DNA of 64,000 nucleotides, taken from positions 153,521-217,520 of the forward strand of contig JAKMXF010000363.1 of NCBI GenBank assembly GCA_024704765.1, in the 5' to 3' direction. Of the stretch, positions 1 to 64,000 are shown one piece after another; position 1 is the first letter of the stretch, and every line of letters starts with the position of its first letter. Source of the stretch: Oopsacas minuta. Lineage: Eukaryota > Animalia > Porifera. The notes beneath the pieces were generated by a model, which worked only from the letters and a program-made list of their open reading frames with translations, did not search any database and had not been told where the DNA came from. A program made the position numbers and the translations under genes.

Positions 1-1200
1 ACAACAACATTTGCAAACTACAACACATAAGCAATACATTGCAACACAGCATAACTCCTACAACAACATTTGCAACATTAATCTCAAACTAACAGCAACA
101 CAACAACAATACATTGTAATACAGCAAATTTCCTACAACAACAGTTTACAACATAGCCTACAATTTTCCCTTCACAACATCCACAATGCAAACGGTAAAG
201 CAACACTTTGCAATACAGCATAATTTCTACAACAACATTTGCAATATACATCTTACTACAACAGCAATATAACACAGCATACAAGCAATATCCTACAACT
301 TTCCTACTACAACATTTCACCTACAACATTTGCAATGTATCCTGCAACAGCACTACATTGCAATACAGTAATACATTGCAACACAGCGATACATTGCAAT
401 ATAGCAATACATTGCAACTCAGCACTACTTCCAATGCTCACCAGAAGACACACAATGCACATACACGTGACACAATACAGACACATATCAATAGGCAATT
501 TATGGACACAATTACAGGCACATTCCTAAAGCTGAAATCTAATACCTACAGGACAGTTGAAAAGTGTACAAATACACGAAAGTTTAATGTTTTTCACTTC
601 TGTTAATTTGCAATCTGAACTATTAAAAGTAACTTATTTACCTTGCCAAAATATCCCGTGATAATCCCGTGCTATCCCATCCCTGTCCCATTCGTTAATA
701 AAGGAAGTAATACATTTAATAACAACATAGATCAACATACAGTACGAGTACAATACAAAACAGATGTAGAATGTAGAATGACAATAACACTTATCCTTTG
801 GATTGAGAATTTGTTCATCCTCTGTCCTTCACACCAACACCAGAATTACATCCAGAGTGAGTGAGTTACGCAAAACCATTCAACATCAAGACCTACAAAC
901 AACAAGAATGATATCAAGTTTGACAACAAACTGTACACATAAATCACACAGCCTATTGCAAACACATAAAGCTAAGCTGCAACAACAACATTTTGCAAAC
1001 ACAAAAGGCTAATACACTATTACATAGCTACATCTGTACAACATTACACACACAGACTACACCTCACCAGCTAATGCATAACATATACACACACAAAGAC
1101 TACACTACAGACACAATTATATGGCATAAGTGGACATACATTAAAGGCGTCAAATCAAAACATAAAACCACTACAACGACACAGCTGAAAAGAGTATAAA
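1..1200. repeat. Degenerate CA-rich low-complexity/tandem repeat region
   Basis: Recurrent (a)caacaacatttgcaa units near 1, 61, 231, 321 and 981; an 18-bp unit acattgcaa(t/c)a(c/t)ag(t/c)(a/g)at repeated ~3.5 times at ~355-420; the plus strand is strongly G-poor. Confidence 0.7.
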
Positions 1201-1335
1201 TACAGGCAAGTTCTGACATTTGGTACTTCTGTTCTTTTATTTCTGCAACATTAAAAGTTAATTATTACCTTGCTCAAAAACCTTCCTTAACTGTCTCCAT
1301 TTGCTTGATTTAGTGACCAGGTATATCTATTGCTC

Positions 1336-2642
1336 TCTTCTTCATTTCCTTAGTTTAGTGACTTCTCCTTTGTATAGAACAACAATAACTTGGTTACAGC
1401 TCAGTCTCTCTCTTGTTAGCCTCTGATAACAGAAACTCTAACTCTTTAACCGTGTACTTTTCCTGTTCTACCTGGTCCCTTGAAGTAGTAAGGTCTGTTT
1501 GCCTGGAATTAACTGCTAATTCAGTATCTGCTACTTCCTTTCTTAGCTTACTTATTGTTTCAGATAATTCTGTATTGATTGAAACCATCTGTTCTAACTT
1601 AGTAATGGGCTCACTCAACTATAAATAGGAAATTAGGAGATCGAACTCAGTCAAAATGTATTAGAATAATCAGGATTATTATTATTACTATTATTATTAT
1701 TATTATTGACTTACTTGTTTGGTGTAATACTCTACGTCGTTTGTGAGTTTAGCATTTTCCAATAACACATCTTCTAACTTTTGTTTCTGGTTACATAGCT
1801 CTGATTCTTTGCTCAGAAATTCTTCTCCTTTCAACTCAATCTCTTTCCTACTGTCTCTAAGCTCAGCTTTCAAATTATTCGCTTCTTGCAGGTGATCATC
1901 TACAGAGTCAGCAGCTGTATTCGTTAACCATAAATTGAAATAAGTACACATTTCTCATTTAGTGAACAGATTTCAATTTACCTCCTGATTATCTTTGAGT
2001 ACTTCCCTCTCTCTTCCAGCTGTTTTCAACTCCTCTATCTCCTTAGTATATCCTTCTACCTGTAAGACCAATTCCTGGGAATATAGTCTTGAAACCTCTT
2101 TATCCTTCCTAACAGATGATAGCTGTATACCTTGCTTAGTCCTGCTCTCTTTCTCATCAGTATACTCTATACGTAGAAGTGATAAAGACTTGCTCAGAGC
2201 CTCCATTTCATCTGATGTATTAGGTAGAACTTCTTGGAATTCTTTAACTTTATATTCCTTAAACTGATCTAGGTTCTCCCCACATTCTTTCAGAGATTCC
2301 TCCAATTTATAAATCACAAATATTCATAATAACATCAACAAGTTATTTACCTATCTAGTTATATGCGAGAGGTTATTCGAGGGGAAATACCTCTGAGATG
2401 TCACTCTCATCTTCATCACAAACACCTATTTGTATTGCTTCAAAGTCATCAGGTTTGTCAACGAGTGAGTGGATAGAGTCTAATGCTTCAGACACCTGAT
2501 AAGCTCGAGAGACACTTCGCTCATCAACATTCTCACTTGATCCGGACAGGTTACTGTTCAGGTAGTAGTGTCTGAGGTGAACATTCTGGCTGGGAGAGTA
2601 CACGCTCTCTTGTCTCCTCGCCACCTGCAATCTCTCTGACAC
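1336..2642 (-). CDS. Spliced coiled-coil exons, probably the 3' part of the PCM1-like gene
   Basis: ORFs 1394-1618, 1703-1951, 1973-2317 and 2373-2642 are E/K/L-rich heptad sequence separated by short AT-rich gaps with GT..AG ends (e.g. ACCAAACAA|GTAAGT near 1710; atttatag|TTGAGT near 1622). Joining to the PCM1-like exon is inferred. Confidence 0.55.
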
Positions 2643-2653
2643 TTGTGTACAAG

Positions 2654-3418
2654 CTATGAAAGAAAAAGGGGCGGGGGAGGTTGTGGAATAGCAGAGAAGG
2701 CTTCAGCATCGATCAGATCACAATTTTCATCATCATTAATCACACGCTTCAGACAACTCAGACCACATTCTCTCACATAATCACTATTGAGTAATTGAGC
2801 TACACGAATAAGCTCCAGCATGTAGTAGGCACGTGTTTCATTCTGTCTTACCAGAGAGGCTACCTCTGAGTATATCCGTTCCCTCACTTGATCCAATACA
2901 GGAGACTCAACACCTGGGGAAACCCTCTTCTGTGAATTGTGACGAGTAACATGACCAGATTTCCTTCTGGGGGAAGCAGGAACAGCATTCACTTGTTGTT
3001 GGGGTTGTTTTCTGTAACAGTGCATAGGAGTGACCTCCCGTCTAGAAAGATTATCACGAGCTAAGGGCACACAGTGTTGAGATGATATCATATTATCTGA
3101 GAAAGTTAGATCAGTTTGAGTACAGCTAGTAGTTACAGGCACACGAGGCTCATGTATCCACTGGTTAACCGGGTGTAAAGCAGGATCAGGACCAGGACCA
3201 GGACCAGGACCAGGAGTAGGTAAGCTCTGGTACATATTAGCATCAGCTGAAGAGGGATAGAAGCCAGGAGTAGGTGTAGGGTAGCTGAGAAGGACAGGAG
3301 GAGCTGTCTGGTAGTAAGGAGTGACTGGAAGGGAATAAGGAGCACTAGGGAAAGTAGCACCGTGAGGAGTAGTGGCTACAGGGATGTGAGGCTGTTGTAT
3401 AGACAGAAATTGTGTCAT
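2654..3418 (-). CDS. PCM1: PCM1-like (pericentriolar material 1) exon
   Basis: RERIYSEVASLVRQNETRAYYMLELIRVAQLLNSDYVRECGLSCLKRVI resembles the conserved PCM1 segment (YSEVATLISQNESRPHFLIELFHELQLLNTDYLRQRALYALQDIV, recalled from memory). The exon is preceded by acceptor ...ccgaacag|ATG, so upstream exons are likely. Confidence 0.65.
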   Translation of the reverse strand: MTQFLSIQQPHIPVATTPHGATFPSAPYSLPVTPYYQTAPPVLLSYPTPTPGFYPSSADANMYQSLPTPGPGPGPGPDPALHPVNQWIHEPRVPVTTSCTQTDLTFSDNMISSQHCVPLARDNLSRREVTPMHCYRKQPQQQVNAVPASPRRKSGHVTRHNSQKRVSPGVESPVLDQVRERIYSEVASLVRQNETRAYYMLELIRVAQLLNSDYVRECGLSCLKRVINDDENCDLIDAEAFSAIPQPPPPLFLS

Positions 3419-5458
3419 CTGTTCGGCTAAAATACAGAGGGGTCAAATGTGCGAAAATATACACATTAGAAAACTTGTAAATGTGCACAACAAGAGGTCA
3501 CTACAAGTACACATGCCAAATTTGGTGTCTTAACTTAGAAAGGTGTGAACAATAGAGCGCAAACATATACGTATATATTATATATACTCAACCATTTTAC
3601 AACTGAGCCACTATACTATGCAATAGTATTAATCGGAATAGCAAAAATAGAATATACAATCACATACTCAGAGTGCATTACTTAGATTTACAGCAGCTTG
3701 GTATTTGTTTCGCTTAGCAAACAAAAGTAACATTGCAATGCCATATAAGTAAAAATTGATCATTCGAGTTTCTTACTGAGTACTTGAATAGATACGAGTC
3801 TTGAATAGAGATATCTATTTGCTACAACGGAATTATCATCAATAGTTTCCACGATACACTGGTACTCTCATGTGTCTAACTCCTGGGTGTCTCTGAAGAG
3901 TAAAGTTCCTTGGTGGGGAGATACGTAACTCACTCTGTTGCTAGTCTGATGAGGAATATACGTATATATATATATATATATATATTTTTAGCGGGGATAA
4001 GGCATTATATTTAGCTGCAAAAGGATTCCATCTACTAGCCACTTAAACGATAGAGAGAGTTCCTCATCTACACTAGCCTGATATACCAGATAGTCATCTT
4101 GGGCTAGTGCAAAAGAGCCAGAGGAAGGCTCATGTATGAATCTAGTATCATCTAAATGAATAAGAATTAGTCTTGATTGATAATTTGGTAAACAAATAAT
4201 CGATATGTTTACAAATATACATAACTATACAAATAATAATTACTTAGTATGGTGATGTAAGTACTTCTGGTGTATTAAACCGAAAGAGTTGGAAACGATA
4301 CAAGTGTAATTTCCGCTATCTTCTTTAAAGAGAGAATTCTTCACAAGAATACCAGGTGCAGGAGAGTAGACAAATATCTCAATAAACGAAAATTAATTTC
4401 TTATAAAACCTATCACTGATAAGATATTTCATATTTGTAATCTCGTTGTCAGACCTACCCAAACTAAGCAATAAAATACAGCTAAACAATGAAACATCAA
4501 TTTACCCTTGAGTAATAGCATCATTAAGAGGAATAAAGTCTCTGTTCCAAGAGTATTGGGGGGGGGGCGGAACTGAGTCACCTGAGCAATTGAGTGAAAG
4601 AGGAGGATAAGTGAATATAATTACAGATGGCAAGTGTTCACAACCCAGAAATCTGGGAGAATAACCTAAATGTAGTTGTGACGCAATCATAGTACGTATA
4701 CGAAAGTTTACTTGAGATATACACTTTTATCACTATCAACTTATAACTTTCCGCAAGTTCTAATCACCGAATTTACCATTACAAAAGTATTTTCATACTA
4801 ATATTCACAAAATTGATACAATTAAGTAAAGATTGCATATCGTATTACCTCGAATAATCCGCGGGGCAATTATTAATTTCAAGCACCCTTCAGAGGGAAA
4901 TTTAGATTTTTGTAAGCACGATTATTCCGACATAATCATACCTATGTTTATGCAATATGTATATATATATCCTTACAAACTGTAGATTGACCAAAATAAA
5001 GTGGAGTAATGGTTCACTGTATGTAGTTATATATTTTTAGGACCCTCAGGGGGGGCGAATATTCGAGGTAATACGGGAATTTCATATCTACAGGGAAACT
5101 TTGGGGGAAGATCGAATTACTGTCGTAATATACAACAATTTCAAGCAGAAAATGTCCAGCCGGCAGACTGGTAGTGCAGCTCAGGGTCATGTACTTTTGT
5201 TCTTTCAAGGGGAGCAAGTCTCCCCCACCCCCAAGAAAATGCCGCAATCACTGGACCCGACTGATTATAGGATCCTGGATCAGATAAATATCTTTCAAAT
5301 ATTATAAATATAGATTTGAAAATATCAAAATTATAATTCCCTTACTCGATTACTCCTTACTAGAAGTTGAAATAAATTCTCTGCCATGATTTTGAATATT
5401 AAGAATTAATATATGTGAAAACATTATATTTTAATGAATCATTGTTCATTTTACAACA

Positions 5459-6361
5459 TCAGTCTAGTACCACATAAGATTTACTAGGGAAAATTTGTCC
5501 TACACTAGAAGAACGTGTACTGAGTTGAAAACTTTCGAAATCATCATCATCACAATGAGTAGAGATCGCTTCTAACTGCACAGCTTTCTGCCTAGTCAAA
5601 AGTTCAAGAGGGAGTGAAATGTTGTTAAGCTGACCCAAAGTTCGCAAATCGAAATAATATTTAGCGTATAGACTTAAAGGGACATTAACATCCAATTGTA
5701 ATAAGTCAAAAAAATCTCTTTCCATTTTATTGACATCATCAACTTGTAATTCTTTGAAAAGCTGACAATAATCCGCATTCCACACGGCTTTATCATTCCA
5801 TACTTTCGAAGCTAACAAGATAGATCCAAACAATATTCGTTTCCAAGTAAAAACTGAAATATGAATCCCTGCGTATATAAGAAGGCGCTCCAAATAGATA
5901 AGAGAAATAATTGCACATTCTGGTGTCAACTCTGCTGGATAAAAAAGCTGTTTCATGAATCTATAAATGGTCTTGGTTTCTGGAATAAGGCAGCTATCGA
6001 AACAAATTGCATTGTGACTTGAAATTGGGTGTAAACGCTCATCAAAAACATCCAAGTTACGAGGTTGTTGGTTTTTAGAATCGAATATGAGTAAATTATG
6101 CACTGCTAACGCTACTGATTTTAGGGTATGCTTCATATTTGGTTGTGCAACTGTATTTGAATCGATAAAAACACTACTGGTGGAGGAGGACCTCCGAATT
6201 CCATTATGATTCCCAATTATGGGTAAGTGGTTGTTGTTGTTAAAATAGAAGGACCCGAGGAACAAACTACCAATGAGCTCTTCGGGTTCACTAATATCTG
6301 TTAGCGAAGGGTATATCGGAATGAAATATTCTGTATCGGTCTCAGAGTTCTGTTCAGGTGT
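5459..6361 (-). CDS. CCNY: Cyclin Y-like protein, terminal exon carrying the whole cyclin core
   Basis: RRSSSTSSVFIDSNTVAQPN, LDVFDERLHP, AELTPECAIISLIYLERLL, WKRILFGSILLASKVWNDKAVWNADYC and YAKYYFDLR match cyclin Y family motifs. The exon opens at acceptor ctatag|ACA (6361) and is open to the stop at 5459. Confidence 0.9.
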   Translation of the reverse strand, partial: TPEQNSETDTEYFIPIYPSLTDISEPEELIGSLFLGSFYFNNNNHLPIIGNHNGIRRSSSTSSVFIDSNTVAQPNMKHTLKSVALAVHNLLIFDSKNQQPRNLDVFDERLHPISSHNAICFDSCLIPETKTIYRFMKQLFYPAELTPECAIISLIYLERLLIYAGIHISVFTWKRILFGSILLASKVWNDKAVWNADYCQLFKELQVDDVNKMERDFFDLLQLDVNVPLSLYAKYYFDLRTLGQLNNISLPLELLTRQKAVQLEAISTHCDDDDFESFQLSTRSSSVGQIFPSKSYVVLD

Positions 6362-6689
6362 CTATAGGCAAAATTAAATAAATCGACCCTTGCTAGCGTA
6401 GCAACTAGATGTGACATAGGAATTTGAAAATAGCTACATACGTAGTTAATACAACAATTAACTTGAGTGAATGACTTATTAATTAATCACACATTCAATG
6501 ATTAGATACAGCAACCCTTAAGAATAATAATTCAATATTAATTAGTTCCGAAGTAATTTCTGGTATTAAATGTAATGCGAGAAATATGGAAATTTAAAGA
6601 AAACAAATTACTACAAAACAATAACGTCAATTATAGAAATGAGTATTATATAACTCACATTGCGGATAGAACATACCAGTAAAGATTCA

Positions 6690-9600
6690 TGTTTTGTTCG
6701 AGATTTTTTACATGCCTATCAACTTCTGCTGGCCTAGATCGTTTGCGTGAAGAACTATCACCAATTTTAACAACTGTAGGGCGTTGAGAATCAGACACAC
6801 TGTAATCCTATTTAAGATTAAAAATAGAAACATAATTCGTAGGGATGTATTAAATTGTCACCTCCAAATTGGGACGATTTAAGGGTGAATTATTGGAATT
6901 ATCAACATTTGAATACAGTGGATTCCGGTTATAAGAACATGTATGCTACTCACAAGGGTGTTCTTATAACCAGCATCCATTAGGAACAATCATACTACTT
7001 ACTAAATTGTATGTTTGTAAGCGAACTGAATAAATACAATTACTACGGAGATTCATATACATTTTCAGTGAAGATAACTTAATCTCTCAAGTAATATAAT
7101 TCTATAAATACTTACCCATTGTCCTGACTCTAATTGGAAATTTGGAGGAGCGAGTTGTGTTATGGGTCCTCTAGATGCCGACTAGTAGATAGATAGAGAG
7201 ATAGATAGATAGGCTAGACCAGACTAGACTAGATTAGACTTACCGTCGCAGATTCAAATAATTGTCCCGGTTCTTGGGTGGGGAAAGAAGAATTAGGAGA
7301 ACATTCATCAGTATTGTCTAATAGCTAAACGAAAAAACAAAAACACATAATATCAAATAAATATTAAACACATTACGTGGACCCCTCCCATAACTGCAAT
7401 ACAAATTTTGAGACTCTATGGACCCGGTACTGTCGTCCGTAACCGTTCTATTATTGTATAAAGATATTACCTGTTCAGTCTGTGATGCTTCGATAGATAG
7501 ATAATCGTCAAGAGTAAGCCCAGGTATGACGTCAGGTTTTTGAGGGCCAGCAACAACGAGATCTGGAATGTGTTGAATATTCGAAGGAGAATCCTTTATT
7601 ATTGAACTATGTGTAAGTGATGGTAATGAATTCTTAGTCATCAGATCAGTTGTATTGCTAGAACCAACTGAAACTGAATCTAAAGATGGTGTTAGAATAT
7701 ATCTAGGACCATCTTGATATCTATCTCTCACTTCGTCGCTAACAATTGGTATACATATACTTTTATCTGAGTCTTGGTCATTCATAGAATCGGAAGGAAG
7801 TTTACGTCGAACAGAGGTCTTCTCAGTTTCATGATTTGGGTAGGATTTTTGGCTGCTAGAGATCTCTACCTCGGAAGGCATACTGCTCTTATCGCTCACT
7901 ATAGAATATGGAAATGTAGGTATACATGTAAATCAGGAGAAGTAGAGAGAAGATTATAGCAATACATTAGCAAATTGATGGGAGGTAGATATAAGAATGT
8001 CTTGCCTACTATGGCGAAACCTCCACAAACGACCCAAAATACTACCCAGTTCCCCATTCTTGCTAAATTCCACAGTTCATTTGTATGGGACGAGGTACCA
8101 TGAATTCGCTCTATATATTTTCTCTCCGTTTCTACGTTTGTGGAGGTATCACTGCCATAGGAGGGAAAATTCGCTTTTCGGCAGGTTTTTGTAAGACAAC
8201 AATCAACATAAACACGAAAAGGTGAGACAATTGACATAGTTACACCAAATTTTATCATGGCTGTGCGAAGGAAAATGAAGATTAAGAACTATGCAGTATA
8301 AATACGTATAGAATGTAATTGAGTTCTATTAATAGTAACACTATGGCAACTATTGAGCACAAATATATCCATAGTTATGTGCGAATAAATAATGACGTCT
8401 GATTACCTTATAAGGAAACAGGATAGACGCAATGGTATTTACATTCTTGTAATTTGGAATTTTACAAATTAGTGCGGTATTATGAATTATATTTTAAAGT
8501 CGAGCACTATTCTCTACAGAACTTACAATTCGATCCTTCGTTACTTTCTCCATTCTGCATTTCCTGGGGACCTAGATTATTAATGTCCTCAGTATCCTGA
8601 CGGACTTGACGTAAACTGTCTTCCAAATTCAAGGAGTTTCGAGATTTTTTTACATCCACATCAACTATATCGTCTTCAACTTCTGCTGGCCTACATCGTT
8701 TGTGTGAAGAATTCGAGTTCATACTAGTTTGGAGTTCAATGGAACTCGTAACAATGATTTCAGTGTTTCTCAAGCCTTCCAGAGTGTGTTTTTCAGTAAA
8801 TTTGAAATTATCACCAATTTTAACAACTGTAGGGCGTTGAGGAGGATACATAGTATGATCCTATTTAAGATTAAAAATAGAAACATAATTCGTAGGGATG
8901 TATTAAATTGTCACCTCCAAATTGGGACGATTTAAGGGTGAATTATTGGAATTATCAACATTTGAATACAGTGGATTCCGGTTATAAGAACATGTATGCT
9001 ACTCACAAGGGTGTTCTTATAACCAGCATCCATTAGGAACAATCATACTACTTACTAGTAATGGCGAGTTGGTAGTTATCTTCTCTTGCGATTGTGAGTA
9101 GGGAGAGACACAGTGAAGTGAATCATTTGATGCAAATGGCTGGGGCTTAGGAAATGGTGAAGTATTTGTGCGAGGAATGTGAATGAATGGGTAGAGATTA
9201 TTCTTTATTATTTCTCCTGTAGTATTTCGGCTGAGAAATCCCTAAATTGTATGTTTGTAAGCGAACTGAATAAATACAATTACTACGGAGATTCATATAC
9301 ATTTTCAGTGAAGATAACTTAATCTCTCAAGTAATATAATTCTATAAATACTTACACATTGTCCTGACTCTAATTGGAAATTTGGAGGAGCGAGTTGTGT
9401 TATGGGTCCTCTAGATGCCGACTAGTAGATAGATAGAGAGATAGATAGATAGGCTAGACCAGACTAGACTAGATTAGACTTACCGTTGCAGATTCAAATA
9501 ATTGTCCCGATTCTTGGGTGGGGAAAGAAGAATTAGGAGAACATTCATCAGTATTGTCTAATAGCTAAACGAAAAAACAAAAACACATAATATCAAATAA

Positions 9601-10090
9601 ATATTAAACACATTACGTGGACCCCTCCCATAACTGCAATACAAATTTTGAGACTCTATGGACCCGGTACTGTCGTCCGTAACCGTTCTATTATTGTATA
9701 AAGATATTACCTCTTCAGTCTGTGATGCTCCTCTTGTATATTTTTTTGATGGTGATGTGATCTTGGAGGTACCTGGATTAGGAACATCAAGGTGTAACAT
9801 GTCAACTGTCTCTCCTGACTCAAGTTGGTTACTCTCTTGTGATCCTAAAACACAATTAAACCAATATTCCAAAAAATCTAAGTAATAGTATGGAATTACC
9901 TGCGCGAGATCCAGGATTGGGTTGAGCTCCTCTAAGTAAAAGATAAAACAGATGTTAAACACAGGACAAAGATTGTTAATATTTGAAAATTGATAAATGG
10001 TAAAGGGAATAATATGAAATAAAAAATATCCGACAACTAACCTCTCTGCATCTCCCTGTGCCTGTGGAAAATACAAATATTCAATCATTG
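6690..10090 (-). CDS. Ser/Pro-rich upstream exons of the cyclin Y-like locus, with an internal duplication
   Basis: ORFs 7318-7899, 8507-8851 and 9558-10088. Block ~6700-7500 is repeated at ~8680-9720 (identical ...DDSTGSIESQNLYCSYGRGPRN ends). Splicing to the cyclin exon is inferred. Confidence 0.45.
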
Positions 10091-11463
10091 CAAATAAAAT
10101 ACGATAAAATTCACAGTAATATCTTAATTAATATGAACTTATACAATAGATTATGCGACGGTCATATTACTACAACGTGGCATACGTTATGTATAACAAC
10201 GTGGCTTACAAGTTGAAGAATTCGTATAATTGGAGGTAATGAAAATGAGTAAAATTATGATTCTATCTGTTGTAAGGAAAATTGGCCGTGTTGAGGCAAA
10301 TGTCTGCCTACATTTTCCATATGCGATCTGAAACACGAATTGATAAACCATATTCTGTTAGGAGTTACTCACCATTTTATCAGGAATAATTTTCCTACTA
10401 GTAAGAAAAGTTATACACTTTCTAGCCAGTTTCAAGCAAATTCGAAATAGCACCGTACACGTCCAACGCATAACTTGAAACCCATAATAGATAAGCACCG
10501 ACATTTTGAAAACACGATTAAAAGATAAACAAATAACAATTCTATTAAAAGATTATAACTAACATTAGCTTATACTATTAGTGTATTAGTAATTGTATTT
10601 GTGTTTGACAGATAATAATACAATAACTACACGCAAGTTCATTAGTAAAGGAAATAGGTTAATAGAAGTGTTACTATATTGAAAATATATCCAATATTGT
10701 ATATTTGTTCATTCCTGAAGAAATACTATTAACTTCAAATCCGCAGAAAATAATTTGAATTACTTATTAGTATTTGTTGGGTTTGTTACTATATGTCTGA
10801 TAATAATCTCATTAGTATGCTCTACTAGTGTAATAATTCGATCGTAATTAACCATTTTTGGAACGGTGCTAAGAATTATTGATAATCCCAAATCGGTTAC
10901 AATTGCTTTCAAAGCGTATTTCCCAAAAATATGTCAAAAAGTATTTGGGGAATTATAAATCAGTTAGCATGAGTATCCCTCCTGAATGCTTAGCACATAT
11001 ATTTGCTATACAAACTAAGTTCGTTTGTCTCATCATTATGGGTCAAATCATTCCATTGAATTTTGATGTATTCAAGCAAATGCTCAGCTCAGTGTTGTTG
11101 TAAATACAATTATAATAGCCACAAGGTTTACCTTAATACTTCCTAATGATATAGGGAAGTATAATGTGATTCTAGGGATATAAGTATATAATTATTCTAA
11201 AAAATAGATGTCAATTCGGGTCTTAGGGAGGAGTGAGGGGCGCTTTGGCACCTAACTTGGTACCAAGCCAGAGGAAACTCAAAACTTCATTGGCTTTATA
11301 TGTATATAACATTCCAATTTTGATGTCCGAAATTGTATATCGCTGTTACTGACATTCATTTGTCCTCCCTTAGGGTGTTATGTGTTAATAGGTAATAATT
11401 GTCACCGATAAAGTGATGATAATAATGTCCAAAAGTTATTTACAGGCATAAGCGGCAATATTC

Positions 11464-11676
11464 TCAGAAATGTCTCACCTTTGGAACTGGGTCTCCATTT
11501 TGTCTCCCTTTCTTACAACACCAAAGTATTGCCGCGATGATACATAGAGCAACTATAATCGTTCCGGTGGGTATTAACTTGTAGTAGTAGAGATGTGGAT
11601 TTTCTAAAATGATAAACCAAATGAATGACGAGCCTTGCATTAGGTAACAGTGATATTCGCCTAATAGCAAGTTCAT
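11464..11676 (-). pseudogene. Fragment of a single-pass membrane protein (TM helix followed by WCCKK)
   Basis: IIVALCIIAAILWCCKKG is a hydrophobic stretch followed by a Cys/Lys juxtamembrane motif; the paralog lies at 59189-59407 (+). Surrounding frames contain stops. Confidence 0.35.
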
Positions 11677-13322
11677 ACATTAGTGAGGGAAATGTCCACA
11701 TACGACTTGCTAATAGGTGAAGTCCACAGTACATAAGCTTCCCCTTCTAAACGGGAGAACAGGAGAGTTCGCTATTAGTTACTATCCTTTACCTCCTGGA
11801 AACTTGCTAAATAATGGCGAACACTCCTGTAGATCAATACAACGAAGTTACTCATTGAAATGTGGGCGAATGTGCACGTGCGTCAATTGCAGACTCACTT
11901 TTATAATCACAATCCTCCAGTATACACCATCTGATAAAATCAAACTTGACAAAATCTCACTCATTTCGTAATACACAATTGACTAATTCTGTAATATAAT
12001 ATTGAATTGTATACAAACTGAAATAACATACTATCCCCAATCAAAGATCACTTATATACCTATACAAGGCTAATGAGCTCTTTACTATTGAACATTTGGT
12101 CAATCATATATTATTAGCGATAATTAATGGAATTTTGGCCCAAAATACTAATTCCAATTAATTAATATTAGTATAAACTTACCAAAAGCATTCATCTGTA
12201 AGTGTGTATTTGATATAAATATTCTAATATTAAAGAAATAGATTTCCAAGTAAGATTAATTATCGAGATATTAAAAAGTACCTGGCGCATGCGCTAATAT
12301 ATTAAATAGTGGGGTGTAGAGTATAATATTCGTAGTATCAATCTAGATATAACATTCATTTATTTTAGCAAACCATAAAACATATCTTTGAAATTTTTGA
12401 AATTTTGTTATTTAGTAAACCATAACATTAAATTTCGAATTTTGTATAAGAATAACCTTACTCAGTTTGGCAGTGCCAAATACTCAATTTGGACGGTAAC
12501 CTACACAAGCTAGAGTATCAACAACATCCCACGGCCCACCAAGCTCATTTATTCTCTAAATCGATTTCAATCATTGGACGAAAAGAACCCAATTTATATT
12601 AAAGAAAATAAAAGTGGATGAAAAGAATATTGATTATTATAAAAATTAAATAAAACTAAAAACTAAACTAAATAAAACTAACACTAAATAATTCTTCTAA
12701 GAGCTAGTATACCTAAAAGTGAAAGAACAATGTTAAAGAAGGTAGAAAGAGAAATACATATAGAAATGAACAGAATTGGAGGAATTCAGATCTAAATTCC
12801 TCTGCATACTTGCCAACTCCTTACAATATGTTTTCCTGTGTAAATTGTCAAAATCTTTGTATTTCACATTGCTTCCTAGAATTGATATCCAAATCAATTA
12901 TTTCGAATTTATGGCTCATTATATAACTATTAAAACTCTAAATAATCGTGTAATTCACACTAGGATTTGAAGAAATATCCATGGCTAATCCAGGATCCCA
13001 AAAGGGTTGACAAGTATTCTTTGTATATTTATCCTATTGTATTTCCTGAATGAAGCAAGCGTGCTACATCAAGCAGTTGCTCAGTAAGATAATAATTACC
13101 TATGCCATAATTGGCCGTGCAATAATCTATTGAGTAAGATTTCACATTTAAAATGTGTAAACTAATTAGCACAAACTCAAAGAGATCCTAGAATTTGTTT
13201 ATATGCAGAATTCGTACTAACCAAAGCAAGCAATTCTCATTATTCATAAAGAATAGTCTTATGAAGTTATACTAACATCCCTGGTTTAATTAATGTAATA
13301 AAGTAAATGTTAAACGACTTAC

Positions 13323-16300
13323 ATTTGGCCAATAAGCTTGCTGCCCCTCCTCCTCTGACATAGCACACAACACTAAAATGATAATTAATAATTAATTGGT
13401 ACTAGTATAATGGGTATATACTCCATTCTAGCCAAACAGAGCCAAGTAATGCCTGTTAAGGTAGGAAACCCGGCCCGGGTTTTGATACCCGTTCATTGAA
13501 GCTCGGACTTTTGGTTGGTTTGACCGAACCGGACTCAGGCCTGTGTTCGCCCGAATGAAGGGCTTTCGAGCCTATACTTTAGGTCCCTGAATAAATGTGG
13601 AATGAAATTTCAAAAATAATTTCTTCTCATTCCAATATGCAAATGTAAATAGTTATTCCTCATATCTGGGTTGGACAAGGTGGATATCAAAGTTGATCAC
13701 AGATTTTTTAGAAGGCAGGCTTGGGGCTGCGTCTGACCGCCAAAAATCGGGACAATTCAGTATTCGCATGTATACTGGCAAATTATGAAACGAATCTGAC
13801 TAACACAACCAACTTGATAATAGGCGAACACCACTGTACATTGAATAACCAATAAATTAACTTACTATAGACTTGATCAGGTGATCCGGTAGGGAAGTAA
13901 GGGAAATAATGTACAAATTTTCTATAGTAGGGACTATAGATGCTATAGCAAGGCTCCTGAGGATAGTATCCCATGAATCGATACTCGCTAGCATTTCCAT
14001 CATTATAGTCCAGGTAGCATTCTATATAGATATATTGTGGTAGTTAGTTAGTTAGTTAGTTTGTTTGTATATTTGTTTGTTTGTTTGTTTGTTTGTTTGT
14101 TTGTTTGTTTGTTTGTTCGTTGGTTTGTTTGTTCGTTTGTTTTGTTTAGTTTGTTTATTCATTATTTATTTGTTTGTATGCATGATTTCTCATTTGCTTA
14201 CTTGATTGTTTGGTTGTTCATTGTTTATCTATTTTGTATGTGTTGGTTAGTTCATATTTATTTCTGTAATAGTATATTCGTTCATTAATTTGAATATTGT
14301 TGTTGTTGTTGTTGTTGTTTGTAATACAACTTTAGCGGAGGAAGTAAGATATTTAGGAGATTATGTTTAAGTGAGACGTAGCTTATTTTAGTATTAGTCT
14401 GGATTACAAAAATAACGATACATCTTTCTACGTTCGGACAGGTAACACACTCAAAATTGGTAGAAAAATCAGACAGTGCAAGTACTCTAATTTAATAGCT
14501 CACCTCTATCAGGTTTCTTCGGCCTTGGAACAGTTCCATCCTTTGGTTGAGCACGTTTCGTCTCCACCTGTGTAATATTATTAATTTAATAATATATGCG
14601 AATACGGAAACTCAACTTTTTAGTAATTACATTTGTATCGTGAATGAATGTGCAAGGAAAAACAAAAGCACAATAGCGAATAAACTCATTAACATAACTG
14701 TATGATTTATGGTATGTGGCAGTGGCGGATACTAGCTAGTGGGGGCCAATATTTTCGGTGAAAGTGTGATTTCATTAGTTCGTGAACAAAATATTATTCA
14801 AGCTTGATAATGATGAAGAAAGTAAACTTATGAATTGTGATCAAGTTGAAAACACAGCGATACGAAATTTTGATAATTATGTAATTTGTTTTGAGCACCC
14901 CCTCAATAATTTCCAGTGTCCGTCACTGGTATGTGGCATGAATTATAGATATACACTAGCCAAGTACAAGTGCATGTATTAAATGGATACTATAGTAAAA
15001 CCCATAAAAGATGAATACTTTTCTCGGTGCCAAATGTTATCATTGCTACAAACAGAACACCTTACATATGTGTATATTTTGACTGGTCCCCAGGGTGTTC
15101 ACTTCCTGAAGAAATTACTGTACGTTAAACCCTTTACGTGAGCTATTTGAACGGATTAACATACGTCTAAGTCAATCTCGAATTAGGACAATTGACATCA
15201 TTTGACTTGTATATAAATTTCATTATAATGAAGTATGTATTATACAAATCGCTCAATGAAGCTTTAATCGTGTAGACTATCTTGGTAATGCTAACACCAA
15301 ATGAAGATGGAAATTTGTACTTGTAAAAGTTAAAATTATCCAGTATTTCGTAGTACAGTACTCTGCTTAATATAACCACGGTTAATCGGGTCACTTGACA
15401 AGAAACAGAACCATACAAATAGTGTTAAATACTCCGGTTAATAGAACCAACACTATTAAACGGAGTCTACTGTATACTCCTAATAATTATTAATTAATTA
15501 ATATACAAAATAACCAATCTCTAAATTTATATACAGTGGAACCCGGAAATACGGTCACCCACGGGACCGAGAAAAATGGCCGTAATTGTGAAACTTGTTA
15601 ATGTCTATAGTATATTAAACGGGACTTTAAACAGTGGTTGGTATATCGAGGTGGCCGCTATTCTGGGGTGGCCGTTAAGCGGGGTTCCACTGTACGTTAT
15701 ACTTTCTGAATGCAATTAACATTCCTAAGAAATTAATACAATTTTTACAGAAATAACTTAACTAATCCCATACACTTCTCATAATAATTAAATACACTCA
15801 AAAACTTATTAAAAACTACCATCAACTTGGATACCATAAGGGGTTAAAGGAATTTAATTAAATTATTAAAGGCGGGCAAGTAATTAATGTTTAAAATATT
15901 AATAAGATTATACAAAGAATTCAATTATATAAATTACTAATACTTAAGTGAATGAAATTAAACACAAGGAAATTATCAAAGAAGTAAAGCAGTATTATCC
16001 GCACATTTGTTAGAAATATTACAGATATACAAGATGATACGAGTCTGGTGTGGCTTTTGTGGGTCTGTTTGACATGTAATTTAATAATTTTAAGCTTAGA
16101 ATAGCTAATCTAATCAAGTAAATTGATCTTATCTATCCAGTGTTATTAAAATACATATTGGCTTTGAGAAATGATATTTTATAGTGAATAATGAAATATA
16201 CTTGCGTAACGTATAATATACAAACAGACATATACAGTCAACTTTCGTTATATCGAAGCTCATGGGACCGCGATAATTACTTAGATATAATCGAAATAAT

Positions 16301-19300
16301 CTATGTTACATTTACGGTTTGAGTCATATTTGTACAAATCAAGACTTCAATATAAGCGGGTATTTCAATTTTTTCTTGTTCGATATAACAGGAATTGACT
16401 ATAAGTAAATGTAAACAGACTAACCTTCTTGCCATTAATGAAGTGAAACTGTTGACAACAAATCTCATCTACTGTGTCACACTTGTCATACGTCACAAAT
16501 CCAAATCCTAGAAATGCCAGAAGTGAAACATTACCATATATGGTTGTGTTACTTGATTGTAGAACTCATTTTGTGATTTTGTAGAATGTAGAGTTATTTT
16601 CCTGAGGTACCATTATTCGAATAATGGATTTTTGGTTTACAAATTTTGTTATATAATCTGCCAGTGGCGGCGCTACTGGTGGGCACAGGTTATTAAACGG
16701 TGGCATACTTACATAAATTAGGTGAGCCTCACCCTCGCGTCGCCTCTGATAATCTGCTAGCAATTTTATAATTATCGTATACACTAGAACTCGGGTAATA
16801 CGAATACACACTATCTAAGTGTACGTCTAATCCGAATAGTGAAAGTATCATAATGTACAGGAAGTGATTGTTGTTTAAAAGAAGGAGTAAAATATCAAGC
16901 GAATATATATCTTATCCGAGTATACTACTGTCATTGGTTAGCAGCTATCATGGTGAATACATACATAAATATACATTGAGTGTGACATACCTTTGTGCTT
17001 ATTCGTTGACTTGTCGAAGATAAGCATAGCCTCTACTATCTGTGTAATATAATAAAGTTAATAATGAATATTTTCAGTAGATGGGGGTATGAAATTCGTA
17101 ACCATCGAAATAGGCCATTCCTTTAATGTCATTCCATGAAAATGAGGGATAAACTGATAAAAATAGAACTCAACATTTTAATAATCTGAGCAAGAAAATA
17201 CCAACTGACTGACCATTCGGGAATAGATATACAGTGTAGCTTTCATAAACGGGGGAGGCAGATACGCCGAAAAATTTGGAGATTCGTTTGTGGAGATTCA
17301 TTACTTTACTATAGGACTAGGAATTCAGTATATTTCTCACTCCATATCCAGGAGTTCCCCGTCACTACAGGCGTTTGTGAAGTTACACTATACTAGAGTT
17401 TCACGATGCATATTTTCGTCTTGGGGATATTAATTTCCAAATTTGTTGATGCATTAGAAGATGTGTATAATAAATTACGTCATGAAACTAAACAGATTAT
17501 TACTTACATTCCCAAAATCTTTGAAATAATCGTATACATCATCTTGACTCGTGTCAGATGAAATTCCACCTACGAATAGCTTCTTCGTCTAACAAGAAAC
17601 ATAAACACTCATAAATAGTTACAAGTATAAGCATCAATAGTTTGTATTTTGTCTGTCGAATTTTTTAAGAGATCGGATTAGTGTATCAAAAGATGTGCCA
17701 TTTTTTATCACCTCTCCCATACAAACCAATCCATTTTAATTCGTATACGAGCCTTTGGCTCGTCGCTTCCCGATGAACTCGTCGCATTGCGCCTCGAGGT
17801 ATCCATTATTCTCCAAATTGACGGTCTCATTGAGTATTATAATATAAATATATTTAGAACAATGTAATTCACAAATATACGTATATGGTATATATGTTAT
17901 TGAATTATTCTGTATGATCAACCCCATTCGTAGCCGTTGAGAGCAAGTATCTACGTAAATTTTGAGATTTTACTAATTTCTACTTACATTACTCCAGACC
18001 CCAACTAAATCACGGGGCATTCAGCTTGAGCTCACAAGATTTCAAGCAGCACAACGCAACTGAATAGGTAGTGGATGACATGTGGGACTGCGTTTATAGC
18101 CAAATAATATACTCAAGCAGGATTAACTATATATATATACACAGATTTAATATATTATATTACTCACTCTTCTAGCAGTTATTTTCTTAGGGATTGCTCT
18201 CTTTGGGTCAATCTAAATAAATATTGGAAAAAGAATAAATCGACATAAACAGATAACTCAATTGCTTTTGTGTGTGTTTCAAATTACACAATTATAACTT
18301 AATAATAATCTCTTAATAGAATTAAGATTATTAACAAAATTCCTGAGGAAACTATAAACGTCACTCAAATAACTGAATTAATATGAACATATGTGATGTA
18401 TGATAAAGGTTGCAAACGGCTTGCTTGTATTGTATGATGAAATATATAGTGACATACCAGCATATTTAATGCAATCAAAATTATTACATTTCATAGACAA
18501 GCAGATAAGCTTAAATAACAATTAATACAATAAAACTCTACATAAATGGGACAAAGGTTGGGAGCGATGAATGGACAACAAAAATGATTAATAATAATAT
18601 ACTAGCATGATGAACTTCACCGCGTTTTCTATAATTTTATCTGTCATAATTATTACTAGTATTATTCCAGGTAATCTCATTTTGGTGACGTAACACGCTC
18701 CTTACGAGATCCAAATACTTGGATTTATGTGCTAAAGGATCAATTCGTATACCTAAGTGGGACAATTTATGTAAAAAGGATTCTGATTGAAAACAGTCGA
18801 ATTCGAAATATTTTGCCACAAACAAACCCCGCGAAAGTTACCAATTATAATAGTATAATGAGATATATTGGACATACCTTCTTTCTGTTAAGCACTATTG
18901 GCTCTCTCTCATGTTCATTCAACACGCGATCCACTGATGCAGCATCTGCAAATGTGACGAAACCGAATCCTCTATCAAATATAAAGATGATTGAAAATGA
19001 CCATCACGTAAGTAGTAAGTAATAAATTTGATTGATGTGTAATTACTGCTATCATCACTATTATACGTATTTGTTGATTAGAAATTTATTAGTTCAATCG
19101 TTTGTTGATATTCTAAATTCAATTTATATTATTGAATTGCAATTGTCTGTTTGTCAGTTGCCAAAGTAAGGTCGTATTATGAAATTTATGTTTGACAATT
19201 CGACCTTTCCTTGGCAACAGGCAGACTGATTTGCTAATTATTCGAGATAATGAATCAATTTAACAAATATTTAATTGTGTGTTGCAGTCGACTCCTGGTA

Positions 19301-22300
19301 TATCGAAGCTCAAGTGACCACGATAATCACTTCGATATATCCATGTTCGATAATCGATATAACTGGAGTTGACTGTAAGCATATACAACTTAATATGGAG
19401 TTCGCAAGAGGAAAGTTTCCACGAAAAGTGCTAAGCAAAACTTGCAATAATTTCATTCTTATTATGGAAGTATACTTACCAACTGAACTCTATTGAAGGA
19501 CTATGTCATTTAGAAATATTGTCGGTAATCATGATAAAAATAATAAGAGTAACTTTGGTGCAATTCACAAACTAGAGATTCCGCAGAATAATAGTCAGTT
19601 GACATATGACGGAGTTGACGCCTGATTCAAATAAGTTATCATAAAATAGTAATTGGAACTTAGCAACTCTCAAAGACTAAGAATAGATATTTGTTGTTTA
19701 TGTAAGTTTTTGGGTGCAATTCAACAACAATTCGAATTTATAATGTCAAAAACAAGTTAGACAAAATAGCTAAAAACCGGTAATCATTATCAAATGGGGT
19801 AAAGTCACGAACCTCTCCATGTATACAGGGGATTCGGTGGAATTTCAAAAGGTTCAAATGTTAGGAACTCATAATTTCCAACCCTCCAGGATTATCCAAG
19901 GGTTTTACAAGAATTCAAGGATGTTGCAAATTTATGTGTATTTTTCCAAATAATTTCCTGAAGTTGCTATATATGGATGTAAACTTGGAAATCCAGGAAA
20001 ATTAGTATTTGGGCTTGGTAAGTATGGGAACTTTACCATATATATACAGTGGACTCAGCTTAGTTCGTTCGATTCAGTCAATTTGTCTTAATCAGGGTAA
20101 GTTCCTGATTAAACAAACTACAGTCAGGGCCTCTTATTGTGAACACCCACGGGACCCAAAATCTTGTTCATACTATAGAGACATCACATTATGGGAACTT
20201 AACACGAATAACGAATTATATGGGAATGATAATAATGAGGAAAGTAGCTTGGTTAATTACTTCATAATAAGAGACACGGACTAAATTGTAATAATACCTA
20301 TGGACAGGATATTTCGTGGATAAGTTTACCGGTTAAACAGCAGTTATAATCTATAATTACTTAATTAGTAAACGTTCATTTGACATTATAGTTAATGATA
20401 TTGTGTATACATTTATGAAATATATTTACCTCGATCGCTTTGTTAGACTGTATTTCATTACTACGACTTCACTAATTTCTCCAAACCTGGAAAACACACG
20501 GTTGAGTTCATCTAAAATATATCAAAAATAAATATATTACCTGTATTAGAATATATTACCTGTATTAGAATATATTCAAAAGTTACAAAATTATATTATT
20601 TAATTTTTCCGTAAGGCAACAGTTAGAGCCTTTATATTCTTAGAAAGTGATTTCTCGTAGTGCTAACCAGGCTATTCCTGGAAGCAATTTGTTGAGAAGG
20701 GGGTTTTTGGGGATACAAATTTGTATTAGCTTCTAAGGGAATTTACAAGCGGTCTACAATTAGATAGCTCTAATTCAGAGGTGCCCAACTAGATTTAATT
20801 GCGGGCCACATGGACCAATTTATAAATCTCAGATGTATTTTGAGAAAATTCATTGGAATATCCAAATTTCTACCCCTCGATATCAACTTTCCTTTTCTTA
20901 GAACAAGGCTCCATTAATATAAATGATATCTATATTCTACAGGTAATTTGGGAGATGAGTAAACGCAGTATCTGAATTTCAATTATAAGCTTAGAATTAT
21001 TCTAGTTTATATTTATACACCGCTACGGATTATTATTACTAAACACATGCACCTGTCGTGTATTGAAAATGAATAAGAATCCTCAAAATGTCAAATATAA
21101 TGAAATTTGACACCCAGTATGAATGCTATAGAAATGTGGCTCAGGAATTATTCATGAATAATTAGTATATATTACAAAGTGCAAATTCTTAGTGCATGCT
21201 TGCGCGGGCCGTATGTTGGGCACCCCTGCTCTAAATTGATATTCTCGTCTCTTATACGGCATTATTAAAAATAATCTCTAATGAATGCAATCGTATTTAC
21301 AGTATCCTTGGATACCTTTCAACTATCTCTTGTTTATGGCCTTGGAAGGGTGTAGGCAATGAGCCAACATATCGTGTGTGGCGATCCATCAAAGTCAAGC
21401 AATTAATTAGATCACTTTTTGTATTTCAAATTTCAAAGTGAAACTAAAACGTATTAATTGGTCATTTTAAGATCATTATTAGAATCCAATAAGAAAATCC
21501 GCGCCAGAACAAAATTTAATATATTTATAGATTTAGTTAGGAAATTAGCTCTCATTAAAATGAATTTATTATTGAAGGATAATATAATTCTACTCGCTAG
21601 AAGTGAGCTTAAGATATGTGTTATAATTATAGACAGGATATGGTTGATGAGAATTCAGTAAATTAATGATGATTAAAATTGATCTGAAACCTAATGACGA
21701 GTACAGATTAGTAGTACTTTTAAGAAATAAGTTTGGAGTACCAGAACTAAATGTAATGATAGAATATAATGAAAAGAACCAGACTGACTCAGGTTTTAGC
21801 TTTTGGCGACTTATCAAAAGCGTATTGGTTTATAAATAAACACTTCTTGAAATATATGTTTGAAAATTGCAAAAAGAATTGTGACAGCCCGCGAAAGTAT
21901 CAAGGAAGCGAAGTGAATAGTGTAAAGAGGGAGTTTCAAGTGTGGTAAATATCTCGTGACCTTCCGAAGTGTCCCTTAATGTGAATTAACAACATTATGC
22001 CCGGTCACAGGGAGGTTAGAGGCTTTGCTCACGCCAAAAAATGCAATTTTCTAGAAATTCAGTCATCCTTCTGTCAATGTAATCATCTTTCAATTAGAAA
22101 ATATTCAAATGACACTGTAATATGAAATGGTAAAGTTCAAAGATCCAAGAATATAATGATAACATGAAATATAGAACAAAATTGTCAAAAACATTATAAT
22201 CTCAGAACTAATAAATATTACTTTTACGAGGGACGGTGTATATGGATAAATTGAGAGGGCGAAAAAGTAACGGGAAAATGTAAACAAAGGGGTAGGCATT

Positions 22301-23500
22301 AGTGAATGTATCTCATGGCGAATTGTGAATTTTATAGCCACATAAATCAAAAGAAAAAACCGATACAGAAATACATTTCAAGCATAAAACGGGTAATTAT
22401 ATTGGCCCAATAAAATGATAATATTGCTTTTAGAAGTTCTCAATGATGACTGATTAGGCCACGCAAAATACATTACTTGTTTCTCATCCATCTCTTTCTG
22501 CGAAATAGGGGCGGGGAGCGGGGGGCGGCTATTATTCTTATTTTTTGGTTAGCGTCATTTTACTAATTTATTTAAACTATCTCGTTAATACGAAATTCTG
22601 ATAAGACTAACAATATTCGTACATAATCAGGTCCCTACAATCGTACTTCAATGGATATTACTCCGGTTTATGAACTCCGGAAAGGCGAATAAATTTTAAC
22701 CTTACGGACGGTCCATTGGTGTTCGTATTAAGCTTACACTGTATATGGAAAACTAATATTCACTTCCTCTCTATAATCTGAATTATTGTACAATTATATG
22801 AGAGAATTATAATTCGCAGTTCGCATAAACGACTCAAACTATCTTTCTATGCTTTAAATGTAAAATGAAATTCTGGTATATGTGCCATACAGGGAGGGGT
22901 GTTTGGGCCTGACTCGGACAGGTTTGAGTCTTGGACGAAAATTCACACCTGACAAAATTATGATGCCATTGCCACCTTTTTGAATTTTCGAAAAATCACA
23001 TGATTAGCCACACTGCTCAGCGATCTAGCAAGCGAAGGGCGCTAGTGTTAAATAATTAGCTTGTTTCGAAGATGCTCATCTGTGAATATAAGTATTAAAT
23101 AAAGATATGTAATAAAATATAATAAATTGCCGAGGAGGGAGATTAAATGGGGCAGGCGGGGATGATAAACAAGTATATTATTCATTAATAATTGTTTGCA
23201 TATTTTCTAAATATATTTTGTGAATAATTAGGCGATTAAAGATGGAATTATGTTTGATTTGAGAACTTGAATATTCATAACTACAGAACTGCATGAGGGA
23301 TTGAGAAATAATTAGAGGTAGAAGTTAGCTGCGAAAACTACAGTTCAAATCAGCTGTTTATAAAATGCATTGCGTTAAGTTCAAAATGAAAAAATGAACA
23401 AAATTAACTCACCATCACTAGTGCTGTAGGGTAGACCTCCTACAAAGATTTTCGAAGCATCCCCATAGTCAAAGTTGGGAGATCGCTCATTAACTGGCAT
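13323..23500 (-). CDS. MSI: Musashi-like RNA-binding protein (two RRMs), multi-exon
   Basis: GT-AG exons read by hand: 23500-23413 (MPVNERSPNFDYGDASKIFVGGLPYSTSD), 20512-20430 (DELNRVFSRFGEISEVVVMKYSLTKRSR after removing one T), 18971-18878 (GFGFVTFADAASVDRVLNEHEREPIVLNRKK), 18212-18168 (IDPKRAIPKKITARR), 17588-17508 (TKKLFVGGISSDTSQDDVYDYFKDFGN), 17039-16991 (IVEAMLIFDKSTNKHK), 16507-16425 (GFGFVTYDKCDTVDEICCQQFHFINGKK), 14567-14504 (VETKRAQPKD...), 14021-13866 (Tyr-rich) and 13372-13323. Phases are compatible except for the 1-nt excess in exon 2. The C-terminal end was not determined. Confidence 0.9.
14720..14928. mobile_element. hAT-type MITE
   Basis: Termini CAGTGGCGG...CCGTCACTG; perfect 8-bp TSD GTATGTGG (14712-14719 and 14929-14936). 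Confidence 0.8.
15534..15692. mobile_element. Tc1/mariner (pogo-type) MITE
   Basis: TA|CAGTGGAACCC...GGGTTCCACTG|TA. Confidence 0.85.
16235..16401. mobile_element. pogo/Tigger-like MITE (related copy at 19285-19375)
   Basis: CAGTCAACTTTCGTTATATCGAAGCTCA...TTCGATATAACAGGAATTGACTA with TA flanks. The 19285 copy reads CAGTCGACTCCTGGTATATCGAAGCTCA...CGATATAACTGGAGTTGACTG|TA. Confidence 0.7.
16662..16748. mobile_element. Short MITE with a 9-bp target duplication
   Basis: CAGTGGCG...CGCCTCTG termini flanked by ATAATCTGC on both sides (16653-16661 and 16749-16757). Confidence 0.7.
20776..21228. mobile_element. hAT-type MITE
   Basis: CAGAGGTGCCCAAC...GTTGGGCACCCCTG; TSD CTCTAATT/CTCTAAAT (7/8 match). 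Confidence 0.75.
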
Positions 23501-24512
23501 TTTTTCTAACAACAACGTGCAGATAATAATAAGTAATATAGGACTAAAACTATGCAGGTGCCAAAAAGGAAAAAATATAAAGTTTCAAGCTTTATATAGT
23601 CAAAAGGGTTCACTGAAATTTGATATTTTTCCTATCATCAGCCTTGGGTACAATTGCAGAATCTTACACCCCCCAACTATTTTAATGTGGTCAAAAATTC
23701 CTATATGCACCGTTCAAGAGCTCGTTGAGAAGAGTTGATAGAGCTAAGAACTCCAAAATCGGAATAAAATCGACAAAGTTACGAAAAATTTACTTCCTAA
23801 GCCAAATCCTATGATGGGGGAGAATTTATTACTCACTATAGTCAAATTGTATTGATTTATACATTACAATTACCATAGGAATGCTCATACTGTTGATATT
23901 GCGGTTATACACGCGTGTTACTCTACTCTTTCATGCTCATTTGTTTGCTATCCAGTGTATTTCACTGCAGGTAATTATTCTTGTTACTTTAAAGGAAAGC
24001 AGGTCACAAGATAATGCTGTCTGCAACACTAAATATTATACAGTACAACATTGCATTTAATATTTCATACAGTGGCACCTCGATAATTCGAACCTAGTTA
24101 ATGGAATTCCCGATATGACGCATTATTTGCATATATTCTGTTACCTTTAATCGTAGTTCAATTTGTATTACTCCGGCCTTGGCAAACCAATTTTGATCTT
24201 TCGTTTGTGTTCGTATCAATGTTAGAAACAATTCATGTACTATTTAATCGCATAGTTATTGATCCAGCTTCTCTCCAGGTGCCTTAGTAATGTTGGAACA
24301 ACTTATGATAGTGGACAGAGTATTATATATATGACACCTCATGGCTGGATATAATACTATGGGTAGTAGTTATATTTGGAGTAACTAATTAGTATTAAGC
24401 TTTCTATCTACTACTTTAACTACAAATCTACAATATAACAAGTACTGCTACAAAAGAAACACCAAAGCAGAAGTATGATACTAATTACAGGTTACTGATA
24501 ACTATCAAAACA

Positions 24513-25075
24513 GTTAGACAACTGGATATTGTTTCCTTATTTCCATGATAAGGTTGGAGAAACTACCTCGTCCATATTCTTTCTGCCAACAAACTTCAGA
24601 TAAGTGAGTATCTAAAAGTACGGGGTTAGTAGTCATGCAATTCCTCAGCCGTTTCTCCGCACCACCCCATATACTCTCAGCTGTTTGTGTATGTACGCTT
24701 GTAGTAGGGTCAACAAAATTGAAACTATGGTTGACGGTGAGAGGCTGAAACTTGCAGCAGGGATAGAATTATACGAAGTATGATAGTGCCCAGAAGAATA
24801 TATCTCTGGACTAGAGGAATTAATGTTGCAGCCGACCTGTCTTGATCAGGTATCATAAAGGTATCTTTTGTCTCTCAATCTATTCCTCCAAGTACCCATT
24901 GACCTGATAGCATACGACCTCTTGAATACTTTCGATGTCCAAACTTTGATTCATCTATTTCTACAATATGCCCAGGCCCTCCAATTGTTTGAGGATTGAC
25001 TAAAAAATCTTCAACACATAGGTCTCTGAGGGAGTTCTTCCAGTCTGTTATAGTAGGCTCTCCCCACCCAGATTC
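24513..25075 (-). pseudogene. Merlin (IS1016/ISXO2-like DDE) transposase fragment
   Basis: Hand translation gives TDWKNSLRDLC...QTIGGPGHIVEIDESKFGHRKYSRGR...QWV, HLTVNHSFNFVDPTT and LDTHLSEVCWQKEYG...EIRKQYP*, all diagnostic Merlin motifs; frameshifts and stops are present. Confidence 0.85.
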
Positions 25076-25084
25076 TTGTTGATT

Positions 25085-25965
25085 CGAAATGTACTGATAA
25101 TTCTATAAAGAAGCCTCTATCTTTACGATCATCATTTTTCCTATGATAGAAATTGAGTATATTCGGCCAGTTTAGTACCCTTTTACTTTCTAGTACTTGA
25201 TATACAGAAAAATCATAGTTTGACCCTGACATCTGTGTAAATACTCCAAAATGGTGTTCAAATGGATTATTTTGTATAAAAGATGATAATACATAAGAGA
25301 ATCCACATTCTCCAGTCATATATTCTACAAGTTTTGGTAGAGCAATGCTTGAAACTATCTTGTACAGAAAATAGCTCTTTGTTGTCAGATGGACGATGCT
25401 AATTGCATCAACCATATTCCAAACTTCCCATTCTTGGAGGATCTCTACGTCACATTATTTAGTGTTTATGTCATCGAAGCTATAGACGATGAATTTCCTC
25501 TGCTCTCCTTCAAATACATCAACGCACTGTTCAGTTGCCTATATAGTACAATACCATAAAACATATAATACTACAAGTCGAGTATTTGACACAACTTGAC
25601 ATACTTGGATCTGTAATCACGATCTAATTGTCTCTATCAAGCCTTGGATATTTAATAGCGTGATCTTTAAGACGATCAGGGTAACCAGGAAGATATTTAG
25701 GAATTGGACATTTCTTCAATGTAGCCTCTATTGATCGTATCTTCGTTTGGCCATCAGTTTCAGGATAAGTTTGCTTTGTCAACTATATCATCAGAATCAA
25801 AGTGCTTAGCAGAAACCAAAATGTTTTCATTGTGTGAAGATCTATAATATAATTCATAATTACGTAATGATAAATTAATCCTCAATCGTAGAATTATCAC
25901 TTAATTTATATCCAAGTTCTAAAGAAATACATAACATATCTATGAAGAAATCGTTTCTACTAATG
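25085..25965 (-). pseudogene. Internally deleted P-element transposase remnant (THAP piece plus catalytic C-terminal piece)
   Basis: GFSYVLSSFIQNNPFEHHFGVFTQMSGSNY resembles the P-transposase QDxLExxFxxxRxxxGxN motif; ILVSAKHFDSDDIV...LKKCPIPKYLPGYP resembles the C-terminal part of a THAP domain. Confidence 0.65.
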
Positions 25966-26252
25966 AACGATATCTTGGGGCCCTGAAGGAATGTGAAACA
26001 CTGCAACATCAGTATGATCATGCTAGTATCCAGTGGTACATTAGTGGAAACGATTTCTTCATAGATATGTTATGTATTTCTTTAGAACTTGGATATAAAT
26101 TAAGTGATAATTCTACGATTGAGGATTAATTTATCATTACGTAATTATGAATTATATTATAGATCTTCACACAATGAAAACATTTTGGTTTCTGCTAAGC
26201 ACTTTGATTCTGATGATATAGTTAACACCCAAACTCATCTTGAAACTGATGG
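25751..26252. repeat. Hairpin with ~215-bp arms and a ~75-bp loop (second copy ~47378-47886)
   Basis: ccatcagtttc...tttctactaatg (25751-25965) is the reverse complement of cattagtggaaa...gaaactgatgg (26039-26252). Confidence 0.9.
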
Positions 26253-26285
26253 ATCTACATAGTAGTGTTATTGTTGTTAGAGAAG

Positions 26286-26415
26286 ATGCCTATTATTGAG
26301 AATCGGTCCACTGACTTTGACTATGGGAATGAAGGTTATTATCGAAAATTGAAACCATTTGTGAAAGACACAGCGAAAATCTTTGTAGGAGGTCTACCCT
26401 ACAGCACTAGTGATG
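26286..26415 (+). pseudogene. Inverted copy of Musashi exon 1 (long variant)
   Basis: ATG...MPIIENRSTDFDYGNEGYYRKLKPFVKDTAKIFVGGLPYSTSD G|GTGAGT; no downstream RRM exons were found on the plus strand. Confidence 0.75.
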
Positions 26416-28425
26416 GTGAGTTAATTTTGTTCATTTTTTCATTTTGAACTTAACGCAATGCATTTTATAAACAGCTGATTTGAACTGTAGTTTTCGCAGC
26501 TAACTTCTACCTCTAATTATTTCTCAATCCCTCATGCAGTTCTGTAGTTATGAATATTCAAGTTCTCAAATCAAACATAATTCCATCTTTAATCGCCTAA
26601 TTATTCACAAAATATATTTAGAAAATATGCAAACAATTATTAATGAATAATATACTTGTTTATCATCCCCGCCTGCCCCATTTAATCTCCCTCCTCGGCA
26701 ATTTATTATATTTTATTACATATCTTTATTTAATACTTATATTCACAGATGAGCATCTTCGAAACAAGCTAATTATTTAACACTAGCGCCCTTCGCTTGC
26801 TAGATCGCTGAGCAGTGTGGCTAATCATGTGATTTTTCGAAAATTCAAAAAGGTGGCAATGGCATCATAATTTTGTCAGGTGTGAATTTTCGTCCAAGAC
26901 TCAAACCTGTCCGAGTCAGGCCCAAACACCCCTCCCTGTATGGCAAAAATCAGCCCCGGAGTGTGCACTAATATTTTATTATTATTATTTAAATTGTACA
27001 ATAATTCAGATTATAGAGAGGAAGTGAATATTAGTTTTCCATATACAGTGTAAGTTTAATACGAACACCAACCGACCGGACCGTACGGTTAAAATTTATT
27101 CGCCTTTCCGGAGTTCATAAACCGAAGTAATATCCATTGAAGTACGATTGTAGGGACCTGATTATGCATATATAGGTATTATTCTTTTTACTGTGCCGAA
27201 TATACGTTAATAGGGTGCACCAGTATTGAAATGCATGCCTTAGCCTAGGCTGCGCAAACGGTCAGACTACTCAGGCTATGGGATGACCACTTTACTATTG
27301 CTCAAGCAATCGCCCGACCGCCATTTAGCCTCATCCGCCGCACTTGCTTAGTTCGTGTACTGTGCAGACTACTATTTAGTCAGTCAGTATTGGTATCATG
27401 GCTAATTTTTTTTAGTTTTTATGCCAAAGTTTTTGGAAAGTGAAAGATTTTGAATTTGGAGAGGTGAAGAATTATTTTCAGTTCCAAATGGTGTCGTAAT
27501 TATGGTTTATAATATTTTGCTCAAGGCTACAAAAGTTGATAAGTGAGTATCAAATAGTCGCCCCTGATATCGGTAAAACTATGATATTTCCTGTTTAGGT
27601 TGAAAAGACTTACTAAAGGAGGTTCACCTATGTATTTCCCTATCATTTATGTTTATAGGTGATTTTCACTCAAATACAGCCTTGAAAATATACCCTTTAC
27701 ATTAATCTATGTTATTTAATCTCAATTGATCTCTGTTGGTTTGTTGTTGTTTGTTGTTTTCTCTGTTGTCAAGAATAGGATTTATGGTTTGGTATTTTGT
27801 AATTGCAATCGCAATCCAAAGATGTTGCATACCTCTATATTTATCGCGATTGGCAAAGTGTAGGAAACTACGCAACTTTCTCTTCTCAAAGTGCCGGTTT
27901 CATAAGTACTCCTCCCCTTCCATAAATATACCCCAGCGTGAAGAATACTGTGTAGTATTCTTCCGAGGGAAAAATGATTCTGTGTAGTCAAGTTTCCCCT
28001 CTTCAAAGAATTTGTAGATATTTCTTACTAGACATAATCTATATTATTAAATCTCAATGATTGTCTGTTTGTTTGTATGTTTGTTTGTTTGTCCGTTGTC
28101 AAGGAAAGGATTTATGGTATGCACTTTTGAAATTTCCGCATAACTATGTATTTATCGTGTTTATCAGGGAAGTATAGAATTCAATAAAACTTGACTAAAT
28201 ATATCGTACATACTGAATCCGATTTTCACACTTTGGATTAATCATATGTAAATTTATTGTTGTTTTTATGAATATAAAGTATAAAAATCTCAATATTGAG
28301 GTATAATCATACTTTCAACGACTATACTGGAGTAATCGAGTATTCTTGGTCTGAAAATTGTAAACAACACCAAAATTAATAATCTCAATTGTTGTTTGTC
28401 TGTTTGTTTGTTTGTTGAATACTTC

Positions 28426-28476
28426 GAGGCGCAATGCTCCGAGTTCATCGCGAAGCGACGAGCCAAAGGCTCGTAG
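28426..28476 (+). mobile_element. 3' end of a DINE-1/Helentron-like interspersed repeat
   Basis: GAGGCGCAATGC..GAGTTCATCGCGAAGCGACGAGCCAAAGGCTCGTA, with stem-loop CGAGCC-AAA-GGCTCG, occurs at 28426, 38396, 41179 and 50049 (+) and 17745-17796 (-). Plus-strand copies lie downstream of a (GTTT/GTCT)n microsatellite. Family assignment is inferred. Confidence 0.5.
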
Positions 28477-29100
28477 GTAATTAATTCCGAACGATAAGAT
28501 TATTGGTTTACTTGTTAATGACTGATACATACAGTTTAACATCGTTCGATCGAACTCGGTAAATAAGAATATCATGACATGTTAAAGAATAAATATTTGA
28601 ACTAAATCGAGCCACTACCCACAGTTTGACGAAATTCTCTAGTATTCACGCAATGGGCATAAATCCCGGGGATATATCCCCCACTTTTTACACAAGGATG
28701 CGAATGGTCTATATAATATTACCAGCATACAATCGAAACAGTTTTATCTTATCACCTATTTCTTAAAATATTATTCCTTCTCAGATTGTGAAGAAAGTGG
28801 GATTTACTTTCATTTTACATCGGTTTTTTCTGACGATATTTCCGTGCAATGGAATAGTGAGAAATCCGGTTTCTACTTAAATATAACTCAAATATTTGGC
28901 ATAAGTATGCCAAATGAAAATATCAATTCGAGCGGACTTAGTTCAACTAGGGTTGTTATGAGCGAAATTCGTAACAACAGGCTTAAATTCGATAGCTTTT
29001 GTCCTAAAGGGTGTAATAAATAACTAAATTATAACCGGAGTTTCATTGTATTTGTTGCAGTCTAGTGCACATGGACCCGAGTACTTAGTCTAATTGGACT

Positions 29101-29827
29101 CAGGGATGTCCTTCTCTAATTATAAGTATGGGAGCGATATTTCAAATTTCAATTTCAATTGAATATATCCTAATTTCTAATACAAAATTCAAACAATATA
29201 CTGGTAATTGAATTAATAAGATAAGATATGAATAATATCAAAGGCTTAATAGTAAATCTGAAAATAGAGTTCTAACAAGTGATTGAGTACCCAAAATTAT
29301 TTAACTAATAATACTTCCAAATTTCTTCTTGTTTATGGGGCTCAGAAATTTTGGATTTCAATCCATGGATATCTGTTGCTGAATTATGATGCAAGAGCCA
29401 AGATTTAGAATATTCCAATGGTCTCCAAATAGTCAGTGGTGGACCATTAAGCTGGATAAACAGCAAAGAAGAAACGTGTTCTATTGTAAGCAGGGTTCGT
29501 TTCTCATCCAATATGATATTCATTTGATTAAACACCTTTTCGCATTCAGATGAGTTGCATGGAATAACTTCTACGATATTTTCACGGCGCTATAAAGTAA
29601 ACATTTGCTCTCTCAACTCGACTTAATTATATTTGGAACAAATTTCAATTGATTTCAAATATTGATTGTATGCTACTGTAGATATCAAGTACACACATTC
29701 AGTAACTTGTGAAGTAATTGTTACTTGCTAATTTGATTTGTTAAAAAAAGTATGAGAGCGACACTCCCGCTACCTGAAAAAGTATGGGAGTGGTGCTCCC
29801 ATCCGCTCCCACAGCAGGACACCACTG
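29101..29827 (-). mobile_element. Non-autonomous hAT element with the transposase C-terminal dimerization fragment (copy 2 at 50723-51454)
   Basis: Termini CAGGGATGTCC / GGACACCACTG; perfect 8-bp TSD ATTGGACT. Encodes VIPCNSSECEKVFNQMNIILDEKRTLLTIEHVSSLLFIQLNGPP. Confidence 0.9.
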
Positions 29828-30625
29828 ATTGGACTTAGACTAGTTCAAGTGCTATTAGAACCTAACTCTACGATAATGGGTGGATTCAATAACTCAATTA
29901 CGTTATACACGATTATCAAGGGTTCTGAGGGTCAATGTCCGAACTTGGGAATAACTAATCAGCATTTACGCAGGTTTATTAAAAACAGCCGTGATTATTA
30001 TATCAGAAATTACAAGATTTTGATGATTGGAAGAGTATAAGTTATCAAAATAATCAACATATTGTAAAGGCAGGTGTTTGTGGCTGTATTTCTTTTCTTC
30101 TTTAGGAAGAATAACTATATATACATATACCGACCGTTCTAAGATTTTGCTAATCTATTTACAATTTTACAATATTCAGTACTTCTAGCATTGACAGATA
30201 GTAAAATATTTCAGAGGCTAATTTCCTGTAGCTATTGTTTACAACAACTATATAGAATCAGGCTTTATTGACATTCGTGATATACGTATACAACGTAATT
30301 AAGTTATTGAATCCACAGCATTAGCTTGAAGTTGGATTCCAATAGCACTTGATCTAGTCCAAGTCCAATTAGACTAACTACTCGGGTCCAAGTGCACTTA
30401 GACCAGTCGAACTGCACTTGGACTGCAACAGATATATATTCTACCTCTTTAATGTATAAAATAGCCACTTAGCGTAGAGTATATATCAATTTTGTTAGAA
30501 TTTTGGTTAATTTAGTTAGCTTTTTGATTATTTTTGTTAGACTTTTGAGTAATTTTGTTTGACATTTTACAAATTTGGTCGACTTTTAGCGAATTTTAGT
30601 AGAGGCAAGTCTGACATTAAATATA

Positions 30626-30745
30626 CAGTAGAACTCGGATAAGACGTACCCCCTCGGGAAACAGAAATTAGTACGTCTTAACCGAGTGTACGTCTTAAAC
30701 CTAGTGTACGTCTTAAGCCGAGTACGTCTTATCCGGGTTCTACTG
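30626..30745. mobile_element. pogo-type MITE with internal GTACGTCTTA repeats
   Basis: TA|CAGTAGAACTCGGATAAGACGTAC...GTACGTCTTATCCGGGTTCTACTG|TA. Confidence 0.9.
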
Positions 30746-31125
30746 TATTTTGTTAACCTAATAAATAGAACCCATTCTATAATGCCATAATTAATCTATT
30801 CAATTAATATACGTACTATGTGGCCATTTCACGAAAAAAATGGTCCGAGGCCAAATCCTACTATCTAGCCAAAGGTACTGAATATGAATCTGGTGTATGA
30901 CGGGCTGAGAATGTAGCCCTGGACGACCGCCCCTTTAGCCCATCCCTAGGTACTCCATTTGCCCTTTCTTGTTTCAGAACCTGTATTTGTGGGGACCCCT
31001 ACATCTGCAGGGGTCCCATGCCACGTGAGCCGCCCTTCTCCATATATATTTCATTAATTATATTTGTCACCTATATCAGAGAGTTTTCTTCTAGATATTA
31101 GAAAAAGAAAACTCTGAGAGGTTGA

Positions 31126-31460
31126 CCCTTATACACTAGTGTGGAAGTAACTTTATGTTAATAGTGGTGATATAGAGAAGTCACACTTTTGGCAGTGCAC
31201 TAATATTAAATATATAAGTAAATCAACTATGTTTGTAATTCGCACTAAAAACAATTGAAATTCAATTGGCAATAAATACTAATCATTGTTCCAGTCATTA
31301 AAATAAATCCAAAACTAGAATTCTAGTCAAACTCATCTCTGCAATTATTGCACACGTAGTATTGGTCTGAATGGTCAACACAAATATTGATCTCACAGTA
31401 ATAACAAGTTGTTGCTACCTTTCTGTCAAGTTTGCGTGTACAAAGATAACAGCGTTTTAT
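31126..31460 (-). mobile_element. piggyBac-like 3' remnant (C-terminal Cys-rich domain plus a possible terminus)
   Basis: KRCYLCTRKLDRKVATTCYYCEINICVDH fits the piggyBac CxxC..CxxC..C..H domain; ttga|CCCTTATACACTAG at 31122-31139 resembles a TTAA|CCCTT end with one mismatch. Confidence 0.6.
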
Positions 31461-31943
31461 AGCTTTCTTTTTCGTGTTGATAGAAGCTGATGCAGGTGTA
31501 AATGAAGAAGTAGGTTCATTAGGAAGAATAGATGTAAGAGAAGAAGTTTCACTAGTAACAGTATTTTCAATAGAAGTAGTAGGAAAAATGCAATCAATAG
31601 GATCGTTAGGAGGTAAAGCAACTGGTAGGAACACCAGGTGTAGGATTGCAATGAAGAGACCAATTGGATGAATTCCCCTCCAGAATTCCCTTGAGCAGGA
31701 AATAGACGGAGGAGTCTGGCTGTAATTAGTTGACATGTGATTTTGCTGGTGATTTTAATGCTTATTTATTGGAACATGAAAAAGATCTTTATTGGGATAC
31801 GGACTGTTCGGTACGTAGACATTTGGTTATGTTATTAAGATGTATAGTAGAAAGTGGTAAATATTTACTGTTAATGCTAGATTAATGAATGGGAAATATT
31901 GAAACAAAATGATAAGTAATGATAAGGAGAGTGTGCACTAGTT

Positions 31944-32235
31944 TTATGTCTCGTTTAGGCCAATTCTATGTGCCACTCTACGTATATATTCCATGGCTAG
32001 TGTATGAAAGTATCCGGATATCCGACTATTAAGTCGTTCTTCATTAGTTTTATCCTTTTGTCGTTTTGGAGGCTTTTCTCCAGCAATAAAGTTAGTCTGT
32101 GTTTTACTTATACAAGTTTTTGTTCTCGCTTCAATGCAATGATGAAACGCCAAATGTTGGGATGGTAACATCCGATGGTAGCATTGTATGAGCGATGCCA
32201 AGCCTCTACTGCGTTAGTAGTCCTGGGAATTCCCC
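31944..32235 (-). pseudogene. Mutator-like (MULE) transposase C-terminal fragment
   Basis: GIPRTTNAVEAWHRSYNATIGCYHPNIWRFIIALKREQ, then a frameshift, then ...AMEYIRRVAH; matches the RTNNxxEGWH...HPxIWxFIxxLKxEQ motif. Confidence 0.8.
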
Positions 32236-32531
32236 CTGAGGAATTTCCTTTCTCTTAAGGCCAATCTTTATTTCCAAGCAGTTACCCAATTGCTTATCTG
32301 GCATGTAGGTGCTCATTAGTTCTCTTCACTATTGTCAACCCCCTTAGTCTGTAATCTTGGTTTACACTGAAAATTTGGAAGGTATCTGTAGTCCACATCC
32401 GATAAACTATACTATCATTTGTATAATTAGCAATGACGACACCTCGTAGACCACCACCAGACTATAACTCAGCATTGTCCATGCCAACAGCTAATACGTA
32501 CTATAGAGCTCTGCACAGAGAAAACTCTGAG

Positions 32532-34074
32532 TTACGAATCAATTTGGGATGGATGACCAGTAAGTCTAAGCATTATTTTGACGGATTCTATCTTCGCTTC
32601 CAATTTAGCAATTTGTTTTTTCAGTAGTAAAACTTCTTTAGCTGCATATTTACTCTTTTTTAATAATCTATTCAATACCATGGCTGCATCCGGCCGATCA
32701 TGCCAAGTCAAATTCACCATTTCTAAAATGAGAGAGGATTGAAATGGAAAGGTTTCTAGAAATTCTGTTGGAATCTTGCTCTCTCTAACACCACTGAGGA
32801 TATTACACTTTTCAATGTCTGTTGTGAAGGGGTAAAATAGTACTACAGGAAAGCAAGGGCAGAACTGAAAATATCAGTCTTAAAAGAGTAGTGATTAGAA
32901 ATCAGCTGTTCTGGAGAGGTATACAGTCGTGAGCCGAGCTTGGTTGTATGCACAGAACTACTATTTGATAGCGTAGAAGATCTCACAAAACTTTCACTAT
33001 CATTGACAATTTCCTTTGAAATTCCGAAATCACAAATTTTTAATCATTTTCGATTACCCGTTAATAATATATTGGTCGGTTTGATATATCTCTATGTACA
33101 CAATTCTGTGAGTGTAGATACTTTAGACCTTTATAAAACTGGATGACGTAATCGTCTACAATTGAGATATCATCGTCGGTTAGTTTGCTTATTTCTGTCG
33201 AGACTTCATTTCGTTCTCTAAGCCATTCTTGTAAATTTGTTTTACACAGTTCAAGCTGTATACATATCATAGGCTGCAATACAGGCTGGAGAGGAGGAGC
33301 AGGAATTAGTGGTTGGCGGTGTCAATCTTGTGCTACAATACGCGTTTCAGGTTGTTGACGGGTTGGTACGTGTTGCCGATCAAGTCAAATTTCTTTTCTA
33401 AAACCTGGCAATGCTTGGGGAAGAAGAATAACATCAGAATCAGAGCTAGAATCAAATTTTTGACGCTTTGCTAACTGTATTTCTCTCGACCCATTTGAGT
33501 CATTAGAATACATTATGTTGCTATCGACGAAACGTAACAAATCTGTTTCAACGGAGTTTTCATCTTTTTGTCCAGAATTATATCGTTCTTCACCATGATC
33601 CTTGATAGAATCGTCATAGTATTTATTAGAGTTCCTACTTAGGCATCTAGTTAATCCTGTGTCGTTGGAATCATCTTCATGTCCCAGATTAGACATTTTA
33701 GATACTGAAGAGGCAGATTCGGTCTCACCAGCAGTGCTTTCGATTTCGCTAGTACCATTTCCAGCATCCTCTCTTTTATCAATTTCGTAATCTAACCAGA
33801 CACAATAGTATCTAATCACATTTTCATGACTCAACTTGGCTAGCAACTGCACTTCTCTCACAAATTCGTGTGGATTCCCCCTCAATTTAATCTTTTTAAT
33901 CGCATACTCACTATTATCCAGCTTATTTATAGCTCTCACTACCACACCATGACCTCCTTTGCCAACAGAAATTTGTCTTCCATACTCTAATTCGAGTCTT
34001 GAAGTATGCCTAACGTTTCTTGTTTCACCAATTATATTAGATATGCTAAACTGACTCACATTATAAGGCTGTAC
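32532..34074 (-). pseudogene. EIF2AK: eIF2-alpha kinase-like catalytic domain, intronless and disabled
   Basis: Contains GKGGHGVV, YAIKKI, REVQLLAKLSHENVIRYY, a long acidic kinase insert, CIQLELC, HRD(I), KICDFG, GSRLYTSPEQ, KTDIFS, LFYPFTT and RPDA. In-frame TGAs at ~33385, ~33322 and ~33044; a 2-nt insertion in HRDIKP; one further frameshift. Confidence 0.9.
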
Positions 34075-35516
34075 CATAGCCTACTAAACATAAGGCCTGT
34101 TGTATGATATTTTGAGGCACTGTATTATAGTACCATGGATATTCAATATCTATAATATTTTGAGGCAGTTGGAATCCATAGAAATTTGTGCGATTAATTT
34201 AGTTCCAGTTTGACTTGATGATAATCTCAGTTATTACCAGATGTATATTATTACAACTCATATTACTAACTCCTCTTTTTCCATTACTTCAGTTATTTTC
34301 ATCCTCAACTTATTTGAATCAATAATATAAATTTTGCAAAAAAAGTCGTAGCGAATAAACAAATATGATAGAAAGTCAGAAATATACATTTTGAAAAGAG
34401 GTTATATTTTAGATGAAAACTAAAGACCTTCATATACATCTGGTAATAACTGAGATTATCATCAAGTCAAACTGGAACTAAATTAATCGCACAAATTTCT
34501 ATGGATTCCAACTGCCTCAAAATATTATAGATATTGAATATCCATGGTACTATAATACAGTGCCTCAAAATATCATACAACAGGCCTAACAGTAACTCGA
34601 ATTTTTGGCACCAGGGATGCAGTATTAGAAGAAAGCATTTATAAACATAGTTTCTTTATTGCAGAAAAATGCATTTTTGGCTGAATAAATGTATTACATT
34701 TTTGTAGAACTGCAAATTTTACACAAATAAATGGTAAAAACTTTTAGGAATGTGTAAAAATATGTCTCTAGTAAGCATTTATTTTGTAAATATATCATTC
34801 TTTGATGCTTTGTAGAACGTTAAATATTGCAATTATCAACTCAAAGTGAATAAATGAAATGATCTATAGATCCTTTTTACAAAATGTCACAAATTTGTCA
34901 TTCAAAAGTTGGCTCGTTGTTGAGTTAAGGTAGAGACCATGGATGGCAATTTTTTATGAATATTCAATTATAACTCGAGAATCATTTCAATTATCGTAAA
35001 ATCAGGATAGTCAATTTATACTATTTACCCGACTTCCCATACGCTTGCAATACATTTTGATATGATCTCTCTCACCAATGTGACGATACCCGTATATGGT
35101 CATTTTCAATATTCTGCAATACACTTTAATTCATAAAATTTACCATCCATGGTCTCTACCTTAACTCAACAACGAGCCAACTTTTGAATGACAAATTTGT
35201 GACATTTTGTATAAAAGGATCTATAGATCATTTCATTTATTCACTTTGAGTTGATAATTGCAATATTTAATGTTCTACAAGACATCAAAGAATGATATAT
35301 TTACAAAATAAATGCTTACTAGAGACATATTTTTACACATTCCTAAAAGTTTTTACCATTTATTTGTGTAAAATTTGCAGTCCTACAAAAATGTAATACA
35401 TTTATTCAGCCAAAAATGCATTTTTCTGCAATAAAGAAACTATGTTTATAAATGCTTTCCGCTAATACTTCATCCCTGGTACTTTTACTGTTAGGCCTTA
35501 TATTCAGTAGGTTATG
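34075..35516. mobile_element. Galileo-like (P superfamily) foldback element
   Basis: Termini CATAGCCTACTAAACATAAGGCC / CATAACCTACTGAATATAAGGCC (reverse complement); 7-bp TSD GCTGTAC (34068-34074 and 35517-35523); inner ~350-bp arms at 34610-34960 and 35130-35480. Confidence 0.85.
34094..34586. mobile_element. Nested hairpin MITE (~155-bp arms) in the left arm of the foldback element
   Basis: taa|GGCCTGTTGTATGAT...ATCATACAACAGGCC|taa; the corresponding position in the right arm reads TAAGGCCTAA. Confidence 0.85.
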
Positions 35517-36389
35517 GCTGTACTCCATACACTACAGCATCAGAATCCGGTATAGCTAGACTACCTCTATGCTCACCAGCTGACAGTCTAGCAGAAGCTA
35601 TGGATAACTCTTTTCTGTACTCCCATCTGAGGGTAATAGGCGGTTCTGTATCCTTCATGTCAAAATATTCTAGATCTGTCTCCAGAGTAGGTTGCTGCTT
35701 CTGCCATACGAGTTTAACTTCAAACTTATCTCCCTTCATGATATCACGAGGCTGAGAACGGGTATAAGGCACTTCATGATGTTGTTGTATCAACTCTGCT
35801 TCAGGTTGATGAGCTATATAAGTCATATATATTAGACGTAATTGTACTTATCATACAAGTACTAGTTTAATCATAAGCATAACTCACATTTTCGAAAGTT
35901 CGTGCGTGGAAACAGTTTAGGCTGAATCAATGGGTTTGTAGGAGAATTAGTATCCACAGTATAAGAGGGAGGAGATCTTATTTCAATATCTCTGAACCTG
36001 GAATCACTAGCATGTCTCGTAATAGGGGTATGAGTTGGTTTAAACGGGAGCTGTCCTGGCTCACTAGGAGGGGGAGGGGGAGAGGGAGAGGCACGAGGAG
36101 CGTACTGCATCTGAGAGGATTGAGAGTACCCGAAAGGAGTTGTGGTATGGGATAGGGGGGCTGATATAGTATAATGGGCTACTTTTGGATGGAATAAGCC
36201 CGATTGTATGTTACTGGTTTCAAAGAGTTGATTTGTAGGCCCCTCCTGTACATAGGGTGCTATTTGATGGTTGCTAGATGAAATTAGATCTCTTCCAGCA
36301 GGGGTGGTAGGCTTTTGTTTGGGAAGAAAGTGTATCTGTCTAAACAATTCTCCTTCTAGGGCCTGTGAATAATCTATGACAATAAACAA
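35517..36389 (-). CDS. Upstream Pro-rich exons of the eIF2-alpha-kinase-like gene
   Basis: Phase-1 GT-AG intron at 35887-35814 joins ORF 35871-36389 to ORF 35512-35826. The latter joins the kinase ORF in frame once the foldback element is removed. Confidence 0.7.
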
Positions 36390-37106
36390 GGAGGAAAGGA
36401 ATGTATAATCTCAATATTTGATAATAATAATAAGAAATATTTGTTATATCAGTGAAGATATATAGATTTAATGGACATATTGACGGATTCAGAGTATTCG
36501 AGATCTTCAACCATTATCCTTAATGAATTATTGAATTAATATTAGAAAATGAAAATATTCTTTGTAACAAGTATTTTAGTAATTTTTATGGCAAACAAAC
36601 AAAAAATACTAAACCCAACAAACCAAAAATTGCTAATTAGAATATTAATAAAAATATATTATATTCATGCCATAACAACGAGTCATACCTTCAGGAATGT
36701 AGGGTCGTATTGCACCATCGATTCTTGTCCACCCAACAGGAGCACTAAAGTCGTTTTTGGAGGATATGAAATGTTCCGAGTGAGTTGATGAGAGGAAATG
36801 TGTAGTCTAACTTTGCTCTCTTAACTGATCGCCTATATAATAGATAATTTGATTCAAACATGCTTCCCTCACCCTTATAGTAGTAGGTGTTATCATACGT
36901 AGTATATTGTCTACATGGCATCCAATCAAATCGACAACAATATATATATGTACATGTATAGAGCACGAACAGGATCCAAAGAACTGTTCAGTGAATTGGG
37001 CCCATCGGCCACCATACATGTCTCATAAGATTATCTTTCGCTAATTCTGAATCAAATTTATCCCATACATGTAGCACTCATATCATACCTCTGTACTGAT
37101 GTAACT

Positions 37107-40100
37107 TTCTCCTCCTTCTCAGAAGGAGATTGTCGGATCCGATCGAATTTCGCATTCAAGTCAGCATGCTGACCCTCAATAACTCTCCCGATTTCTCCTT
37201 GGCTAGAAGAACCTCTTGGTTATTCGAGCTCTCATGGATATTCCCATCAGAATATGCTGGAAGTTGACTCGTATGCAAAGGCTAATAGTTTCAGAAATCA
37301 GTATATTAATGTTATTCTCATTCTAAAACAAGAGTTATACAATTTCATCTATGATAAATAGGAATTAATAATCAAATAGATATTAAACAATTTGGAAATT
37401 CCTCCAAGACTATAATCAGTGAATGAATTGTTGATGGATTAGGAGTATAATGTCAGTTCATTAATATCATTACTTGCATAATTAAGCCACTGTTATACAA
37501 GTTTGTTGCGTCACGCTTAAGTGGTCAATTGTGGCCGACACAATGAATATTCGAGTCAGAAAGTGTCAAAATTCTATGTATAAATGAATGATTAAGTCTT
37601 TTTCTACGCTATCGACAGCACCAATTGAGTTAATAGTGTCGTATTAACAAATTTTCAATATTCCTCTACTAGCCAAATTACGTGTGTTAAATAAATCATA
37701 TTGACTACCTCTAGTTGTAAGAGTATTCAATTCTTGCAGTCTAGCATTATAACTTATTAAGAACATAACTATGGGAATAAGTCTCTAGTGATAAATACTA
37801 ACTAGCAAGTAACTCTATAACTAAAGGGGAAATGCTAATGGTCATCAGCTAGCTAGGACTGAGCTTGGACTCACTGCGTCGCTCTTCTTCTTTGAATGCT
37901 GGCCAGAATACGAACACTTCCTTTTCGTGTCCGTATCGAAATTTCTATAGGAATTAGACACCAATAAAATACATCTATATTTGTAAGTCTCAATTGTTGT
38001 TTGTTTGTTTGTTTGTCTGTTGTCAAGGCAAGGATTTACGGTATGCAATATTTAAATTGTCCATAACTATGTATTTACTGTGTTGTGTTGAATTCAAAGA
38101 AATAGAATTCAATAAAACTTCACTAAAGTATATCCAACATGATGAATACGATTATCACACTTTTGGATTAATCATATGCAAATTTATTGTTGTTTTTATG
38201 AAAAAAAGTAAACAAACTAGCCAAATCTCAAAAATTAGGTAGATACGTCCTCTCAACGGGTAAAAAGGGGCTTGATCTTAAAAATACTTCAATAACATAT
38301 ATGTCATATACGTATGCTTGTGAATTATATTGTTTTTAATATATCTATATTGAAATACTCAAACGGGCCGTCATTTGGAGAAAAATAGATACCGTGAGGC
38401 GCAATGCGTCGAGTTCATCGCGAAGCGACGAGCTAAAGGCTCGTATATATATATATGACACACATGCACAGATAATTAATCTATACTATAGTCAGAGGGA
38501 CCGGATGGATTATGGATTGGATTATGATTTGGATCCATCCGCCCCTCTGACAATAGTGGGGTATCTCTAATTGTACAGATTCCCTAATCGTCCACCTGCC
38601 AAAAATATGAGTACTATGTGTACAATACAGTAAGTTTGTATATTGACCCGGCATGGACAAGTCCGATTCTTGGACGAAAATTCACACCTAAGACGGAAGT
38701 ATGCTAAATCACATGATTGGGCAATGTCAGCCAGTATAGGTGTTAGATGGTGGCAATTAAAATCACAGGTACCCGATAGTGATAATGAAATACTGCCCGA
38801 CCTCATGCTTAGATGGATTGCATCTGCCGAAACAGCAATATATTAATAGTGTGCTGAAAGATAGTCAGAAGCGGCACAAGGGAGGGCCAGGGGCATGCGC
38901 CCCACCTCATTAATTTAAGTATGTCCCAGCTTAATAACCTGTACCCCACCAGTAATGGCTGGCTAACTCCGCAACTGAGGATAGTTCATACAATAATTGT
39001 TAGTATACGTAAGTCTGTACCTTGAACGGATTTTATCAAAGGGCTGATCTTATTTACAGCTTGATGCTGAGGAGGAATATATTGTAGAGGTGAAGGCAGA
39101 TTAGGTTGGAGTTGAGCCTGAGGAGAATATGGAATACCTTGATTCATGAGATTGTCTAGGAGCTGAGATCCTTGTGAAGGAGATTGAGTAGTAGTAGTAT
39201 CATAATGCTGTACTCCTTGCTGATGTAGCTGGGTACTAGCTGTAGATTCATGGTAAGGTTGGATAGATTGAGGAGGGCTTGTTTTCTCACTATCAGGGCA
39301 GAATTTAGACATTCTAGAATAGATATAAAAATATGGATAAGATTCTATATATGTAGTATCTGTTATCAACCTACGCAGCATATGGTTGTTGTTGTCTCTC
39401 TAGTATACACTCTCTATGCACAGAATTCCTACGGTAAGGTGACGTAATAATTCCAATACTGTGTCGCTCTCTTTGATGATTCTCTAGCTCATGAAGTGTA
39501 GAGAAGGACTTATCATATTGAGTGCATAAGAATAGACTGTTATGGTCCAGAGAGTTGTTTCTATCCGTGCTAGTATGTTCAGTTGCCCTGGGTATAACAG
39601 CTCCCTCAGATGGTAGGTATACAGTAGTCTGTGTGGCCAGAGGATCCGACTTATAGGATAGAGTACAAATATTCCTAATAGAGTGTTCTATGTCATGAGA
39701 CCCCCACAATATACGTATGTTCAATTCTGCATCTATTTTCTTGCGGAATTCTTCTATCGATGCAGTTACTGTTGTTAATATTTTGAAGTTAACATCTCCT
39801 AAGGTGTTTGTACCTAATCACACAAGATTTATAAATTGAGTTACTGTACATGGAAAATATTTATTTATTTATTTATTACCCAACTTTGGCTGATTTAGAT
39901 TGTACGTCTCGTTGAGAAGATTGATATTTCTAGCACACATATCTAATTCATGCAATCTTGCAATCAATATTTCATCCAAGTCTTGGTGAACTTTCTCCTC
40001 CTTCTCAGAAAGAGATTGTCGGATCCGATCAAATTTCCCTTTCAAGTCAGCATGCTGAGCCTCAATAACTCTCTTGATTTTCTCCTTGGCTAGAAGAACC

Positions 40101-43100
40101 TCTTGGTTGTTCGAGCTCTCATGGATATTTCTATCAGAATATGCCGAAGGTTGACACATGTAAACGCTAATAGTTTCAGAAATCAGTATATTAATGTTAT
40201 TCTCATTCTAAAACAAGAGTTATACAATTTCATCTATGATAAATAGGAATTAATAATCAAATAGATATTAAACAATTTGGAAATTCCTCCAAGACTATAA
40301 TCAGTGAATGAATTGTTGATGGATTAGGAGTATAATGTCAGTTCATTAACATCATTACTTGCATAATTAAGCCACTGTTATACAAGTTTGTTGCGTCACG
40401 CTTAAGTGGTCAATTGTGGCCGACACAATGAATATTCGAGTCAGAAAGTGTCAAAATTCTATGTATAAATGAATGATTAAGTCTTTTTCTACGCTATCGA
40501 CAGGAATAAGTCTCTAGTGATAAATACTAACTAGCAAGTTAATTCTATAACTAAACGGGAAATACTAATAGTCATCAGCTAGCTAGGCTCAATTCCTTTT
40601 TTTATTTTTTTCCCTTCTGACTTTTTTGAGCAGTAGCTCTTTTGCTACTGGATAGCTGGGTTGGGAAGGAGACCCGGGAGTATCTGGGTCGGAACACCTT
40701 CTTTTTCTTGTCCGTATCGACATTTCTATAGGAATTAGACACCAATAAAATACATCTATATTTGTAAGTCTCAATTGTTGTTTGTTTGTTTGTTTGTCTG
40801 TTGTCAAGGCAAGGATTTACGGTATGCAATATTTAAATTGTCCATAACTATGTATTTACTGTGTTGTGTTGAATTCAAAGAAGTAAATAGAATTCAATAA
40901 AACTTCACTAAAGTATATCCAACATGATGAATACGATTATCACACTTTTGGATTAATCATATGCAAATTTATTGTTGTTTTATGAAAAAAAGTAAACAAA
41001 TTAGCCAAATCTCAAAATTAGGTAGATACGTCCTCTCAACGGGTAAAAAGGGGCTTGATCTTAAAAATACTTCAATAACATATATGTCATATACGCATGC
41101 TTGTGAATTACATTATTTTTAATATATCTATATTGAAATACTCAAACGGGCCGTCATTTGGAGAAAAATAGATACCGTGAGGCGCAATGCGTCGAGTTCA
41201 TCGCGAAGCGACGAGCTAAAGGCTCGTATAATATGACACACATGCACATATAATTAATCTATACTATAGTCAGAGGGACCGGATGGATTATGGATTGGAT
41301 TATGATTTGGATCCATCCGCCCCTCTGACTATAGTGGGGTATCTCTAATTGTACAGATTCCCTAATCGTCCACCTGCCAAAAATATGAGTACTACCGTAT
41401 TTCCCTGAATAAGCACCCCGGCGCTTATTTTTTTCGTGGATGTGAAACCCCGGCGCTTATTCTTTTCGTTCATATGAAACCCCCGGCGCTTATTCGGGGA
41501 AATACGGTATGTGTACAATACAGTAAGTTTAAGAAATTTGTTATCCTACTTAGCATTCAGAATATTCACAAAAATAAATATTTGAAATAGTCATAAACTG
41601 AATATTTGCATGAGAATTCGAGATTTTATTATACAAAACTCTGAGTCAAGTAAAGCACAGTCAAACCCGACTTTCCTAACTCTGTATAGTTCTTTCTAAT
41701 TAATTTTACTATTACAGTAATACTCCATGTAATTCAGCTACCAAAGGTGTAAACAAGGTTGATAATACAGGAAAATAGAAATGGGATTTCCTCATCTAGC
41801 ATGGAGGTCGTAATAAATATGACTTTAGTAATATTTATTATGAATCAAACTAATTTCCCCTGCACTTAACAAAATTCAATTATTCTACATCTTATGGGTT
41901 GACACCAGCTGTCCAATACAAAATATGTAAAAGCATTAGAAGAAATAAAATATATGTTATAGGAGATGTTGTCAATCGGGCGATTTGATAGTATATGGCT
42001 TCAATACTGTACTTTTATAGTTTCTAATTCCATCAGTAAGCAAACTGATAATTTAGCCAAGTATATTACGATATATCTAATGTACTTATTTAGGAATGGA
42101 CGTACTAAACTCCCTCAATGCTTGTGTTTGAGGTCAACTAATAAGGAATAGCCAAGTATACTGCAAAATTGACTTTCATGTTTCGTGGTAGATTTGAATC
42201 TTCTTCAGATATTATTTTCTTGTTTTCATTCCATCGTAATGGTAATGATTTTTTTCAATAACAGTTTTTAAGGTAAAATGATTACAGAAAAGAAGTGTAT
42301 ACCCAAGGAGCTTAAAGTGTTGGAGTTTTAAAATTAGTAATGGAGACAATTGGATAAAATCTCCTATTAATTGTATAACTTCATTTTGACGCTTGCATAT
42401 TTTACATAAGAGTGTGGTAATCTTACTTTCGATGGTAATTTTCAGTCATTTTAAGTATGAATAAATAAAAAACATTCTAGGTTTACTATTTATTTGTGGA
42501 ATCGTGCTATCGTACGATCGTACGACGATTGAAGCATGTCAGCTATAATTTGTTGAAGTCACACAATTCACTTAAAAACTGTATTGAAGCCATATACCAT
42601 CAGATCGCCAACATCTCCTATGACATATACTCTATACATGTATGTATACCCAGAATTGATTATAGAAACTGGAAGGCCCAGGATGGATTTTTGAACACAG
42701 ATGTATATTGACCCGGCATGGACAAGTCCGATTCTTGGACGAAAATTCACACATAAGACGGAAGTATGCTGAATCACATGATTGGGCAATGTCAGCCAGT
42801 ATAGGTGTTAGATGGTGGCAATTAAAATCACAGGTACCCGATAGTGATAGTGAAATATCTCCCTCAGTGCTGTGAACTCCAGAATTGACAATACTATCCT
42901 CAGTTTCATCTGCCGAAACAGCAATATATTAACAGTGGGCTGAAAGATAGTCAGAAGCGGCACAAGGGAGGGCCAGGGGCATGCGCCCCACCTCATTAAT
43001 TTAAGTATGTCCCAGCTTAATAACCTGTACCCCACCAGTAATGACTGGCTAACTACGCAACTGAGGATAGTTCATACAATAATTGTTAGTATACGTAAGT

Positions 43101-43117
43101 CTGTACCTTGAACGGAT
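37107..43117. repeat. Tandem duplication (37107-39031 versus 39990-43117) with copy-specific indels
   Basis: Shared coiled-coil exon, DINE-like repeat, hAT MITE (38866-38977 / ~42952-43063) and SVQG|TDLRILTIIV end. Copy 2 has an extra ~1.17 kb (41530-42702) and a MITE, and lacks ~155 bp. Confidence 0.9.
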
Positions 43118-44047
43118 CTAGTCAAAGAACGGATGTTGTTCTTTCCGTCCTCCTTCACTTCTTCCTCCCACTTCTTCTTATTAGTCACTGCATCCTGTAG
43201 CTCATTCGCAGCTGAAGTATAGTCCTTGATGAGTTGGGCTACAACCTTCTTTAATGAGACATTGTCTCTTTCTACTTTTTCACACAATTGACACACATAC
43301 GTATGATTATTCTTCCAGGTTCTTACTTCTTCTCCTAATTTTGTTTGTATCTCTTCTCTCTCAGTTTTTACATTTGCCAGTTCAGTTTTCAAATTTAAGA
43401 TTAAGGCATCTACCTGTCTCTTTTGCTCCAATTCCTCTCGTGACTTCTCAGTTATATCTAATGAGCCATGGATAAATATACTATAATAAACCCGGTTTGA
43501 AGGATCATACCTGTTGTTACTGATGGCTTTATTCTAGGAGGAGGGAGAGGGTGATCCTGTGGAGGAGAATTTAAGACAACTGACACTCTCTCTTCATGTC
43601 TCGGTAGTGTACTCTTGAATACAGGAGGAGATTGACCAGGGCATGATTGGTACTTTCCTTCACTGTAGTCTGAAAAATGAAATTAAATTAATATTAATCA
43701 CATATCAGCTGATTATTACAATTTGTATTATTGAATTTAGTATAATTTCTCCTGAATTAATCACCGCTAATATTCACTAATCAACCAAATAATGCTCTAA
43801 TTAAATACCAGATACATAATGTAGATACAATAATACTTACTTGGTGGTATATCAGGTCTCTCTATAGACTGTATAGGTGAATATTCAATAGTAGGAGAGA
43901 AGACATTAACTTCTACTCTAGATCTATCTTCTTGTCTAGTTGCAGGTATTACAGGATTATCTGTACCGGATAAAGTTCCTCTCCTTGCAGGCAAATATGG
44001 GGGGTGCTCTCCGCGACGTGACTTAGCTAGATGATTATTGGCGAAGT
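38986..44047 (-). CDS. Uncharacterized Pro-rich / coiled-coil / C2H2-like exons
   Basis: Phase-1 exon chain 44047-43841, ~43669-43511 and ~43456-43108, open in frame. ORF 39869-40159 is a coiled coil reminiscent of a TRIM BBC region; 39371-39724 contains FLCTQYDKSFSTLHELENHQRERH. Gene boundaries are uncertain. Confidence 0.5.
41395..41507. mobile_element. pogo-type MITE with empty-site paralog
   Basis: TA|CCGTATTTCCCTGAATAAGC...GCTTATTCGGGGAAATACGG|TA; the paralogous site near 38612 reads gagtacTAtgtgtac. Confidence 0.95.
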
Positions 44048-44363
44048 CTAAATAAACAAAGAGTAAATCAACACAATAATACCATACAAACAAGTTATAT
44101 AAACTTGTTTAGTAGACAATAATACCGTCTATAGGATTAACCACAAGATTATACACAAATAATATAAGTAGAAATTTGTAGTAGAAATTATACGAAATCA
44201 ATCAAAGTTTGAGAAATGAAAAAACTCAAAAAGTAATTTTACGTAAAATAGAGGAAAATAGTAAAATTATTTGATACACAAACAGTAGAAAATAAAGAAT
44301 TTTTCGTTTGAATTAATAACATTCAATCGGAATTTGAAATTGAAATATGTACATAGTACATAA

Positions 44364-44475
<112 letters not shown>

Positions 44476-44963
44476 AGTCTTGGACGAAAATTCACACCTG
44501 ACAAAATTATGATGCCATTGCCACCTTTTTGAATTTTCGAAAAATCACATGATTAGCCACACTGCTCAGCGACCTAGCAAGCGAAGGGCGCTAGTGTTAA
44601 ATAATTAGCTTGTTTCGAAGATGCTCATCTGTGAATATAAGTATTAAATAAAGATATGTATTAAAATATAATAAATTGACGAGGAGGGAGATTAAATGGG
44701 GCAGGCGGGGATGATAAACAAGTATATTATTTTATTAATTATTGTTTTCATATTTTCTAAATATATTTTGTGAATAATTAGGCGATTAAAGATGGAATTA
44801 TGTTTGATTTGATAACTTGAATATTCATAACTACAGAACTGCATGAGGGATTGAGAAATAATTAGAGGTAGAAGTTAGCTGCGAAAATTACAGTTCAAAT
44901 CAGCTGTTTATAAAATGCATTGCGTTAAGTTCAAAATGAAAAAAATGAACAAAATGAACTCAC

Positions 44964-45093
44964 CATCACTAGTGCTGTAGGGTAGTCCTCCTACAAAGAT
45001 TTTTGCTGTGTCTTTGAGAAATGTTGATTTTCGATAATAATAACCTTCATTCCCATAGTCAAAGTTGGGAGATCGCTCATCAATAACTGGCAT
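44964..45093 (-). pseudogene. Third copy of Musashi exon 1 (open frame; fourth copy at 47920-48049, +)
   Basis: MPVIDERSPNFDYGNEGYYYRKSTFLKDTAKIFVGGLPYSTSD G|GTGAGT. Confidence 0.75.
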
Positions 45094-46122
45094 TTTTTCT
45101 AGCAACAACGTGCAGATAATAATAAGTAATATAGGACTAAAACTATGCAGGTGCCAAAAAAGGAAAAAATATAAAGTTTCAAGCTTTATATAGTCGAAAG
45201 GGTTCACTGAAATTTGATATTTTTCCTATCATCAGCCTTGGGTACAATTGCAGAATCTTACACCCCCCAACTATTTTAATGTGGTCAAAAATTCCTATAT
45301 GCACCGTTCAAGAACTCGTTGAGAAGAGTTGATAGAGCTAAGAACTCCAAATCGGAATAAAATTGACAAAGTTACGAAAAATTTACTTCCTAAGCCAAAT
45401 CCTATGATGGGGGAGAATTTATTACTCACTACAGTCAAATTGTATTGATTTATACATTACAATTACCATAGGAATGCTCATACTGTTGATATTGCGGTTA
45501 TACACGCTTGTTACTCTACTCTTTCATGTTCATTTGTTTGCTATCCAGTGTTTTCACTGCAGGTAATTCTTGTTACTTTAAAGGAAAGCAGGTCACAAGA
45601 TAATGCTGTCTGCAACACTAAATATTATACAGTACAACATTGCATTTAATATTTCATACAGTGGCACCTCGATAATTCGAACCTAGTTAATGGAATTCCC
45701 GACATGACGCATTATTTGCATATATTCTGTTTCCTTTAATCGTAGTTCAATTTGTATTACTCCGGCCTTGGCAAACCAATTTTGATCTTTCGTTTGTGTT
45801 CGTATCAATGTTAGAAACAATTCATGTACTATTTAATCGCATAGTTATTGATCCAGCTTCTCTCCAGGTGCCTTAGTAATGTTGGAACAAAGTTTTCATG
45901 GATTTATACTTATAATAGTGGACAGAATATTATATATATATGACATCCCATGGCTGGATATAATACTATGGGTAGTAGTTATAATTGGAGTAACTAATTA
46001 GTATTAAGCTTTCTATCTACTACTTTAACTACAAATCTACAATATAACAAGTACTGCTACAAAAGAAACACCAAAGCAGAACTATGATACTAATTACAGG
46101 TTACTGATAACTATCAAAACAG

Positions 46123-46690
46123 TTAGACAACTGGATATTGTTTCCTTATTTTCATGATAAGGTTGGAGAAACTAGCTCGTCCATATTCTTTCTGCCAACA
46201 AACTTCAGATAAGTGAGTATCTAAAAGTATGGGGTTAGTAGTCATGCAATTCCTCAGCCGTTTCTCCGCACCACCCCATATACTCTCAGCTGTTTGTGTA
46301 TGTACGCCTGTAGTAGGGTCAACAAAATTGAAACTATGGTTGACGGTGAGATGCTGAAACTTGCAGCAGGGATAGAATTATACGAAGCCCATTCCTCAGA
46401 AAGTATGGTAGTGCCCGGAAGAATATATCTCTGGATGAGAGGAATTAATGTTGCAGCCGACCTGTCTTGAACAGGTGTCATAAAGGCACCTTTTGTCTCT
46501 CAATCTATTCCCCCAAATACCCATTGATCTGATAGCATACGACCTCTTGAATACTTTCGATGTCCAAACTTTGATTCATCTATTTCTACAATATGCCCAG
46601 GCCCTCCAATTGTTTGAGGATTGACTAAAAAATCTTCAACACATAGGTCTCTGAGGGAGTTCTTCCAGTCTGTTATAGTAGGCTCTCCCC
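46123..46690 (-). pseudogene. Merlin transposase fragment, copy 2
   Basis: VEIDESKFGHRKYSRGRMLSDQWVFGGID*ETKGAFMTPVQDRSAATLIPLIQRYILPGTTILSEEWASY, then in a shifted frame HLTVNHSFNFVDPTTGVHTQTAESIW. Confidence 0.88.
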
Positions 46691-49600
46691 ACCCAGATTC
46701 TTGTTGATTCGAAATGTACTGATAATTCTATAAAGAAGCCTCTATCTTTACGATCATCATTTTTCCTATGATAGAAATTGAGTATATTCGGCCAGTTTAG
46801 TACCCTTTTACTTTCTAGTACTTGATATACAGAAAAATCATAGTTTGACCCTTACATCTGTGTAAATACTCCAAAATGGTGTTCAAATGGATCATTTTGT
46901 ATAAAAGATGGTAATACATAAGAGAATCCACATTCTCCAGTCATATATTCTACAAGTTTTGGTAGAGCAATGCTTGAAACTATCTTGTACAGAAAATAGC
47001 TCTTTGTTGTCAGATGGACGATGCTAATTACATCAACCATATTCCAAACTTCCCATTCTTGGGGATCTCTAAGTCACATTATTTAGTGTTTATGTCATCG
47101 AAGCTATAGACGATGAATTTCCTCTGCTCTCCTTCAAATACATCAACGCACTGTTCAGTTGCCTATATAGTACAATACCATAAAACATATAATACTACAA
47201 GTCGAGTATTTGACACAACTTGACATACTTGGATCTGTAATCACGATCTAATTGTCTCTATCAAGCCTTGGATATTTAATAACGTGATCTTTAAGACGAT
47301 CAGGGTAACCAGGAAGATATTTAGGAATTGGACATTTCTTCAATGTAGCCTTTATTAATCGTATCTTCGTTTGGCCATCAGTTTCAGGATAAGTTTGCTT
47401 TGTCAACTATATCATCAGAATCAAAGTGCTTAGCAGAAACCAAAATGTTTTCATTGTGTGAAGATCTATAATATAATTCATAATTACGTAATGATAAATT
47501 AATCCTCAACCGTAGAATTATCACTTAATTTATATCCAAGTTAAGTTCTAAAGAAATACATAACATATCTATGAAGAAATCGTTTCCACTAATGAACGAT
47601 ATCTTGGGGCCCTGAAGGAATGTGAAACACTGCAACATCAGTATGATCATGCTAGTATCCAGTGGTACATTAGTGGAAACGATTTCTTCATAGATATGTT
47701 ATGTATTTCTTTAGAACTTAACTTGGATATAAATTAAGTGATAATTCTACGGTTGAGGATTAATTTATCATTACGTAATTATGAATTATATTATAGATCT
47801 TCACACAATGAAAACATTTTGGTTTCTGCTAAGCACTTTGATTCTGATGATATAGTTAACACGCAAACTTATCTTGAAACTGATGGATCTACATAGTAGT
47901 GTTATTGTTATTGGAGAAGATGCCTATTATTGAGAATCGGTCCACTGACTTTGACTATGGGAATGAAGGTTATTATCGAAAATTGAAACCAATTGTGAAA
48001 GACACAGCGAAAATCTTTGTAGGAGGACTACCCTACAGTACTAGTGATGGTGAGTTCATTTTTTTCATTTTGAACTTAACGCAATGCATTTTATAAACAG
48101 CTGATTTGAACTGTAATTTTCGCAGCTAACTTCTACCTCTAATTATTTCTCAATCCCTCATGCAGTTCTGTAGTTATGAATATTCAAGTTATCAAATCAA
48201 ACATAATTCCATCTTTAATCGCCTAATTATTCACAAAATATATTTAGAAAATATGAAAACAATAATTAATAAAATAATATACTTGTTTATCATCCCCGCC
48301 TGCCCCATTTAATCTCCCTCCTCGTCAATTTATTATATTTTAATACATATCTTTATTTAATACTTATATTCACAGATGAGCATCTTCGAAACAAGCTAAT
48401 TATTTAACACTAGCGCCCTTCGCTTGCTAGGTCGCTGAGCAGTGTGGCTAATCATGTGATTTTTCGAAAATTCAAAAAGGTGGCAATGGCATCATAATTT
48501 TGTCAGGTGTGAATTTTCGTCCAAGACTCAAACCTGTCCGAGTCAGGCCCAAATACCCCTCCCTGTACGGCAAAAATCAGCCCCGGAGTGTGCACTAATA
48601 TTTTATTATTATTATTTAAATTGTACAATAATTCAGATTATAGAGAGGAAGTAAATATTAGTTTTCCATATACAGTGTAAGCTTAATACGAACACCAACG
48701 GACCGTACGGTTAAAATTTATTCGCCTTTCCGGAGTTCATAAACCGGAGTAATATCCATTGAAGTACGATTGTAGGGACCTGATTATGCATATATAGGTA
48801 TTATTCTTTTTACTGTGCCGAATATACGTTAATAGGGTGCACCAGTATTGAAATGCATGCCTTAGCCTAGGCTGCGCAAACGGTCAGACTACTCAGGCTA
48901 TGGAATGACCACTTTACTATTGCTCAAGCAATCGCCCGATCGCCATTTAGCCTCATCCGCCGCACTTGCTTAGTTCGTGTACTGTGCAGACTACTATTTA
49001 GTCAGTCAGTATTGGTATCATGGCTAATTTTTTTTAGTTTTTATGCCAAAGTTTTTGGAAAGTGAAAGATTTTGAATTTGGAAAGGTGAAGAATTATTTT
49101 CAGTTCCAAATGGTGTCGTAATTATGGTTCATAATATTTTGCTCAAGGCCACAAAAGTTGATAAGTGAGTATCAAATAGTCGCCCCTGATATCGGTAAAA
49201 CTAGGATATTTCCTGTTTAGGTTGAAAAGACTTACTAAAGGCGGTTCACCTATGTATTTCCCTATCATTTATGTTTATAGGTGATTTTCACTCAAATATA
49301 GCCTTGAAAATATACCCTTTACATTAATCTATGTTATTTAATCTCAATTGATGTCTGTTTGTTTGTTGTTGTTTGTTGTTTTCTCCGTTGTCAAGAATAG
49401 GATTTATGGTTTGGTATTTTGCAATTGCAATCGCAATCCAAAGATGTTGCATACCTCTATATTTATCGCGATTAGCAAAGTGTAGGAAACTACGCAACTT
49501 TCTCTTCTTAAAGCGCCGGTTTCATAAGTACTCCTCCCCTTCCATAAATATACCCCAGCGTGAAGAATACTGTGTAGTATTCTTTCGAGGGAAAAATGAT

Positions 49601-52064
49601 TCTGTGTAGTCAAGTTTCCCCTCTTCAAAGAATTTGTAGATATTTCTTACTAGACATAATCTATATTATTAAATCTCAATGATTGTCTGTTTGTTTGTAT
49701 GTCTGTTTGTTTGTCCGTTGTCAAGGAAAGGATTTATGGTATCCACTTTTGAAATTTCCGCATAACTATGTATTTATCGTGTTTATCAGGGAAGTATAGA
49801 ATTCAATAAAACTTGACTAAATATATCGTACATACTGAATCCGATTTTCACACTTCGGATTAATTATACGTAAATTTATTGTTGTTTTTAGGGATATAAA
49901 GTATAAAAATCTCTATATTGAGGTAGAATCATACTTTCAACGACTATACTGGAGTAATCGAGTATTCTTGGTCTGAAAATTGTAAACAACACCAAAATTA
50001 TTAAATCTCAATTGTTGTTTGTCTGTTTGTTTGTTCATTGAATACCTCGAGGCGCAATGCGCCGAGTTCATCGCGAAGCGACGAGCCAAAGGCTCGTAGG
50101 TAATTAATTCCGAATGATAAGATTATTGGTTTACTTGTTAATGACTGATAACTACAGTTTAACATCGTTCGATCGAACTCGGTAAAATCGAATATCATGG
50201 CATATTAAAGAATAAATATTTGAACTAAATCGAGTCACTACCCACAGTTTGACGAATTTCTTTAGTATTCACGCAATGGGCGTAAAATCCGGGATATATC
50301 CCCCACTTTTTACACAGGGATGCGAATGGTCTATATAATATTACCAGCATACAATCGAAACAGTTTTATCTTATCACCTATTTCTTAAAATATTATTCCT
50401 TCTCAGATTGTAAAGAAAGTGGGATTTACTTTCATTTTACATCGGTTTTTTCTGACGATATTTCCGTGCAATGGAATAGTGAGAAATCCGGTTTCTACTT
50501 AAATATAACTAAAATATTTGGCATAAGTATGCCAAATGAAAATATCAATTCGAGCGGACTTAGTTCAACTAGGGTTGTTATGAGCGAAATTCGTAACAAC
50601 AGGCTTAAATTCGATAGCTTTTGACCTAAAGGGTGTAATAAATAACTAAATTATTACCGGAGTTTCATTGTATTTGTTGCAGTCTAGTACACATGGACCC
50701 GAGTACTTAGTCTAATTGGACTCAGGGATGTCCTTCTGTAATTATAAGTATGGGAGCGATATTTCAAATTTCAATTTCAATTTCAATTGAATATATCCTA
50801 ATTTCTAATACAAAATTCAAACAATATACTGGCAATTGAATTAATAAGATAAGATATGAATAATATCAAAGGCTTAATAGTAAATCTGAAAATAGAGTTC
50901 TAACAAGTGATTGAGTACCCAAAATTATTTAACTAATAATACTGACAAATTTCTTCTTGTTTATGGGGCTCAGAAATTTTGGACTTCAATCCATGGATAT
51001 CTGTTGCTGAATTATGGTGCAAGAGCCAAGATTTAGAATATTCCAATGGTCACCAAATAGTCAGTGGTGAACCATTAAGATGGATAAACAGCAAAGAAGA
51101 AACGTGTTCTATTGTAAGCAGGGTTCGTTTCTCATCCAATATGATATTCATTTAATTGAACCCCTTTTCGCATTCAGATGAGTTGCATGGAATAACTTCT
51201 ACGATATTTTCACGGCACTATAAAGTAAACATTTGCTCTCTCAACTCGACTTAATTATATTTGGAACAAATTTCAATTGATTTCAAATATTGATTGTATG
51301 CTACTGTAGATATCAGGTACACACATTCAGTAACTTGTGAAGTAATTGTTACTTGCCAATTTGATTTGTTAAAAAAGTATGAGAGCGGCACTCCCACTAC
51401 CTGAAAAAGTATGGGAGCGGTGCTCCCATCCGCTCCCACAGCAGGACACCACTGATTGGACTTAGACTAGTTCAAGTGCTATTAGAACCTAACTCTACGA
51501 TAATGGGTGGATTCAATAACTCAATTACGTTATACACGATTATCAAGGGTTCTGAGGGTCAATGTCCGAACTTGGGAATAACTAATCAGCATTTATGCAG
51601 GTTTATTAAAAACAGCCGTGATTATTATATCAGAAATTACAAGATTTTGTTGATTGGAAGAGTATAAGTTATCAAAATAATCAACATATTGTAAAGGCAG
51701 TTGTTTGTGGCTGTATTTCTTTTCTTCTTTAGGAAGAATAACTATATATACATATACCGACCGTTCTAAGATTTTGCTAATCTATTTACAATTTTACAAT
51801 ATTCAGTACTTCTAGCATTGACAGATAGTAAAATATTTCAGAGGCTAATTTCCTGTAGCTATTGTTCACAACAACTATATAGAATCAGGCTTTATTGACA
51901 TTCGTGATATACGTATATAACGTAATTAAGTTATTGAATCCACAGCATTAGCTTGAAGTTGGATTCCAATAGCACTTGATCTAGTCCAAGTCCAATTAGA
52001 GTAACTACTCGGGTCCAAGTCCACTTAGACCAGTCGAATTGCACTTGGACTGCATCAGATATAT

Positions 52065-52322
52065 ATTCCTGTGCTACCTCAGCACATAGATTAGTTAGTG
52101 TAGTAATCCTGATAGTATGAGTTGATTTATCAGCTGTTGTAATTAACTGTAAAGGCTGTGAATTAGCATTAAGGACTTGATACCAGCTGTGCATGTCTTC
52201 CTTTAAGTTTGGCTCAAGTTCAAGGTCCAATTTTAAGTTTGTATCAGCTCTCTCTAAGTGAATTATTGAATTACTATACTGTAACAAGTGCTTGTTATAT
52301 AATCTACAAATAGAGAGATTTC
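52065..52322 (-). other. Possible PH-like exon truncated by the end of the duplicated block
   Basis: Acceptor catacag|GAAAT; ...EDMHSWYQVLNANS resembles a PH C-terminal helix. The ORF runs into duplicated non-coding DNA at ~52068. Confidence 0.3.
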
Positions 52323-52709
52323 CTGTATGCATTGCAGGTACTAATAACTGTACTGACTATAGACACAGCATTGAAATCACTAGACATAGTATTCCTTATA
52401 TTTTCCGTAAACGGTGCAGAGCCAAAATATAATAGATTATACCATCGGGTGTGCACTGAGTAACAGGGTTTAGATTTGACTCAATGTGATACTTTTAGAA
52501 TACATTTTCCCAATTAAAATTGTATTAGCTTATCGAATTTTCCAAATTTCATTAGGGGTTTAAATCTATAGAAAAACTTTCTGTATAATTTTCCGCATAT
52601 TTTGTAATACAAATAAGAATTGAAATTTCCATAACTTTGTATTATAATTACTCAACTATATTTTTGAGGAAATTAGCGTTGTAGCAATAGTTTGGTTGGA
52701 ATAATATTC

Positions 52710-53228
52710 TATTCTGCTTCAAGAGAGACATTTCATGATTAAAGATTTCCTCAATATTCTCTACTACTCCTTAGTTACGTCATCAGTTAATGTTGTGTGT
52801 TGTGTCTCCCAATTTGTAACTATTTCTTCAAGATATCCTATATGCAGGAATAATGCACTGTTTGATATAGGAATTTCATGATTCGCATTGTTTTCTTTAA
52901 AGAGATCCCAAGGTATTTATGGATACAAAGTTGCGAGACAAACTGATTTCCTTGATTTCCTGCAGACTGAATCTATCTATGACAGAGAACACCAACAGAT
53001 AACCGTCACATTGATGGTAGAACTCTTCCCGAATAATTCCACACTCATCAGTTCCTGCTGTATCCAGGATCTGTAAGATGTATAAACTGTCCTCCACTCT
53101 AGCCGGAGCCTCGTATAGCTCCTCTATCGTAGGAGTATATCCACACACGAATTCAGTAAAATGAGACATGTCTTACCAACAGCAACTACTCCTAACATGA
53201 GGATTTTAATCTGTTCCCTCTTCATTTT
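52710..53228 (-). pseudogene. Ras-family small GTPase pseudogene
   Basis: MKREQIKILMLGVVAVGKTCL, a frameshift, then YTPTIEELY...ILDTAGTDE...CDGYLLVFSVIDRFSLQEI; NIEEIF lies downstream after stops. Confidence 0.75.
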
Positions 53229-53410
53229 CATTGACTCTTCTGTTGAATAATTATATTATTTAGCAACACTCATTTATAACTTTTCTAGGATTTAAACCAT
53301 TACAAAAATGCTGCAGTCAATTAATTAGAAATTTCCTTTCGTTTTGATTAAACAATACAAATACTCTTTCAAGTCAATTGAAGGATAATATTCGTAGTAT
53401 CAATCTAGAT

Positions 53411-56400
53411 CATAGACTCCTTAAATAGAAGGACTAGTATCTCCTATGTTCGGAGCCTGGAACTTCGGTCCCATCATATCTTGGGTTGTACACATGCTAA
53501 AACCTTCATCTTGGTGTCTAACATGGGGTTTTGAAGGACAAGGTATTAATTTTTTATACTTTTGACCATCTAAAAGGTCACCTGAAGGTCATTTGAAGGT
53601 TAAAACACTCAAAATAGCAGGAATTTATCTAAAATTTTGTGTATTCTTCTAATCAAATGCAGGGTAACGAGACAAACACAGTCAAAATAGTATACATTGT
53701 GATTATATAAGTCAAAATGACAGTTTAGATGCTAAAATTAGCACGAATGAATTAATAAGGTCAGTATACAAAGCAAACAAAAGGCAAAAATTGCATGTAT
53801 ACACGGATATCACTGTGAACAGGGATATTACTGCAACTTAGTTTTGAGATGAGAGTTTTTCCTTCCTTCTCAAACAGCCAAATTGTCTTTCTATCACTAT
53901 TATCAAGCACAAAGGACTTCAAAAGTATGTTTGACAAAGCAACACATGCTCCTTGAATAATAGACATTGCACTGTCAATACGAGATAAGGCTTGGCTGAG
54001 GTGAGCTCGACAGCAGTGTAAATTGCAATTGACAAACAGTTTGTAAGCTGAATGAACGGAATGAACGAAATGAACAGTTGAGATTAGGGGTACAGTTAGT
54101 CCACCCCTATTTAAATTAGTGAGAAACTCCGAATCAGTTAGATTGTCATCATCATCTTCAGCTTCGGCCGTTGAAATATTAGTTCGGAATTTTCGTTCCA
54201 AATATCCAGCGATAAATATTACTTTATGTTTGATTGTGTCATTACTTTGAACAAGATCTTCAGTCTCTAAAATAGTGATATCAAATTGATCTTCTTCTAT
54301 GTGAATGCTACAAGTGCAAGGTACGTCACTATGAGGCTGTGGGGTCGAATCGTATTTCAAAAGTGCGCGAAGATTCTTGGTTTCTGCAGCTGCATTGATG
54401 TCAACGACGTCTATATAGAAATTTCCTGCACTGCGTTGTCTGGCTTGGCCAAAAAACTTCTCTAGAGCTTCATCCGCGAACACTCCAGGCAATACATAAC
54501 TGAAGTTGTGGTGTGTCAACAACAACTCTGCTGCTTGGACATTTGCTCTTGTAGACAGTACAAATGCATATGCAGTCTGCTTTGTGAGTTTCTGTGTCCG
54601 ACCTTGTCCACCTGGCCATGCACAAGACGATATGACATCACAAGTTTCATCGAGTTTTTTGAAACTTGTGCAATTCTTGGTCCACGGTTGACGACACTCA
54701 TCACGCGTATTTATACCAGAAAAACTGCCTTTGACATTCATCATATGGAACCAGTCAGTGATGAGTTTAACAAAAATAATGGTCCCTTCACTAATACTGA
54801 GCATATATTTTGAAGTTGAAAGAGCAGCAACAGTTTTGTCATTGAATATCTGACAAACAAAAGGCACACTTTGTCTTTGCAAAGGCTTGGGATACACAGC
54901 TGTGTATGTAATCTTGGTCAAACGGATGCAGTTCTTCCTGTCTTCAATGTAAAGTGCTTCTATGTCTTACCAACGTGCTATGTGTGATTTACCATCATTT
55001 GTGAATGCGAGTTCCTTATGAGGCACAGTTATCCAGTTATTCCTAATGTTTTGAATAAATGGACATAGTCATAAGCGAGAAAAGCGTGAGAGTTTAAGAT
55101 GTCTATAAACACTCTACCAGCTCCACCTAATTTAGCATAGACTGAGACATTTGTATTGCAATTGTCACATATACAAGAAATTATAGTGCCACCAGCATTG
55201 CTAACTGCTGCGAGAGCTTCGAGTAATATACCCTTGAGTTGATCTGAATTGAGTTTCGCGACAGGATGAATACGTAGAATATATTTAGAGCCACCAAAAT
55301 GGCATACAACCTCGATCACTAAAGCATGTGTTGCGAGAACTTCAGCGTCACCAGATCTATTTTGAGCATAACCAACAACATGACCACCAGAGTACCTAAG
55401 AGTTTCTGTTAGCTTCACCTCATCAAATAAAATGTTTACAAGACGCTGCTTGGGTTGAAGCTCTTGAAGAAGTTGCCTCAAGTTTTCATCATGTAGACTA
55501 TTAGAAAGAAGTTTCTTCAACAGTTCTACTCGAGGTAATGCAATAGCACCAGATTTTCGTAGCATTCTATACGCAGCTGGTGAAATGTTATGAAGTTCAG
55601 CAGCAAGAACATAAAGATTTCTATCAAAACGACGGGCTTTTGGTGCAGTAAGTGATAACCCGAGCTGAGCATACAAAAATTGATAATGGGGAAGTTCAGA
55701 GCAGCACATACGACCCAATTCCTCAAGGACATTTTTCACGTAGTCTGTGTCTTTGAATTCGTACTCTGGAATACTCGTTAAAATGCTATTGAATTGTGAC
55801 CATTTGCTGGTGAGGCTATTCTTCTGTAGGAAACCAGCTTTGGAAAATACGATTTAGGTATTTCCTTTCCATTTTTCTCAACACATTTAAGGAATAAAAG
55901 TCCAAATGGTGATTTCACATGTGGTGAATGTAGAAACTGGACGACTGAACGTCTTTGTGCGTCAGCTTTGAACATGTAAACATCATCACCATCATGAATA
56001 ATAAGATGATTTTTGGAGAGAGGCTGTTGGATGACTGTACAAAAAGAATCAAAGTCACCAATTTGATCAAGAGCGTTAGTTCTAAGGTCTTCATTTCTGG
56101 CACGTACTTCTGCCGAAGAACTTGTACTCCTAGGGGTTGAAGAGTCTTGCTTTAAACAGGACTTTGGGACACCAGGAAAAATGGATAGAGGTTGGCTAGG
56201 TCGTTTACCACCTTTAACTGTGACCCATTCACAGTCAAAATGATGGTAACAAGCATATATTTGTTTAAGTTGTAACAGACTGGAGCGTTCATTTGGCATA
56301 GCATCAATCCAACGATCTCGTTCATCTTCATCACTTGGAAATTGTACTACTTTTGTGTATGGTTCACACCTGTAATTTCCACGACATCCAAATACGTTAC

Positions 56401-56661
56401 ACTTCTTAGGCATTATAAAGTAAATACCAACACCACCTTTAAAACGCAGTTGTAAATTGGATGATTCCCAGCACCAGAAATGCTAGTAAAGCTACAATAC
56501 AAACCTAAAAAAAAACATAATACAGCAGCGCGATAAACCAAAAGCTTCCATGACCTGCCATGTTTATTACGCAACGACGTCGTTGCGTCATGATACAGTG
56601 GGACCCAAGTTCCGTAATCCGAGATTACCAGATACTAGTCTTTCTATTTAAGGAGTCGATG
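53411..56661 (-). mobile_element. Full-length but decayed P-element (THAP9-like transposase)
   Basis: 31-bp TIRs CATAGACTCCTTAAATAGAAGGACTAGTATC / CATCGACTCCTTAAATAGAAAGACTAGTATC. THAP domain (MPKKCNVFGC...CYHHF) followed by LFDEVKL, CDNC, DYVHLFK and EALEKFFGQARQRSAGN. Frameshifts near 55830 and 55045; a nonsense codon near 54960. No TSD. Confidence 0.92.
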
Positions 56662-57714
56662 GCTTTGTCATTAAATGTAAATAAAATTTGTTTAATATTG
56701 ACTTTTTGTCCTGTTTGGAATATTTTACCATTTTTAGTAAATATCGCACGCTACTGATCCTTCACAATATATGAGTTTAAATCTCACGCAACAGATCCCC
56801 CTCTGGTTATTTCTATCCACTAATACGAATTTTTGTATTTTTATTGTTTATTTGGCTAATTATTATAATTATTCGTAAGCGTTAATAAATACATTAATTT
56901 AATTCAATGCTTGAGGATTAGAAGATGTAATTCATAGTTATTTACATTCTTCTATTTCATTCATTGGCATATTCTGATATTCGAATGGATTGGATATTGA
57001 TCTTACGTGTGGGCATACCTTGTGTCAGTCATCAATAGTCTCTTCCGGTGTTAGTCACAGTTTAGACCTATTGCTTTAGGTATCTGGTTAACACCTATTC
57101 AAATCTGACAAGAGCATTCTAATATATTGGCTATACCCGGACGCGTACATATACAATTATTCCAAACTGAAAGACAAATACAGATGCTTATCATATTAAC
57201 TACTATTTTTTTGTTCCTACGAAAGATCGGGAATGTGAGGGAAGAAAAGGAAAGTGCTACTGCTGCATTAGTTTGGCCAACCTCCAATATGTACTTACCA
57301 AAGAAGTGGGGCTGTCAGTCTTGCTTCTTCACGTGTGATGACCTTTGGGTCATGACCGAACACGTGGAGAAGCATGTGCTGACAGTCCCTCAACAGTCAG
57401 CAAGAGACCCTTACCACCCTGTATATAAATTAATAATAAAACATTATAATTAATGAATTGTGTATTTTAGTTTTGTATCTTACTTGTGTGTAGTATTTAG
57501 TATATTTTTATTTAATGAATTAATGAATGAGATTGCAAAGTTACTTAGACTCAGATGGAAATTATATTCATTTATGAACACAACTTAGGGAACTGATCTG
57601 GAAATATTTGCAGTAGCTTTGTTAATGCAAACAGATGTTTGGAATTTTAGTGCAAATATGGGAAACAAACATCTATTTAATAGTACCTGACGCATGCGCT
57701 ACTGGTAGCTGGCA

Positions 57715-58490
57715 CTCTTGAAGAATACGTATCCTCATGTGCAGGTCTCCAGGACAAGATGCTCTCTACGGTATGGCATAGGAACCATGCTCACTTTGTA
57801 TGAGTTTTGTAACAAAGTATTTTATGTATTTTCTTTAGGACAGACAATTTGTCAGAGCTCCTCGTCCCAGCATTCAAATTCACCATGATGGAAGACTCTA
57901 TTGGGTATGCTCCAGTGTTGATGTTGAAGGCAATTTTACGGCTTGTGATTGATTCCCTTGCGACTGGCAGAACGAGTGGGGAGCTGGATATACAACTGGC
58001 TATGTTATATGGACGTAGTGCTGGAAAGATGACAGTGACATTTGCCCTTATTCAACAACAGAGAGGTGGTTCGGACCAGGCTTGGACCGGGTCACGAATA
58101 AACCGGGTCACTATTTTCAATAAATTTCTGAGTCTGAACCGGGTCACTGATTTTGACTTGACCCGGTTTATATCTTTATGGATAATTAAATTATAACGGT
58201 TTGTAAATCATAAAGATTCAGTCAATATTAGTTACACGTTTCATTTTCATGAATCATTAGTATTTTACTAAACTTGTTTGGTATCATTACTACTGTATAC
58301 TTGTATACATATATACTCTTATGTACGTACATAGATAATGTAATATAGAAAATTACTGTTTTGAAAACCGGGTCACCGGGTCAGAGAATACCGGTTCAGC
58401 CGGGTCACCGGGTCAGGATATCATGGCCCGGTCCAAGCCTGGTTCGGACTGCGGATTATTCGCGGCAGCAGTTTGTCTTGCAATAGCGAA
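57715..58490 (+). pseudogene. Ulp1/C48-like cysteine protease fragment interrupted by a MITE
   Basis: Pieces YPHV/GLQD, IQIHHDGRLYWVCSS, DSL and, after removing the MITE, QQQRGGSDCGLFAAAVCLA; several frameshifts. Confidence 0.6.
58077..58441. mobile_element. hAT-type MITE
   Basis: CAGGCTTGGACCGGG...CCCGGTCCAAGCCTG; perfect 8-bp TSD GTTCGGAC; repeated subterminal CCGGGTCA motifs. Confidence 0.95.
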
Positions 58491-61400
58491 CGATTAAAAT
58501 GATCTAATCTTCAAAGCCACTATGTATATACTCTACACCCCACTATTTAATATATTAGCGCATGGGTACTAGTAGCGCATGCGCCAGGTACTTTTTAATA
58601 TCTCGATAATTAATCTTACTTGGAAATCTATTTCTTTAATATTAGAATTCAGATCAGAAATACACTTACAGATGAATGCTTTTGGTAAGTTTATACTAAT
58701 ATTAATTAATTGGAATTAGTATTTTGGGCCAAAATTCCATTAATTATCGCTAATAATATATGATTGACCAAATGTTCAATAGTAAAGAGCTCATTAGCCT
58801 TGTATAGGTATATAAGTGATCTTTGATTGGGGATAGTATGTTATTTCAGTTTGTATACAATTCAATATTATATTACAGAATTAGTCAATTGTGTATTACG
58901 AAATGAGCGAGATTTTGTCAAGTTTGATTTTGTCAGATGGAGTATACTGGAGGATTGTGATTATAAAAGTGAGTCCGCAATTGACGCACGTGCATTCGCC
59001 CACATTCCAATGAGTAACTTCGTTGTATTGATCTACAGGAGTGTTCGCCATTATTTAGCAAGTTTCCAGGAGGTAGAGGATGGTAGCTAATAGCGAACTC
59101 TCCTGTTCTCCCGTTTAGAAGGGGGAACTTATGTACTGTGGACTTCACCTATTAGCAAGTCGTATGTGGACGTTTCCCTTACTAATGTATGAACTTGCTA
59201 TTAGGCGAATATCACTGTTACCTAATGCAAGTATCGTTATTCATTTGGTTTATCATTTTAGAATATCCAGATCACTACTACTACTCATTAATACCTACCG
59301 GAATAGCTATTATAGTTGCTCTATCTGTCATCGCGGGTTTACTCTGGTGTTGTTGTAAGAAAGGAACACGGAATGGAGACCCAGTTCCAAAGGTGAGACA
59401 TTTCTGAGAATATTGCCGCTTATGCCTGTAAATAACTTTTGGACATTATTATCATCACTTTATCGGTGACAATTATTACCTATTAATACATAACACCCTA
59501 AGGGAGGACAAATGAATGTCAGTAACAGCGATATACAATTTCGGACATCAAGATTGGAATGTTATATACGTATAAAGCCAATGAAGTTTTGAGTTTCCTC
59601 TGGCTTGGTACCAAGTTAGGTGCCAAAGCGCCCCTCATTCCTCCCTAAGACCCGAATTGACACCTATTTTTTTAGAATAATTATATACTTATATCCCTAG
59701 AATCACATTATACTTCCCTATATTAATAGGAAGTATTAAGGTAAACCTTGTGGCTATTATAATTGTATTTACAACAACACTGAGCTCAATATTTGCTTTA
59801 ATACATCATAATTCAATGGAATGATTTGACCCATAATGATGAGACAAACGAATTTAATTTGTATAGCAAATATATGTGCTAAGCATTCAGGAGGGATACT
59901 CATGCTAACTGATTTATAATTCCCCAAATACTTTTTGACATATTTTTGGGAAATACGCATTGAAAGCAATTGTAACCGATTTGGGATTATCAATAATTCT
60001 TAGCACCGTTCCAAAAATGGTTAATTACGATCGAATTATTACACTAGTAGAGCATACTAATGAGATTATTATCAGACATATGGTAACAAACCCAACAAAT
60101 ACTAATAAGTAATTCAAATTATCTTCTGCGGATTAGAAGTTAATAGTATTTCTTCAGGAATGAACAAATATACAATATTGGATATATTTTCAATATAGTA
60201 ACACTTCTATTAACCTATTTCCTTTACTAATGAACTTGCGTGTAATTATTGTATTATTATCTGTCAAACACAAACACAATTACTAATACACTAATAGTAT
60301 AAGCTAATGTTAGTTATATTCTTTCAATAGAATCGTTATTTGTTTGATCCTGTCTTCATAATGTTCGTGCTATTTGGAATTTGCTTGACACAGATTATTA
60401 AGATAATAACTTTTCTTACTAGTAGGAAAATTATTCCTGATAAAATGGTGAGTAACTCCTAACAGAATATGGTTTATCAATTCGTGTTTCAGATCGCATA
60501 TGGAAAATGTATGCAGACATTTGTCTCAACTCGGCCAATTTTCCTTACAACAGATAGAATCATAATTTGACTTATTTTCATTATCTGCAATTATACGAAT
60601 TCTTCAACTTGTATGCCACATTATTATTATATACATAACGTATGTCACGTTGTAGTAATATAACCGTCGCATAATCTATTGTATAATTTCATATTAATTA
60701 ATATTTCACTGTGAATTTTATCGTATTTTATTCGCAATTATTAAATATTTGTATTTTCCACAGGTAACGGGATATGTAGAGAGGTTAGTTGTCGGATATT
60801 TTTTATTTCATATTATTCCCTTTACCATTTATCTTTTTTCAAATATTAACAATCTTTGTTCTGTGTTTAACATCTGTTTTATCTTTTACTTAGAGGAGCT
60901 CAACCTAATCCTGGATCTTGCTCAGGTAATTCCATACTATTACTTATACTCTATTGGAATATTGGTTTAATTTTGTTTTAGGATCACAAGAGAGTAACCA
61001 ACTTGAGTCAGGAGAGACAGTTAACATGCTATACTTTGGTCCTCTTGATCCAGTTACCCCCAAGATCACATCGCCTTCAAAAAAATATATAAGAGGAGCA
61101 TCACAGACTGAAGAGGCAATATCTTTATACAATAATAGAACGGTTACGGACGACAGTACCGGGTCCATAGAGTCTCAAAATTTGTATTGCAGTTATGGGA
61201 GGGGTCCACGTAATGTGTTTAATATTTATTTGATATTATGTGTTGTTGTTTTTTCGTTTAGCTATTAAAAAATACTGATGATCGTTTTCCTGATTCTTCT
61301 TTCCCTACTCAAGAAGTACAATTATTTGAATCTGCGACGGTAAGTCTAATCTAGTCTAGTCTGGTCTAGCCTATCTATCTATCTCTCTATCTATCTACTA

Positions 61401-62146
61401 GTCGGCATCATCGGGAGGACCCTTAACACATGTCGCTCCTCCAAATTTCCAATTAGAGTCAGGACAATTGGTAAGTATTTATAGAATTATATTACTTGAG
61501 AGATTAAGTTATCTTCACTGAAAATGTATATGAATCTCCGTAGTAACTGGATTTATTCAGTTCGCTTACAAACATACAATTTAGATATATCCTAGTCGAT
61601 ATACTACAGGAGAAACAATAAAGAATAATCTCTACCCATTGATTCCTATTCCTCGCACAAGTACTTTGCCATCTCCTAAGCCCCAGCCATTTGATTTATC
61701 AAATGATTCGCCTCACTGTGACTCTCCCTACTCGCAATTGCAAGAGAAGATAACTACTAACTCGAGATCTTCCCACAAACGCCCTAGTGCAGATGTCCTT
61801 GAAGACGATATGCCAGTTAAAAAATCGCGAAATTACTTGAATTTCGAAGAGAGTTCAAGTTTAGTTCATCAGGATACTGAGAAGATTATTAATCTAGGTC
61901 CCAGAAAACAGATGGGAAAGAACGAAGGATCGAATTGTAAGTTCTATAGAGAATAGTGCTCGACTTTTAGAATATAATTCATAATACCCGCACTAATTTA
62001 TAAAATTTCAAATTACAAGAATGTAAATATCATTGCGTCTATCCTATTTCCTTATAAGGTAATCAGACGTCATTATTATTCGTACATAAGTTTGGATATA
62101 TTTGTGCTCTATTGTTGTCGTAGTGTTACTATTAATAGAACTCAAT

Positions 62147-62636
62147 GGGGGCGCTGCTTTAGTTCTAATTTTGAGGTTGTCATTAGTTATAATTTTCTGA
62201 ATTGTAACAAGTTCGAATCGAATTTAGACTGTTGTCACAAGTCAGAATCTACTTTTCCGAGATATCGCGTGGCAAAACCAGGCCCGGCAAAAACTTTTTA
62301 TTGTAGTAATTATCAACTCGTACCATTGGGAGGGGATTAGAGATTTAGTTGACTACCTTATGGATCTGGGAGTTTTCATTTGTACTCGTTATTAAGCTAC
62401 CTAGGGGCGGGGATGTGGCCTTCATGGTAATTTTGTGTTTGGATGGACTTTTGTTGGCTAATTGCTAGTAAGGTCTGCAGAATGGCGAGCCATGGATTTT
62501 TTGTTTTAAAACCTTGACAACAGTCTGAAAATCCATTCTGACTTGCGCCACAGTCGGATAATCGTTTCGAACTTGTTCCAATTCAGAAAATTCTAATTCC
62601 TGACAATCTTATAATCCGAACAAATGCATGTACCTC
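62147..62636. mobile_element. 490-bp insertion with an 8-bp TSD
   Basis: Flanked by AACTCAAT (62139-62146 and 62637-62644); the empty site is present in the paralogous arm near 8325. Confidence 0.8.
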
Positions 62637-63464
62637 AACTCAATTCCATTCTATATGTATTTATCCTCTAGAGTTCTTTATTTTTATTTTCCTTCGCACA
62701 AACCATGATACAATTGATGTAACTATGCCAATTTTCTCGCCTTTTCGTGTTTATGTTGCTTGTTGTCTTCCAAAAACCTGCCGAAAAGCGAATTTCCCTC
62801 CTATTGCAGTGAAATCTCCACACACGTGGAAACGGAGAGAAAATATATGGAGCGAATTCATGGTACCTCGTCCCATACAAATGAACTATGGAATTTAGTA
62901 AGAATGGGGAACTGGGTAGTATTTTGGGCCGTTTGTGGAGGTTTCGCCATAGTAGGCAAGACATTCTTATATCTACTTCCCATCAATTTGCTAATATATT
63001 GCTATAATCTTCTCTCTACTTCTCCTGATTTACATGTTTACCTACATTTCCATATTCTATAGTGAGCGAATATTACAATTTCCCCTTGTTCGAGGCCGCA
63101 GTCAACTGGACTCTCAAACAACAGTCGCAAATGTTTCCAGATTCTTTCCTGGTAAGTTCTATCGGAAATGTGAGTTATATAATACTCATTTCTATAATTG
63201 ACGTTATGGTTTTGTAGTAATTTGTTTTCTTTAAATTTCCATATTTCTCGCATTACATAATACCAGAAATTACTTCGTAACTAATTAATATTGAATTATT
63301 ATTCTTAAGGGTTGCTGTATCTAATCATTGAATGTGTCATTAATTAATAAGTCATTCACTCAAGTTAATTGTTGTATTAACTACGTATGTAGCTATTTTC
63401 AAATTCCTATGTCACATCTAGTTGCTACGCTAGCAAGGGTCGATTTATTTAATTTTGCGTATAG

Positions 63465-64000
63465 ACACCTGAACAGAACTCTGAGACCGATACAGAATAT
63501 TTCATTCCGATATACCCTTCACTAACAGATATTAGTGAACCCGAAGATCTCATTGCTACTTTGTTCCTCGGGTCGTTCTATTGGAACAACAACCACTTAG
63601 CAATAATTGGCAATCACAAGGGAATTCGGAAATCCTCCTCTACCAGTAGTGTTTTTATCAATTCAAATACAGTTGCACACCCAAATATGAAGCATACCCT
63701 AAAATCAGTAGCGTTAGCAGTGCATAATTTACTCATATTCGATTCTAAAAACCAACAACCTCGTAACTTGGATGTTTTTGATGAGCGTTTACACCCAATT
63801 TCAAGTCACAATGCAATTTGTTCCGATAGCTGCCTTATTCCAGACTCTAAGACGATATACAAATTCATGAAGCATCTTTTTTATCCAGCAGAGTTGACAC
63901 CAGAATGTGCAATTATTTCTCTTATCTATTTGGAGCGCCTTCTTATATACGCAGGGATTCATATTTCAGTTTTTACTTGGAAACGAATATTGTTTGGATC
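63465..64000 (+). CDS. CCNY: Cyclin Y-like paralog (truncated by the window edge)
   Basis: Acceptor gtatag|ACACCTGAA; the frame is open to the window end: ...RKSSSTSSVFINSNTVAHPNMKHTLKSVALAV...WKRILFG. Confidence 0.9.

What the first reader, a model, noticed from the sequence alone, without database searches (positions are those of the whole stretch)
22925..48560. Arm-to-arm gene conversion in the Musashi palindrome
Seen: both duplicated blocks contain both arms, yet at seven or more sites the two arms of one block agree and differ from both arms of the other. Block 1 versus block 2: GGTCTA/GGACTA, gtgagttaa/gtgagttca, gcgatctag/gcgacctag, ttgccgagg/ttgacgagg, tgtaataaaa/tgtattaaaa, aaaactacag/aaaattacag, gagaacttg/gataacttg. 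In the 5' half of exon 1 the pattern flips and is arm-specific across blocks. Known: this is the signature of concerted evolution in palindromes such as those on the mammalian Y. Inference: a conversion tract boundary lies inside exon 1.
Basis: partly seen in the sequence, partly recalled or inferred. Interest (0 to 1): 0.75.

Follow-up and report, generated by a model that had tools for sequence, protein, structure and literature searches.

The report
Gene-converted inverted exon-1 copies in sponge
In a glass-sponge scaffold, the first exon and adjoining intron of an RNA-binding-protein gene sit as two small head-to-head inverted pairs, and each pair has overwritten itself by ordinary gene conversion: a clean but unsurprising case of a well-known process.

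Summary
A 7.5-kb segment is present twice (22926-30441 and 44475-52068, about 2% substitution divergence). Each copy has two inverted arms around a roughly 3-kb spacer made mostly of transposons.

- **Homogenised tract:** In a roughly 575-nt tract the arms of block 1 are identical (0/570). Those of block 2 differ at 2/522 sites plus one 9-nt indel.
- **Site patterns:** The blocks differ at 10 substitution sites, all of the "same within a block, different between blocks" kind. None is arm-specific.
- **Flanks:** Just inside the tract (5' half of exon 1) the arms differ by 25-36%, and just outside by 7-8%. There the pattern is arm-specific across blocks. Segment trees switch topology with 87-99% bootstrap.
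- **Age:** Paralogous scaffolds carry the same head-to-head layout, but their inverted copy is a decayed relic about 15% diverged. The inverted repeat is therefore old and the identity is secondary.

Arm-to-arm gene conversion after the block duplication is the best explanation (about 0.8).

- The arms are 0.6 kb, not Y-like.
- Half of the tract is a dispersed repeat.
- Only one of the four exon-1 copies has a gene body.
- Block 2's most recent tract ends in the intron.
- A 9-N gap cuts one arm.

The scan had already found other conversion-homogenised inverted repeats elsewhere in this genome. No reads were available to check the assembly.

The parts
22926..30441 (+). Block 1 of the direct segmental duplication
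   Evidence: 96.9% identical to 44475-52068, about 2% substitutions per 500-nt bin. Its right flank continues colinearly with paralogs on C302 and C166.
44475..52068 (+). Block 2 of the direct duplication. Its left edge is hidden by the assembly gap. Its right junction 52068|52069 is a new junction.
   Evidence: sequence beyond 52068 matches C16 and C319, not what follows block 1.
22878..23454 (-). L1 homogenised tract: the last 42 nt of exon 1, the donor, about 230 nt of unique intron and about 300 nt of a dispersed repeat
   Evidence: 0 differences from R1; 22883-23182 has at least 40 copies genome-wide.
26374..26950 (+). R1 homogenised tract
44475..45005 (-). L2 tract, truncated at the gap. 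It is perfect with R2 over 44475-44950.
   Evidence: L2-R2 2/522 plus a 9-nt indel
48008..48577 (+). R2 tract. It is perfect with L2 over 48054-48529.
23413..23500 (-). Exon 1 of the only complete tandem-RRM gene (L1). It carries an in-frame 42-nt deletion abutting the tract edge.
26286..26415 (+). R1 orphan exon-1 copy: ATG, 43 open codons, GTGAGT donor
44964..45093 (-). L2 orphan exon-1 copy
47920..48049 (+). R2 orphan exon-1 copy
23455..26373 (.). Spacer of block 1. It is mostly two dispersed elements (about 23644-25079 and 25352-26041), plus the diverged 5' halves of exon 1 and their upstream DNA.
45006..48007 (.). Spacer of block 2
22796..22877 (.). Heterology at the outer tract edge. L1, C10 and C16 share a roughly 87-nt segment here, where R1 and R2 (26951-26991, 48578-48618) carry the canonical roughly 46 nt of the repeat.
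22622..22795 (-). Outer, unconverted continuation of the L arm (partners 26992-27166 and 48619-48788)
   Evidence: L1-R 7-8% diverged, R1-R2 1.6%
44466..44474 (.). Assembly gap (9 N) after (AGT)33 at 44365-44463
14490..20521 (-). Downstream exons of the L1 gene. Open pieces lie at 20521-20429, 19003-18848, 17588-17478, 17057-16941, 16565-16368 and 14585-14490. They are single-copy in the window.

Best explanation
**History.** An old head-to-head inverted duplication copied the 5' end of a tandem-RRM (Musashi / hnRNP-A/B-type) gene. The copy ran from about 45 nt upstream of the ATG, through exon 1, into a repeat element in intron 1. Later a segment of at least 7.5 kb holding both arms was duplicated 21.6 kb downstream.

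**Conversion.** Since then, recombinational repair between the two inverted arms of the same block has copied one arm onto the other, separately in each block. This is non-reciprocal gene conversion, for example synthesis-dependent strand annealing after a break.

**Tract limits.** The tract is the largest island of uninterrupted homology. It stops inward at the strongly diverged 5' half of exon 1 (in L1, next to a 42-nt deletion). It stops outward at an 87-versus-46-nt non-homologous segment.

**Shown versus inferred.** Shown are the site patterns, the topology switch, the age of the arrangement and the coincidence of the tract edges with heterologies. Inferred are the repair mechanism, the number of events (at least one per block, and hints of more than one in block 1) and the direction.
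For: - **Tract versus flanks:** tract L1-R1 0/570, L2-R2 2/522, between blocks 11-13 of 529-562. Inner flank L-R 25-36% with L1-L2 5% and R1-R2 2.5%. Outer flank L1-R 7-8% with R1-R2 1.6%.
- **Site patterns:** 10 block-type sites against 0 arm-type sites inside the tract. Permutation p < 5e-5 and p = 2.5e-4.
- **Trees:** the tract groups (L1,R1) and (L2,R2). The inner segment groups (L1,L2) and (R1,R2). The outer segment groups (R1,R2). Bootstraps are 87-99.
- **Polarisation with C10, C41 and C16:** derived states shared by both arms occur in both blocks. Block 1 has them at 23435, 23338, 23198 and 23024. 23405 also reads as block-1-derived against these outgroups, but the R-type relics share block 1's state there, so it is ambiguous. 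Block 2 has them at 23263, 23190, 23130 and 23112.
- **Old arrangement:** C10 and C41 have the same arrangement, with a roughly 130-nt dead inverted relic about 15% from the gene copy. The repeat is therefore old.
- **No block-to-block homogenisation:** divergence between blocks in the tract (about 2%) equals the block average.
- **Not a mobile unit:** the exon and unique-intron part of the tract occurs only at these four places plus C10, C41 and C16.
Against: - That assembly is a SPAdes hybrid graph assembly (k up to 99) of 150-nt Illumina reads plus corrected PacBio reads from non-clonal specimens. It was then scaffolded with SSPACE and polished with Pilon.
- **Possible collapse.** Such a pipeline (my knowledge of graph assemblers) can collapse isolated differences between near-identical repeats. 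'100%' may therefore be an overestimate.
- **Phasing.** Which R arm belongs with which L arm depends on phasing across identical spacer stretches of up to 325 nt.
- **Gap.** A gap sits at one arm's edge.
- **Unexplained divergence.** The tract is about twice as diverged from the paralogous loci (7.3%) as the spacer is (3.3-4.7%).
Confidence: 0.8

Rival explanations
1. Assembly artefact. The arms look identical only because the graph assembler or polisher collapsed or mis-threaded near-identical repeats, or because blocks 1 and 2 are two haplotypes of one locus scaffolded in tandem.
For: - The assembly is a hybrid SPAdes assembly from pooled, non-clonal animals, followed by SSPACE, Pilon and GapFiller.
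- A 9-N gap lies exactly at block 2's left edge.
- Phasing across the spacer needs read pairs or long reads at about ten stretches longer than 99 nt.
Against: - The two innermost block-type sites lie 18-65 nt from variants that mark L1, L2, R1 and R2 individually. This is within one k-mer or read.
- Consecutive block-type sites are all less than 99 nt apart, so two continuous tract variants exist. Each abuts both an L-type and an R-type flank, which already requires L-R exchange however the blocks are phased.
- Block 2's right junction is a contiguous new junction, and the sequences following the two blocks are unrelated. This speaks against a simple haplotig.
- Even if the blocks were alleles, arms alike within an allele and different between alleles would still mean conversion.
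Confidence: 0.1
2. No conversion. The inverted arm was created independently and recently in each block, or the tract is a mobile composite element that inserted four times.
For: - The outer 300 nt of the tract is a dispersed repeat with at least 40 copies.
- The C16 copy starts at the same mid-exon point.
Against: - R1 and R2 share R-specific inner and outer flanks at 97-98%, as do L1 and L2 on the inner side. Both arms therefore existed before the block duplication.
- C10 and C41 show that the arrangement is older still.
- The exon and unique-intron part occurs at only seven places, all in this paralogous family.
Confidence: 0.04
3. Selection or parallel mutation keeps the arms identical without copying.
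For: All four exon-1 copies keep an ATG, an open frame and a GTGAGT donor. All indels in the coding part are multiples of three.
Against: - More than 90% of the tract is intron and transposon.
- The same tract differs by 2% between blocks, so it is not constrained.
- Ten identical parallel changes are expected at roughly 0.07 sites (my estimate from the divergences).
Confidence: 0.02

Closest known systems
Large sex-chromosome palindromes with arm-to-arm gene conversion (human Y P1-P8, primate and mouse X, willow sex chromosome; PMC8600007, PMC8327919, PMC8981503, PMC7023750, bioRxiv 10.1101/800185)
   Same: Inverted arms lie around a unique spacer. Arms of one copy are more alike than the same arm in another copy. 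Identity is maintained by non-reciprocal exchange.
   Different: The tract here is 0.58 kb (total arm homology about 0.9 kb), against more than 8-10 kb there. It carries a gene fragment plus a transposon, not whole testis-expressed genes. No sex linkage is known. The converted tract is only the middle part of the arm.
Concerted evolution of small inverted gene duplicates (from my own knowledge: Drosophila Hsp70Aa/Ab and inverted duplicates in C. elegans; not checked in papers here)
   Same: Similar scale (hundreds of nt to a few kb), head-to-head orientation, and conversion tracts bounded by divergent flanks.
   Different: Here three of the four copies are exon-1-only fragments without a gene body.
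Other conversion-homogenised inverted repeats noted by this scan in the same genome (s1-309866, s1-230951, s1-221476)
   Same: Same genome. Old inverted duplicates with a sharply bounded near-identical internal block.
   Different: Those involve whole genes. Here a second copy of the whole palindrome gives an internal control: the four-way site pattern. I did not re-examine those loci.

Membership tests
Inverted repeat (palindrome) evolving in concert by arm-to-arm gene conversion | Two inverted arms flank a non-duplicated spacer on one molecule | tested here: met
   arms 22878-23454 / 26374-26950 and 44475-45005 / 48008-48577, with spacers of 2.9 and 3.0 kb
Inverted repeat (palindrome) evolving in concert by arm-to-arm gene conversion | Arms of one copy are more similar to each other than to the same arm of an independent copy | tested here: met
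   0/570 and 2/522 within blocks against 2.1-2.3% between blocks. The tract tree groups by block.
Inverted repeat (palindrome) evolving in concert by arm-to-arm gene conversion | The duplication is older than the arm identity suggests (diverged flanks or unhomogenised orthologous copies) | tested here: met
   flanks are 7-36% diverged and arm-specific. The C10 and C41 relic arm is about 15% diverged.
Inverted repeat (palindrome) evolving in concert by arm-to-arm gene conversion | Arm identity is verified on single molecules and is not a product of assembly | not testable with these tools
   No reads were available. There is only an indirect linkage argument on the k-mer scale.
Large (Y/X-type) palindromes | Arms longer than about 8-10 kb at more than 99% identity, carrying intact genes | tested here: not met
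   the near-identical tract is 0.58 kb, and only a fragment of exon 1 lies within it.
Musashi family of RNA-binding proteins | Two N-terminal RRMs with orthology specifically to Musashi rather than hnRNP A/B, Hrp1 or DAZAP1 | tested here: inconclusive
   exon pieces hit Pfam RRM_1. The best solved relatives are hnRNP A2/B1, yeast Hrp1 (PDB 2cjk), hnRNP A1 and D-like, and Musashi 1/2, with similar scores.

The most novel reading that the evidence does not exclude
The orphan exon-1 copies may not be debris. One possibility is that the 0.58-kb perfect inverted repeat (exon 1 end, intron and transposon) is transcribed through as a hairpin. That hairpin would feed small RNAs against the Musashi-like paralogs or the repeat family, with conversion or selection keeping the stem perfect. 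Another possibility is that the R copies are live first exons supplying alternative, fast-diverging N-termini while conversion keeps the RNP2-encoding half constant. The retained ATGs, donors and in-frame-only indels are compatible with the second idea. Nothing here tests either one.
Probability: 0.05. Interest if true: 0.55.

Novelty: new member of a known kind. Interest (0 to 1): 0.25.

Why it matters
It is a tidy, internally controlled example of concerted evolution in an early-branching animal. The duplicated palindrome lets conversion be read directly from four-way site patterns, and both tract edges sit at heterologies.

It adds to several similar loci already seen in this genome, which suggests that conversion between short inverted repeats is common in this glass sponge. 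It also warns annotators that three of the four 'Musashi exon 1' copies are fragments.

It does not reveal a new mechanism.

Tried and rejected
- **Downstream exons for R1, L2 and R2.** I used tblastn of the L1 exon pieces, RNP1 and GFGFV motif scans in six frames, and whole-genome DNA and protein searches. None was found. The gene body exists only on C363, C10, C41 and C115.
- **Mobile-element origin of the tract.** Rejected, because only the outer 300 nt is dispersed.
- **Simple haplotig origin of block 2.** Not supported. The sequences following the two blocks are unrelated, and block 2's right junction is a new contiguous junction.
- **Palindromic chimeric long reads.** Rejected on reasoning alone, because the arms have a 3-kb spacer and distinct flanks.
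- **GC-biased conversion.** The nine polarised changes show no bias, but there are far too few to judge.
- **Direction of conversion.** There are only single-site hints. At 48039, R2 keeps the ancestral T while L1, R1 and L2 share C. At 23405, block 1 shares its state with the R-type relics and block 2 with the gene-type paralogs. Together these would need more than one event in block 1, but this is weak.
- **Musashi orthology.** Unresolved.
Full report
**Source**

The window is G000:C363:153521-217520, from a genome of 61.46 Mb in 365 contigs. The DNA is AT-rich (about 34% GC) and has GT..AG introns.

The size and scaffold count match the published assembly of the glass sponge Oopsacas minuta (PMC10280926). 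Earlier notes of this scan give the same name. It is not human.

That paper describes the assembly as follows:
- SPAdes hybrid assembly, k up to 99.
- Input was 150-nt Illumina reads plus Canu-corrected PacBio reads from non-clonal specimens.
- It was followed by SSPACE, Pilon and GapFiller.

**Anatomy**

- Self-comparison shows a direct duplication: 22926-30441 matches 44475-52068 (96.9% with gaps; about 2% substitutions in every 500-nt bin).
- Each block holds an inverted pair. L1 22878-23454 and R1 26374-26950 are 100% identical over 577 nt. L2 44475-44950 and R2 48054-48529 are 100% identical over 476 nt.
- The only gap in the window, 9 N at 44466-44474 after (AGT)33, cuts the outer end of L2.
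- Each arm starts with a copy of exon 1 of a tandem-RRM gene, and the copies are transcribed away from each other. They lie at L1 23500-23413 (-), R1 26286-26415 (+), L2 45093-44964 (-) and R2 47920-48049 (+).
- All four copies have an ATG, an open frame ending ..KIFVGGLPYSTSD and a GTGAGT donor.
- Only L1 has the rest of the gene, on the minus strand down to about 14490.
- No further RRM exons lie on the plus strand or elsewhere on this scaffold. The gene body occurs only on C363, C10, C41 and C115.
- The exon pieces hit Pfam RRM_1. By sequence they resemble hnRNP A2/B1, yeast Hrp1, hnRNP A1 and D-like, and Musashi 1/2 about equally. 'Musashi-like' is therefore only a group label.
- Exons were searched one at a time by reference. 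I did not build or search a joined model.

**Composition of the arm** (gene orientation)

1. About 45 nt upstream of the ATG plus the 5' half of exon 1. This part is strongly diverged between L and R.
2. The tract: the last 42 nt of exon 1, the donor, about 230 nt of intron found only in this gene family, and the first 300 nt of a dispersed repeat. That repeat has at least 40 copies genome-wide at 85-96% identity.
3. A heterology. L1, C10 and C16 carry a roughly 87-nt segment where R1 and R2 carry the canonical roughly 46 nt of the repeat.
4. About 175-200 nt more of the repeat (22622-22795 / 26992-27166 / 48619-48788).

The spacer is mostly two other dispersed elements.

**The observation**

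- In the four-way alignment the tract has 10 substitution sites, plus a 1-nt indel, where both arms of block 1 agree and differ from both arms of block 2.
- No site is arm-specific, and there is one singleton (48039).
- From 23476 / 26313 inwards all variable sites are arm-specific.

Distances:

| Segment | Within block (L-R) | Same arm across blocks | Between blocks |
|---|---|---|---|
| Inner flank | 25-36% | L1-L2 5%, R1-R2 2.5% | n/a |
| Tract | L1-R1 0/570; L2-R2 2/522 plus a 9-nt indel | n/a | 2.1-2.3% |
| Outer flank | L1-R 7-8% | R1-R2 1.6% | n/a |

- A Sawyer-type permutation of variable sites gives p < 5e-5 for L1-R1 and p = 2.5e-4 for L2-R2.
- Maximum-likelihood trees switch topology. 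The inner segment groups by arm (94-98). The tract groups by block (87 and 99). The outer segment groups R1 with R2 (99).

**Age and polarity**

- Scaffolds C10, C41 and C16 carry paralogous copies of the region.
- In C10 and C41 the gene's exon 1 faces, across the same spacer, an inverted copy. That copy is only a roughly 130-nt relic with no ATG, a donor changed from GT to AT, and about 15% divergence from the gene copy.
- The head-to-head arrangement therefore predates the split of these loci, and the identity seen in the window is secondary.
- In the spacer, blocks 1 and 2 are sister copies 2% apart and 3.3-4.7% from C10, C41 and C16.
- With C10, C41 and C16 as outgroups, both blocks have derived states shared by both arms. 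Conversion therefore acted in each block.
  - Block 1: 23435, 23338, 23198 and 23024. Site 23405 also reads as block-1-derived against these outgroups, but the R-type relics share block 1's state there, so I treat it as ambiguous.
  - Block 2: 23263, 23190, 23130 and 23112.
- Divergence between blocks in the tract equals the block average, so there is no sign of block-to-block homogenisation.

**Boundaries**

- In block 1, identity begins exactly at 23454 / 26374, inside exon 1. In L1 this lies next to a 42-nt in-frame deletion. The deletion sits between two CGAAAAT repeats that are present in the other copies.
- In block 2 the perfect stretch ends about 10 nt into the intron. Only two substitutions and one 9-nt indel separate L2 and R2 from there up to the same exon point. 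Beyond it divergence jumps to about 25%.
- The outer edge coincides with the 87/46-nt heterology.
- Both edges are thus places where homology is interrupted. This is what is expected if strand exchange or heteroduplex extension stops at heterology. That last step is inference from general knowledge of recombination.

**Artefact risk**

I could not see reads. A graph assembler can flatten isolated differences between near-identical repeats, so '0 differences' may be slightly optimistic.

Three points argue that the site pattern is real:
- Variants that individually mark L1, L2, R1 and R2 lie 18-65 nt from the innermost block-type sites.
- All consecutive block-type sites are less than 99 nt apart.
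- Two continuous tract variants therefore exist, and each is joined to both an L-type and an R-type flank within one k-mer or read. This requires L-R exchange whatever the long-range phasing.

Which R goes with which L depends on pairs or long reads bridging identical spacer stretches of up to 325 nt.

A simple haplotig explanation for block 2 is not supported:
- The sequences after the two blocks are unrelated.
- Block 1 continues colinearly with paralogs on C302 and C166.
- Block 2 joins sequence related to C16 and C319 at a contiguous new junction.
- Even allelic blocks would still imply conversion.

**Comparison and verdict**

The process is that of sex-chromosome palindromes (PMC8600007, PMC8327919, PMC8981503, PMC7023750). 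The object, however, is a 0.6-kb inverted gene fragment and does not meet the size or gene-content criteria of those palindromes.

The scan had already found conversion-homogenised inverted repeats on other DNA of this genome (s1-309866, s1-230951, s1-221476). I did not re-test those.

The finding is real and correctly interpreted, with the corrections above, and it is ordinary. What remains unexplained:
- Why the 5' half of exon 1 is 19-36% diverged among all lineages.
- Why the tract is about 7.3% from the paralogous loci when the spacer is about 3.5% from them.

Noticed in passing
window 23456-23500 (L1), compared with 44965-45093, 26286-26414 and C10/C41 (L014, L012): The 5' half of exon 1 (about 30 codons) is 19-36% diverged among the L, R and C10/C41 lineages, several times more than neighbouring intron and spacer. 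All four indels in it (3, 3, 3 and 42 nt) are in frame. The only copy with a gene body (L1) carries the 42-nt deletion.
   Followed up: partly
L013/L016 (C16:88960-89960) versus window 24341-25510 and 26382-26945: In C16 the spacer is joined directly to mid-exon 1, within a few nt of the block 1 conversion edge. About 870 nt (R-side upstream DNA plus the 5' half of exon 1) is missing, yet the outer flank is L-type. This would fit a crossover or spacer inversion followed by a deletion, but it was not tested.
   Followed up: partly
window 5823-12299 versus 58570-64000: A large outer inverted repeat (92-96% identity) lies about 11 kb beyond L1's exon 1 on the left and about 10.6 kb beyond R2's exon 1 on the right. 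It is roughly symmetric about 35.4 kb, where small inverted repeats sit (34093-34587, 34610-35480). The DNA between it and the exon-1 copies is not mirrored.
   Followed up: no
window 26646-27166 (canonical), 22550-23182 (variant): A dispersed repeat family of more than 520 nt has at least 40 copies at 82-96% identity. L1, C10 and C16 share a variant with an 87-nt replacement, and the R copies are truncated at 27166.
   Followed up: partly
window 23644-25079, 25352-26041, 28036-29100, 29101-29768: The spacer and the rest of the duplicated block are a mosaic of several other dispersed elements. One is foldback-like, with internal inverted repeats at 25751-26252.
   Followed up: no
L011/L014/L017 (C10) and L018/L012/L015 (C41): C10 and C41 each hold two direct copies of the relic exon 1 plus spacer, about 18-27 kb apart. 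C41 also has a long tandem array of a 43-nt unit (C41:53548-54881) where the window has one unit. Block duplication near this gene seems to have recurred in the paralogous loci.
   Followed up: partly
tract (22878-23454) versus C10, C41 and C16: The tract is about 7.3% diverged from the paralogous loci, while the adjacent spacer is 3.3-4.7% diverged. One possible cause is older R-type variants being copied into L arms. This is not resolved.
   Followed up: partly

Follow-up and report, generated by a model that had tools for sequence, protein, structure and literature searches.

A P-superfamily foldback transposon, itself interrupted by a second foldback, in an eIF2-alpha-kinase-like pseudogene of the glass sponge Oopsacas minuta

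Galileo of Drosophila, a member of the P superfamily, is known for its 7-bp target-site duplications, its foldback appearance, two-arm copies that lack the transposase, and frequent nested insertions; its long, internally repetitive inverted ends are found also on the transposase-bearing copies (PMC4168063, PMC3688188). BuT5, a P-derived MITE of the Drosophila repleta group, is about 1 kb long, non-coding and homogeneous in size; it has only terminal sequences in common with a THAP/P-type autonomous element, the interiors being unrelated, and its mobilisation is presumed to occur in trans. It has 3-bp inverted ends, sub-terminal repeats of 16-17 bp, duplications of 8-9 bp and no foldback structure (PMC3698922). 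The canonical P element and 1360 (also Hoppel, ProtoP) carry a THAP and RNase H transposase between short inverted ends, and duplicate 8 bp and 7 bp of the target, respectively. Hairpin architecture is also seen in Drosophila Foldback (FB) and in Tm1 of root-knot nematodes (Mutator/Foldback), and elements of the FB type have 9-bp duplications, tandemly repetitive arms and MULE-type transposases (PMC3169594). In sponges, P elements have so far been present merely as an automatic RepeatMasker class; for Oopsacas minuta, whose genome is compact (61 Mb, with 18% 'unclassified' repeats), the genome paper has no more than a share of 1.22% under the automatic heading 'Other (Mirage, P-element, Transib)'. 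It is plausible, as was earlier suggested, that the family described below is undescribed in this lineage.

The insertion under study lies in a window of 64,000 nucleotides (contig JAKMXF010000363.1, positions 153,521 to 217,520), for which a sequence-only reading had proposed one Galileo-like foldback element splitting an eIF2-alpha kinase gene. The features of the locus, with the two transposon families named A and B, are the following.

32841-32846, minus strand: 2-nt insertion and G-to-T change, creating TAG and a frameshift; three paralogues read FLELF
33044-33046, minus strand: TGA stop just before LKICDFG; four paralogues have TTA (Leu)
33083-33090, minus strand: extra AT in GAGATATATC (paralogues: GAGATATC), a frameshift between HRD and IKPTN in the catalytic loop
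33385-34074, minus strand: downstream open frame with the kinase N-lobe (GKGGHG, AIKK) and the kinase insert; Pkinase 2.2e-10
34068-34074, no strand: left copy of the 7-bp target-site duplication GCTGTAC; the empty site on contig C55 has one copy only
34075-34098, plus strand: left tip of B, CATAGCCTACTAAACATAAGGCCT, separated from the rest of B by A; matches the terminal 23-mer
34093-34098, no strand: AGGCCT, left copy of the 6-bp duplication of A, also part of the end of B
34099-34581, no strand: nested foldback A, 483 bp, GTTGTATG...CATACAAC, with arms 34099-34248 and 34432-34581 and loop 34249-34431
34582-34587, no strand: AGGCCT, right copy of the 6-bp duplication of A
34588-35516, plus strand: rest of B, with the left arm to 34954, loop 34955-35134 and right arm 35135-35516 ending ...TATG
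35517-35523, no strand: right copy of GCTGTAC, a perfect match to the left copy
35517-35826, minus strand: upstream open frame of the kinase-like pseudogene, ...AVVYGVQP, meeting a stop codon within the element

The boundaries of the insert were indeed as had been read: it starts with CAT (34075-34077) and ends with ATG (35514-35516), the GCTGTAC duplication flanking it at 34068-34074 and 35517-35523 is perfect, and the near-identical inverted arms, earlier put at about 350 bp, measure 345 nt (34610-34954 and 35135-35480) with a complementarity of 96-97%. The computed chance of a perfect 7-bp duplication is 6e-5 per element. When the insert and one GCTGTAC were removed in silico, the resulting 99-nt junction was identical at 99/99 positions to the uninterrupted paralogue on contig C55, and the minus strand across the junction was open, reading ...AVVYGVQPYNVSQFSISNIIGE, so that the claimed restoration of the frame was borne out. 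In the C55 paralogue, the upstream and downstream parts are continuous in an open frame of 295 amino acids. The apparent ATG of the downstream frame in the window (34077-34075) is the transposon's own tip. Splicing-out of the insert was considered and set aside, the copy being a pseudogene (see below). On the coding strand the GCTGTAC duplicate starts with GT and has AG within it, and use of canonical sites would take out 13 nt besides the element, not 7.

The foldback nature of the insert was thus upheld, but it is not a single element, since two nested foldbacks were found, namely a family A foldback of 483 bp lying within the left end of a family B foldback. The arms of A are 150 nt each (156 nt counting the palindromic AGGCCT) and 100% complementary, with a loop of 183 nt, and four other A copies in the genome are likewise flanked by 6-bp duplications, of the form AGNNCT. 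The relatives of A are distinct from family B; one 4-kb copy has inverted ends of 152 nt and an OTU-protease ORF, with no ORF besides, and a 9.7-kb relative has no ORF of at least 150 amino acids.

With A taken out, B is 953 bp long, its arms extend to the tips at about 390 nt each, and it is 94-95% identical to a 1,066-bp copy (L003), from which it differs by an internal deletion of about 107 bp. The canonical size of the family is about 1.06 kb, the foldback copies measured being 1,043-1,106 bp. The terminal 23-mer of B has 219 matches in the genome (110 + 109) at no more than 2 mismatches, the reversed control giving 0; a metagenome scan with it, which gave 0 matches, was uninformative. Tabulation of the duplications over 22 family copies gave a perfect 7 bp in 16 (10/13 foldback and 6/9 long copies), and 7 bp with 1-2 mismatches in 3 more; the symmetrised consensus of the 16 sites, a small sample, is roughly G-T/A-T-W-A-A/T-C. 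Across copies, the two arms are between 77 and 100% identical to each other, a sign that the copies differ in age, and no internal tandem repeats were seen in the foldback arms. Family B has the properties of a MITE, i.e., it has no coding capacity, is homogeneous in size, and has only its ends in common with a coding partner.

This partner is represented by elements of 2.7-3.4 kb that have B ends and encode a frameshifted transposase of the THAP plus TNP-like RNase H kind. Contigs C73, C327, C111, C301 and C99 have matches to P transposases, including PF21787, that are flanked by a pair of B ends. One such element (L060; 3,379 bp, duplication gatggat) matches THAP (PF05485, E=4.6e-13) and the TNP-like RNaseH_N (E=5.5e-7). 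Another (L061) has an ORF of 475 amino acids that aligns at 46% identity (3e-146) with residues 465-925 of a 950-aa P-type ORF, whose domains are THAP, RNaseH_N and GBD. The GTP-binding insertion domain, expected within the RNase H fold, was seen in L061 itself below threshold only (PF21788, E=0.13; 6p5a, E=0.66); an ORF with which this stretch shares 46% identity, however, scores 1e-4 to 9e-6 for PF21788. All nine long copies examined align colinearly with the 950-aa ORF from residue 1, with frameshifts, and none of the nine is an intact coding copy. Two P-type ORFs that are intact (L039, L032) are only 46-48% identical to the cognate transposase, and no inverted ends were visible around the intact 950-aa and 877-aa P-type ORFs within the short loci examined. 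Genome scans with PF12017 and PF21789, which are short models, were uninformative. The inverted ends of the coding partner are about 60 bp (32 + 25 nt in L060 and L061), and the sequence common to B and the partner is the terminal 59 bp only, at 95% for one end, the other end being 77% identical. Membership of family B in the P superfamily is supported, because the copies have 7-bp duplications and the same ends bound elements encoding THAP and the TNP-like RNase H.

Assignment to another superfamily is hardly conceivable on these data. The G that precedes both duplicates would permit, at this site alone, an 8-bp reading (GGCTGTAC) as in hAT elements, but the eighth base is mismatched in other B copies, and the inverted ends would lose register; the 8-bp duplication was therefore rejected. 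Foldback architecture, for its part, is classically tied to the FB element, yet duplications in the FB/MuDR group are 9 bp, and the ends of B bound THAP and TNP RNase H coding elements. The more specific proposal of a Galileo-type family fared differently from that of P-superfamily membership. According to it, the sponge family would be a true relative of Galileo in the same clade of the P superfamily, its foldback structure having been inherited and not acquired by convergence. It draws on the 7-bp duplication, the foldback architecture, and the target consensus, which matches the Galileo GTANTAC at its two outermost positions (G at 1, C at 7); the 7-bp length, however, does not discriminate, being the same in 1360 (PMC3698922), and positions 3 and 5 are T and A in the sponge versus A and T in Galileo (16 sites, a small sample). 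The long repetitive inverted ends, of hundreds of bp to more than 1 kb, that mark the coding copies of Galileo are absent from the transposase-bearing partner, in which they are only about 60 bp, and the arms of B are unique sequence. Kinship with Galileo is unlikely. Two-arm copies that lack a transposase and frequent nested insertions are features of both families. Rather, B resembles BuT5 more than Galileo, because the partner has such short ends and shares only the terminal 59 bp with B. The size and its homogeneity, the lack of coding capacity, the restriction of similarity to the ends of a THAP/P-type element and the presumed mobilisation in trans are all common to B and BuT5, whereas the complementary arms of about 500 nt and the strict 7-bp duplication set the sponge family apart. 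The sponge family is like 1360 and the P element in that its transposase has THAP and RNase H domains and its inverted ends are short, and it is like 1360 in the length of its duplication.

The nature of the interrupted gene was examined likewise. For the N-lobe in the window, the best matches among solved structures are GCN2, PERK, HRI and PKR, and for an intact paralogue (L072) the first 19 are eIF2-alpha kinases without exception (PERK, 6.8e-47; HRI), followed by MAP kinases at 1e-18. The domain is thus closest to PERK, HRI, GCN2 and PKR and has a large N-lobe insert, as in the eIF2-alpha kinase family. The gene has at least seven paralogous loci, one of which is intact, with a single exon coding for 641 amino acids. 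The splitting of an eIF2-alpha kinase gene, as proposed, holds locally, in that the frame is restored by excision, but it does not hold for a functional gene, since this is one of at least seven paralogues and has three other lesions, read here from one assembly. At each of the three, the paralogues keep their frame, and the frame of the catalytic core in the window copy is not intact. It could be argued that a functional kinase was disrupted and that the other lesions are assembly errors, the insertion then being a knock-out or a polymorphic allele of consequence; 104 + 230 codons are indeed open across the site, and the published assembly was made from long reads and then polished, so that some indel errors are conceivable. 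This is very unlikely, as the AT frameshift recurs in C55, a copy assembled independently, the TGA results from a substitution and involves no indel, the third lesion (the 2-nt insertion with TAG) is common to the copy on C302, and the paralogues include the intact one of 641 amino acids. To explain the stops by tiny introns or by an alternative genetic code was likewise rejected, considering that the paralogues are in frame there and that the intact paralogue has a single exon. The AT frameshift is older than the insertion, because it is common to C55, which has the empty site. The host copy is therefore a pseudogene that was already one before B inserted, and the order of events is pseudogenisation, insertion of B, and insertion of A.

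Overall, we put at roughly 0.88 the probability that a non-autonomous foldback of the P superfamily, mobilised in trans, entered an already dead kinase copy and was later hit by A. B, a non-coding element, would have entered by cut-and-paste transposition, the target being cut with a stagger of 7 bp; this target was one copy of a recently amplified eIF2-alpha-kinase-like gene family. A P-type transposase with THAP and RNase H domains would have acted in trans through the approximately 60 terminal bp that are shared. B itself is probably the product of an inverted duplication of one partner end, together with unrelated sequence, because both of its ends resemble one partner end. Subsequently, the unrelated foldback of family A entered AGGCCT in the left end of B. 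The insertion of B probably had no functional effect, because the gene copy that it hit was a pseudogene by then.

Family B is a real, new and fairly ordinary transposon family; it reveals no new mechanism, and the gene that it interrupts was dead before the insertion. It provides a well-defined P-superfamily system in a hexactinellid sponge, consisting of a coding partner, a foldback derivative of about 1 kb, a 7-bp footprint and about 110 copies, along with a clean pair of empty and filled sites and a dated order of events. It helps in annotating the 'unclassified' repeats, and it shows that P elements give rise to foldback derivatives outside Drosophila too. A further possibility is that family B is recently or still active and drives inversions with other P-type elements, its CAT tip and AACATAAGG reflecting deeply conserved recognition of the ends. 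In some copies the arms, 497 nt long, match each other at 100%, and B may for this reason be active still or have been so very recently; taken as a whole, the proposal is unlikely. If true, family B together with the many other P-type elements of the genome could cause inversions through ectopic recombination, which is what Galileo and BuT5 do in flies, and the recognition of ends by P-type transposases could be conserved across animals. Within the window, a third match to AAYATAAGG, at 52394, was rejected as a transposon end. The ends of the Drosophila P element (CATGATGAAATAACATAAGG; PMC9682801) and those of the sponge family have the tip CAT in common and also, shifted by one base, the 9-mer AACATAAGG. 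Apart from this the sequences are unrelated, the duplications of the P element are 8 bp long, and the host of B is a glass sponge. The common 9-mer may be due to chance; half of the sponge copies have AATATAAGG in its place.

Sequence inspection placed the termini of the insertion at CAT, starting at 34075, and ATG, ending at 35516, with a GCTGTAC duplicate on either side (full span, 34068-35523) and inverted arms inside (34610-34954 / 35135-35480; 345 nt, 96-97% complementary), as the sequence-only reading had described them. In the minus-strand frames on the two sides, ...AVVYGVQP (35512-35826) and VQPYNVSQF... (33385-34077), the duplicate is divided into the same codons, GTA CAG C, and deletion of the element with one duplicate therefore fuses them in frame. 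The claim that excision restores the frame was indeed authenticated by a paralogue on contig C55, a natural empty site that matches the virtual excision product at 99/99 positions, has one GCTGTAC, and carries a 295-codon open frame spanning the insertion site. This empty site is the strongest confirmation of the insertion, which is real and cleanly proven. It is to be noted that the terminal CAT of the transposon (34075-34077; ATG on the minus strand) gives an in-frame start to the downstream kinase frame (M-VQPYNV...), and an ORF finder thus lists a 230-aa 'gene' beginning within the element.

The insert had been taken for one foldback element; its outer part, designated B, is real, but 34099-34581 is a separate foldback, A, nested in it. 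When the whole assembly (61,460,524 bases, 365 contigs) was searched, only 34582-35516 and the first 24 bases were found to belong to the abundant family B. The loci of family A and its relatives were as follows.

34099-34581 of the window: foldback A, arms 150 nt, 100% complementary, loop 183 nt
L067 (C8:71500-75750): locus of family A or a relative
L083: locus of family A or a relative

The insertion point of A is a palindromic AGGCCT within the left end of B, and A is necessarily later than B. In four further genomic copies of A, the duplication is 6 bp long and fits AGNNCT (agacct, agctct, aggact and t/aggtct), which makes A a distinct family with a footprint unlike that of B. A 4-kb relative of A, in which no recognisable transposase was found, has inverted ends of 152 nt and an ORF for an OTU-like cysteine protease (PF02338, 1.7e-8).

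With A removed, the B copy of the window measures 953 bp; it shows 94-95% identity with a canonical copy of 1,066 bp and carries an internal deletion of ~107 bp adjoining the loop. Canonical B foldbacks are 1,043-1,106 bp long, with arms of ~490-500 nt, a loop of ~60 nt and no internal tandem repeats. Their terminal 23-mer, CATAGCCTACTAAAYATAAGGCC, had 110 + 109 genomic matches at two mismatches or fewer, while the reversed 23-mer, used as control, had 0 in the whole genome. Tabulation of the duplication over other copies, which had been proposed as a check, upheld the 7-bp length: it was perfect in 10 of the 13 complete foldbacks (two mismatches in one more) and in 6/9 longer elements with B ends (one mismatch in 2/9). 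An 8-bp duplication could be read at the site in the window alone and failed in other copies. Symmetrising the target over 16 sites gave a weak palindrome that has G, T, A and C at positions 1, 3, 5 and 7, respectively. Copy by copy, arm-to-arm identity ranged from 77% to 100%, which indicates that B inserted over a long period, up to recent times.

The P superfamily comprises P, with an 8-bp duplication, and 1360 and Galileo, with 7-bp duplications (PMC3698922). The genome contains at least 92 matches to PF21787, the RNase H N-terminal domain of P transposases, several of which sit between paired B ends (on contigs C73, C327, C111, C301 and C99). One transposase-coding partner of B is L060, which is 3,379 bp long, has the ends of B and shows the duplication gatggat; its THAP domain (4.6e-13) precedes a TNP-like RNase H N-terminal domain (5.5e-7) on the same strand. 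In another, L061, the 475-aa ORF aligns over 471 residues at 46% identity (3e-146) with residues 465-925 of a genomic ORF of 950 aa that is intact and carries THAP, RNaseH_N and GTP-binding insertion domains. All nine long copies aligned were colinear with this ORF from residue 1 to ~930, each with frameshifts, and no intact cognate coding copy was found among them. Together, the transposase domains, the 7-bp footprint and the shared ends place B in the P superfamily, as had been surmised. Uninterrupted ORFs with THAP, RNaseH_N and GBD occur at L039 (C310:923027-926398) and L032 (C332:96939-100310), 950 aa and 877 aa long; they are candidate P-type transposases, active or domesticated, with 46-48% identity to the coding partner of B. 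In the window itself, 53761-55739 (minus strand) holds ORFs of another P-type transposase family (PF21787, 1.1e-15), near which no CATAGCCTAC ends were found. The Oopsacas minuta genome paper (365 scaffolds, ~61 Mb, G+C 36%) assigns 15.44% of the genome to DNA transposons, 18.01% to unclassified repeats and 1.22% to 'Other (Mirage, P-element, Transib)', an automatic class, and describes no P family (PMC10280926).

The inverted ends of the coding partner are only 32 + 25 nt. Of B, just the terminal 59 bp recur in this partner, where they match one end at 95% identity and the opposite end at 77%; the remaining B arm sequence is unrelated to it. BuT5, a P-derived MITE of ~1 kb (PMC3698922), likewise has only its ends in common with its coding partner, although B differs in having an added inverted duplication that makes it a hairpin. 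In Galileo, long and internally repetitive inverted ends are found on the transposase-bearing element itself, whereas the partner of B lacks them. Judged by its sequence features, B is therefore best filed as a P-superfamily foldback MITE with a structure reminiscent of Galileo, any kinship with Galileo being putative. The ends of the Drosophila melanogaster P element read CATGATGAAATAACATAAGG (PMC9682801), and those of B (34075-34095, 35496-35516) have the CAT tip in common with them, as well as a 9-mer, AACATAAGG, whose register is shifted by one base. This match could reflect conserved end recognition or chance; a coincidence is conceivable because half of the sponge copies read AATATAAGG.

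That the insertion split an eIF2-alpha kinase gene was correct insofar as a kinase-type frame is interrupted and restored by excision, but the copy was already a pseudogene. Downstream of the insertion, the N-lobe had its best matches in GCN2, PERK, HRI and PKR. The host locus is one of at least seven paralogous copies (window 32186-34084 and 35513-37863; L071-L081), 79-98% identical, which include non-coding flanks and have different modules joined from one copy to another; its surroundings are a mosaic of low-copy repeats, and the kinase may be cargo of a larger repeat unit. The paralogue on C222 (L072:1132-3057) has an intact, intronless, single-exon ORF of 641 aa with no obvious sensor domain, and its best 19 matches among solved structures are all eIF2-alpha kinases, PERK being first at 6.8e-47. 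Alignment to the paralogues revealed three lesions in the copy of the window.

Lesion 1: extra AT between HRD and IKPTN, a frameshift, common to the C55 copy
Lesion 2: TTA to TGA, directly before LKICDFG
Lesion 3: 2-nt insertion with TAG, common to the C302 copy

Since the extra AT is common to the transposon-free C55 copy, pseudogenisation is older than the insertion of B, with A later still, and the B insertion was most likely without functional consequence. Homology with the intact C222 gene ends 31 nt before the insertion site, and thus the upstream frame derives from another repeat module, which makes the window/C55 lineage a chimera.

Other repeats were also observed in the window. Inverted repeats of ~630 nt, 98-99% identical (26271-26902 and 44475-45108; 17.6 kb apart), bracket the entire kinase-pseudogene region. 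A further small foldback lies at 25777-25968 / 26036-26227 (arms 192 nt, 98% complementary; loop 67 nt), and a 2.4-kb segment is present twice, at 28000-30442 and 49622-52068, with 97% identity.
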